From Girardia tigrina (taxonomy: Eukaryota), in assembly GCA_001938485.1 (NCBI GenBank), contig MQRK01233751.1, positions 7,110 to 59,261 of the forward strand: a stretch of DNA of 52,152 nt, read 5' to 3'. The notes under the pieces were generated by a model. The model did no database searches and was not told the origin of the DNA. It saw nothing but the letters and a program-made list of their open reading frames with translations. This document shows positions 1 to 52,152 of this stretch, one piece after another. Both the position numbers and the translations under genes were made by a program. The number at the start of each line of letters is the position of its first letter. Within the stretch, counting starts at the first letter, position 1.

Positions 1-1479
1 CACTACATAATTACTCAATATTATGACATCATTGCCTAACCATTGACCTACTTTTTGCATTGTGCACAATCCGTTTTCTGAAATCCGCATTTCATACTTG
101 TACACCTAATATAATTTTAAAAAAATTTAATTAATACTTTTATCATTAACGTATCATAATAATAATTGTAGGTAAAAATGCTTTTAAATATTAATAATAA
201 AATTCTTAAATATTGAAAAAAAATAAAACGTTAAAATCTTTATTAATTAGAAATGTTTCCCAAAAAAAAGAAATAACATTAAACTAATTCTAAAATAATA
301 AAAAATCATTAAGGTTAATTTAGTAAAAATACGACAACAAAAATCTTGATTGTGGAAAAATTATGAATTTATGTATCACAAAATTATTCTTAATGTGCAC
401 CGATGAGACCGTTTTAAAAACCCGGATATTTTTAAGATTTGTAAAGTATTAACAATAAGTTAATAAACTAGATGTTTATATAAATTTATTTTATGAAACT
501 TACTGTAATATTTTGTGTCTTTGAAGATATCAGATTAATAAACATTTAAATAGGAACAGAATATTTTATCAGTAAAGTTTTTTACTTATAATAAAAATAT
601 GATTCGATCATATATTTTATTTGGAAAATGATATTTAATTTATAAAAGATTATAGAAATCTACTGTATTATATCATCGCAAAAAAAGAATAATAAAAATT
701 TAAATTATAAATGTTTTTAATTGCTCAACTTTGTGTAGATAAAACCATAAATTGAGTTATGAGTTTAAGTTCATTGGTTCCGATTGCGAATTGAAGTTTT
801 TGTAACCTTAAGTAACTAATTAGATCATTTTGCCAAAAAAACAAGTATTGAATTTTTACAATTTCGAAATAATCAATTTTTACATAATCAGTTTATAGTA
901 ATTAATACATTGTCTAATTTAACCATATTACTAAAAACGCCTAATGCATATAAATACAGATTCAATTGGCAAGAGATCTGGCATGTATAAAATATATTTA
1001 ATTTACGATTCGTATTATTTAAAGTTGTACTAATGTTGATTATTACATAAGATTTAAAAGAAATAAGGACTTCAAAAATAAACAGACCATTACTTATCTA
1101 CGCATTTGTAAGAGGTTGATCAATGATTGATTTTGTTTATAACATCTAATCAAAGATGCCGTAAAGTTTGATAAGATGGTACTGTTAGTATTCAAAATTT
1201 TTACACCTTTTTTATTATCTTTCTTGTTTTTTTATCAAATAATTTTTCTAATATTTTTTATTGTTAATCATTTTTGACTTATGTACAAAGAGAAATATAG
1301 CAATTAAAGTATTACAAAAAAATTCAAAACAATTAAACTTTAAAAAAATAAACGATTCTTTTGGATATTATAAAAAGGTAACTGCAGGTTAGATTATTTT
1401 ATAAATCGTTTTTTTAAAATTATAATTAGATAAAATATAAAATTGTTTAGAATAAGTAACAACCAGATTTTAAAAATGC

Positions 1480-2205
1480 CAGCAATTTTTTAAACCTTTT
1501 CTGCTTTTCAATGATATATTCCCAGATAAATTTAATCAAATGATTTAAACGTTCCTCTTATTTTATACCGCCCTTTTTTTCTTAAAAAACTTTTATCTCA
1601 ACCATAATCCTCGATGTTTTGAATAAGTATTTCAGGAGATTCTGGATACACAAAATATAAAAAAAAGGTTGATATTTGAATGTACAAAATTACCAATATC
1701 TGCAATTGCTGTTTCATATGCTCTTTATTTATCTATAATTATTTTATTGCTTGAAGAGGCATAACAAGGCAAATAGGAGAAATAGCTGTGGAATTTCTAT
1801 TTTAAATTGTTTTATAAACATTTTACGTGTTAACATTCGATATCTTCATTACCCACTGTCCGTATTAATTCTTCCATGGTTATATTTATTTTTAAAGAAA
1901 AGGTTTTCATCAATTTCTACAATTTGAGAATATCATCTTCATTAAAACCTCCCATTCATTCACTTATTGTGGCATTATATTCTTATGTAAAATCTTACAC
2001 CATTAAAAACCCGTATTACGGAGATTTTTAATGCATATGCAATATCTAGAAAAGCTTCCCTTTTTAAATATTTGTAAAAATACGCATAATTGATTTAAAA
2101 GGTGGTTTAATTTTCCAAAATGCTGTTGGAAGGAACAGTGAAAGAATAGTCGCGTGGTTATTTACAGACAGAATAATATCTATCTAGAGCAGATTTATGT
2201 ACGCT
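1480..2205 (-). mobile_element. Merlin (ISXO2/IS1595-like) DDE transposase pseudogene
   Basis: Minus-strand translation across frameshifts gives GGFNEDDILKIVEIDENLFFKNKYNHGRIN.GQWV ... NRNS ... IIIDK*RAY ... YFVYPESPEILIQNIE. This matches the ISXO2 consensus VEIDE..F.KRKYNRGR, TD.W.AY and NFVDP...HTQNIE. Many stops and frameshifts; boundaries approximate. Confidence 0.8.
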
Positions 2206-2524
2206 GTGTAAAATAAACTACAAAAACGATTCTTGGATAAAGTTATTCAGACTAATTATAATTATTATATAATTATATAATTATTATATAATTATAGATA
2301 AATAAATCAACAGTAAATTTTCAATTTAGAAAAAGTTCATAATTTTATTCATCATATCGTGGTAGAATTGAGTTTCCCTTTCGAGTTATTTTTCTTCGAG
2401 AGACATTTAAAATTTCATTTAAATTCTGAATTCATTTAGTTCACTCATTTCCACTACATCTAATACAACTTTTTCTTGATCATTATTATGCATGATATTA
2501 CAATCTGAATTAAAATGTTATATC

Positions 2525-3383
2525 ACAGTAATTCATGGACTGGAGAAATATTAATCGACCGATTTCTCTTTATATTGTATTGATAAACGGTTCGTTTTAA
2601 AATATTGGTCCAATTATTTGAACGATTGCTATTCATAACTGATAAAAGCATTCGCTTCGATGTAAATTAAAGCGCCGATTTGGACATGGATCCGTAGATG
2701 GTACAGCGCACCAAAAACTTGTCATATATTAAATAATGAACATAACGAAGCGATTTTTTCGATTTCGAAATTCAGTTCCGCTATCGCTATATAATTCAAG
2801 TGGAATAATAGGATTGTAAAATAGTTCTTCAAGATGAACATAAACTTCATTTGCTGATTTAAACACATGGTAAAGCCCATTAAAACCTACTAAAACAATT
2901 AATTATAGTTAAATATATTTAAAGCCTTGATTATCATTCTCATACTCTTGCACATATGTGAAATCAATCTGAAGAGTTCTACTTTTCTAAATTGTACTAT
3001 TGGAGTTAATTGGGTGTTTGATGTTTGGACATTTCTTCTAAAACAAATAGAACAATCCCATAAAACAGATTTTACATCTTCAAATTTAATATTATAATAC
3101 CTTTTTTTAGTTCGTCATCTATATAGCTTACACTCCTCAATGAATAATCAAATGTATTATATCAATCTTATTATTTTTTAAAAAACTGAGTTCTTCAATG
3201 TATTCCAATGGACCAAAATTGTTTTGTATTACAAATGTTTTTGATTTACAATAGCATTATAGGTGCACAAGATTTAAAATTACGTTTGATATTGTAATCA
3301 AGGTTGTTTGGTAGAATTATGTTAGTGAAAGTTAAAATATATTGTTGATTTTCTTGTGCGTTTACCTTGATCGGTTCTAACAT
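2525..3383 (-). mobile_element. Retroviral-type integrase pseudogene (Ginger/KRBA2/SCAND3-like)
   Basis: Minus strand has a CxxC motif (WDCSICFRR), then LQIDFTYVQEYENDNQGFKYILTIINCFSRF, KSANEVYVHLEELF...LYSDSGTEFRN and NWTNILKRTVYQYN...SINISP, i.e. a zinc-binding domain plus rve core. No RT/RNase H is adjacent. Disrupted by stops and frameshifts. Confidence 0.8.
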
Positions 3384-3661
3384 GTTTAAAAAAATTTTCT
3401 GCGGTATTTATTTTTTAAATAAAATTCCAATGTTATCTATGAATCGAGCTTTATAGTTTATTTGACTTCACTGCAGATTTTATTACCAATAAAGGAGGAG
3501 GTCAGGACGGGCAGTTTATGCAGCAATATTCCTGATAATATTCACATTTGCCAACCATTTAATGCTGCTACTAGTGTGTTGAGAATGTGGCATAATGATC
3601 TTCCGTAAATTTAATGCACATTATTTCTTCATCGAAGTGAATATTTTCTCGATTACTAATA

Positions 3662-3909
3662 CAGTAGATACCGCTTAAAGAGACTATTTTTGGGACTTGA
3701 AAAAATGTTCTCTATAACCGATATTTCTCTTTAACAGATACTTTTTATAAGGATAATTTTTTAAAAAATATCAAAAAAAACCTTACTAATCAACACATTT
3801 ATTTTTTAAAAATAAACTCAGTTATTTTTCGCAAAGTTTATTTTTCAAAAAGTTCTCTTTAACCGATTTTATTCTCTTTAAGCAAGTTCTCTATAAGCGA
3901 AATCTACTG
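3662..3909. mobile_element. 248-bp MITE with pogo/Tigger-type TIRs and TA target duplication
   Basis: Left end is TA|CAGTAGATACCGCTTAAAGAGA. Right end reverse-complements to TA|CAGTAGATTTCGCTTATAGAGA. Internal TTCTCT(T/A)TAA subterminal repeats. A lone similar end (GAAATCTACTGTA) lies at 655-667. Confidence 0.85.
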
Positions 3910-4509
3910 TATATTGTTGTTTCATTAAAAGGTGTTTTAATTTTTTAACAAAACGCAGTCTAATCAGCGGCTACCTGTAAAAATAACATTAAACTCTGTA
4001 TTATTTTTAAGAATTAATGGATAGTGCAATCTCAATATTTGTGATTTCTAGATTTATTATCTTTCTGAAAAAACGACACGTCGTAAATTTAGAAGATTGG
4101 TTGTAATTCAAATATTTTAATAAAAGTTGCACGGTGCGAACATATTTATCAAGAATTTTCATAATTTGATTATGGGATTTAAATATTGTGCCCATAATAG
4201 CTATTTTTAATTGATTTTCTCGAAAAATTCCTTATACCATGTTTTTTAATCGTAATTCAATAAATGTAAAAATAATTATAAGTTACTAAAAGGTTGAAAT
4301 AAATCTGCAAAATACAGAAATATATTCATAAAAGCAATTAATAAATAATAATTTATTAAGTATCAAAAAAATTCAATTAAATATTTAAAATTGGTATATA
4401 CTGTTAAGCAAAGAATTATAATTTACGTGATAATACAAATTTTGTGCTAAGTTGATATTTATAAATTAGAATCTTTAAAAAAAGATATAGTAAAAAGTTT
4501 TTAATTACA

Positions 4510-4974
4510 TTAGAGTCGTGTTTTTTTGAGTCTCATGTTCTTTAAAAAAACATAATTAAAAAGGAAATTTTCAAAAAATATTTGACCAATTTTTTTTATG
4601 ATAAAAACATAAGTTTCTTTAACATTCCCTATATATACTTCTACAAACTGATCGAAATTCCATGTCTTATTTTTGATATTCACACAATATTTAAAATCTT
4701 GTTCTTTAATAACTGAAAATATTCTCATTTCTTCAGAATTCAGAAAACTACATTTATAAAAATCAATTTTTTCTACACAAACCATCCCTTTAAATTCATA
4801 TTCGTTGCCTTTTAAACTAATGGCTTGGTCGATATTCTTCATATAACTTCTTTGTAAATGAAATTCATTTGTGCACTTAAAAATTAAAATTTCGGGATAA
4901 TTTTTAACATCAGGGAAACTTTTTAAAATAACACTTGATTTATGTTTTTTTAGAATGCTAAAAAAGTCTTGCAT
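4510..4974 (-). CDS. 154-aa ORF, possibly a C-terminal fragment of an inactive USP (USP53/54-like) domain
   Basis: Open 465-bp frame in very AT-rich DNA. The order PEILIF ... YEFKGMVC ... WNFDQFVEVYIG ... YVFIIKK resembles the USP His-box region, but the catalytic His is absent. Identification is tentative. Confidence 0.35.
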   Translation of the reverse strand: MQDFFSILKKHKSSVILKSFPDVKNYPEILIFKCTNEFHLQRSYMKNIDQAISLKGNEYEFKGMVCVEKIDFYKCSFLNSEEMRIFSVIKEQDFKYCVNIKNKTWNFDQFVEVYIGNVKETYVFIIKKIGQIFFENFLFNYVFLKNMRLKKTRL

Positions 4975-5132
4975 TTCGATTTTAGGAATAATGAGCTTAT
5001 GTGATCATTTTTTCTTTATTAAATTGTCTTTTAGATGTTAATATTTCAGTATAATAATTATTTATATAATAATTATTATACTATTATAATTAGTATAATA
5101 ATTATTTATATCAGTATTATAATTATTTGTCT

Positions 5133-6002
5133 TCATTCTTACCGGGCCCGGCTCTCTCTTTAGTTGACGGACCCTAGCATCTTCCAAATTGAGGGACCTC
5201 ACCATCCGGTTGATGGTGTAACTGATCGTCATCTGTGATTGCTTGTCTGAAATCACGAGAGATCAGCGCGTATTTTATGGCGCTAAACCAAATGAATTTA
5301 CTTCTTTAGACGATCGACGCCGAACTGGGCTATCCTTGTGATGATGCCCATTGCTCTTCTTCTGACCTCAACAGGCGCATCAATGTTTTCATAATTTTTG
5401 ACATAAAAACCAATTAATTGGTTGTAATGGGGAATATTTATTTTTTGAAGCGCTCGATCGTCCACCCTTGAAAGATATTCATTATATATTCGACAAATAT
5501 TAAATAAAGGGCACTCACAATTCTAGATATCGCTACTCATACGTCTAGAATAATTCACAAGTATTAATTAGAATAAATAATCAATAATGATCATTACTTG
5601 TGCGGCACCATTCTGTAGTTCATATAGTTTCTGAACGACCATGTCGTACCGATGCTCGAATTCGAAACTCAGTTCGATCATCCTCAGGTCTGTTGAAATT
5701 AGAGAAAAAAAGGATTTTGATAATGTGATGATAAAATATACTTGGACTTACTTTCGAGCATCGCTTGATTCATGTATGTGCCATGAATTACTATGGACAG
5801 GCCTTTTATCAGTTTTTCTAATTTTGCGACCCGCGTCGGTATGTCATTGACGTTCTTTATTGTGTTTTCAATTTTGTCTCTACCTTTTACGATACTACAC
5901 ATTTATTAGTTAAAGGAACATTGAAAGAATCAAAACTAACATTTAATCGGGTTGCAGTTGATTTGGTTGTTCTTGCTCCGCATTGTTTTTCATTTCCTCG
6001 AT
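5133..6002 (-). pseudogene. Unknown multi-exon module gene, copy A
   Basis: Homologous to 9815-10689 with the same short GT-AG introns (gttagttttg...gtgtag; gtaagtccaag; gtaatgatc; gtgagtgcc; gtaaattcatttgg). Frameshifted. Confidence 0.7.
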
Positions 6003-6062
6003 CTAAAATTAAAATATATATGTAGTGACCCAGTCACATATATATTACTATTATATAATAAT

Positions 6063-6128
<66 letters not shown>

Positions 6129-6178
6129 NNNNNNNNNNNNNNNNNNNNNNNNNNNNNNNNNNNNNNNNNNNNNNNNNN

Positions 6179-6226
<48 letters not shown>

Positions 6227-6238
6227 TATATATATATA
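6063..6238. repeat. (TA)n microsatellite spanning an assembly gap
   Basis: Seen directly. Similar tracts lie near 10757, 12768, 16051, 18988-19153, 19871, 21548, 23015 and 26638. Confidence 0.95.
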
Positions 6239-6866
6239 AATAAACGAATCAATATTAATATTATTAATCGGTATCCTTATGAGTATTGGGAATTTTCTGT
6301 ACGGATTTCTCATAAGCCGATAGGAAATTCACGAAATCAGCGATTGCGATAGAACGAGCGTCCAGTGTCGAAGGTTGATATTCACCTTACCGAAGTATCG
6401 TTTTATTTCACGAATATCAATAAATATTTTAATAAAATTCAAATAAAATAATTATTTTTTAAAATACTGATTTATCTGTTCTGTTTTGATTGACTCATTT
6501 TTCTACTAAAATAATATTTTAAACCAAATGAATTTATAAAGAATATTTTAAAATTCCAATTTGAAATATTTCATTATCATTCTAATTAATTTTAGAATTT
6601 TCAATTCCAAATAATTTTTGAAATTTGATCAGCGAATTCAACTAACTAGCTCCCCCGATATTATATTAAACTTTCTACTTTTCCTAATTTAACTATCTTT
6701 TCAAATACTAATATTTTAATAAAATTCAAATAAAATTATTATTTTTTAAAATTTAATATTTTTTTTATATCGAGAGAATCGAATAACACTTTGTCTTTGA
6801 ATTTGTTGCCGATAATCGCTGTTGCTGAAAATTCATTTGATAATTTAATGGGGAAATATACGTGCA

Positions 6867-7280
6867 CTAACTTGGTGGATCGATATATGTCCTCCATATA
6901 TCGTGTGACAGTTTTTCTTTCATTTGTTCCAAAATGAGAATTGGTGTCATGCGTCTGGAAAGATTCGTATTAATATTGTATTGTTGTATTGATGTGCTCA
7001 TATATAGGATTTTGTCGCTATAATGCCAAAAAATATCAGACTTGATCAATAATAAGACTTTATCAATAATAAAATAGTGATCAGTACGACCATCAACTTC
7101 AATTGTTGTTTTTAAATCCTTTGATATTTTTTCGAAAATATCAAGTCCAATTTCTTCTACGACTTCCCGTCGAAAGCAATGGTCAGGAAGCTCATCCTTC
7201 TCCATTTTCCCTCCCGGGAATTCCCAACGTGTTGAAAGAAATACCTTGACCATTCTTAAATTGTCTGATATTTTTTCCAT
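6867..7280 (-). pseudogene. DCP2: DCP2-like Nudix exon in a chimeric ORF
   Basis: Perfect Nudix box GGKMEKDELPDHCFRREVVEEIGL (Gx5Ex7REUxEExGU), preceded by STRWEFP and followed by DIFEKISKDLKTTIEVDGRTDHYFIID, collinear with the DCP2 catalytic domain. The 3' part switches to Box A-like (WHYSD) and then module-like sequence. Confidence 0.75.
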
Positions 7281-8000
7281 AATATCACATTCTAAACTTT
7301 AATGAGCTTCTTAATGACATGAATATTATGGCACTAAAGTAAATCAACAAATCGTTCACTGTTAGGAATTTCACTGATTGAAAAAAGCCACATCCGATTG
7401 TTTCGTGTTAAAAATCAGAAAATTTTGAGAACGATTCAAATTTCAAATAAAAAACAAAAATTTCTCTTTTTCTCAATCTCTTTCAATCAATTTTTCTCGA
7501 ATTCTAATTTCAATTTCCAATCGAAATAATTCCGCAAAATTTTTAAATCAGAAAAAACTGCTATGATTTTTCAGAATGCCATTCAAATTGTAACATCTAA
7601 TAATGAAAAAATATTTTTTTTGCTAAACCAGTCTAACAATAATTGTTCCTAAACGCAACATTCATAATTTTGAGCAACATTTTTATTTTAGCTTTGATCT
7701 GAAACTTTCCATTTTTCAACAAATTTTATTGTTTTCACCTGCTCAAATACTTTATAATTTTATAATAAAATTGTGAAAAGAATTGGTTTTTTGTTGATTC
7801 ACATTATTATGGAATTTTTCGGCGTTTGTTTAATCGAATCATTTTGTTTATATTTGAGCGTAAAAAATATTGTTGACAAAAAAAATAATTGCGTGATCGA
7901 GTTTTGTGAATTTAAAAAAAGAAATAATAAAATTATTTTCGGCGCGAAAGGGTTTTTGATTTTTTGCTTGCAATTCGCCATTCTCAATTTTCAAATTTTC

Positions 8001-8226
8001 ATGGAATTACAACAACTTTTCCAGATAACTCCCGCCATTTTGATTAAATTTAAAGTTACTTTCAAAGAAATAATTACGAAAATATTATTGATCAAAAACC
8101 CGACGGATAAATGAGGTATTTAAAATCAAAATAACGACACCGAAACAGTACTGTGTGAGACCGAGCGTTGAATTTGTCTCGCCGCAACAGTCCAAAGAAA
8201 TATCGATCAAACTGCAAATTCAATGA
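8001..8226 (+). pseudogene. VAP (VAMP-associated protein) MSP-domain fragment
   Basis: MELQQLFQITPAILIKFKVTFKEIITKILLIKNPTDK, then a frameshift, then VFKIKITTPKQYCVRPSVEFVSP. This matches the VAP signature FK(V/I)KTT.P..YCVRP. Stop/frameshift at ~8112; no introns. Confidence 0.85.
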
Positions 8227-8880
8227 ATGATAAAGCTGAGAATTTACCAAACCTAAAATTGTATGGCGTGTCTGAAGTCGGTTTTGTAAGTATGGTTGAT
8301 TCTTCGATCAATTCACTAGATGATAAATTTGAGAAACTGATTAATAAAAACATGAAACTCAAAGAACAAGTGGAGTCATTGAAAAAGTTGGTAATTGAGT
8401 AGACATTTAAACTGGAAACTGTAACAATCACCGAACCGAACAACTTAGAAAAGGACAATTCACTGAAAGACGAAATCGATGTCACTGTAGAGAATAAACT
8501 CGATATCATCAGTGGCGTGGCCGATGAACAGATTTGTATTAGAAATGTCAGAATATTTATGCAGCTAAAAACGCGATACGACCCGGATTTTTTAGACGAG
8601 GAATTGGAGAATCGAATTGGATCAGCAAGAGAGACGGGAGAACCCCCTGATCGGGCCGAAGCCACGGGTTATAAAAGAGAAAGATATCGAATTCGGCTTT
8701 GAGGAGAAAGGAGAAATTATGTTAGCTGACATATTTGACAGGGGTGAGCGTCACATTTTGAGTTTCCCGCGTCCCGCAATCCCCCCCCTTTCGTCAGCCC
8801 TCCGCGGCCACTTCGCATCACCCGCTCTTGCACAACCACCGATCGTTCGATCGATCGTAAAATATGATAGTCGATCGTGA
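8223..8880 (+). pseudogene. Degenerate coiled-coil/acidic coding sequence following the VAP fragment
   Basis: SLDDKFEKLINKNMKLKEQVESLKKLV heptads, then overlapping ORFs 8517-8702 and 8617-8880 with coding-like GC. No family recognised. Confidence 0.35.
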
Positions 8881-9814
8881 CTTCAATGGAACGATTTTTT
8901 GACAACATTACTTACATGCTTGTTGGTTTTTTATTTGGAATCGCGTGAGCATTCTGATGATTGTACACTTAAATTCAAGGAATACTTTAAAATTCTGTAC
9001 AATGAACTTTTACTTATTCAATTTTTTGGTGGTTTTCCTCATTGGCTTTTCTTTTTTATTGTACGTTTAACCTTTCACACCATTTGATGAATCTGTACAG
9101 TAAATTTTCTGTCGGTTTTTGATGAGACAATAGAGACAACTCGCTCCTATTTCTTGATAATTAAATAATTAGTTTAGTAAATAATTTTTTTGAAAACATT
9201 CACTTGCACAATCTTTCAAAATATTAACTCGTTTTTACCTTTTTGATGACGTTTTAAATTAACTTTCGCGCTTGTAAATTACTGATTCGTATCTATTTTA
9301 AATTAGAGATTAAAACAATCAAGGTGTAAAGAGTAATATATCCGCTTAATTCTTAATAATTATTCCTACATGAATTAATATACAACAATAAAATATCCAA
9401 ATATTTTGCAACACGAATAATTTATTAAAAATAATTTTCATGATTTGAGAATTTCAAATGGAATAAAGGGCTCTCACAATTCCAGATATCGCTGCTCATA
9501 CGTCTGGAATAATTCGCATGAGTATTAATTGCAATTAATTCATAAATAATCACAAATTAATTAATAAATATTCACAAATTAATTCATAAATAATCACAAA
9601 ATAAATAAATTAATTTAGAAAATAGAAAGTAAGAGTAACAATTTTTATTTTTATAAACAATAATATTTACATGGGTTTCGTCACAAGAATATTATTGTCC
9701 TTGATAGAAAAAACAGTAATTATCTGCGTTCATTGGAGGATTATTCGCATTTAAAAATGCCAAACCTGTGTTCTAGAATTTACATAATTAATACGCAATT
9801 ATAATCATTTGTCT

Positions 9815-10689
9815 TCATTCTCTAACCGGTGCTTCTAAATTCAGATCACCATAGATCATCAACTCTTCAAAAACGAGGGAGACCATCAGCCGGTTGATGG
9901 TGTAGTTGATAGTATCACTCGAGGTATCGTCTGAAGTCACGAGAGATCAGCGCGTATTTTATGGCACTAAACCAAATGAATTTACCCATGGGATTATTTC
10001 GGAGGCGATTGACGCCAAATTGAGCATTCGCGGTGATGATGCCCATTGCCGTTCTTCTGGCCTCAACAGCCTCGGCAATGGTATTATTTTTTGGCTTTCT
10101 TTGTAGAATTTTAATACGCGTTCCTTGTGCGGAACACTAGTACTGGCACGCCTGCAAAGATAATGATTAGCTATGCGACACAAATCGAATAAATGGCACT
10201 CACATTTGGACGTATCGCTGCTTGTACGTCTGGAATCATTCACACGAGTATTAATTGGAATAAATAATCAATAATGATCATTACTTGCGTCGTACCATTC
10301 TGCAGTTCATATATTTTCTGAACGGCCAAGTCCCACTGAACTTCATATTCAAATGCTTGCTTCAGTTTTTCTTCTTCTGAAATTGCGGAAAAACGATTTG
10401 ATTTATTTGATGATAAAATATACTTGGACTTACTTTCGAGCACCGCTTGATTCATTGATGTGCCATGAAATACTACGACAGACCTTTTATCAGTTTTTCT
10501 AATTTTGTGACCCGCGTCGGTATGTAGTTGACGTTCTTTATTGTGTTTTCAATTTCGTCTCTACCTTTTATGATACTACACATTTATTAGTTAAAGGAAC
10601 ATTGAAAGAATCAAAACTAACATCTCATCGGGTTGCAGTTGATTTGGTTGTTCTTGCAATTGCACCGCATTGTTTTTCATTTCCTCGAT
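9815..10689 (-). pseudogene. Unknown multi-exon module gene, copy B (best preserved; 6 exons)
   Basis: Manual splicing of 5 GT-AG introns gives IEEMKNNAVQ...IIKGRDEIENTIKNV...KLKQAFEYEVQWDLAVQKIYELQNGTTQTYKQRYVQMRASTSVPHKERVLKFYKE...EAVEARRTAMGII...DTINYTINRLMVSLVFEELMIYGDLNLEAPVRE*. Two small frameshifts are needed. Confidence 0.75.
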
Positions 10690-10751
10690 CTAAAATTAAA
10701 ATATATATGTAGTGACCCAGTCACATATATATTACTATTATATAATAATTT

Positions 10752-10790
<39 letters not shown>

Positions 10791-11224
10791 CAATATTAAT
10801 ATTATTAATCGGTATCCTTGTGAGTATTGGGAATTTTCTGTACGGATTTCTCATAAACCGATCGGAAATTCACGAAATCAGCGATTGCGATAGAACGAGC
10901 GTTCAGTGTCGATATTCACGTTATCGATATTGCATGGTATTACAGAGGAATGTTTATTACAGATTAAATCAAAAATTTTAATGATTTTATAAAAAAATAC
11001 GTAACAATTTAAAATGTACAATGGCGTTTAAAAAAGCGATCCATATTTATTCCATTTTTTACTTTTTTATAGATAATACTTTTTATAAAATAAAAATTTC
11101 TTAAACCATTTTTAGATGCGTAAAATGATGTATATTTTTTAGTATCTTTTATTAGTCATATATAATTAACTATATATAAATTTACTTTAATATTTTTATT
11201 TTCTCTAATTACATATATAATCCC

Positions 11225-11400
11225 GTTATGGCTATAATGCCATCACATTGCTTCTATTATGGCAGCAAGTTTTCCCGTAGTGTTTTTACCTGGTTGATAA
11301 CGTCTACAAAAAAATTATAATAATGAAAAAACACGAAGGAACCTTAAAAATAACTTTCTAGTATAATATTTCCCAGATTTCCTCACGAATCTGATTCATT
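11225..11400 (-). pseudogene. DCP2: DCP2-like Box A fragment (exons 1-2)
   Basis: EEIWEILY / RYQPGKNTTGKLAAIIEAM*WHY, homologous to 12311-12690, with an internal TGA. Confidence 0.65.
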
Positions 11401-11882
11401 TTATGATAAATAACAATAACAATCCAGTAACAATCTAAAATAACAATCCAAATAACAATATTCAAAATAAGTAAATAAAGAAAAACTCATCAAACTTTTA
11501 ATTTTGAATAAAACAGACAGTATATCATCTTCAGATCATTCAGCTCTTTATGTATTAAAATATTGATTCCTTTTATTGCTTGATGTATAGATACTTTCTG
11601 ATTAGAAGTATCTGCAGTGACAATACGGTATATTCTTGTCTAGCAATTCTTGATCAACCTTCTACAATCAATCAATCAATAATTGTCATTATCATTAAGG
11701 AGCAATTTACCGAGTCTTTATTTATGGTCATCAGACGCTCGTGCTCTATCTTCATCGAATATATCAGGTGGTTGAGCGTGAAGTTCACAATATATCGTGA
11801 TCGTTCAACACCAAATCAAAAGATGGTGTTGCGTAATTACGATACTGGAATCAAATCAATTTACCCTTGATTTCTTAACCCT

Positions 11883-12243
11883 TAAATATTCTATTAATTC
11901 TTTATAGGAAATTTATCTATGATCTCGACTCCACATAAGTGTTTTTTGAACTTTGCCGGACCCTCAAGACTGTAATCGTCCCAGAGTTCACCCTTCTTGA
12001 ATTTGTGGTTGTTGATTCACAACGGTGTCCTAAACGTGCTAATAATTAAGTTTCTTTTAATATTTCTTTTATGTTCGAGATGTAGTTTAGGACGTTGTGA
12101 GATAAATATTGGAGTTAATAGTTAGTAATTTTTCGAAAAGAATATGTGATATAGCTCTTTCTACAGTAGTTACAATTAAGACTTAATATGAATAATATAA
12201 TATGACAGACAAAAATGAGCAATTTCAATCATAAAAATAATTA
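11883..12243. repeat. ~360-bp block duplicated at 40585-40945 (unidentified degenerate exon)
   Basis: Near-identical sequence (ctattaattctttataggaaatttatctatgatctcgactccacataag...) at both sites. The minus frame reads NHKFKKG.LWDD.SLEG.AK..KHLCGVEIIDKFPIK. Confidence 0.85.
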
Positions 12244-12310
12244 TTAAAAATAAGTATAATATTATAATATATATTATAAAAATAAATAATTAATACAATC
12301 GATGGTGTCA

Positions 12311-12690
12311 CTTCTTTACAAGTTTTATTTAAAATTATTGCGTTATTTGCTTCTCCTCATTCCACTGCTTTAACTCATTTTCCCACGAGGTCAAATTTGT
12401 AAATTTATGGCCATATTTTTGAAAAACTGTAAATAAAATAAATTTCGCGTAATGTAAATTAATTTATGCTTACATTTGTGTCCAAATTCCTCTAGTTTGA
12501 TGTGTTGTGAATTCCTATCATCCACATAATTGTCTGTATAATGCCACCACATTGTTTCTATAATGGCACCAAGTTTTTCCAAAGTTTTTTTAGCTGGTTG
12601 ATAACGTCTACAAAAAATTATAATAATGAAAAAACACGAAGGAACCTTAAAAAACTTACTAGTATAATATTTCCCAGATTTCGTCACTAA
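12311..12690 (-). pseudogene. DCP2: DCP2-like Box A/regulatory domain (3 exons)
   Basis: Spliced: DEIWEILY / RYQPAKKTLEKLGAIIETMWWHYTDNYVDDRNSQHIKLEEFGHK / FFQKYGHKFTNLTSWENELKQWNEEKQ..AIILNKTCKE. This aligns to DCP2 LDDLCSRF..FQIELAHWFYLDFY..IRDFAKAVF..WKEYK..GAIILDETLE. A stop forms at the exon 1/2 junction and exon 3 has a deletion. Confidence 0.75.
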
Positions 12691-12762
12691 TCATTTTAAT
12701 ATAAATTTACAATTAAATAATTTAGTAAATTGTGATTTTTTGAACAAAAATGAACATAATAA

Positions 12763-12803
<41 letters not shown>

Positions 12804-12934
12804 AACGATGATTATATACAAACGAATAATAAGATCTTAAAATTAAGTTTAAAACAACACTCTCAACTAATTTGGTAGGAGTTTCCGATTATTTTTACGT
12901 AGTACATTTCATAATTGCCCATTTCACCAAAAAA

Positions 12935-12982
12935 ATAAGTGACCTGAAGATGACGCTAAAACTATCGAAAATAATAACTTAA
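12935..12982 (+). ncRNA. Degenerate minimal hammerhead ribozyme motif (Penelope-like element type)
   Basis: CTGAAGA-TGACGCTAAAACTATC-GAAA-ATAATA has the same spacing as the 48012 motif. Stem II is degraded. Confidence 0.4.
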
Positions 12983-14199
12983 AATATATTTTAAAATATC
13001 ATCTTGGTTTTTTTAAAAAAATTGCCGTTGTTTTTTACATTTACTTATAATTAAACAGAATAACTTTCTTCAATTGCTGATAAAATTTTCACAATATTTT
13101 TAACAATAATTTTGACAGGGGTTACACAAAGTTATTTTTATTTTGTTAATTTTAAATTAATTTTTATTTTATATTCGTTATTAAAACTGCTTTGAAAAAG
13201 TAATTAATTATCAAAAAATAACAAAATCAAAATGGTAGAATTATTTCCATGTGTTTTATTGGCACAATATTTATTATTTCTTCAAGTGACCTTTGAAAAG
13301 GACAACAAATTTCACTAATATAAATAAATATTTTAATAAAATTGAAATAAAATTATTATTCTTCTGTTTTGATCGACTCATTTTTCTTCTAAAATAATAT
13401 TTTAAATCAAAGGAATATTTTAAAATTCCAATTTAAAATATTTGATTATCATTCTAATTAATTTTAAAAATTTTCAATTTGATTTCAATTCCAAATAAAT
13501 TTTGAAATGTAATCAGCGAACTCAAATAACTAGCTCCCCGTGAACGAAATTATCTTAAATTTTCTACTTTTTATCCTAATTTAACTATCTTTTCAAATAC
13601 TGTTGCCATGAAAATATTTTCCCACGCGCATCATACAGATTTTTATGAAAAGAAAAAACCATATTGATCATAATCCATAATTGATGCTCATTGCAGATAA
13701 ATATTTAAAAATACAAATCTTTATTTAATTTTAGTAGTTTTTCTTAAAACAAAGTTTCTTACCGCACCGGAGGTATTCGCGCTCATGTGGGACATTTAAT
13801 CATTTAAGGAGCTTTCATCTTCATCATTCTTGGTTAGCGTCATATATGAAGTATCGATCTTCTAGAAATATTTTTCATGATTTGAGAATTTCTATTTTTG
13901 ATAATTTTGAGATTTTCCGAGTCTTTGTAAAGATTACGGTGTTCAGTACATTTATTTATCATATTCTTCGGTTATTTTTTTTGCATTTGTTCGTGATTTT
14001 CTTAATTTTTAAAATTAATGCTGAACCAATCGGTTTAGACAATATATGCAATTTAATTTATGTAAAATTTAATTCAACATATTTTAATTAAATGAAATGG
14101 TGACAGTGAATGGAATTAGATTAAATTCTTTCATTTTTAAGTAATTATCGTTGTGTAATCTTTTGGGAGAGGCAACATACAATATCACTTAATATAACA

Positions 14200-16050
14200 A
14201 ACTCACAAACACGTTTACATCTGATAGGTTTATCCACTTCAAATGACACTTTGGTTTAATTGTATTGTCGGTCCAGTATTGTCGTAAAGAGCGACTCAGA
14301 ATGCTTTCTTCACCGAAAGGGTCAGCTTAAATTACCTGGTGATGTGCGGTCTCCTGTCAATAATATCTAATAGTGGAGATTGTTTTCTCCTAAACGACCC
14401 TTTAAAAAATTAGGCAATAAGTGCAGAAAAAATTCGTCTGTTACAATCTATGCCTTCTTCATATTTAGATTCTTTAACAATAATAAATTTAAAACAAACG
14501 AATCGATTTTGAACAATGACCGGGAGAATAAGAACTCTGATCCATCAAACTCAACAAGAACCATCAATTTGTTGCACATTTCACAAATTAATAATAAGTT
14601 CAATATGGCACATATCAGGCTTCCAGGAACGAGATTATTAGCTGACGATAAGTTTATTGATAAACCCTGGATAATCGAACAAAAAAGCTCCTGATAAAAT
14701 CTTAAGCCCACGAAAACTTAAAAAACGTGCATATGACGAGTTTTGTTTGAATGAATTAATTGTTTCTGAGCGATTTGAATTTTTGTTAAAAGGAGTCGCC
14801 ATCGTTAATTTTTTTAAAAAAGGAAAAATAAATTTAATTGAAATCAGGAACGGCTTTGTTCTATTGTTCTTTTTTGCATTGTTAAAAGTCACAATAATAA
14901 ATACAACTGTCAACAATTCAGAAGTATATCAATATAAACAATTATTGCTTCGAAACTTTGTAATTTTTTGAAGAATCCATGGAACATTAAATAAATGTCC
15001 AAAACGTATCTCTCATAGTTAATCTGAACGAAACAATAAAAAATAATAAAACAGTAGTATAATTATTTGGTAGATAGATCTTATAGGATAATTTTATTCT
15101 TGGATTTGATCTATAATTTCCTAAAATTTTGATTAAAATGGTGAAAAATGGTCCAAGTCGATGAATTTTTGAACAAAAATTTGTTAAAATTTTATAAATT
15201 TAAACCACAGATATTTAGCGTTTGGTAGGGATTTCGGTAGATATTCGTTGTTGATGTTATACCGAAATACCGACATTTTATGGAATCCTTTTTCTCAGTC
15301 AAAGTTTCTAATATTTATTTTGATAGCAATTCTAAGTTTCAACGTGACGAATTACATGCATAGAACCCCTGTTTAGCTTATATACAAATCTCTAATCTCC
15401 CGATCACACCATGGTAAGGTGAAGGTACAATAATGTAGAAAATCTTTCACAGCATTGGCGTACTTGGTTGTGAGCAATAAACTCTGTATCATTTAGAAAT
15501 CATAAATAGACAATACAGAGCCTAATGTCAATTTTAAGATATGGGGAAACAACTGTTCAAATTCAAAATGGCTACAAAATATATTTTATTCAAATTCGAT
15601 AATAACCTTGAAATGGTGTCATTCGTCCATTGGCCCTAGCGGCAGTGATTATGCAATACTTTTTGTACTTTAATTTAACATTTTAGTAGTAATTTATTTT
15701 TAGTAGTCATAAGACTCATTTTAAAATATTTGTGTCTTAGCATTTTTTTAATATTTATTTAATCCATGTTATAAATTTGGGGTACCTTTTCATTCTTTTC
15801 CAGAATGCAGACTGACTAGCAATATATATAGGGTTCTACATATTGATATGACACTTAGGAGACCATCTTTTAATGATCTCATAATCTATCGCAGTCTAGT
15901 CGAATAAATAAACGATAATTATCACGAAATACAGACAATAGAAAATAAGTGACAATTTTTATTTTCAAACACAATACTATTTGCATGTTTGTCCTCACAA
16001 NNNNNNNNNNNNNNNNNNNNNNNNNNNNNNNNNNNNNNNNNNNNNNNNNN

Positions 16051-16094
<44 letters not shown>

Positions 16095-16370
16095 TTCTAC
16101 ATATTGATATGAAACTTAGGAGACCATCTTTTAATGGTCTCATAATCTATCGCAGTCTAGTCGAATAAATAAACGATAATTATCACGAAATACAGACAAT
16201 AGAAAATAAGTGACAATTTTTATTTTCAAACACAATAATATTTGCATGTTTGTCCTGACAAAAATGTTATTGAATATTATTGTCCTTGTTTGAAATGACA
16301 AAAACATCTTTGCTTAAGGTTTATTAGCTTTTATAAATGCGACCAAGGTGTTCTAGAATTTATATAATTA
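14200..16370. repeat. Repeated block D (unidentified degenerate sequence, probably coding)
   Basis: Parts recur at 19912-20025, 21125-21330, 25720-26395, 32020-32870, 33385-33500 and 34520-35825. Shared strings include gaattacatgcatagaa.ccctgtttag, aactctgtatcatttaga and acttaggagaccatcttttaat. Confidence 0.8.
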
Positions 16371-16394
16371 ATACACAATTATAATTATTTGTCT

Positions 16395-18112
16395 TCATTC
16401 TCTTACCGGTTTTCCTTCATTCGGCTGATTTTCTCCATAGATCATCACAAAAAACTGAGGGACATCATCAGCTGGTTGATGGTATAATTGATCCTATCCC
16501 TCGAGGTGTCATCTGAAGTCATGAGAGATCATCACATATTTGGTGGTACTGAACCAAATTAATTTATCCATTGTATTCTGGAGGCGATCGACGCTGAATT
16601 GCGCTATCTTTGTGACGTTCCCCATTGCCATTTTGCTGGCCTCAACGGAACGTTAAGTTCGTTTTCTTTATAGAATTGTAATAAAAGTTCCTTGTGCGGA
16701 ACACTCGTACTGTCACGCCTGCAATGATATACATTATATATGCGACACAAAAAATCAAATAATAATCATTAGTTGTGCCGCGCCATTCTGCAGTTCAGGT
16801 AGTTTCTGAACTGCCAGGTCCCACTGCAGTTCGATTTGGAAACTTTGCAATCTGCTGACCGTCTGTTGAAATTAGAGAAATCGATTTTGATAATTTGATG
16901 ATAAAATATACTTGGACTTACTTCCAATCTGCTGTTCCTTATTATAATTGTCGTAGATATTCTTCGCCAGTTTTCTTTTTATTTCTAGCATTGTAACTTC
17001 CAGGTCAATCGAATGCAGTTTGCCTAATGCCGATGTAATTCGATCTCGGCATTTCACGACTCTGCACATTTATTCGTTAAAGGAACATTGAAGGAATCAA
17101 AATTTAACATGTCATATGAAGGCAGTGGATTTGGTTGTTCCAACTGCCCTGCATTGTGTTCCGTTTCCCCGGTCTAAAATTAAATACAAATTAAAATACA
17201 AATATTAGTAATCGAGAAAATATTTACTTCGATGAAGATATAATGCGCATTAAATTTACGGAAGATCATTTATGCCATTATCTCAACACCCTAGTATATT
17301 TGGTAGACTTAAAAAGTGCATCTCTCTATCGCGCATCTGGAATCATAAGACAAGTCGCGTATTCGCTGACACTGGAATCAAATCAATTTACCAATTTTAA
17401 CTACTTTAATCCCGTATCTGCACAAGGACGCGATTGTGGACATGACTGTCATTCACAATTCAATGCGCTGATCATCACTCTTGTTGGCAAAATGTTCCTC
17501 AATTTCTGTCTTCTGGGGTATTTCCTTGTTGGCGAGCCTGTAAATAAATTGGCAATTTGTACCACACAAACACATTATTCGACACTCACATTTCTTTGAA
17601 TCGCTCCTCATACGTCTGGAATAATTCGTATTAATTTCAATTAGATGGTGAAGTGATCATTATTACCTTCTCTTGTCCGTTTAATTGAAACAGCCTCTCA
17701 CTGATCAAGTCGTACTGTATTTCGTTTTTGAATTTGTCGGCGATAATCTCTTCGTTTGTTGAAGAAAATGATATTTTATGGTGACATATACGTGAATCTA
17801 CTTCCCGACAATGTTTCATTAATGTACGTCTCCGAAAGTTTGCCTCTCCTTTTTTGCAACTCACGGATTGCCTTCACTTTATTGTTACGGTTTAAAAATA
17901 TCAAATATAGCGCTTTCAATTCCTGATTTTGCGGCCTCTACCCTGCACATTTATTCTTTAAAAATAATTCAGGTAAACTAAGCTAACATTTGCAATTCTT
18001 TAATTTTCTTTGGCTTCTTTCGCTTCTTCTTGTTCTGTACCTCTTCAGTCTTATTTTCAAAACCTTGATTATTCGTGCTTTCATCAAATGGATTATTTTC
18101 CTTTTCCCCAGG
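16395..18112 (-). pseudogene. Unknown module gene, copy C, with two tandem diverged modules
   Basis: Module 1 (18112-17230) and module 2 (17173-16395) share exon order and intron boundaries (at|gtta..gtgcag; ttccag|acgta; aaat|gtgagtg; g|gtaaattga). They are joined by a GT-AG intron at ~17174-17227. Stops, frameshifts and a deleted micro-exon in module 2. Confidence 0.7.
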
Positions 18113-18504
18113 CTAAAATCAAATGCAAATTAGAATTTGGCAATATAAAAAAAAACAATTTAAACCATGCCGAATTAAAAAAATAAAACAATTTTATTTG
18201 ATAATATATGAACAAATATAAATTATTTTAGTTTAATAACAATTTTAATTTAGGGTTTTAAACATAAAAACAAAACTTGAATTTCTTTATATCTTCTATT
18301 GTTTTGCTCAATCATTTTTAATAAAATGCCAAGTTTATATTTTACTTATATAATTCTAAGTGTTTCCATTTTTTCTTATTGAGTATATATAATAATATAT
18401 AATATATATAATATACATAAATTATAGATATATAATTAATTAATTAATTAATAATCATAAATTAATTAATAAATAATAACAAATTAATTCAGTCGATGGT
18501 CTCA

Positions 18505-18875
18505 CCTCTGTACGAGTTTTATTCAAAATTATTGCGCGAGCAATGGGAATTTTTCGCTTGCCCTTATTCCACTGCTCTAACACCTTTTTCCAATTGGGCA
18601 AATCTTTAAATTTATGGCGATATTTGTCAAAAACTGTAAAGAAAATAAATTTCGATTAATGTAAATTAATTAAGCTTACATTGTCTTCCAAAGTCCTCTA
18701 GTTTGATGTCTGGTATTTTATAATAATTTGTCAAGGACCATAACATCGTTTCTATAATGGCATAAATACTCCCTTTCTATTTTTTATTTGGTTGATAACG
18801 TCTACAAAAGAATTCGAATAATTAAAAAACACGAATGAACCCTAAAAAACTTACTGATATAATACTTCCAGAATT
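18505..18875 (-). pseudogene. DCP2: DCP2-like Box A fragment
   Basis: Homologous to 12311-12690. Exon 3 reads WKKVLEQWNKGKRKIPIARAIILNKTRTE (cf. DCP2 [25 protein letters not shown]). Confidence 0.7.
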
Positions 18876-18983
18876 TTATTATCAATTTTTTTCAATTGTA
18901 AAGACATTTTAAATTTTAAATTCAGTAAAATTAATTATGATTATTTAAACAAATGTTTTATTAAGAAATTTAAAAAATAACTA

Positions 18984-19028
<45 letters not shown>

Positions 19029-19121
19029 ANNNNNNNNNNNNNNNNNNNNNNNNNNNNNNNNNNNNNNNNNNNNNNNNNNNNNNNNNNNNNNNNNNNNNNN
19101 NNNNNNNNNNNNNNNNNNNNN

Positions 19122-19156
<35 letters not shown>

Positions 19157-19222
19157 GTACATAAATTATAGATATATAATTAATTAATTAATTAATAAAC
19201 ATAACAAATTAATTCAGTCGAT

Positions 19223-19580
19223 GGTCTCACCTCTGTACGAGTTTTATTTAAAATTATTGCGCGAGCAGTGGGAGTTTTTCGTTTGTCCTTATTCCACTGC
19301 TCTAACACCTTTTTCCAATTGGGCAAATCTTTTATGGCCATATTTGTCAAAAACTGTAATGAAAATAATTTTCGCTTAATGTAAATAATTTTACGCTTAC
19401 ATTCACTTCTAAAATTCTCTAGTTCGATGATTGAGGAATTCTCTTTCTCTACATAATTGTCGGCATAAATACCACCACATTGTTTCTATTATGGCACTAA
19501 GTTTTTCCAAATTTTGTTTATCTGGTTGATGACGTATACAAAAAATTATAATAATGAAAAAGCACGAAGGAACCTTAAAA
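19223..19580 (-). pseudogene. DCP2: DCP2-like Box A fragment
   Basis: RHQPDKQNLEKLSAIIETMWWY, plus an exon 3 nearly identical to the 18505 copy. Frameshifted. Confidence 0.7.
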
Positions 19581-19870
19581 AAACTGGATTCTCCAAAGAA
19601 ATTTTCCATTTTTCAAAGGTATATTGATATTTCGGAGCNNNNNNNNNNNNNNNNNNNNNNNNNNNNNNNNNNNNNNNNNNNNNNNNNNNNNNNNNNNNNN
19701 NNNNNNNNNNNNNNNNNNNNNNNNNNNNNNNNNNNNNNNNNNNNNNNNNNNNNNNNNNNNNNNNNNNNNNNNNNNNNNNNNNNNNNNNNNNNNNNNNNNN
19801 NNNNNNNNNNNNNNNNNNNNNNNNNNNNNNNNNNNNNNNNNNNNNNNNNNNNNNNNNNNNNNNNNNNNNN

Positions 19871-19911
<41 letters not shown>

Positions 19912-20637
19912 TGAACAATGATCGGGAGAATAAGAACTCGGATCCATCGAAACTCAACAAAAACCATCAATTTGGTTCAGATTTCACAAATTAATATTAA
20001 GTTCAAAATGGCACATATCAGGCTAAGTTTAACTAAATGAGTTTTAACTAAATTAGCTTCTTTTTCGTGTTCTTTATCTTCTCTCCATAGAGTTGCTGTC
20101 AATTATTTGTGATTATTTCATCTTTCGATGGCGCAATTTATATTGTTGATTCCAAAATACATGGTGTTGAAAGAGTATTTAGTGTCTTTCATGTTCTTTC
20201 AAAGGTTTATTAATATTTCGGAGCTAATTGTAGTTCTTTAAATCGTTTGGTCATTTCACTTTCACCGAATTTCCATCACTGAATTGAGGTTTCGCTTTAG
20301 TATCTATGTACTAAGTACTTAAATTTAAAGTTTATTTTCCTCTCCTAGTCGTCTATCTGGTCATCTACCTTTGTTGCTTTGGTATTTATTTCAAGTAAGT
20401 TATTATTGTCCTATTATCATTAATATCTTTATTGGAAGAATTTTCAATTATACTTGACCATAATTGAAAACGAGATCTCGATTTCTATTTTTGAAAATGT
20501 TTATTTTGGGTCATGTAAGTACAAGTGAGCTTGTTTGTCATTGGTTTGTAAACTGTATGAAGTGTAATTTGTGAGAGGATTTTTTTGTGATACATGACAA
20601 AAGATAATTGAATGTTTTGTTAATAAAATTTTCCTAA

Positions 20638-20840
20638 TTGCGCGACTTGTTGAGCGTCTGCACCGACCAGGAGTGTCGCATCAAGCTGTGCTTGGTGCTG
20701 GCTTACGCGAGGGACAGCCTGTACCAAGTTATCAAATACATACAGCACGATATCCACAAGTTAGTGTGCCAGATCCTACAATCCTCCGGCGGCGGCAACG
20801 CCGAGATCCTGATCTCGTCGATCCGGATCATCAGACTTAT
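20638..20840 (+). pseudogene. GC-rich coding-like fragment, possibly ARM/HEAT-repeat
   Basis: Abrupt ~200-bp GC-rich island with a G/C-ending codon frame LRDLLSVCTDQECRIKLCLVLAYARDSLYQVIKYIQHDIHKLVCQILQSSGGGNAEILISSIRII. The ARM call rests on pattern only. Confidence 0.35.
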
Positions 20841-20884
20841 TATTATTACAAAATGAACTTATTGAACTGTTTGAAATGAATAAT

Positions 20885-21542
20885 GAAGTATTTCTATTCT
20901 ATCCCCCCTCTCAAGAATCTTGCGCGCGTCCATATATTATCAATATTATTTTATGATTTCAATAAATTTTACCTCGATAAATTTCCATTCTTTCTCGTTA
21001 ACAATTGGCGTATTCTCCCAATTGATTCCTTCCATCGCATGTTCCAATGCCGCTTTCTTATCGCCATTGTTTATTTCCAGTGCCGTGACCCATCTCTTGT
21101 CGAAAAAAAATTGAAAAAAAAGTTAAAAAGTTAATTAAAAGTCAAAATAATAAATACAACTGACAACAATTGATTGGTGGGGGTGCAAAAGAAACCCCAG
21201 CCAAATTCATCATTTATCAAATTTCGATTTAAATAGTATTTTTCAGTTGTTTCAGGCACTAAGGAATGGCTTTGTTATATTGTTCGATTATTAAAAATCA
21301 AAATAATTAATACAACTGACAACAATTGATTAAAACAAATGTTGGGATGGGATTTCTTTTGCAAAAGAAACCCCAGCCTCTACAAACTCCTTAATTATGC
21401 TGGTATCACAAGACTGGATACCAAAATTTTGGATACTAAATTCACGTGATTCGCTTAACAAAGCGAATGGCGTTAAACGCATGCATTAGATGACGACGTT
21501 CCTGCCCTTCTTACATCTTATCCCTATTTACAAACACATCGG

Positions 21543-21587
<45 letters not shown>

Positions 21588-23011
21588 NNNNNNNNNNNNN
21601 NNNNNNNNNNNNNNNNNNNNNNNNNNNNNNNNNNNNNNNNNNNNNNNNNNNNNNNNNNNNNNNNNNNNNNNNNNNNNNNNNNNNNNNNNNNNNNNNNNNN
21701 NNNNNNNNNNNNNNNNNNNNNNNNNNNNNNNNNNNNNNNNNNNNNNNNNNNNNNNNNNNNNNNNNNNNNNNNNNNNNNNNNNNNNNNNNNNNNNNNNNNN
21801 NNNNNNNNNNNNNNNNNNNNNNNNNNNNNNNNNNNNNNNNNNNNNNNNNNNNNNNNNNNNNNNNNNNNNNNNNNNNNNNNNNNNNNNNNNNNNNNNNNNN
21901 NNNNNNNNNATGTTACCTCGATAAATTTCCATTCTTTCTTGTTTTGTGTATTATTACAATCGATTCCTTCTGTCGCTTGTTTCAATGCTTTTTCCTTATT
22001 ACCTTTGTTTCTTTCCAGTTGCTTGACCCATCTCTTGACGATCCTAAATGCGAATATCGTTACACAAAAATTATAAGACAGTGCTATCTTTAAACTGACC
22101 TGGTCAACGGAATCGAATACAAGAAATCCCATTTGTTCATTTTTTACAATCATTAAAATTATATGACCTTTCTCTTGTTGAAGTATTTTTATTCTACCCC
22201 CGTCAAAAATCTTGCGGCGTCCATATATCATCAATATTATTTTGAAATTACAATTATTAATTTTTACCACGATAAATTTCCATTTGTTCTTGTTATCAAT
22301 TGGCTTAAACATAAATAACAAGAAAAAATAAATAAACAAATAAGTTCATTAAAAGTATATGATCTTTTTGTTATTGAAGCATTTTTATTCTACCCCCCTC
22401 AAGAATCTTGCGGGCCTCCATATATTATGAATATTATTTTGAGATTTCAATGAATAAATGTTACCTCGATAAATTTTCATTCTTTCTTATTTTAAATATG
22501 AGTATTCTCCTAATTGATTCCTTCCATCGCAGATGCCAATGCTGCTTTCTTATCGCATTGGTTCTCCAGTTCCTTGACCCATCTCTTGACGATCCTAATA
22601 GGGAATAGTTACGAAAAATTATGAGTTAGTGTTATCATTAAACTGACTTGGTCAACGGAATCCCATATACGAAATCATTGCGGTTGCTGTTTCTATCACA
22701 GTCCTCAATTGATTCCGTCAAATCTATCAATTTAAACCACCCGATCAACTGAATAATAAGATGTCGTTGGTGATGTGAATAACAATCGAGGTAACGCTCA
22801 TCGACCCCTTGACAAAATATTTTAAATACTAAGATTAAAGTTAATTTCGGATAGTAAATAAAAGAAAAGAGCAATTGTTTTTATTTATAGTTAGAGTCAG
22901 CATTCAATCCATGGGTGTCACGTTGTAAACGTCATTTATTAAGGCACAAGAAAATTTTTTGAGAACTTTTGGTAAAGAAATCTATTTCACAAATTCCATG
23001 GGTTTCAATAT

Positions 23012-23057
<46 letters not shown>

Positions 23058-23240
23058 CAATACAATTTATTATTATTATTATTTTGAAATTTCAATTAAT
23101 AAATTTTACCACGATAAATTTCCATTTTTCTTGTTATCAATTATCAATCTCCGAATTGATATCTTTCAGCACGGATGCTAATTCTGCTTTTTTATCGCCA
23201 TTAATTCTCAATTCCTCGACCCATTTCTTGACGATAATAA
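20885..23240 (-). pseudogene. DCP2: Tandem array of five DCP2-like Box B/C-terminal cassettes
   Basis: Units at ~20885-21100, 21915-22120, 22175-22290, 22370-22747 and 23095-23240. The best unit splices to LIGWFKLIDLTESIEDCDRNSNRNDFVYGIPLTK|IVKRWVKELE, matching DCP2 NIEWFSIEKL...KFFMAIPFIRPLRDWL. Confidence 0.7.
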
Positions 23241-23270
23241 ATGCGAATATTAATACACAAAAATTATCGA

Positions 23271-23300
23271 CCCTAACCCTAACCCTAATTTTAACCCTAA
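23271..23300. repeat. Interstitial telomere-like (CCCTAA)3+1
   Basis: ccctaaccctaaccctaattttaaccctaa. A shorter tract lies at ~29108-29124. Confidence 0.7.
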
Positions 23301-23794
23301 ATTTAAAGTTGATATTGTTAAATTCTAATTTGCATTTGATTTTAGCCTGGGGAAAAGGAAAATAATCCATTTGATGAAAGCACGAATAATCAAGGTTTTA
23401 AAAATAAGTTGATGTGGGTCAACCAGCGCAGTATTGTATTCGTGAATTCTCGTCAATCCTTGTCATTAACAATCGTTCTTTAAGTTTACTTTTGTGCTGT
23501 CAATGAAATAAATGAGTTCAGTATTCTTTTCATTAGCATTAAGTTTCTTCAAAAAATTAAAATAAATATTTTTCATTGTATTTTTATACTATTTTATACA
23601 ATTCCATTCGAAAGTGTCCATTATCAAGTAGTATGACGAATTTTCTTGGTAATTGATACCAAAAGATGATACCAAAGCTCTCTTGATACCATAAGAAATC
23701 CCCCTCACACACCCCTAATTTATTTTAAATCAACGCTAAACATTGTGGGATTGGTTGTTACTATTTATAGAGACAGAACTTATATATGGGGAGT

Positions 23795-24230
23795 GGGGAG
23801 TTGGTCCCTGCCATGAACTTCAATTGTTATAAATAAATCTTCTGATATTTTTTCCTTAATGTCAACACCTATTTCCTCCACCACTTCACGCCTTATGCAA
23901 TCAGTTGCCGTCTCATTCTTCTCACGTTTACCTCCTGGAATTCCCACCGTGTTGACCGGTATCCTTTTACCATTAGCACCTGTGATAAAAGGTCTTTAAT
24001 GGTCTTTGTAGTAACATAATGTCGATTCTAGTATTGATGTGCTCATATATAGGATTTATTTAAATTTAATTAATTAAAATTATAAACTTATTCTTATTCT
24101 TATATTGTGTACCAAACTACTATAGTTCGATGTCTGGTACATTCGCTTAATGGTCTTTGTGGTACAATAACTTAAATTCTAGTTTAGCAGCAATTATTCC
24201 TTTATTTTTGTCTGGTTGATATCGTCTAGA
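23795..24230 (-). pseudogene. DCP2: DCP2-like degenerate Box A exon plus Nudix exon
   Basis: cag|VLMVKGYRSTRWEF(fs)GGKREKNETATDCIRREVVEEIGVDIKEKISEDLFITIEVHGRDQ at 23980-23795 (cf. DCP2 VLLVQGY..SGWGFPKGK..E...DCAAREVFEETGFDIKD). RYQPDKN exon at ~24225. Confidence 0.8.
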
Positions 24231-24931
24231 AAAAATTCGAACTTCCGGAGGTTCTCGTTTTTTTCGAAATCCATTTTTGACTCCGGCAAATCACATATAG
24301 GGAACCACATGATCATCTGAATAATTTAATGTCAATGGTGAATATCAATCGAGGTAACCCTCATGAACCCCTTGACACTATATTTGAAATACCAAGATTA
24401 AAGTTAATTTGGGATAATAAATAAAACAAATGAGGAATTGTTGTCATTTATTGTTAGAATCAGCATCCAATCCGTGGACGTCACGTTAAATATATCATTT
24501 ATTAAGGTTTTAAAGTTTTCGGGAACGTTTATTAAAGAAATCTATTTCACAAATGCCATGGTCTTCTATACCTTTACAAATACAAATGGAGATAGAACAA
24601 ATTCCAATCGAATGATACAAATGTGTGAAATAGGAAAGGAAGAAACGTTTAAAGACTAAATAAAATTGAAAACAGTCATACTTCTTCCATTAAAGCACGG
24701 CAATGAGTGTTATTTGTCATTAATATAACTTTAAGTTGGTGCATGTTGGGAGTTTCAAACACCGAGTGTTATTTAAACCACTATATATAAGCGAGAACAT
24801 TCGTAAAGAAATGTGTAGACTCAAAATTCACTTTAAATATTAATTTTATTAAAGAAGAATTTTGATACCAATAAGTTATAATTTATTCATTACAATCATG
24901 TTTGTCAATGAGGGCGGGCTGTATTTTATAT

Positions 24932-25276
24932 CTACATTACACTAAATAATATTTTAAAAAGTTGTTTGAAGGGTTCAATCAAAATTAAAATACTACATAA
25001 ACATACATCGATCTCTTGTTTTGCGAATGGATGGAACGACGTACTGCAATCGACTTGATCAATAATAAAATAGTGATCATGACGACCATCAACTTCAATT
25101 GTTATTTTTAAATCCTTTGACATTTTTTCCAAAATATCAAGTCCAATTTCTTCTACGACTTCCCGTCGAAGGCAATGGTCGGGAAGCTCATCCTTCTCCA
25201 TTTTCCCTCCCGGGAATTTCCAACGTGTGGAAAGGAATCCATTGATCATTCTTAAATCGTCTGATATTTTTTCCAT
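24932..25276 (-). pseudogene. DCP2: DCP2-like Nudix exon (open frame)
   Basis: STRWKFPGGKMEKDELPDHCLRREVVEEIGLDILEKMSKDLKITIEVDGRHDHYFIIDQVDCSTSFHPFAKQEID, then a gtatgt donor at ~25005. Paralogue of 7060-7340. Confidence 0.8.
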
Positions 25277-27103
25277 AATATCACAACCTAGGCTTTAATG
25301 AGCTTCTTAATGACATGAATATTATGGCAGTAAAGTAATTAGCATCTAAAAACGCAGCCAACATATGCTCATTTTGATTTATATACAACGGTCAAACATC
25401 TAGGAAGTCTATATCAATCGGTTCAATTTCTTCTGTAAATCAAAAAAATTATAAAAAACTGTAATGTACCACTTACACACCTTAAGGGCTTGTTCAATGC
25501 AGTGTCCAGGTTTATCTAGAGACTGACTGGTTGTATCAAAGTCGCAATTATTTGTCGCTGCTCTTCGTGCTGGTTCCAATTTTTAGTTAATAGTAGTAGT
25601 AATTTAGTCCCTAATATACAACAATAAATAAATATACTAAATTAACCTATTCTCTTGGTTAGGTGAATTTAGTCCCTAATATATAACCGAAAACGTAAAT
25701 TATCAATATAGGTTTATTTCTTTTTTTAACATAAAAAAATTATATAAATATAAACAATTATTGCCTCGAAAGTTTGTAATATTTCAAAGACTCCATTGAA
25801 CTTTAAATAAATGTCCAAAACTTATCTTTCAAAATTAACCTGAAAGAAACAATAAAACAGAAGTAATATAATTATTGGGTAGATAGTTGACTACCCAAGG
25901 ACTCTTGGTATTCTTTGGTTTGATCTATAATTTTCTCAAAATTTTGATAAAAATAGTGAAAAATGGGCCAAAATCGATGAATTTTCGATGATTTTCGTGC
26001 AAAAAGTTGGTAAAATTTAATAAATTTAAACCACAGGTATTTAGCGTTGTAAAGTGATTTCGGTAGATATTCTTTAAAGTTGTTTTACGACTTACAGTAT
26101 TAATCGTCATTGATGTTTTCGAAGTGAGGACGGGCTTGTTTGATATCTGTGTCGGTTGGTGATACCCTATGCCGAAATACCGACATTCCATGGAATCCTT
26201 TTTCTCAATCAAAGTTTATAATATTTATTTTGATAGCAATTCTAAGTTTCAACTTGACGAATTACATGCATAGAAACCCTGTTTAGCCTAAATACAAAGT
26301 CTGTAATCTCCTGATCACAATGTTTCACAGTATTGGCATACAGGGTTGTGAGCCATAAACTCTGTATCATTTAGAATTCATAAAAAGACAATATTGATTA
26401 AAAAAAATAAAAATTGATGAAAAAAAGTGTTGGGATGGGATTTCTTTTGCAAAAGTAACCCCAGTCTCTACAAACTCCTTAATTATGATGATATCAGAAG
26501 AATTTGGATACCAATATTTTGGATACTAAATTCACGTGATTCGCTTAACAAAGCGAATGGCGTTAAACGCATGCATTAGATGTCGACGTTCCTCCCCTTC
26601 TTACATCTTATCCCTATTTACAAACACATCGGATTGAGTATATATATATAATATATAATAGAAGTAATATATATATATATATATATAATCAAATATTATT
26701 TGGTCTTTATTTCAAGTAAGTTATCATTTCCTTTCAATCATTTTTTTTCGTTAAATAAAATAATTGTCGTAAAATTACGTTCTAATCGAAGTCAAAGTGC
26801 AAAAAACGAACGTCCGAAGTGCGATTCAAGTCATATATCTTTATAGATTTGCTCCCAAAAACAAGTAGAGATAGAAAGAGAAGTGAAATCGCAATAATCG
26901 AATATTGATGTCGCGATCCGGCATCAAGATCATATGAACTTATCAGCACTCACTAACGCTCACCGCTCACACGAACAAATTGACTTATGTGTTTCGTTGG
27001 TTCTCGCTTCTTTTTCGTGTTCTTTATCTTCTCTGCATTGTGTTGCTGTCAATTATTTGTGATTATTTCATCTTTCGATGGCGCAATTTATATTGTAGAT
27101 TCG

Positions 27104-28008
27104 AAAATACATGTGTTGAAAAAGTATTTGGTGTCTTTCATTCAATGTATACAACGATATTTCAACGATTTTACCGGATTCTCCAAAGAAAATTTCCATT
27201 TTTCAAAGGTATATTGATATTTCTGAGCTAATTGTAGTTCTTTAAATTGTTTGGTCATTTCAATTGAGTACACACTTTCACCGAATTTCCATCACTGAAT
27301 TGAGGCTTCGCTTTAGTTCCTAAGTACTAAGTACCTAAATTTAAAGTTTATTTTCATGTCTTAGTCGTGTATCTAGTCATCTACTGTTGTTGCTTTGGTA
27401 TTTATTTCAAGTAAGTTATCATTGTCCTATTCTCATTCATATCTTTATTGGAAGAATTTTCAATTATACTTGACCACAATTGAAAACGAAATCTCGATTT
27501 CTATTTTTCAAAATGTTTCTATTCAATGTCAATTGTTTGATGATTTCGTTTCTCATTCACTTCTTTTTCCGACAATCTTTTCAAGATCTTTTGCTGCATT
27601 TTTCGAACTTTCTCGAACTAAATATAAATTAGGTAATAATTTAACTCAGGTTTGCACAAATATAATTTTCTTCATTTGCTAAATATGAAAATAACTAAAT
27701 TTTTCCTGAAGGACAGCAAATAATGCTGTTTAGTCTTGAAATATTTTTGATCACTAGAACACGAGACATTCACAAGAATTGTGGTAAATCGAGAATATTG
27801 AACAAGACAATGTAAAATTCAGTAAAAATAAATTATGTTATTTTATAATCATTTAATTTGTATTCTTGATTATATTTTTCATTACACGAAATACGAAAAT
27901 ATATTGGAATAGTCTCAAGAAAACTAAATTTAATCAATAAAAGTACAATATAGCAAATAATGAAATAAATATTTAATAAACAAACATAAAACCATAAAAT
28001 ATTAAATA
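27104..28008. repeat. ~905-bp direct repeat, copy 1 (copy 2 at 31042-31946)
   Basis: Apparently identical at offset 3938 (ORF track entries 27395 and 31333 are identical). Diverged relatives lie at 20055-20505 and 19585-19638. Confidence 0.95.
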
Positions 28009-28653
28009 GTTAATTTTTATTTATGAGATATTTTTGTAAATATGGTATTGCATTTTGACTTTTTCCAAATTAAGTATCAACATTTCCTGCAGAAAAGGTT
28101 TACTTATATGTTTCATGAAATTATTTAGAATAACTTAATTTTTGGATCTCTTCCCAGTCGGTTGAAAAAGACTATTTTAGAACTTTTAGAAATTGTAGTG
28201 GAGATTCTTTTAAATTTCCATTACGACTGTAGTAAGTTCATTAACCATATCTGCTGTCTTCAGGTCTTATTCACACTTTTGTATGAAAATATTTTAAAGT
28301 TTTCATTATCGATTTGATGAGTTTCAAGGTACTTGAAAAATAATTTTATAAAATATTCTGCAAATAAGATCATGGTTTATTTATTAGCAATGAGAAAACA
28401 TAGTTCCGCTTTTATAAGGTTTTAGATTATGTAGGTATTTTAATCAATTTAAAAATTCGCATTGGAGTAAATAAATCATTAAAACACAAAATCATTACTT
28501 TTACAAATAAATTTTTATAAAAACTAACATTAGAACTTGCAAAATTCGGAAGTGGGTTATAAATTTTGCGTATTAGCTACCATAACACAATTAATTCATG
28601 TTTAGGAACTTATAAAAGTTATTTGAGTTTTTAGTTATGTGGCTTCTAGTTCT

Positions 28654-28758
28654 TGCTTCCTTTCTCTGGATCTTCGCCTGGACTTCCACAATTAAATTGT
28701 TGGGATCCACCTCCAACTTGATCGTTTTTCTTGAAATGGTCCAACGAAAAACTTGGTT
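28654..28758 (-). pseudogene. Ubiquitin/ubiquitin-like N-terminal half fragment
   Basis: NQVFRWTISRKTIKLEVDPNNLIVEVQAKIQRKEA versus ubiquitin [35 protein letters not shown]. The C-terminal half is absent. Confidence 0.75.
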
Positions 28759-30029
28759 GGCCAGGCGGGACTTCGATCTGTATTTTGAGTTTAAGGAATT
28801 TGAATTTTTACCATTATATATATTATTATCATACCGAGCGCAGGAAAACCAATCAAACATTCCTCAAAAACAATTTATCAAGAAAACATCACAGTGAAAG
28901 CTGTGAGGGATGAGTCGTCCTCGAGTACTAGACCCATTATTTAAAAGGGGCAGTCTCTCAACTCTCGGTCCTTCACTCAATAGACTTAGCACCGATGGTG
29001 AGAAACCCAATTAATTAAATTAAGTGATTTATTTGTTATTCATTTCACATATGAAGCCCCAAAAATTAAAACATACATCATTTAAAAAACATTTCCAAAC
29101 AAAGCACACCTAACCCTAACCCTACAAATTTCTCCTCCAAGGCGGATATTTTGCCAACAGCAGTAAAATTCACGATTCCATATAACCCACAAACCCACGA
29201 TTTACTTTTCATAATATTTTCATTTTGTTATATGATAATTGCATTATTAAGGGATTCTGCAAAATTATTCGTTAAATGCACAAATGTATAATTCACACTT
29301 TTAAGACATCAATATTCAGAAGAAAATGAATGATAAAAATTATAGATACAACAAAAAAATTCAAAAATTTAATCTTAAAGTAAAAACGAAATAAATAAAA
29401 ATAATATAAATCGAAAAAATGAAAAAATATGTAATAATAAATATAAATTATTTCACTATAAATTGAAAAAATTAATGCGTGGCCTTTTGTGATTAGCTGG
29501 ATCTTTGACTCGTTTGTGTGTTTCAGTAATGTATTGACCGATGAGGAATTTCGGGGTAATGGTTATCATAGCAACGGTAACCATGAAGGTTAATTCTAAT
29601 ATATGAATCTTGAGCTCCAAGTAATAAAAACTTCCTTATAGTCTTTAACAATAGGCTAGAACAATATAATTGGATGTTATCATCATGCCGTAGCATATTG
29701 TTCTCGAATAGTGCGATGTTTATGTCATTTAGTTTTCTTTTTTCAATGTTTCTTCTCTTTACTTTCACAGTGAAAGTGTTCTTTTCTTCTGTTTTTCGGT
29801 CTATGGAAATTTTTACACCAAAAGAAGTTCATGTATGTATATTAGGAAAAGTATATATTAGAAATGTGTATACAGCAAGGTGCACTCAGTACAGTCTGGC
29901 AACACACAAAAATATTGACTCATACACACAAATATATTGACACATATGAACGGTGACTAGATTAAATTTGTCGTTGTGCATTAATTTCAATTCAATTATT
30001 CTGTATAATGGTTGTATAAGCAGCTTTGA

Positions 30030-30330
30030 GTTAAGCGGACATTTCACGTGTTGCTTCGGTAGGATCCGCTTCAATGTGACGACGTAGTGTTCGTTTATTG
30101 GAACGGGTAGAAGCAGCAAGGTTGTTTGTCTTCCACAGCGCTTTCCGTCTTTACGATGCGTATTGTCTGAGTGGAATTTAACATACTATCGAAAACCATG
30201 TTTTTTCAGTCATGGAATCTCGTCCGTTGCTAGCTCTAATGTTTTTAGAGTCTTCCGTTGCTAGTCGACCAAGTTTGTATTCGTGGCAAATCAAGTTTCG
30301 GATTTCTGCACGCTTTTGCGACAATTTAAC
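30030..30330 (-). mobile_element. mariner transposase N-terminal HTH relic
   Basis: RAEIRNLICHEYKLGRLATEDSKNI...SMTEKT.WF...DGKRCGR...LRRHIEADPTEATREM resembles Mos1/Hsmar1 IR....YEFKLG..A.EA..NI...D..RSGRP...IEADP..TTREL. Confidence 0.7.
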
Positions 30331-31041
30331 TTGTTCTCAATATCAATAAATTTTTAGAGAAGAGACCATACACAGTGTAAAATATATCAAAATGCTCCTA
30401 CGAATAAATAATATATAAAATCCACACAAGAATAATTTAAAAAAAAATTATTTACAGTTTTTTTAAATAACTGACAAGACTTTCGTTCCAACGCATAACA
30501 TTTTCAAAGATTATGATGGCAAAATGTGAGATGTTTCACATAATTTTTCCAAATATATATATGCAGACGTGATAAGGAAAACGGGAATTGAATTCGTTGA
30601 CCGTTAACTGTACCAATAAATGATGTCTTTCATTGATTTTTACTCGAGAAATTTCAATCAATTACTTCTCCCAGTTTAATTTAAATCCAGTTCAATGAAA
30701 TTTTAATTTACATTTTAAGTTCATTTAAAATTTTTATCAATAACGAAAAAAACTTCATGTGGATTAAGACTTACATTTTCTACTTTGATAAAGTTTTAGT
30801 ATAATTTAAATGTAATTATTTTGCATTTCGAAAAATTTGATATTAAGTATTCTAAAAAAATATCCATACTCATTTTTTCACTGAAATTTAATCATTTAAT
30901 GACGGTTTTACTTTGGCTAATTTACGTAAGACTTTATTGGAAGCAGCAAGGTTCGAGTTTATTTTCGAAAAAATGCTCTTTGGAATAAAGATATTTTGAT
31001 ATTTTGTAACTATCGCATTTCTCGATTCACTCGTGTGTTCA

Positions 31042-31946
31042 AAAATACATGTGTTGAAAAAGTATTTGGTGTCTTTCATTCAATGTATACAACGATATTT
31101 CAACGATTTTACCGGATTCTCCAAAGAAAATTTCCATTTTTCAAAGGTATATTGATATTTCTGAGCTAATTGTAGTTCTTTAAATTGTTTGGTCATTTCA
31201 ATTGAGTACACACTTTCACCGAATTTCCATCACTGAATTGAGGCTTCGCTTTAGTTCCTAAGTACTAAGTACCTAAATTTAAAGTTTATTTTCATGTCTT
31301 AGTCGTGTATCTAGTCATCTACTGTTGTTGCTTTGGTATTTATTTCAAGTAAGTTATCATTGTCCTATTCTCATTCATATCTTTATTGGAAGAATTTTCA
31401 ATTATACTTGACCACAATTGAAAACGAAATCTCGATTTCTATTTTTCAAAATGTTTCTATTCAATGTCAATTGTTTGATGATTTCGTTTCTCATTCACTT
31501 CTTTTTCCGACAATCTTTTCAAGATCTTTTGCTGCATTTTTCGAACTTTCTCGAACTAAATATAAATTAGGTAATAATTTAACTCAGGTTTGCACAAATA
31601 TAATTTTCTTCATTTGCTAAATATGAAAATAACTAAATTTTTCCTGAAGGACAGCAAATAATGCTGTTTAGTCTTGAAATATTTTTGATCACTAGAACAC
31701 GAGACATTCACAAGAATTGTGGTAAATCGAGAATATTGAACAAGACAATGTAAAATTCAGTAAAAATAAATTATGTTATTTTATAATCATTTAATTTGTA
31801 TTCTTGATTATATTTTTCATTACACGAAATACGAAAATATATTGGAATAGTCTCAAGAAAACTAAATTTAATCAATAAAAGTACAATATAGCAAATAATG
31901 AAATAAATATTTAATAAACAAACATAAAACCATAAAATATTAAATA
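31042..31946. repeat. ~905-bp direct repeat, copy 2
   Basis: Matches 27104-28008. Confidence 0.95.
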
Positions 31947-32873
31947 TTTAATTTTCATTTATTTAAACACAAATATTTCCTTAATTATCAAATTTAAAAA
32001 ATAATAAAGAAATTCCAAAATTTAACCAATAGTGGAGATTGTTTTGTAAAAAAATGACCCTTTAAAAAAATAATTTTTTAATTAATTAATTTTTTAGGGA
32101 GAATAAGAATTCGGATCCATCAAACTCAACAAGAACCATCAATTTGGTTCAGATTTCACAGTACATGGTTGTGAACCATAAACTCTGTATCACTTAGAAA
32201 TCATAAATAGACAATACAGAGTCTAATGTCAATTTTAAGATATGGGAAAAAACTGTTCAAATTCAAAATGGCTGCAAAATATCTTTTATTGAACTTCGAT
32301 AATTACCTTTAAATGGTGTCATTCGTCCATTGACCCTAGCGACAGTGATTATGCAATACTATTTGTACTTTAATTTAACAATTTAGTAGTAATTTATTTT
32401 TAGTAGTCATAAGACTCAATTTAAAATGTCTTAGCATTTTCTTTAATTTTTATTTAATCCCTGTTATAAATTTGGGGTGCCTTTTCATTCTTTTCTAGAA
32501 TGCAGGCTGACTTCATTAGCAATATATATAGGGTTGTGCATATATTGATATGAAACTTAGGAGACCATCTTTTAATAGCCTGCATTAGTTCTCTGAACCC
32601 TACATTATGTCCTGATCTGTCGCAGTCTAGCTGAATAAGTAAATCGATTATTACCACGAAATACAGACAATAGAAAGTAAGTGACAATTTTTTATTTTCA
32701 AGCGCAATAATATTTAAATGTTTGTCCTCACAAAACATTATTGAATATTATTGTCTTTTTTTGAAATAACAATAACATGTCTCCATGTTTGCTGAAGGTT
32801 TCTTGGCTTTTATAAATGTGACCAAGGTGTTATAGAATTTATATAATTAATACACAATTATAATTATTTGTCT

Positions 32874-33385
32874 TCATTCTCTTACCGGTTCTCCTTCATT
32901 CGTCTGATTTTCTCCATAGATCATCACCTCCTCAAAACTGAGGACATCATCAACGGTTGATGGTATAATTGATCATATCCCTGGAGGCGTCATCTGAAGT
33001 TATGAGAGGTCATCACATATTTGGTGGCAATGAACCAAATTAATTTATCCATTGCATTCTGGAAGCGATTGACGCTGAATTGCGCTACCTTTATGATGTT
33101 TTTCATTGCCGTTTTGCTGGCCTCAACAGCAACGTTAAGTTCGTTTTCTTTATAGAATTGTAATACAATTTCCTTGTGCGGAACACTCGTACTGTCAGGC
33201 GTGCAAAGATATTCATTACATATGCGACACAAATCGAATAAAGGGCTCTCACGTTTCGATATATCGCTCTTCGTACGTCTGGAATAATTCAGAATTAATT
33301 GGGATAAATAATCAAATAATAATCATAACTTGTGCCGCACCATTCTGCAGTTCAAATACTTTCTGAACTGTCAGGTCACACTGCA
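32874..33385 (-). pseudogene. Unknown module gene, copy D (3' half)
   Basis: STSVPHKEIVLQFYKENELNVAVEASKTAMKNIIKVAQFSVNRFQNAM. Closest to module 2 of copy C, and retains the micro-exon that copy C lost. Confidence 0.7.
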
Positions 33386-33584
33386 TTCTTTTCTAGAATG
33401 CAGGCTGACTTCTTTATTAATATATATAGGTTTGTACATATATTGCTATAAAACTTAGGAGATCATCTTTTAATGGTCTACATTAGTTCTCTGAACATAT
33501 AATATTATAAGTATAATAAATATATAAATATAATATTATAATATATATTATAAAAATAAGTAATTAATACTTTCTTTATAATAC

Positions 33585-33985
33585 TATCTTTACGAGTTTC
33601 ATTTAAAATTATTGTGTGAGCCGTGGAAATTTTTGCTTCTCCTCATTCCACTGCTTTAAGTCATTTTTCCACGAGGCCAAATTTGTAAATTTATAGCCAT
33701 ATTTTTGAAAAACTGTAAATAAAATAACTTTCGCGTAATGTAAATTAATTAACGCTTACATTTATGTCCAAACTCCTCTAGTTTGATGTGTTTTGGATTC
33801 TTATCATCCACATAATTGTCGCTATAATGCCACAACATTGCTTTTATAATGGCACCAAGTTTTCCCGAAGTGTTTTTATCTGGTTGATAACTTCTAGAAA
33901 AAAAATTATAATAATGAAAAAATACGAAGGACCCTTAAAAAACTTACTCGTATAATATTTCCCAGATTTCCTCATCTGATTCATT
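33585..33985 (-). pseudogene. DCP2: DCP2-like Box A (3 exons)
   Basis: EEIWEILYE / SYQPDKNTSGKLGAIIKAMLWHYSDNYVDDKNPKHIKLEEFGHK / FFQKYGYKFTNLASWKNDLKQWNEEKQ. An extra isolated exon 3 lies at 34395-34500. Confidence 0.75.
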
Positions 33986-36019
33986 TTATAATAAATTTAC
34001 AGTTAAATAATTCAGGTAAATTGTGATTATTTAAACAATTTTTTATTATTTTTATATATTGTTCGGGATTCAAACATTTTTAGGAGTTTTGATGTGCTCA
34101 TAAATTTTTGAATTTAAAATCTAATCAATTTAATAATGAAATAATTACATTTCGCAAAATAGATATACACGTTAAGTTATCGCAAAATTGTAAAGAAAAA
34201 ACTAATTTTATTGTTATAATTCAGTTAGAACTTTTTTTAGAACTAATCATGAATATAACATCGCGTAAATGGCCCCCATTTTCTCTTACACAAAGAGATG
34301 CTCTTTTTAGAGCACTTTCCATCACAACACGCAATGTTTCAGGTTGTAAAAATAATCACAAATTAGTTAATTAACAATCACAGATTAATAAAATCGATGG
34401 TCTCACCTCCTTACGATTTTCAATTAAAATTATTGCGTGAGCCGTGGGAAATTTTTGTTTCTCCTCATTTCACTGCATTAATTCATTTTCCCACGAGAAA
34501 TTTTTTATTTTTACGTCCTTAATGTTAACATAAAAAATTATATAAATATAAACAGTTATTGCCTCGAAAATTTGTAATATTTCGAAGACTCCATGGAACC
34601 TGAAATAAATGACCAAAACGTCTCTCTAAAAATTAACCTGAATGAACTAATAAAACACAATAAAACAGAAGTAGTATAATTATTGGGTAGATAGTTGACT
34701 ACCCAAGGACTCTTGGTATTCTTGGGTTTGATCTATAATTTTCTCCAAATTTTGATAAAAATAGTGAAAAATGGACCAAAATCGATGAATTTTCGATGAT
34801 TTCAATCAAAAATTTGGTAAAATTTTATAAATTTAAACCACAGTTACTTAACGTTTTAAAGGGATTTCGGTAGATATTCTTTAAAATTGTTTTACGACTT
34901 ACAGTATTAATCGTCATCGATGTTTTCGAAGTGAGGACGGGCTTGTTTGATATGTGTCGGTTGTTGATGTATCGTGTTATACCGAAATACCGACTTTTTA
35001 TGGAATCCTTGATATTTTCTCAATCAAAGTCTATAATATTTATTTTGATAGCAGTTCTAAGTTTCAACGTGACAAATTACATGCATAGAAACCCTGTTTA
35101 GTCTAAATAAAGTCTAATTTCCTGATCGTAATGTAAGGTACATTAAGTTAGAAAATCTTTCACAGCATTAGTGTACAGATTTGTGAGCCATAAACTCTGT
35201 ATCATTTAGAAATCATAAATAGACAATACAGAGCCTACTGACAATTTTAAGATTTGGGGAAAAGCTTTTCAAATATAATTTAGGAAACATTTTAAAAATA
35301 AATAATAGGGATTATAGGCCGACCTAGTTTCAAATTTGATATTCGCCGATATTCATTCCCCAAATATTTGAAAGGTTTGAATTAAATCAAACAACGTTGT
35401 ACTATCGGGCAAATTCGAAATAAATTTCACTTTATCCAGCTGGACTTCCATATCAATTTTATTGCAATTATATTTAAAAGTGACTGCAAAATATATTTTA
35501 TTCAAATTCGATAATAACCTTGAAATGGTGTCTGTCTAACTTTTCTTGTTATTCATTCGTCCATTGGTCCTGGCGGCAGTTATTATGTAATATTTTTTGT
35601 ACTTTAATGTAATATTTTAGTAGTCGTAAGACTCATTTTCCAATATTTGCGTCTTAGCATTTTTTAATATTTATAAATTAAAAAATATAAATTTTTTAAA
35701 CATTATAAATTTATGGTGCTTTTTCATCCTTTTCTAGAATGCAGGCCAACTTCATTAGCTTCATTATCTAGGGTTGTACATATATTGCTATAAAACTTAG
35801 GAGACCATGTTTTAATGGTCTACATAGAGCTATATTTACACTTACTTTGAGATTGGGATAACATATTGGAAATCCCAGAGCGTTTTGTTTTTTTGACAGT
35901 CTTAAGTTGAATTTGGTAATTTTTCCTTTACATAATAAATTACATATACATTACCATTATGTTTCTTAAATAAATTTAAATAAATATTTTTCATGGTATT
36001 CTTATTCTTATATTGTGTT

Positions 36020-36295
36020 CATAACTGCTCTAGTTCGATGTTTGGTACATTCGCATTATGGTCTTTGTAGTACCATAACATCGATTCTAGTATTGATGTG
36101 CTCATATATAGGATTTTGTCGCTATAATGCCAAAACATAGCTTCTATTATGGAACAAGTATTCTAGATTTGGTTTCATCTGATTGATAACGTCTAGAAAA
36201 AAATTCGAATAATGAAAAAAACACGAAGAAACCACATAAAAACTTTCTCGTATAATTTTTCCCAGATTTCCTCACTAATCTGATTCCGTTTATGA
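36020..36295 (-). pseudogene. DCP2: DCP2-like Box A fragment
   Basis: RISEEIWEKLYE / RYQSDETKSRILVP*.EAMFWHYSDKI. Homologous to the other Box A copies. Confidence 0.65.
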
Positions 36296-36484
36296 TAAAT
36301 TTTATTTGATGATAATTTTTAAATAGTCAGTTAAATTGTGATTATTTAAAATGTTTTATTATTATTTTTTATATATTGTTCGGTATTCAAATATTATCAT
36401 GATTTATAAATTGTTATGTTATTTACAGTTTTTAATTTTTAGTAATTAATTTATTAATTTAAATTTAAATAAATATTTTTTCAT

Positions 36485-36705
36485 GGTATTCTTATACCAT
36501 TTTATACAATTCCCTTCGAAAGTGTCCATTATTAAGTAATATGCGAATTTTCTTGGTACTTGATACTAAAAGACAATTCGGGATCCATTATTGTAGTAAA
36601 GTCGATGCCCAATTTTCCGACTCCTCGAATGGCGCCCTGTCGGATGCCCTCACCTTCTTCGATTTCGCCACTTGGTTGTTTACAGCCTTTCACCATAATT
36701 ACCAG
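36485..36705 (-). pseudogene. Second, more divergent Nudix-like exon
   Basis: VIMVKGCKQPSGEIEEGEGIRQGAIRGVGKLGIDFTTIMDPELSFSIKYQ is a degenerate Nudix box collinear with the DCP2-like exon. Its 3' part recurs at 23580-23670. Confidence 0.55.
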
Positions 36706-37189
36706 CGATCAATAACAAATTAATGAATTATTAAAATTAAAATATTTTTAAAATAAAGAAATATAAAAATCTCGATAAATTATGCAAAATTTAATAAAAA
36801 TAAATAAATAATTAAATAAATAAAAATAAATAAATTATCTCATGGTAAAAATTTGTCCAGGAAGAATCAGTGCATCGATTCTATTTACGCAACAAGTTCT
36901 GCCTTATTAATTTCATCCAGTTAAAAAGTCTGGAAAAATATTTAAATAATTTAAAACACAAGCGAACAATAAATATATTTGTATAATTTATCCCATATGG
37001 CCGGGGAAATCGAAGCCATTTATATTTTTATTTTAAAAGGATTGTAATTATTTAAACAAAACTTTTATTATATATATTTATATTCAAATATTATTATTAT
37101 TTATAAATTGTTCAGAGCTTTGGTCATTTCATAAAATTTTTGAATTTAAAATCACTGTGAAATACTTTCTCGATAAAGACAACATACAT

Positions 37190-37400
37190 ATTGATTTTCT
37201 GGAATTGTTCTCTTTCCTTCGATTTCTTTAAGATAGCCAACCTTCCTTTACTTATAGCCAACTGAGTTCCTCTTCCCGGCTGGAATTCATACTACCACTA
37301 ATCCAGTGTCGCTTTGGTGATCAGAGGTATTTGGTTCGCGATAATTCTTGCTAGAATATTTCCTACCAGGTTGAGTCAAAAGTTATTCATGTCTTTATAT
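37190..37400 (-). mobile_element. Non-LTR (LINE) reverse transcriptase fragment
   Basis: LNLVGNILARIIANQIPLITKATLD*W*YEFQPGRGTQLAI matches the LINE RT motif LL...GKILARI...RL....Q.GFR.GRGT..AI. Confidence 0.7.
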
Positions 37401-37679
37401 AACTTCTATTTTACACGAAATTTTATGACACTGATTATCTTGTTCCTCGAAACTGTAAACAACACAAGTCCCTATTAATCCCACTTATGATACCAATTAT
37501 TAAAAATCGGGAAATGTCTTCAATTTAATAAATAATTCCAAAGAAAGAATAAATTTATTTTATAAACTTAAACTAATATAACTATCCATGTTGTAATTGA
37601 TTTTTTATAATGTATTACTATATAATATTTAATAATGTAAGTACAACAAGTCTATCATTTTAAATGACTCGAAGCTATC

Positions 37680-38175
37680 TTTCTGGCAATTGCTTGATCC
37701 AATGGCGATATCATTCAGGTGGCTTGAAGGTCCCTTATAATTCCACAAACACCACAACATCACCTTTTCGATGTCATCTTGATAGACAATATGCTGAGAT
37801 GGCTGATCCTGCTAAAGCCATTGTTTACATCCAATAGAATTACTGAAAAAAATATAATTTTTATCTCCTCTAATAATTAGCTGCCAAAATGGCTCTCTCT
37901 GGGGTTAATGAGTACGTAGTGACAAAGATAAATTCGACGCTGGGCTTGAATAATGGTTACTCGTGGGAAACTTGGAGGGGATTTTTATTTACAAAACTCA
38001 TGTTTTATAGTTGATGAACGATGATAATTTGAAAATGGTCGATTCTCTTACAGCCTGTGGGTGCTAGTTCAGGACTGCTACTCCACCATATCACGCAACT
38101 CCTTTGTTCAGTGCTGTTGGTCGATCTGAACGTTTCTGATCTTCAACACTGCTATCTTCCGAATTTAAACGATTG
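37680..38175 (-). mobile_element. mariner transposase relic
   Basis: SEDSSVEDQKRSDRP ... IIRGDKNYIFFSNSIGCKQWL ... EKVMLWCLWNYKG corresponds to mariner LED..RSGRP, IITGDEKWI.Y.N..RK.QW and KVML.VWW..KG. Confidence 0.75.
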
Positions 38176-38187
38176 TTATGATACATA

Positions 38188-39050
38188 TGTTACGATACAG
38201 ATGACTTAACCGTCCCGATATTGACACCATCCCACATGCATGGAAAGTTATGATAAAGTGGGTGATAATCTAACTCGATTATTACCATTACGTGTAAATA
38301 AATCCATGCACATGAAGGACAGCGAACAATAACGGGAGGCCAGTAGACATGAGTACAAGTGGTCGAGAGTACAAAGTTTCCCGAGATTGGATGCGAGCTA
38401 GATGATGAAGATTTAAACATCGAAACCCCGAAAAAGCCATAAGGACTAACCCAAGAGTAAGAGAGGCCAGACAAAAAGCAACAAAAAAGTGCATCGACCG
38501 CAGAATATCTACCGCCCCGAAAGGTACCAAAGAACGTTGTCAAAGACCCTTAAGACACCCTCGAAGAAGTCTGTAAAACAAAGATAAAATCGAAGTTAAT
38601 TAAGAAAATTAATTAAAAACCGTGAATCATGATGATTCAGACCCACATGCTAACCCGAGACGTCTGCGGAATCACTCTAGATAAACAAATGTTAAAAGAA
38701 TTACCCGACAACCTGATAGCGAACGAACGAGGTAAGAGCAACAGATGGTCGCCTGGGAGGAGAAGACATCCTGAGACAACGGTTTTCGCAGAATCAAGAA
38801 CGAATATTGATGGCAGCAACAGCGGACCACAAACGACGATCAGATTGAATATTAACGATAACCGGATAGTTAAAATAGATAGAGCAAACCTCTCCGATAT
38901 GGTTATTTACAAACCAGAGTGAACTGCTACCATAACCGTGAATCACGTATGTTGCGACGGTTAACTGAATAAACAGCGAAATCATGCTTTCCCCCCTTTC
39001 CTCCTTCCAGTCATGTAAACAGTATGACGACAAAAGAACGTCAGTTTTTC
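38188..39050 (+). other. GC-elevated unidentified insert, possible retroelement LTR/gag relic
   Basis: Starts TGTTACG exactly where the mariner relic stops. A-rich purine-skewed plus strand with ORF 38629-38922. No diagnostic motif. Confidence 0.3.
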
Positions 39051-42000
39051 GAGATTATGTATTATATGGTTAATATGGTTAATTATATGGTTAAATTATA
39101 TGGTTAAAAAAACTCCGTAATTCACTGAAAAACATGAATAAATTAGGAAATTTAAAATTGTTATATTAATAATTTTACTCCAATTAAAATCTTCCATTTG
39201 CACATATATTAACGGAATGTATTGTTGAAAAACATAGAAAACTCAACCTTCCTTTTCCAATATGTTTCGTGAAATTTCTAATTCAAGTTATCTGATCCAT
39301 TAATTCATTTGAAATAACATTTTCCGCCATTTATCCGATTCCATTTCCACGAAGTTGAAATAAATATAAATCGATAAAGATAATTATCGATTTCAGAATT
39401 TGTATTAAAAATTAAGATAAAAATTAAATTAATATGCATGTAAAAGTATTAAATGTAAAAATAATCAATAATAATAAATATAAATATTAATTTATGTTTA
39501 AATACATAACTACAAATTATGAGGATTACAAATAATATAATATTAAATCTAGATAAACATTTCAAAATACAAAATTAGTCATCCATCTGTATGTGACCAT
39601 TTACGGAAAAGTTCGTCTAACGAGAAAAGTGACAATAAATAGGGTACTTCTCGATCCTGTGTAGCTCGGTCTCATTATAATTTATAAAATTAAATTCACC
39701 ATCGGTGATTTCAATGGAAAATATTTCGAATAAAATTTTTCTAAACTGTTAAAGAAAGTAAAAACATTTGTGTCTTCGTGCGCTAGCTTTTGCTTCTGAA
39801 TCAGATTAATATCTTCTGTTTACAAAAATTATACCTTACAGTGAATAAAGATACTGCTGCTCCATTATCACCGCCATGACCTGCAATATCCTTCTGATGT
39901 TCAGGACCTAGATCACATTTCCTTCAAATGCTTCGTAGAGATCGAGATCGCGCATCACATCAAAATGATTTATAATGTATTCGTCCGATGATGTATTCTG
40001 CAAGATACGAATAAATTGCCAATCTCTATTCATTCACAATGCATCGTAGATAATAATATATTGGACTGAATATGTTCCTGATTCGAGCATAATTTAAAGA
40101 TTTACATTTTAAAAAAGTACCAATTTAGAAAAAAGTAAATCAAATTTAATTTCAGATAATTAATCTAAATAATATACACATTTTTTGCTTAACTTAATTG
40201 AAGCAACGCAGTGTTCTTGTAAAAGGTTCGTTAATCAAAAGAATTTGTTAATATTTGTAAATATTCTTATGTTTTGTTTCAGCGAGAAAGAATTAAGAGA
40301 ACAAATAAATTTTAGGAAAATTGTTCTTAACATTAAATACAGCTATCCGGTCGGTCGATTCAAAGAGTAGCTTGAGATTACGAACGCCCTTTACTTAAAT
40401 TAACTCTTCGTAAAATGCTTAGAAGTAAGTTTCGAATAATGAAAGCTAAAGCAAATGATTGGATAAATTTGACTTTCGTACATTAACCTAAAAATATGTC
40501 TCTATAGTTAAGTGCTTTTCTGTTTACGATTTCAATAAAAATAAATACCGATATATACCAAAAACATCTAAGTTTAATATTAAATTAAATATTCTATTAA
40601 TTCTTTATAGGAAATTTATCTATGATCTCGACTCCACATAAGTGTTTTGTGAGCTTTGCCAGACCCTCAAGACTGACATCGTCCCAGAGTCCACCCTTCT
40701 TGAATTTGTGGTTGTTGATTCACAATGGTGTCCTAAACGTGCTAATAATTAAGTTTCTTTTAATATATCTTTTATATTCGAGATGTAGTTTAGGACGTTG
40801 TGAGATAAATATTGGAGTTAATAGTAATTTTTCGAAAAGAATATGTGATATAGCACTTTCTTCAGTAGTTACAATGAAGACTTAATATGAATAATATAAT
40901 ATGACAGACAAAAATGAGCAAGTTCAAATATAAAAATAATTATTTGTCATTGATTCAAAATTTTTAATTTTTGAATTCTCTTAGCGATATAATAAGGAAC
41001 AAAGTATAAAAAAATTTTTAAAGAAAATTATATTTATATATACACATTACAATAATATTTATATAGAGTAAATAAAAAGATATCAAAACGAAATTTCCAT
41101 TAATTTTTTTGGAGTCTCACCATTTAATCAAATAATCAATTTGAAAAAATTAATTTAGATGTAAATAAATATTTAATTTTAGAATGACAATTTGTACTGA
41201 AAATTAATATATTAAATTAAATTAAAATTTATGTATAAGTATTTAATGTAGAAATAATAAGTATAATTAATATTGCGTTTCTGGGGGAATTATTTAACTA
41301 AGAAAAAAGACAACAAAAATATTCACATATATACTTCTCTTATGTACTGTAGCGGAGAAGGTAACAATTTATTTGTTAAAGATTTAATTAATTTGTATTT
41401 TGAGACAAACGATTTTATAAGTTTAGTTGCTTTAAGTTGGCAAAAAAGTTCAATTTGTATCACATAATTCAATAATTTATTCGATAAAAAAATTTTTAAT
41501 TATTACAAAATATTATTTATTTAATTTACTTTTAAAAATATTTTTAAAATAAATAAAATTGTACAAATTAAATGTCAAATACAGTATAAATTTAAATATT
41601 TGCATGAACCATAAACAAATACATCACAGATTTCTATAAAAATTCAAACAAAAACGATTTAAATAACTTATTAGAAATAACTTGTAATTATATCGAAGAG
41701 AGGATCATCGTGAAAATTGTCCGTCATCAGAGATGTCGAATCTTGTTGAATCTTGTTCAGCTCATAGCGGACTCGAATTGCAAATATTGTTAAACAAAAA
41801 TTATAGTTCAATGGTATCTTGAAACTGACTTAGTGAACTGAATCACATACGCGAAATCCAATAGGTTGCTGTTTTTTGTATTGTTAAATTATATGTATGG
41901 ATTTAAACAAAATATTGTACAAATTAAATTATGTATTGATTAAAACAAAATATTATACAAATTAAATAATAATCAATTCATATAAAAGAAAGTTTACATA

Positions 42001-42269
42001 AAAGATAACCAATGGAAATCCATCGGTCGCACACGTGTTTGTATTCATGTCTGGTCAATTATGAGAGAGGTTAGAGTCTGTGAGAGCCAACATTCAAACA
42101 ATTATCCTATGCTATGCAATTATCTTAAGTAGAGTTGTACCATATATCAGCTAACACAATATACTGTCTTTTATTATATTTTACACTGACGGGTTGTATT
42201 TTATATGTACAATTAACTAAATAATATTTTTAAAAGGGTTGAATCAGTATTATAAGAAAACATAGATTA

Positions 42270-43945
42270 ACATCGATCTCATTTTTTGCAATTTGACGAA
42301 ACTCTATCGATTTCGACTTGATTAATAATATAATAATAATCGGTACTAGTTTAATCACTATAATAAAAACGAGTTCTATCCACTTCAATTACAATGGATA
42401 AATTATTTAAGAATTTCAATGAATAAATTTTACCTCGATAATTTCCCATTTTTTCTTGTTTATAATGGGAGTATTCTTCCAATCGATTCCTTTAATCGCA
42501 TTTTCCAATGCTATTTTCTTATCGTCATTGTTTTTCGGCAATTCCTTGACCCATCTCTTGACAATCCTAAATGCGAATATTGTTACACAAAAATTATAAG
42601 TCAGTTCTATTTTTCAACTGACTTGGTAAACGCAATTCCATATCTTCATTATATTATTAAATCTCTTATTTTTATTATTTAATTTTACACATAGAGGATT
42701 AGGGTATCTCGTACATGAATCTAAAATTTCAAAAGTCAGCTAAAGAACATCCAGCGAATCGATGACATCAGTCGGGATTTGCTCCTCTATGTGCGTCCAT
42801 GCACCCTGTTTTAGTCGCTGTCTGAGAGCAGCATCGTCAATATAGGAGTGAATCTCACATCAAAATTAATTTTAGTACTGATTTTAGTTCAATTGGAGGG
42901 AAGTCATCTTTATATATATTAATATTTCTTCTTGTATTATTTTTACTTATTACTTATTATTATTAACTACTTATTATTATTTACTTATTATGCACAAATT
43001 ATTATATTATGTACATATTCCACTTCCCGAACTGAGAAGTCTTTTGCCAAATTTGTAAATTTATTGCCATATTTATTAAAAACTGTAAATAAAATAAATT
43101 TCGCTTAATGTAAATAAATTAACGCTTACATAACTAACTGCTCTAGTGTGATGTTTGATAAATTTATTATATTTTTCTTCATATTTTTTATTATTGTATA
43201 ATATTTATGTATTATTATATATATAATATATATTATATTATACAATAAATTATATTTGTGAGGAATATTTTCTAGTGGCTCTTCAGGATGAATTTGGTCT
43301 TGCTACCATAATGAACAAAATTTTCAAAAAAAAACGATAAATAAAGTTTAGAAATAGTCTTAATATTGATAAAAATATTTGATTCACCTCTGACTTTACT
43401 ATAAATCGAACAATTGTCAAATTTTATGACTTTTCTCAGTGAAGTAACAAAGCATATTTATATAGGCTGTTCTGTGTTATTTAGTTTTTATGGAAATGAT
43501 CCAAGAAAACGTTAATAGTCGACACATCTCCAAAGTTCTAGTGTTAAGCAAAGCATATATATGGTTTATTTATGATATTTTGAATCGTTAACGCAAGTTT
43601 TTTCCAATAGAATTAATGTTCTAAAAGTCATATCGATGTTGCTTATAACAATTCTCAATAAAATTCTGATTGTAACTATTTCAGATATTTTTAATCTCCA
43701 AATATTCAAAAATTTGTGAATTCGCCAAATCCTAAATTAAACAAATATATTTGGAGTTCATTAAAAGTATATGATCTTTTTGTTATTGAAGTATTTTTAT
43801 TCTACCCCGTCAAAAATCTTGCGGGCGTCCATATATTATGAATATTATTTAAGAATTTCAATGAATAAATTTTACCTCGATAATTTCCCATTGTTTTGTT
43901 TACAATGGGAGTATTCTTCCAATTGGTCTCTTTAATCGCAATTTT
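42270..43945 (-). pseudogene. DCP2: Out-of-order DCP2-like fragments: Nudix 3' end (42270-42400), Box B (42420-42650), Box A exon 2/3 piece (43020-43160), Box B tail (43750-43945)
   Basis: IEVDRT...YYIINQVE...EID|gt; YGIAFTK|gtcag...tag|IVKRWVKEL; aaactgtaaataaaataaatttcgc intron shared with Box A copies; tail homologous to 22345-22530. Confidence 0.65.
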
Positions 43946-43949
43946 TACA

Positions 43950-46900
43950 TACGTTGAGACATTATAGTTACAGAAAATTAATTGTAGAGAAGAAAAGAGA
44001 AAACCCACGAGATTCAATTCATTTATTTAAAAGTCATGACAACAGCAAGTGTAAAACGAAGCATTCCTGAGCTTTTGAATTCTCCACGAAACGTTGTGAA
44101 CATCGCAGAAACTAAAACATTATATAAAGAAAAACAGACAAAGTCGTATTAGGACTTACCGGAGAAAGGAAAACTAACAACCACCCCACTCTACATAGGA
44201 TGAGACATGGAGCCAAAGTTCATGGCTGGGGGTGAAGAACGGTGTAGTTCTTAGAAAATTACAAGGTTCTATGTATGCTCAAATGTATCAGGAAACTGTG
44301 ATACATGACATTGATATTTTTTGAAAGTGCTTGATATTTCCAAAACAACAATTCATTTTCAGCAAGATCTTGCACCACCACTCCGTGTACTATCGACATT
44401 TAATTTGTTAACCCTTAAACGACCAAGAAAAAAAATCACGTTGAGTACAAAATGGGGTCTGCTAGACCCCAGTACAGAATTTATATTTTTCGGATACTAT
44501 TATCAAAAAATTAATTTTATTAGTCTCAAAATACAAATGTCACATTGTTGGCTAGACTTTCGATCATTTTGTTGCGAGCACAAATGGCTTCGCCGCTTTT
44601 GATTGTGACGAATTTGTCCACATGGGTTAGGCAAAATAAGTGAATTATCAACTTTCACCAATTCGGTCACTCGTTGTAATAGAAACATGCGTCGAGGATG
44701 GCTGCGAAATTTGGATTTGCGAAATTTGGATGTACAGCTGTATAGAGCACGAAAGCATTGTACGCGCCAATATCCAGTAAATTACAAAATAATTCAAATG
44801 CCCATCTATTCGTTTTTAGTTTAGATGAGCAGCACCACACATTTTGATCGAGAGTATCAACCCCACGTTTCTATGAGTTGTATTCCAGAATCATGTTGGT
44901 TTGTACGGAACATCTTCCGCACACAAGTCATCATGGTACAATGATAACATAAGCACTACAGCTTTTCTTGGCTTTGGTACGTATGAAACAATTGTGCAGT
45001 CCCGTTGAAATCCATAGGTACTTGAAAAAACCTGTCGTTGTCGCGTGGGTAACATTTGCATAGGTAGTTCACCTTTATTTTTACAAACAGTCCCTAGGTA
45101 AGTCAAGCACCGCGCCAATAGAGCGCGAACAAGCACAATATTTGTAAAGAAGTTATCGCCAACGACGTGTCTACCTGTGTTTGTCAGATGCTCAGTTAAT
45201 TCAAGTACAACTCTGGTACATTGTGCCACCTCACGTTCACTACCACGTCGACCAGTGTAAACTTGAAGGTTGACACAATATGAATTCCCTGCATACACTG
45301 TAACTCACAATTTCATACCATATTTACCCGGCTTACTTGGAATAAACATTTTGAATGGGCGACGTCCACGAAACGTCACCAATTGCTCATCAACTGTGAC
45401 AACTGCTCCGGGCTTATAACTTGATCGGCACTTTGTTGCAAAAATGTCAATGACATTTCGAATTGGTGCTAATTTATCATCTCGTCGACGTTCTTCACGT
45501 GTGTCCCTGTCATCAAAGCGTAAATGCCGTCTCAATTCACAAAAAAAGATTGCGGGACATCGTTTTATTGAAAATTGGTCTACCATGTATTCATTCCAAA
45601 GCTGAGTGATTGCTTCACTTTTCGCTCTATAAAGTCCGGCAAGCAGGAGGAGACCTAAAAATCGATACAACTCAACAGAATTTGTTAAAACTCAATTAGC
45701 GTTTTGTAGTCAGCCTTCTGTGTTGGTGTTTTGAACGATAGTAGCTACTATATCTAAACCACAGAATACTTTGAACGTTTTTGTGTCGTGAACTTTGTGC
45801 GTGTCGTGTGGGCCCTGCCTCTTCACGTAAGATATCGTGTTGTCTATGCTGTCTTTCAGCATTAAAAATATAACGAAGTTCCATATTTCAATGCCATTTC
45901 GAGATATCATAACGCCTAGCTCATGATTATTTACCACTTCTAATTCATCGTCACTACTTTTTTGCTCTCTTGGATTGGAAATAACTTCATCATCTTCTTA
46001 AAAATCTTCTTCGTTTTCTTTATCATCTGGTCAAGTAAAAAATAATTATATCTTATAAAAGATAACTCTAAATGAAACCTTCGAAAATATCATCACCAAT
46101 TGATGTGTCTATTCGCCTCAATTGCAGCTATTCTAGTTGGACGTTGCATATTCAAAAAAATTTAAAATTTATAAAACGATTTGAAAACAATGAAAATGCT
46201 AATTTATGCAGTTGTAGAGACGTACATACAATTCGAATATAACTGACTGGCCGTGCGTAGACATATATAAATGCACCAGCAAACAAGACAATAAATGTGT
46301 GCGCTTATATAACCTAATATATTCACATATAAATGGCTAAAAGTATGTACATGACATTTATGAGCCTTTATATACCAATTGAGTAACTCATGTATAAAAT
46401 GAACATATGTACATATGAATCTTGCTATTATTACTTATTATTATTATCAAAATGCATAGCAAAACTTTTAATATTTCATTTTGCCAATTATTCATTTGGG
46501 GTCTCACAGACCCCACATGGTATAATTTGTGACAATTTTTAAAAAACCCTGTTCCTAAAAAACTAAAAACGTTAGGCGGACCAGCTTTTCGTAAACTCTA
46601 CATCCATATTACGTAAGAAATGTCTCATAGTTTAGATTCAATTGGATTTGAATTGTTCAAGTTATTTATATTTTAAAATCTTTTGAGTTCCAGTAGACCC
46701 CAGTCATTTAAGGGTTAAAAAAAGAAGAAATATGGCCGCGCAATTCACCAGACGAAAATTTCTATCGAAAATATATGGGGACTTTTAAAAAGGAAATTAC
46801 AGACGATTAAGGTGCACATCGTCAGAACAGCTGTGGGTGGCTGTTCAAAAAGTATGGTACGAACTATCAAAGGACTATTGTAAAAATCTTGTTGAATCCA

Positions 46901-47040
46901 TGTCCAGGCGAATAAAAATGATAAAGACATGAAAGGACATTCAACTAAGTATTGAAAGTTCCACGTAATAGATGTTTTGTTAAAAATTTAATCTTTTTCT
47001 CAAAAAATAAGGGGGGTGAACAGACTTATGAATCATACTG
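43950..47040 (+). mobile_element. 5'-truncated Tc1-like element split by a piggyBac insertion
   Basis: RHGAKVHGWG...LQGSMYAQMYQE...FQQDLAPP...STFNLL, then the insert, then WPRNSPD.N.IENIWGLLKRKL...LW.AVQKVWYELSKDYCKNLVESMSRRI...KGHSTKY* (stop 46953-46955). The right TIR reverse-complements to TA|CAGTATGATTCATAAGTCTGTTCACCCCCC. Confidence 0.9.
44412..46714 (-). mobile_element. Full-length (2303 bp) defective piggyBac transposon
   Basis: TTAA target duplication at 44408-44411 and 46715-46718. TIRs CCCTTAAA(C/T)GAC. Subterminal palindromes TGGGGTCT...AGACCCCA at ~44453 and ~46497. Transposase pieces LRFDD, VTVDEQLVTFRGR..FKMFIPSKPGKYGMK, GDNFFT, YVPK and a C-terminal Cys-rich domain, with several stops and frameshifts. 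Confidence 0.95.
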
Positions 47041-47449
47041 TAAATGTATGATATACTTTACAGTATTTTTAAATTTTTATTTTATAAATTTTAAAATTCA
47101 AACATTTTAATGAGTTCGCAACAATCGTAGCATAAATCCTTGACAATTTTGGTTGATGTTTTCAAAAAGGCTAGATTTCAGTTAATTTCCTAAATAGAGT
47201 GGTAAATCCTTAATTCGGTTTTTACAGAAAAATCCGTTCCCCATTAATTACTACAAAATCAACCTAAAAATTTATTGAAAAAAAACAAAAAATCTGCAAT
47301 TATAAAAATAAGAACTGAAAAATATAAATTAAAGTTTTTCAAATTTTAAAACTCGGACAAAAATAATAAAAAAATCTAAATTAAAATATTCAAATAAAAT
47401 ATGTAGATAGTTTATTTAAAACATGTTTGTTTTTATTAATCAAAATCGA

Positions 47450-47790
47450 GTGAAAAATTGCTTGTGAGTGGATCTCGCCGAGTGCAGTAAGTCCAGTTTC
47501 TTTCATAAAGATGTTTCTAAGGTAATTGACTTTCGATAATGTTTCTTTGTGAAAACTGGTAGATGAGATAGGGTTAAGAAAGAAACAAGTACATGCTATG
47601 GGGTTAATCACGAAGAGTGTCCAATGTACATTTCGGATGTCGATGGGGATGAATACAAGTTTACAGCTTCTAAGATATGTTGTGTTGATCGCGAGCATCG
47701 AAAAGGACGATTGGGTATAACAGAAGATAGAAGATTAGTGATGGTGACGATCTTTGTGACTCCAAATTTGCTTGAGTGTGCAATATGGTT
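47450..47790 (-). pseudogene. Ulp1/SENP (peptidase C48) fragment, possibly TE-derived
   Basis: KLVFIPIDIRNVHWTLFVINP...CFFLNP matches the C48 motif (I/V)FIP.....HW.L.VI......Y.DS. The catalytic Cys region is missing. Confidence 0.65.
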
Positions 47791-47994
47791 AGTTTATTTA
47801 TTTACATTCTGCAATTTATTTACATTTATAATTTTTTATTATGTATTTAATTTATGTTCTATCATCATTTTATTTATATTTATTATTTATTTTATTTGTA
47901 TTTTATTATTATGTTATGTTAAGAGTTTTTAAATGATGTACTGTTTACGTATTGATTACATAATCATTAACTGCACTATATAAGTAAATTTCGT

Positions 47995-48055
47995 TTGAAA
48001 AATCATGCGTTCTGACGATGACAGTTAAACCGTCGAAAGTAATAAACATTTTCAA
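47995..48055 (+). ncRNA. Minimal type I hammerhead ribozyme motif (Penelope-like element type)
   Basis: Core CTGACGA (48012), T, stem II GAC(A)GT-TAA-AC(C)GTC, GAAA, 4-nt loop GTAA, TA cleavage site. Stem I is GTT/AAC, extended by TTGAAAAAT/ATTTTCAA across a 5-nt bulge. Confidence 0.6.
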
Positions 48056-48538
48056 TTGGCTTTCGAATTTCAATTTTTAATATATTTTCCATTTAATTAA
48101 ATTTTTGATATCTTCTATTTATTCTAAAACATTATTTAAAAATAATTTATTTAAAAATTATTTTAAAATTTAATTTTTCAATAATTTATTTTTTCAATTG
48201 AAATTTTTCAAACTTTCAATACAACTAAAAACCTAGATAAAGATACACAAAAATGGGAAATAAAAAAATAAAAATACGGACCGTATTCATGATTCCGCAA
48301 ACTAAGAAATTTTTAACATTACAAAAGATTTTAAATAGCTAATATTAACAACATCAAAATTTGAATGCAAACATTTATTTAAAACACAAACAAATTCTTC
48401 ACAACAATTTTCAGAGGTCATCTTTCTTTGATTAATAATGCTTTTGAATAAATATTCATATATAAAAAAACAATGAATGGGGAATTTTAATATTACATTT
48501 TAATTTCTCATAATTTTATTGGATAAAAATACATTATG

Positions 48539-48691
48539 TGTAGTGTCGAGAAAAGATTTAATTAATGAAAATTCAAATATTAATTAAATCTTAAAAAAAA
48601 TATATTTGTTTAAATAATTGATTGTCGATATTAAATAAATGTTTAATTAATCGTGTTCTTTCTAGTCCTAATTTATTGATACGATTTTACA
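48539..48691 (+). repeat. Putative 5' LTR (153 bp) of the Gypsy element
   Basis: TGTAGTGTCG...CGATTTTACA imperfect inverted ends and an internal AATAAA, directly upstream of gag. No PBS or partner LTR is visible in the window. Confidence 0.4.
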
Positions 48692-51600
48692 AAGCCGACA
48701 TTACTTTCCGAATCAGGATCAATTTCCATATCAAGGCCTGAAAAATTTCACAATCAAATCGATTTTCAAGTTTGGCTTGGACAGTTCGAGCTTATCTGCA
48801 ACCTATCTGGACTCGGGGAAGAGAGAAAAGCCGATTATTCGCTTACGAATCTGGATCTTCCGATTTACAAAGCCACAATTTCAGGAGTGGCCAGAGAAGA
48901 CCTCAAAGATTTTTCAAAAATAGTTAATTTTCTTACGTACAGATATTCAAAAAGAGATAGCTATTCGGATCGGATCGAGTTCTTCAATGCAAAATATACT
49001 GGATCACCCGATGAGTATGCGACTACTCTCCAGAAATTGCTGGACAATTTTCAATATGTGGAAAGAAAGGACAAATTACTTGTCGCAAAGTTCATCAGCA
49101 CAGCACCGGAGAGGTATTCCACAGAATTACGACTGCGACGACCGAAAGATATTTCTGAGTGCATCAAAATTGTGAACGCTATATCACAAGATAAACCNNN
49201 NNNNNNNNNNNNNNNNNNNNNNNNNNNNNNNNNNNNNNNNNNNNNNNNNNNNNNNNNNNNNNNNNNNNNNNNNNNNNNNNNNNNNNNNNNNNNNNNNNNN
49301 NNNNNNNNNNNNNNNNNNNNNNNNNNNNNNNCCTGCAGAAACTGCTCCAAAATGGGACACTTTGCAACGGTCTGCAAACAGGCGAAACATCAACAATCAG
49401 CGGCGGTTGTTATTGCAAATATTAATAATATGCCACGCAGCATACTCCGGAGAGACCAATGGCGGATATCATGATTCAAAGAGAGTCAGGATCGACGGCC
49501 ACAATGAAGATGCTCATTGATACGGGATCCGAAGTTTCAATTCTCCCACAGGACTTCGCAAAGAGATATTTCAGTGGCNNNNNNNNNNNNNNNNNNNNNN
49601 NNNNNNNCTCAAATTTCGATTCATCACCAATTTCAATCAAAGGATGGCTACAGAACCTAGTGATAAAATTCAAAGGAAGAACAGCAAAAATTGATTTTTT
49701 AATAAGTGAGGCAAATAATGCAATTTTAGGAATGCACGCAATAATAGCACTACGAATAGCTATTACCCCGGAAATTGCAGCAATCAATAACGATGAAATG
49801 GAGAAGAATTTCTCGACGGATAAACTAATATCGATGTCGAACCAAGAAGTCTCAATACAACTGAAAGAAGATGCACCCTGTAGTGATTCACTAAAGCAGT
49901 ATTAAAAAAAATTTTTTTTTAACCAAAATAAAAAAAATACTTATATCTGCACGCGGTTTTGAAAATAAAAATTTTCTTGAAAAATACTTTAAAAAAAAAC
50001 ATTATAAAAAATTCTGATGGAAACAATTAACAATTAACAAATTATAAAAAAAATGTAAAAATTATTATCATTAACAAAATGTATTTTGTTTTAAATCACT
50101 AATTTTTGCGAACGAAATAAATCTTGAATCGAATTCGTTTTGTTTTCAAAATCGGTCGTATAAAATCCGATTCATGCAATAGACGATATTAAAATCAATA
50201 ATAATCGATTCTATCATTATTAATGTCTAAATCAACATCATTTCCACGGGAAAACATTCTTGTTTTTCATTCTTTATCAACGAAACTACGATTCGGTCGT
50301 AGTAATGATCCCGAACCGATTATCATTCCACATTGTATCGCTCGTAAAGTCAAATCATCATCGAATCGCAACATCGTCCGACAACCGATCACTCCCGACA
50401 ATCACTCGGCGATGTCAATGAACACGAAATTCAACAACGCCATCAAACTGGCATCGATCGCCATGAAATTGTTTCCGATCGAACTGCTTCAACCGTGCAA
50501 AGAACAACCGACAATCGGCGAATGGATCGAAATGAACAACCAGCATTCAGAAATGGAAATTATTCCCGACAATTGTCCATCGTCATTCGATGCTAATATT
50601 TTCGCGCGAGGGTGTGATGGCGGCCCTATAGTATACAAAAATGCGCCATCCAAAACCGGTAATGTAATTATTGTTAGAACCGGTTCTGCCTCCCCATTTT
50701 ATCAGAAAGAACAAAGCGGTNNNNNNNNNNNNNNNNNNNNNNNNNNNNNNNNNNNNNNNNNNNNNNNNNNCAAAACCGGTAATGTAATTATTGTTAGAAC
50801 CGGTTCTGCCTCCCCATTTTATCAGAAAGAACAAAGCGGTTCAGGGCATGAGTCCGCATGCCAAGCGCAGCTTCTCACGCCCCACGCTTTACACCCCATT
50901 CAATCATACAAAAAGTGAGAAGACTTCATTTTAATTTGGAGGCACCTGTCGCTGAAGAGATAAGAAAACTGATTGCACAAGATGTCACGAGCCAATAGAG
51001 TCATCAGCATTTGTATCACCAATAGTAATAGCAAACAAGAAGAACGGAATTCGACTGTGTGTCGATTACAGGAAGATTAACCAACATATCAAAATCGATC
51101 AGTTTCTAATACCCACTCAAGAAGAAATTCATAACAAGCTGTACGGAGCTCAAATATTCTCAAAAGTGGATCTCACTTCAGCATACCATCAACTACCAAT
51201 CAGAAAAGAAGACAGAGATTTAACAGCCTTCATTACGCACATAGGTTTATTCAGATACAAGCGACTTCCATTTGGTCTAGCAAATGTCCCAGCAGCATTC
51301 ATGAGGGTAATGACGAACATCCTCAGACACTGTGAAGGCATTGTCTGTTATCTAGATGATATATTAATGTACGGGGAAAATATGGAGGAGCATGATCAAG
51401 GACTGAATGAAACATTACTTCGGCTGAAATCGAATAGAGTGAATATTAATGAAGAGAAATCGTTATACCGGAAAGAAGAAATAGTCTTTTTGGGAAGATT
51501 AATTAATAAAACAGGAGTACATCCAGTGCCAGAAGCGTTGAAAGCTATTATTGATTTAGAAAGTCCAAAGACTAAACAACAACTCAGATCATTTCTAGGA

Positions 51601-52152
51601 ATGGCCGGATACTATAGATCAAACATTCCAGGATTCGCGGAATTATCACACGAACTGTACAAAATGATGAGAACAGAAATAACGTTCCAGTGGACAGAAG
51701 AAATGGAAGCAATATTTCAGAAGTTGAAACAAGCAATCTCAGAAGCAGTACCACTAGCATTCTACTCGACAGATATGAAAACAGAAACTATACTGACAAC
51801 AGATGCCTCAGACAACGGGTTTGGAGCAGTATTAAGCCAAATCCAAGAAGGGATTGAAAAACCNNNNNNNNNNNNNNNNNNNNNNNNNNNNNNNNNNNNN
51901 NNNNNNNNNNNNNCAGACAACGGGTTTGGAGCAGTATTAAGCCAAATCCAAGAAGGGATTGAAAAACCAATCTACTTTATCAGCAGAACTATTCATGATT
52001 CAGAACGAAAATACTCAGCATCAGAAAAAGAAACACTCAGTGTCATCTGGAGCATCATGAGATTGCATAGATTCCTTTATGGACGAAAATTTCAAGTAAG
52101 AACAGATCACCAAAGCTTACGACAACTACTAACTGCCATTAATGGAGATGGT
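48692..52152 (+). mobile_element. Ty3/Gypsy LTR retrotransposon (gag-PR-RT-RNase H), defective, truncated by window end
   Basis: Gag zinc knuckle CRNCSKMGHFATVC. Protease LIDTGSEVSI. RT SPIV...IRLCVDYRKIN...FSKVDLTSAYHQ...RLPFGL...CYLDDIL. RNase H TDASDNGFGAVLSQ...YSASEKETL...RTDH. Frameshifts at ~48792 and ~50986, with an insertion at 49879-50893. Confidence 0.95.
49879..50893. mobile_element. ~1-kb TGTA...TACA insertion within Gypsy pol
   Basis: Removing it and one flanking CCC restores LKEDAP-HSIIQKVRRLHFNLEAPVAEEIRKL. It carries orphan ORF 50223-50918 and an internal TGTGATG...TTTACA unit from 50613. Confidence 0.7.

What the first reader, a model, noticed from the sequence alone, without database searches (positions are those of the whole stretch)
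6867..43945. Large shuffled archive of divergent DCP2-like decapping-enzyme cassettes
Seen: roughly 20 minus-strand fragments over 37 kb (about 9 Box A, 4-5 Nudix and 7 Box B pieces), with no contiguous intact gene. Stitched at shared intron boundaries they give a complete but very divergent core: ...IETMWWHYTDNY...WNEEK.KIP.A.AIILN.T..EVLMVKGY.STRWEFPGGK...REVVEEIG.DI...FAKQEID|LIGWF...FVYGIPLTKIVKRW. Known: DCP2 is normally a single- or low-copy gene. The Box A Trp/Asp cap-binding pair (S. pombe W43/D47), the Nudix glutamates and the downstream general-base Glu all have apparent equivalents here. Inference: this lineage expanded and diversified decapping enzymes. The locus is either a birth-and-death graveyard or a donor archive for mosaic genes. 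A role in host-mRNA shutoff, analogous to poxvirus D9/D10, is speculative.
Basis: partly seen in the sequence, partly recalled or inferred. Interest (0 to 1): 0.85.

Follow-up and report, generated by a model that had tools for sequence, protein, structure and literature searches.

The report
Decayed cluster of mini-DCP2 gene fragments

Summary
About 20 minus-strand pieces between 7.0 and 43.1 kb are partial copies, introns included, of a six-exon, roughly 255-aa "mini-DCP2" gene. An apparently intact compact copy lies on other contigs (L007/L013).

The family is DCP2-like. The Nudix exon's 13 best matches among solved structures are all Dcp2. Profiles of the Box A and hinge exons align colinearly to DCP2.

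No copy in the window is whole. Nearly all have stops, frameshifts or truncations, and young copies differ as much in exons as in introns.

The reading is therefore a birth-and-death pseudogene cluster. It was built by same-orientation segmental duplication and reshaped by recombination; one copy is a clear mosaic. I found no evidence for a working "donor archive" or for host shutoff.

New points:
- Spliced contigs from three public data sets join the DCP2-like exons to the neighbouring "orphan module", so the two form one transcription unit.
- The genome holds at least 84 DCP2-like matches in several subfamilies.
- Between subfamilies, exons diverge about twice as fast as introns. This is unexplained.
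- The long-range order is uncertain: another contig joins 21.3 kb directly to 47.1 kb.

The parts
43010..43131 (-). Intron 2 plus the 5' 59% of exon e3 (hinge). Diverged and truncated.
42471..42572 (-). Exon e6 (Box B tail, IVKRW...). Open frame, acceptor AG kept, isolated from the other exons.
42268..42344 (-). 3' 30% of Nudix exon e4, with a 2-nt deletion and a stop.
36116..36280 (-). Exon e1 plus the 5' 58% of Box A exon e2. Indels and two stops.
34401..34528 (-). Lone exon e3, with a stop and indels.
33587..33988 (-). e1-e3 block. e1 has indels, e2 is intact (33754-33899, W...D pair kept), and e3 has a 1-nt deletion (frameshift). Exons of the orphan module follow only about 200 nt downstream.
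25007..25255 (-). Full-length Nudix exon e4 with an open frame and a canonical Nudix box (G-x5-E-x7-REVVEE-x-G). The ancestral acceptor AG is replaced. An ATG at 25276 opens the frame.
24178..24322 (-). 5' 78% of exon e5, fused directly to a 5' fragment of exon e2. This chimeric junction ends in a stop at about 24192.
23811..23985 (-). 5' 68% of Nudix exon e4, with a 1-nt deletion (frameshift).
23154..23242 (-). Exon e6 copy. Acceptor changed to AT, indels present.
22502..22754 (-). Exon e5 intact with AG/GT (22642-22754), a 43-nt intron, then exon e6 (22502-22598) with a 3-nt deletion and a late stop.
21948..22156 (-). 3' 60% of e5 (frameshifted) plus an e6 that is 97% identical to the reference copy L007. 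The piece lies 39 nt from the gap at 21588-21909.
21010..21103 (-). Exon e6 copy (80% to L007).
19225..19541 (-). e2 (1-nt insertion causing a frameshift, acceptor TAT) plus e3 (5-nt deletion). 92% identical to L007. e1 was not found before the gap at 19639.
18500..18807 (-). e2 (stop, 12 nt of indels) plus an intact e3. This is a mosaic copy: its 5' half is 71-83% identical to every other copy and its 3' half is 94-98% identical.
12308..12699 (-). e1 intact, e2 intact (IETMWWHYTD), e3 with a 13-nt deletion (frameshift).
11198..11403 (-). e1 (6-nt insertion) plus the 5' 72% of e2, with a stop inside the Trp motif.
7062..7254 (-). 5' 78% of Nudix exon e4, with a canonical Nudix box. The same truncation point occurs on three other contigs.
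16407..17174 (-). Five exons of the 'orphan module' X. In spliced contigs these lie downstream of the DCP2-like exons. Further sets lie at 9723-10338 and 32886-33383, and one exon at 13789-13863.

Best explanation
The region is a birth-and-death cluster of non-functional partial duplicates of a lineage-specific gene.

The gene: its ancestral form has six short exons and encodes a compact, roughly 255-aa DCP2-like protein (Box A helix, hinge, Nudix domain, Box B). In some members, further exons follow that encode an orphan C-terminal module 'X'.

Shown here:
- The pieces keep their introns, so they arose by DNA-level duplication and not by retroposition.
- All pieces lie in one orientation inside larger repeated blocks, as unequal crossing-over or segmental duplication produces.
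- Nearly every copy carries stops, frameshifts, lost splice sites or truncations.
- At least one copy is a recombinant between an old and a young lineage.
- Recently separated copies differ as much in exons as in non-coding DNA, as expected for neutral decay.

Inferred:
- The window itself makes no decapping enzyme. At most it yields spliced non-coding or pseudogene transcripts, like those seen for near relatives in public data.
- Any functional members of the family lie elsewhere in the genome.
For: - Reference copy L007/L013 has e1-e6 with GT-AG introns of 42-701 nt and open exons.
- Window pieces align to it across exons and introns.
- All internal repeats of at least 200 nt are direct.
- Blocks of the window recur at 92-99.9% identity on contigs C245933, C219766, C215201 and C233618, with identical truncation points.
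- The mosaic copy at 18.8 kb is shown.
- Within-clade exon and non-coding divergence are equal, for example 7.1 vs 7.0% and 4.9 vs 4.4%.
- NG86 omega is 0.6-2.9 for the youngest e4 pairs.
- DCP2 identity: PF00293 E = 2.7e-10. The top 13 solved structures are all Dcp2. hhalign places e2 on the Box A helix (93%, E = 2.8e-7) and e3 on the hinge/beta1 (86.5%, E = 4.5e-6), colinearly.
- Spliced contigs L019, L020 and L073 join e2-e6 to the X exons and carry the same e4 deletion/frameshift in three data sets.
- Other loci (L018, L021, L074) show the same shuffling and stops.
Against: - A few exons are perfectly open and keep every catalytic residue (e4 at 25.2 and 7.2 kb; e2 at 12.6 and 33.8 kb; e3 at 18.6 kb; e5 at 22.7 kb).
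- Both e4 copies share an upstream ATG, so a short Nudix-only product cannot be excluded.
- Between subfamilies, exons diverge about twice as fast as introns. Simple neutral decay does not predict this.
- Expression of the window's own copies could not be tested. The only run that holds the window is of uncertain kind and is kept as contigs.
Confidence: 0.75

Rival explanations
1. Functional donor archive. The broken cassettes would serve as gene-conversion donors that diversify one or more expressed mini-DCP2 genes, in the manner of trypanosome VSG or chicken Ig pseudo-V arrays.
For: - One copy is a clear mosaic.
- Identity to the reference switches block-wise between 72% and 98% along single copies.
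- Exon diversity exceeds intron diversity in 40 of 45 copy pairs.
- All cassettes share one orientation.
Against: - The clear mosaic is itself a pseudogene.
- No intact acceptor gene lies in or next to the window.
- Many cassettes are truncated inside exons or fused out of order (for example e5 to e2 at 24.2 kb).
- Such mosaics are the ordinary by-product of recombination in any tandem family.
Confidence: 0.07
2. Assembly artefact. The apparent shuffling over 37 kb would come largely from mis-scaffolding or chimeric contigs of a short-read assembly of similar paralogues or haplotypes.
For: - The assembly has 255,254 contigs.
- All gaps sit at (TA)n repeats.
- Contig C245933 is colinear with window 3.9-21.3 kb and then jumps to 47.15 kb at 99.9% identity, skipping about 26 kb.
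- Nothing bridges the gap at 21588-21909.
Against: - The gap-free block 21910-49197 alone holds about 13 out-of-order pieces.
- Independent contigs of a public run match stretches of it without any difference, for example 23690-24200.
- A metagenome contig (L021) and other loci (L018) show the same kind of disorder.
- The stops and frameshifts lie inside contiguous sequence.
Confidence: 0.08
3. Regulatory pseudogene array. The same-strand cluster would be transcribed and spliced as long non-coding or read-through RNA, and would act through small RNAs (piRNA-cluster-like) or as a decoy on the active members of the family.
For: - Near-identical spliced contigs of a frameshifted relative occur in three data sets.
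- One of them runs from the end of an X module into the next DCP2-like unit.
- The cassettes have a uniform orientation.
Against: - No small-RNA or strand-specific data could be examined.
- Uniform orientation is explained by tandem duplication alone.
- The transcripts are sense, not antisense.
Confidence: 0.06
4. Arrays of alternative exons, with mutually exclusive splicing as in Dscam. One Box A, one Nudix and one Box B cassette would be chosen per transcript.
For: Read on the minus strand, the pieces form rough runs: e1-e3 blocks at 36-33 kb, then e4 copies, then e5/e6 copies at 24-21 kb, then e1-e3 blocks again at 19.5-11 kb.
Against: - Only 2 of 7 e2 copies and 1 of 6 e3 copies are open.
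- Several copies have lost their acceptor or donor sites.
- Exons are truncated internally.
Confidence: 0.02

Closest known systems
Canonical eukaryotic Dcp2 (S. pombe and S. cerevisiae Dcp2, human DCP2/NUDT20)
   Same: - The parts come in the same order: Box A helix with a Trp...Asp pair, hinge with an IP..aIIL strand, Nudix box, Glu-Ile..Trp-Phe loop, and a Box B-like F-x-Y-x-I-P-L..(I/V)..W segment.
- Solved Dcp2 chains are the 13 best matches of the Nudix exon.
   Different: - The protein is only about 255 aa, with a short Box A (PF05026 scores 21 bits, below the 28-bit cut-off).
- It is present in dozens of copies instead of one.
- Most copies are broken.
- Some open copies have altered catalytic glutamates: L007 has RDVVKE and L012 has REVIEG.
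- Some members carry an unrelated orphan C-terminal module.
Viral Nudix decapping enzymes (vaccinia D9/D10, ASFV g5R, mimivirus L375)
   Same: Small stand-alone Nudix decapping proteins of about 250 aa, present as paralogues in some viruses (from my own knowledge; titles of the relevant papers were seen).
   Different: - They have no Box A (from my own knowledge).
- The only sequence link is an approximately 31% match of the Nudix part of another subfamily to giant-virus contigs.
- The window's copies have host-like short GT-AG introns.
Birth-and-death multigene families whose exons outrun their introns (snake-venom PLA2, conotoxins; MHC class I introns homogenised by recombination)
   Same: - Tandem or segmental duplication, many pseudogenes and mosaic copies.
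- Exon divergence is about twice intron divergence.
   Different: - Here synonymous and non-synonymous changes are both raised.
- Omega is about 0.3-1.5, not clearly above 1.
- No secreted or immune function is known.
- The comparison with these families rests on my own knowledge, not on a test.

Membership tests
Dcp2 family (Box A + Nudix + Box B decapping enzymes) | Nudix domain with the box G-x5-E-x7-R-E-U-x-E-E-x-G-U | tested here: met
   - Window e4 at 25007-25255 scores PF00293 E = 2.7e-10 (40.8 bits, cut-off 21.1).
- Direct reading gives a complete box in the 25.2-kb and 7.2-kb copies.
- The 23.9-kb and 42.3-kb copies are frameshifted or truncated.
Dcp2 family (Box A + Nudix + Box B decapping enzymes) | The Nudix domain is closer to Dcp2 than to other Nudix families | tested here: met
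   phmmer of the reference e4 against all solved structures ranks Dcp2 chains in the 13 best places (E = 7e-9 to 1.4e-5). MutT-type hydrolases follow from 1.4e-5.
Dcp2 family (Box A + Nudix + Box B decapping enzymes) | N-terminal Box A domain (PF05026) with the cap-binding Trp/Asp pair | tested here: inconclusive
   - PF05026 scores 21.4 bits (E = 3e-4), below the 28-bit cut-off.
- A profile of e2 alone finds no solved structure.
- hhalign puts e2 on the Box A helix of a DCP2 alignment at 93% probability, E = 2.8e-7.
- The W-x3-D pair is present in the open e2 copies.
Dcp2 family (Box A + Nudix + Box B decapping enzymes) | Hinge and first strand (K..IP..GAIIL), colinear between Box A and the Nudix domain | tested here: met
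   hhalign places the e3 profile on columns 84-110 of the DCP2 alignment, downstream of the e2 match (86.5%, E = 4.5e-6).
Dcp2 family (Box A + Nudix + Box B decapping enzymes) | Catalytic-loop Glu (NEI..I.WF) and Box B helix after the Nudix fold | tested here: inconclusive
   - By eye only: e4 ends in ..QEID and e5 starts LIGWF, matching the invariant E, I, W and F columns of alignment A3.
- e5/e6 read F-V-Y-x-I-P-L-T-R-I-V-K-R-W, like the Box B segments of P0004 and P0012.
Dcp2 family (Box A + Nudix + Box B decapping enzymes) | One gene in this window encodes all the domains in an open frame | tested here: not met
   No window copy has all exons. All e1-e3 blocks have at least one broken exon, and e4 copies lack their partners. 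This feature is met only on other contigs (L007/L013).
Dcp2 family (Box A + Nudix + Box B decapping enzymes) | m7GpppN-mRNA hydrolase activity | not testable with these tools
   Needs recombinant protein and a cap-labelled RNA assay.
Processed (retro-) pseudogenes | Introns are lacking | tested here: not met
   The window pieces keep introns 1, 2, 4 and 5, at 84-97% identity to the reference gene.
Gene-conversion donor arrays (VSG or Ig pseudo-V type) | An expressed acceptor gene receives tracts from silent cassettes | tested here: inconclusive
   A recombinant tract is seen, but in a pseudogene. No acceptor lies in the window, and the expressed relatives seen (L019, L073) are themselves frameshifted.

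The most novel reading that the evidence does not exclude
The mini-DCP2 radiation would be an arms-race family. Cap-binding and decapping proteins, or catalytically altered pseudo-enzymes, would be kept diverse in their exons while recombination homogenises their introns. The transcribed, spliced pseudogene arrays such as this window would take part, either as conversion donors or as sources of regulatory RNA. Targets could be transposon or viral RNAs, or the differently capped (spliced-leader) mRNAs of flatworms.
Probability: 0.12. Interest if true: 0.8.

Novelty: new variant of a known kind. Interest (0 to 1): 0.5.

Why it matters
From my own knowledge, DCP2 is the catalytic core of general mRNA decapping and is single-copy in the model eukaryotes. 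Here there are at least 84 matches genome-wide, in several subfamilies: intron-bearing, intronless, catalytically intact and catalytically altered.

I found no description of this in four full-text searches.

If some members are active, this organism would offer a natural panel of decapping enzymes. They might differ in substrate, for example between m7G and trimethylguanosine caps on trans-spliced mRNAs, or have conflict-related roles.

The excess of exon over intron divergence is a pattern otherwise known from venom and immune genes.

The window itself matters mainly as evidence of the turnover rate of this family. It is also a caution for annotators: gene predictors will call many short false 'Nudix' proteins here.

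Tried and rejected
- Profiles of the Box A exon (A1) and the hinge exon (A2) against all solved structures found no Dcp2 hit; the exons are too short.
- A metagenome scan with the spliced product P0008 found no relatives.
- A viral-contig scan with an intronless mini-DCP2 gave only about 31% matches in giant-virus MAGs, so a viral origin is not supported.
- The ESM Atlas and Pfam gave nothing for the orphan module X.
- The representative library of 1.84 billion proteins returned only short fragments (46-157 aa) as close relatives of the window's Nudix exon, and no full-length annotated protein.
- The look-up of sequencing runs returned no run on record as RNA. The one holder is kept as contigs, covers coding and non-coding bins alike, and gives no verdict on expression of the window's copies. 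One of its contigs appears to lack the 43-nt intron between e5 and e6 of a copy at least 90% similar. I read this from one joint only and do not rely on it.
- TE-mediated capture of gene fragments (Helitron or Pack-MULE type) was considered. No element termini were looked for systematically. The pieces sit in larger duplicated blocks, which makes capture unnecessary.
- The 83-column tree separates four clades: the window family, Group I with the L004 type, Group II, and canonical DCP2. It cannot order them. The window exon's position next to the outgroup is a long-branch effect.
Full report
**What the window is.** The window is AT-rich (20-39% G+C). It lies on contig C233751 of a 1.43-Gb assembly of 255,254 contigs. 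Introns of 42-53 nt with GT-AG ends show that it is eukaryotic.

**Checking the observation.**
- ORF listing and tblastn with the window's own pieces found many minus-strand matches to Box A, hinge, Nudix and tail peptides.
- Searching the whole assembly with single exons led to a compact copy on contig C161790 (L007). Contig C53050 (L013) overlaps it with identical e4, e5 and e6 (100% blastn matches) and carries the gene further downstream. Exons e1-e6 lie in order within 2 kb, each is open, and each is flanked by AG/GT. The gene would encode about 255 aa.
- Laid against this reference, the window holds 16 DNA matches of 70-92% identity that run through introns.
- An exon-by-exon inventory gives nine e1-e3 blocks, four e4 pieces and seven e5/e6 pieces.
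- Defects: stops at 36.2, 34.5, 18.8, 11.3 and 42.3 kb. Frameshifting indels at 33.6, 23.9, 19.5, 19.3 and 12.4 kb. Changed splice sites at 25.26, 23.24 and 19.54 kb. Internal truncations at 7.06, 24.24, 22.1, 36.1 and 43.0 kb. An e5-to-e2 fusion at 24.2 kb.
- A handful of exons are perfectly open: e4 at 25.2 kb, and also at 7.2 kb as far as that truncated copy goes; e2 at 12.6 and 33.8 kb; e3 at 18.6 kb; e5 at 22.7 kb.
- No gene is whole.

**The gaps.** All four N runs border (TA)n repeats, and no cassette spans one. Paralogous contigs align to both flanks of the gaps at 16001, 19030 and 19639 in the same order. Nothing bridges 21588-21909. Contig C245933 is colinear with window 3.9-21.3 kb at 92-99.7% identity and then continues at window 47.15 kb at 99.9%. 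The 26-kb block holding most Nudix and Box B pieces is therefore either haplotype- or copy-specific, or wrongly scaffolded. The gap-free block 21910-49197 is shuffled on its own. Contigs of a public run match parts of it exactly. I did not fill any gap.

**What family it is.**
- The Nudix exon passes Pfam NUDIX.
- The reference copy's Nudix exon (L007 e4) has solved Dcp2 chains as its 13 best matches.
- The Box A exon alone is below Pfam's cut-off (21.4 vs 28 bits), and its profile finds no solved structure.
- Profile-profile comparison places e2 on the Box A helix and e3 on the hinge and first strand of a DCP2 alignment, colinearly.
- The Trp...Asp pair, the full Nudix box and the ..QEID|LIGWF loop are readable in the open copies.
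The family is DCP2-like.

**How the cluster arose.**
- Introns are retained, so the copies are not retrocopies.
- All internal repeats of at least 200 nt are direct. They form a recurring unit: a 5' flank, e1-e3, the orphan module X, and a spacer.
- Blocks of the window recur on at least four other contigs at 92-99.9% identity. The recurrence includes the same truncation of e4 at nucleotide 198. Already-broken pieces were therefore copied as parts of larger segments.
- The 18.8-kb copy is a recombinant. Its 5' half is 71-83% identical to every other copy and its 3' half is 94-98% identical.
- Young copy pairs differ equally in exons and non-coding DNA, with omega near 1. This is neutral decay.

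**A new link.** The nearest proteins in 1.84 billion representatives are short fragments. One of them, P0008, is encoded on intron-less contigs with 39% G+C from two JGI samples and one SRA run (L019, L020, L073). The genome matches these contigs only exon by exon, so they are spliced RNA of a relative at up to 93% identity. They join e2-e6 to further exons that map onto the 'orphan module' in the window (13.8, 17.2-16.4, 10.3-9.7 and 33.4-32.9 kb). L073 starts with the end of one X module and runs into the next unit. All three contigs share a deletion/frameshift in e4, so they are transcribed pseudogenes. X also exists as an intact intronless 194-aa ORF elsewhere (L022), without any recognisable family.

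**The wider family.** A canonical DCP2 query matches at least 84 places in the genome, and the window's Nudix exon matches at least 87. Subfamilies:
- The window's intron-bearing type.
- Group I: intronless Box A + Nudix ORFs of 130-283 aa, with a G-x5-D-x8-RExxEE box.
- A 256-aa type with a degenerate box, present in at least six copies that give identical Box A scores (36.5 bits).
- Group II: Nudix-only tandem arrays.

These rest. The 83-column tree separates them from canonical DCP2 but cannot order them. I found no paper describing this expansion.

**An unexplained pattern.** Between subfamilies, exons are about twice as diverged as the adjoining introns and flanks: 16.2% vs 9.0% over ten alignments that are not independent of each other. 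The excess holds at A/T and G/C sites and at all codon positions. Exon divergence exceeds non-coding divergence in 40 of 45 copy pairs. Omega is about 0.6-1.5 in the Box A exon and 0.3-0.9 in e3 and e4. Possible causes are introns homogenised by conversion while exon differences are kept, venom-like accelerated exon evolution, or a mutational effect. I cannot tell which.

**Verdict.** The window is a decaying, recombining pseudogene cluster and not a working archive. Its value is that it exposes an undescribed radiation of small DCP2-like genes. As required, I searched the spliced model exon by exon and left out the joined step.

Noticed in passing
L022:2585-3169 (-) = G000:C222971: The orphan module X exists as an intact, intronless 194-aa ORF next to a Tc1-like transposase fragment. 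It has no Pfam family and no usable ESM Atlas hit.
   Followed up: partly
L073 (Logan contig of SRR32618891), L019 and L020 (JGI samples 3300081876 and 3300081718): These spliced contigs (about 39% G+C) are 99.6% identical to each other. They run from the end of one X module into the next DCP2-like unit plus X, which suggests read-through transcription of tandem units. All share the same deletion/frameshift in the Nudix exon.
   Followed up: partly
L004:67-834 (+) and identical-scoring places on C11351, C14285, C22949, C88590 and C225569: An intronless 256-aa Box A + Nudix ORF occurs in at least six copies that give identical Box A scores (36.5 bits). Its Nudix box is degenerate (RHFYEK in place of RExxEE), so it may be a pseudo-enzyme.
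   Followed up: partly
L028-L047 (for example C235125, C220738, C238543, C227288): Group I comprises many intronless mini-DCP2 ORFs of 130-283 aa whose Nudix box has one extra residue (G-x5-D-x8-RExxEE). Two copies lie in inverted orientation 27 kb apart on C220738. I could not fetch the contig to see whether they mark the ends of an element.
   Followed up: partly
L054, L063 (C220687, C220688): Group II comprises tandem arrays of Nudix-only open frames with a canonical box (GKIENGE...REGxEELG) and about 620-nt spacing.
   Followed up: no
window 27100-28024 and 31038-31962: Two 925-nt direct repeats are 99.7% identical and 3.9 kb apart. I saw no TG..CA ends or target-site duplication. This could be a recent tandem duplication or a non-autonomous LTR-like element.
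   Followed up: partly
window 44891-45298 (-): A fragment of a piggyBac-type transposase (PF13843, E = 5e-17) lies just beyond the cluster.
   Followed up: no
window 21320-47149 compared with G000:C245933: Contig C245933 is colinear with the window on both sides of this stretch but lacks these 26 kb. It carries its own e5/e6 and spacer pieces at another place. This is a structural polymorphism, a recent duplication or a scaffolding difference.
   Followed up: partly
L007:2180-2335 (intron 4 of the reference gene; window about 24.7-24.9 kb): A segment of about 150 nt within intron 4 recurs at about 75% identity on more than 15 unrelated contigs. It is probably a small dispersed repeat.
   Followed up: no

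Follow-up and report, generated by a model that had tools for sequence, protein, structure and literature searches.

Several described gene families diversify in ways that resemble what is reported here. PMC3679737 describes plant type I R genes as chimeras whose introns are homogenised while their exons are not. Among the wtf meiotic drivers, recurrent recombination diversifies the family (PMC13160552), and in three-finger toxin genes the process called ASSET swaps exon segments for distinctly different ones but leaves the intron segments very much alike (PMC2474615). The nematode klmt-1/kss-1 toxin-antidote modules, as set out in bioRxiv 2024.09.16.613340, pair a duplicate of a conserved gene with a fast-evolving partner, and the two have been repeatedly co-duplicated. 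As a loose parallel only, PMC13756089 places a virus-derived array near DCP2 in yeast.

The window analysed here, a stretch of 52,152 nucleotides from Girardia tigrina, contains members of an orphan gene family that shares features with each of the first four systems. As in plant type I R genes (as described in PMC3679737), orphan paralogs are clustered, chimeric, homogenised in their introns and diverged in their exons, and many are pseudogenes; both chimeric paralogs and introns more alike than exons were found, although a control gene set behaves partly similarly on the second point. Unlike type I R genes, the orphan lacks NB-ARC, LRR and TIR domains, is only about 220 aa long and predicted to be all-helical, and sits in an animal-type genome. 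Like wtf, the family is lineage-restricted, multi-copy and diversified by recombination; unlike wtf, it has no membrane helices by hydropathy, is linked to a second gene and gives no sign of poison/antidote isoforms. In its mode of evolution the orphan resembles both type I R genes and the wtf drivers, but it belongs to neither. With the three-finger toxins it has similar introns and swapped, differing exons in common, but it lacks their signal peptide, has few cysteines and is not predicted to be secreted. The klmt-1/kss-1 modules offer the same combination of conserved-gene duplicate and fast-evolving, co-duplicated partner, but the orphan partner is not an F-box protein.

My favoured reading, held at roughly even odds (about 0.5), is that these are recombining, chimeric orphan paralogs that have been co-amplified with Dcp2-like genes, are likely engaged in genetic conflict, and may act as variable binding partners that aim or restrain the enzymes.

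Two tandem pseudogenes

The minus strand carries two homologous exon-intron units, one at 18168-17300 and the other at 17173-16300, and the peptides quoted from this region in a preliminary description of the window were found within them. Copy 1 ('module 1', 17300..18168) is a subfamily A pseudogene. Its first exon consists of the ATG only (18168-18166) and is followed by exons at 18112-17988, 17942-17802, about 17749-17667 (acceptor uncertain), 17615-17590 and 17537-17392, and by a truncated exon 7 at 17336 to about 17300. Exon 2 encodes a basic cluster, KKKRKKPKK; such a cluster, a feature of subfamily A, may be a nuclear signal. Besides the truncation of exon 7, copy 1 shows a frameshifted exon 3, a non-canonical acceptor at exon 4 and a stop within the frame of exon 6.

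Copy 2 ('module 2', 16300..17173) belongs to subfamily B and is both a pseudogene and a chimera: exons 2-4 lie 5-13% from those of L013, a copy found in the genome-wide search, and exons 6-7 lie 6-9% from those of copy D, another copy in the window. Its exons were placed at 17173-17109, 17061-16922 and 16862-16773, then at 16718-16568, 16512-16407 and 16352 to about 16300; exons 4 and 6 are frameshifted, two donors are lost, exon 5 is deleted and the first exon is missing. A repeat of 94 nt (17203..17296), with an inverted 91% match to 3569-3661, separates the two copies and occupies the expected place of the end of copy 1 and the first exon of copy 2. Alternative genetic codes tried on this stretch yielded no coherent long ORF.

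The preliminary description read these units as two modules of one transcription unit, encoding a protein in which the module is repeated in tandem. The units do run head to tail on one strand, about 130 nt apart. However, module 1 has its own first exon, with ATG immediately followed by GT, relatives with open frames have their own start and end in their own stop, every intronless copy in the genome holds a single unit, the four matches in protein databases are only 101-220 aa long, and both window units are disabled, so that a tandem repeat-domain protein is scarcely credible. The region instead contains, with high confidence, two dead tandem copies of a separate, single-domain, eight-exon gene. 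The exon order and intron boundaries claimed to be shared were borne out, since intron positions, phases and lengths are homologous across copies; the ATG exon (18168-18166) and the last exon (from 16352) had been overlooked.

Further copies, also on the minus strand, lie elsewhere in the window much as first described. Copy A (5143..6002) has two in-frame stops and is a chimera, with exons 2-3 differing by 5-8% from copy B and exons 4-7 by 31-39%, the switch of type falling at about intron 3. Copy B (9690..10689) has seven exons and two frameshifts and has lost its ATG exon; a 96% identical counterpart is carried by contig C225351. Copy D (32750..33385) retains only the 3' part of the gene (exons 4 to 8), with damaged splice sites. 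The exon relics reported near 6770-6960, 9465-9530 and in the vicinity of 11675-11864 are likewise present on the minus strand: subfamily-A exons 3-4 at 6742..6969, directly behind a Nudix exon; the end of intron 4, exon 5 and the intron 5 donor at 9462..9530; and intron 6 with a subfamily-A exon 7 at 11675..11864. None of the five orphan copies in the window is intact: each is disabled by frameshifts, stops, deletions or the loss of splice sites.

Gene structure and splicing across the genome

The genome searched (1.43 Gb, AT-rich and fragmented into 255,254 contigs) has orphan matches on 98 contigs, a count that is a lower bound and includes haplotype duplicates. These amount to about 100 pieces (102 after removal of redundancy), which fall into four subfamilies. 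A full gene has eight exons and encodes about 195-235 aa. In relatives the first exon is a single codon, ATG directly followed by the donor GT, then an intron of about 50-60 nt, and the reading frame ends in its own stop; the start of module 1 is common to L059, L195, L171, L003, L011, L058 and L006. Introns are 42-62 nt long, and neither their codon positions nor their phases change between subfamilies; their successive lengths (about 46/56/52/52/55/43-54 nt) correspond from copy to copy.

Thirteen of the 102 non-redundant pieces, on 12 contigs, are intronless, and two of these are fully open (L088, 193 aa, and L155). When predicted junctions were compared with the intronless copies L088 and L085, 17 of 36 tests were ungapped, the failures including diverged pairs and misplaced model junctions, and each of the five internal junctions was covered at least once. 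Because the intronless copies join exons at the predicted junctions, I take the predicted splicing, and with it the conserved splicing scaffold proposed earlier, to be real. Since these retrocopies were inherited, I also infer that the orphan is expressed in germline or stem cells. One open intronless copy (L155:5831-10000, contig C193581) was inserted once into a repeat, upstream of broken ORFs that resemble a Polinton polymerase and include an Endonuclease VII domain.

Most copies are broken, but the search for intact members suggested in the preliminary description yielded open intron-bearing models in subfamilies A (L059), B (L011/L058 and L148), C (L195 and L171) and D (L089), of which L148 is without an ATG and L089 has its start outside the model. 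In three closely related subfamily A members (L059, L061 and L062), intron 3 is without normal splice sites yet in frame; it has apparently been turned into coding sequence.

Could the orphan be a gene of a transposon or endogenous virus, either Polinton/Maverick cargo or a Helitron capture, that gained introns? Such an origin would fit the intronless copy on C193581, which lies about 800 nt upstream of broken Polinton-polymerase-like ORFs (Endonuclease_7, E 3e-6; other motifs in these ORFs are presumably those of a Polinton polymerase), and the mosaic, same-strand exon pieces do resemble Helitron capture. Against it, polymerase pieces were found at only one place among 207 loci, and the C193581 flanks occur in many copies but were found next to the orphan at no other place among the 40 of 189 candidates that were scored. 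There is, moreover, an intron-bearing gene 87% identical to the C193581 copy, which makes this copy look like a retrocopy that landed in a repeat. The 92 flanking ORFs contained neither a Helitron domain nor a transposase that recurred, a phage tblastn search with the polymerase-like piece returned nothing, and structure models of the orphan found no viral fold match. The orphan was not found to recur at a set place within elements that have core genes and termini; cargo of either kind was rejected as a candidate, and an origin in a mobile element is largely refuted and very improbable.

Exon mosaics and less diverged introns

Whole-gene dN/dS is below 1 in the orphan, with medians of 0.67 in subfamily B (55 pairs), 0.76 in A (35 pairs) and 0.69 in C (5 pairs), and the ratio of intron to synonymous divergence is 0.31 in B, 0.40 in A and 0.37 in C, all from pairs that share history and so are not independent. 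Intron interiors are about half as diverged as non-synonymous sites. When sites are split by base class, the gap persists for both A/T and G/C at codon position 2, as well as for four-fold sites that are A/T; at G/C four-fold sites it shrinks to almost nothing in some sets. The 5' flank shared by L059 and L051 (428 columns) differs by 7%, compared with 27-34% in the exons. As a control, the fronts of the neighbouring Dcp2-like genes give a median intron/synonymous ratio of 0.77 (97 pairs), which is noisy because several fronts are without an intron. This ratio too is below 1, and short introns may therefore be constrained genome-wide.

These values invite the explanation that the orphan is a passive passenger: a duplication-prone region would amplify stem-cell or germline genes (the orphan, Dcp2-like genes, importin-alpha and Rad51) jointly under relaxed selection, the role of the orphan would be unrelated to its neighbours, and its short introns would simply be constrained. 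A dN/dS of 0.67-0.76, the preponderance of broken copies and the slow introns of the Dcp2-like genes all agree with this. It is harder to reconcile with exon 3, of which two types stand 50-60% apart while the adjoining intron 2 differs by 0-12%, or with the scarcity of stops. A neutral simulation at 0.25 substitutions per site per lineage gives 6.8 stops, with a probability of 0.008 for two or fewer, whereas the near-full intron-bearing copies modelled carry 0-3, from which it follows that most of the divergence arose in open frames. I consider the passive explanation rather unlikely.

Exchange between paralogs is indicated by the exons themselves. Distance matrices for exons 3/4 and exons 6/7 are uncorrelated (Spearman -0.24 to 0.07), and trees of the 5' and 3' exons reject each other (AU p 1.3e-7 and 5.9e-6, from a set in which 13 of the 19 aligned copies had both halves, and in which a non-homologous exon 7 inflates the L013 branch). 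Switch points in the exon mosaics lie at or near introns. The fragmented assembly could create some chimeras, although the 3' half of copy A and copy B were both found again on other contigs. Diversification of the family by exchange is probable. The preliminary description, of a protein that diverged while its splicing scaffold was kept, was sound as to the fast divergence and the conserved scaffold, but understated the case, as it passed over the mosaics and introns that evolve two to three times more slowly than synonymous sites. Even if the orphan is not coupled to its neighbours, the family is a clean case of such slow introns, with retrocopies that record the splicing.

In the favoured reading, unequal crossover and gene conversion would run through the near-identical 45-60-nt introns, homogenising these while reshuffling old exon variants, and selection for diversity would keep the exon variants apart. 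The broken copies in the window would then be debris of this process.

Dcp2-like neighbours

Interleaved with the orphan copies are Dcp2-like genes, which the earlier reading of the neighbourhood had missed. A gene front, which runs from putative Box A exons as far as the beginning of the Nudix domain, lies at 18503..18875 (minus strand, one stop), 335 nt upstream of the copy 1 ATG, and a second at 19228..19598 (minus strand, two frameshifts). Others occupy 12296..12687 (minus strand) and 33580..33970 (minus strand, directly upstream of copy D), with a shorter piece at 11225-11367, upstream of copy B. Two Nudix exons on the minus strand, at 7053..7298 and 25052..25294, have intact Nudix boxes and match Pfam NUDIX at E 3e-9 and 4e-10, respectively, and the best solved-structure match of the former is human DCP2 (E 2.5e-8); further Nudix pieces lie at 23807-23985 and 36535-36708. 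An exon of about 220 nt, present in several copies within 20881..23267 (minus strand) and again at 41776-43944, corresponds to the final exon of the L057 Dcp2-like gene and may resemble Dcp2 Box B.

Dcp2 is normally represented by one or two conserved genes. The neighbours resemble Dcp2/NUDT20 in that an apparently Box A-like region precedes the Nudix domain, and human DCP2 is their best match among solved structures. Matches to the Box A profile PF05026 (E 5e-5 in L130, 1.8e-4 in L104 and 0.035 in the window, at the front beside copy D) all fall below the 28-bit cut-off, although the region can be aligned to other Box A members. The Dcp2-like genes differ from Dcp2/NUDT20 in number, one genome giving 72 Nudix-exon and 32 Box A matches above the cut-off; several of their catalytic boxes are altered, dN/dS is high (near 2 in some pairs) and the C-terminus is apparently short. 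Of 26 distinct matches, 12 keep the Nudix box GX5EX7REUXEEXG strictly unaltered. The 32 Box A matches, on 29 contigs, form a separate and mostly intronless set with several open ORFs of 213-235 aa and non-standard Nudix box spacing (for example L220:4035-4739, L226, L227 and L231). From their sequences, the multiplied genes in the window would be relatives of the decapping enzyme with putative decapping activity. A word-index protein search with the Dcp2-like front found no longer relatives, which is weak evidence, and a literature search, with subscription papers outside its scope, found no report of the orphan family or of a Dcp2 expansion.

Tandem repeats of the Nudix exon by itself occur in L050 and in L069 (C220688); those of L069 recur about every 620 nt. 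At L130:658-1319 and L137:2416-2877, members of the intron-bearing Dcp2-like subfamily are present in intronless, processed form, and repeated fragments of orphan exon 6 lie next to both. The hint of fusion that these two offered was set aside, the orphan piece being an exon-6 fragment only, and a single orphan-Dcp2 fusion protein was rejected, as each gene starts by itself, the Dcp2-like gene of L057 with an ATG and the orphan with its ATG exon.

Linkage and its interpretation

In independent searches the orphan was present on 11 of 49 Nudix-exon contigs, against 0.07-0.34 expected, although five of the 11 may be one array or its haplotypes; the separate Dcp2-like set, which is mostly intronless, had the orphan on none of its 29 contigs. 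Among contigs with at least 5 kb seen, Dcp2-like exons occur in 10 of 21 with an intron-bearing orphan and in 0 of 13 scored as retrocopies. All linked Dcp2-like pieces are on the strand of the orphan. A second Nudix subtype, about 45% identical to that of the window, also has orphan neighbours (L050, L054/55 and L058). Linkage with two Nudix subtypes, always on the same strand, argues against passive amplification. In its favour, 11 of the 21 larger contigs with intron-bearing orphans show no Dcp2-like exon, including those of the best open copies (L059 and L195), and the linked contigs also carry pieces of other host genes. Should the linkage be passive, the family would be an orphan cluster of the ordinary birth-and-death kind, and what was found would come down to two pseudogenes.

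The host-gene pieces include importin-alpha-like sequence in the window at 20638-20853 (plus strand; no Pfam match), at L028:2838-3083 (E 6e-15 to importin alpha) and at L150:4250-5026. On contigs of the same array there are also a Rad51 piece (L142:153-650), a protein kinase piece (L150:6234-6821) and a helicase-C ORF (L145:4666-5634).

A selfish toxin-antidote system would also account for a linked pair whose first member duplicates a conserved mRNA-decay gene: a deregulated Dcp2 duplicate would be an RNA-destroying poison and the orphan its fast-evolving antidote, with recombination yielding new specificities. The strictly intact Nudix boxes noted above are consistent with an active poison, chimerism is known from wtf (PMC13160552), and a toxin derived from fars-3 with a linked regulator, as described in 10.1101/2024.09.16.613340, is a precedent. 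Pfam searches, however, found no F-box or other known antidote domain in the orphan, and there are orphans without Dcp2-like neighbours and the reverse, which makes this explanation quite improbable.

As to the favoured reading of recombining paralogs co-amplified with Dcp2-like genes, its functional part is the more tentative: the orphan may be coupled to these genes as a variable binding partner in RNA defence. The predicted helical bundle would bind the Dcp2-like paralogs or their RNA targets and act against viral or transposon RNA, the least supported step of the proposed mechanism. The most novel version, a two-gene RNA-conflict cassette in which dozens of fast-evolving Dcp2 paralogs are combined with a new helical family whose binding specificity comes from swapping old exon variants through the homogenised introns, for antiviral or anti-transposon decapping or as a selfish poison-antidote pair, is unlikely. 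Were coupling real, R-gene-style diversification could be tested in a small protein that is not a receptor, and dozens of diverging Dcp2 copies partly linked to an exon-shuffling orphan would suggest that capped RNA is the object of a conflict so far undescribed.

The orphan protein

That the protein contains no known domain, as first stated, agrees with the sequence searches. The best Pfam hit for full-length members (P0001, P0002, P0004 and L134) had an E value of 0.08 and the best PHROGs hit 0.008, in one of 15 members, neither amounting to a family match; a PDB profile search gave 0 matches at E 5, and Pfam found no NB-ARC, NACHT or LRR domain. A profile search of 1.84 billion protein representatives returned the four matches of 101-220 aa mentioned above, none informatively named, and a word-index protein search with one orphan exon found no longer relatives, again weak evidence. 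The family appears to be unnamed.

Two structure models (pLDDT 68 and 73) are both all-helical. The profile and Foldseek check proposed in the preliminary description gave nothing at E 0.001 with Foldseek, and the best fold matches overall are generic helical bundles (Z 8.1, rmsd 2.2, 86 aligned; Z 5.8, rmsd 4.9, 108 aligned). Matches to the Translin/C3PO fold were weak (E 0.15, TM 0.30; Z 5.1) and were discounted as evidence. The signal-peptide check, also proposed there, detected neither a signal peptide nor a membrane helix by hydropathy (maximum 0.6-1.25 over 19 aa). Of the original label, a lineage-specific helical repeat-domain family, the lineage restriction and the helical character hold, while the repeat domain does not.

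Other features of the window

The window also contains relics of mobile elements: a PiggyBac-type transposase (DDE_Tnp_1_7) at 44255-45997 (minus strand), a Ulp1/C48 protease at 47393-47734 (minus strand) and an LTR-type reverse transcriptase at 48600-52152 (plus strand). Repeated or coding-like pieces without a Pfam match lie at 4513-5004, 14451-14717 and 28594-28863 (all minus strand) and at 14922-15562, with its copies; two of these may resemble the end of a ubiquitin protease and ubiquitin.
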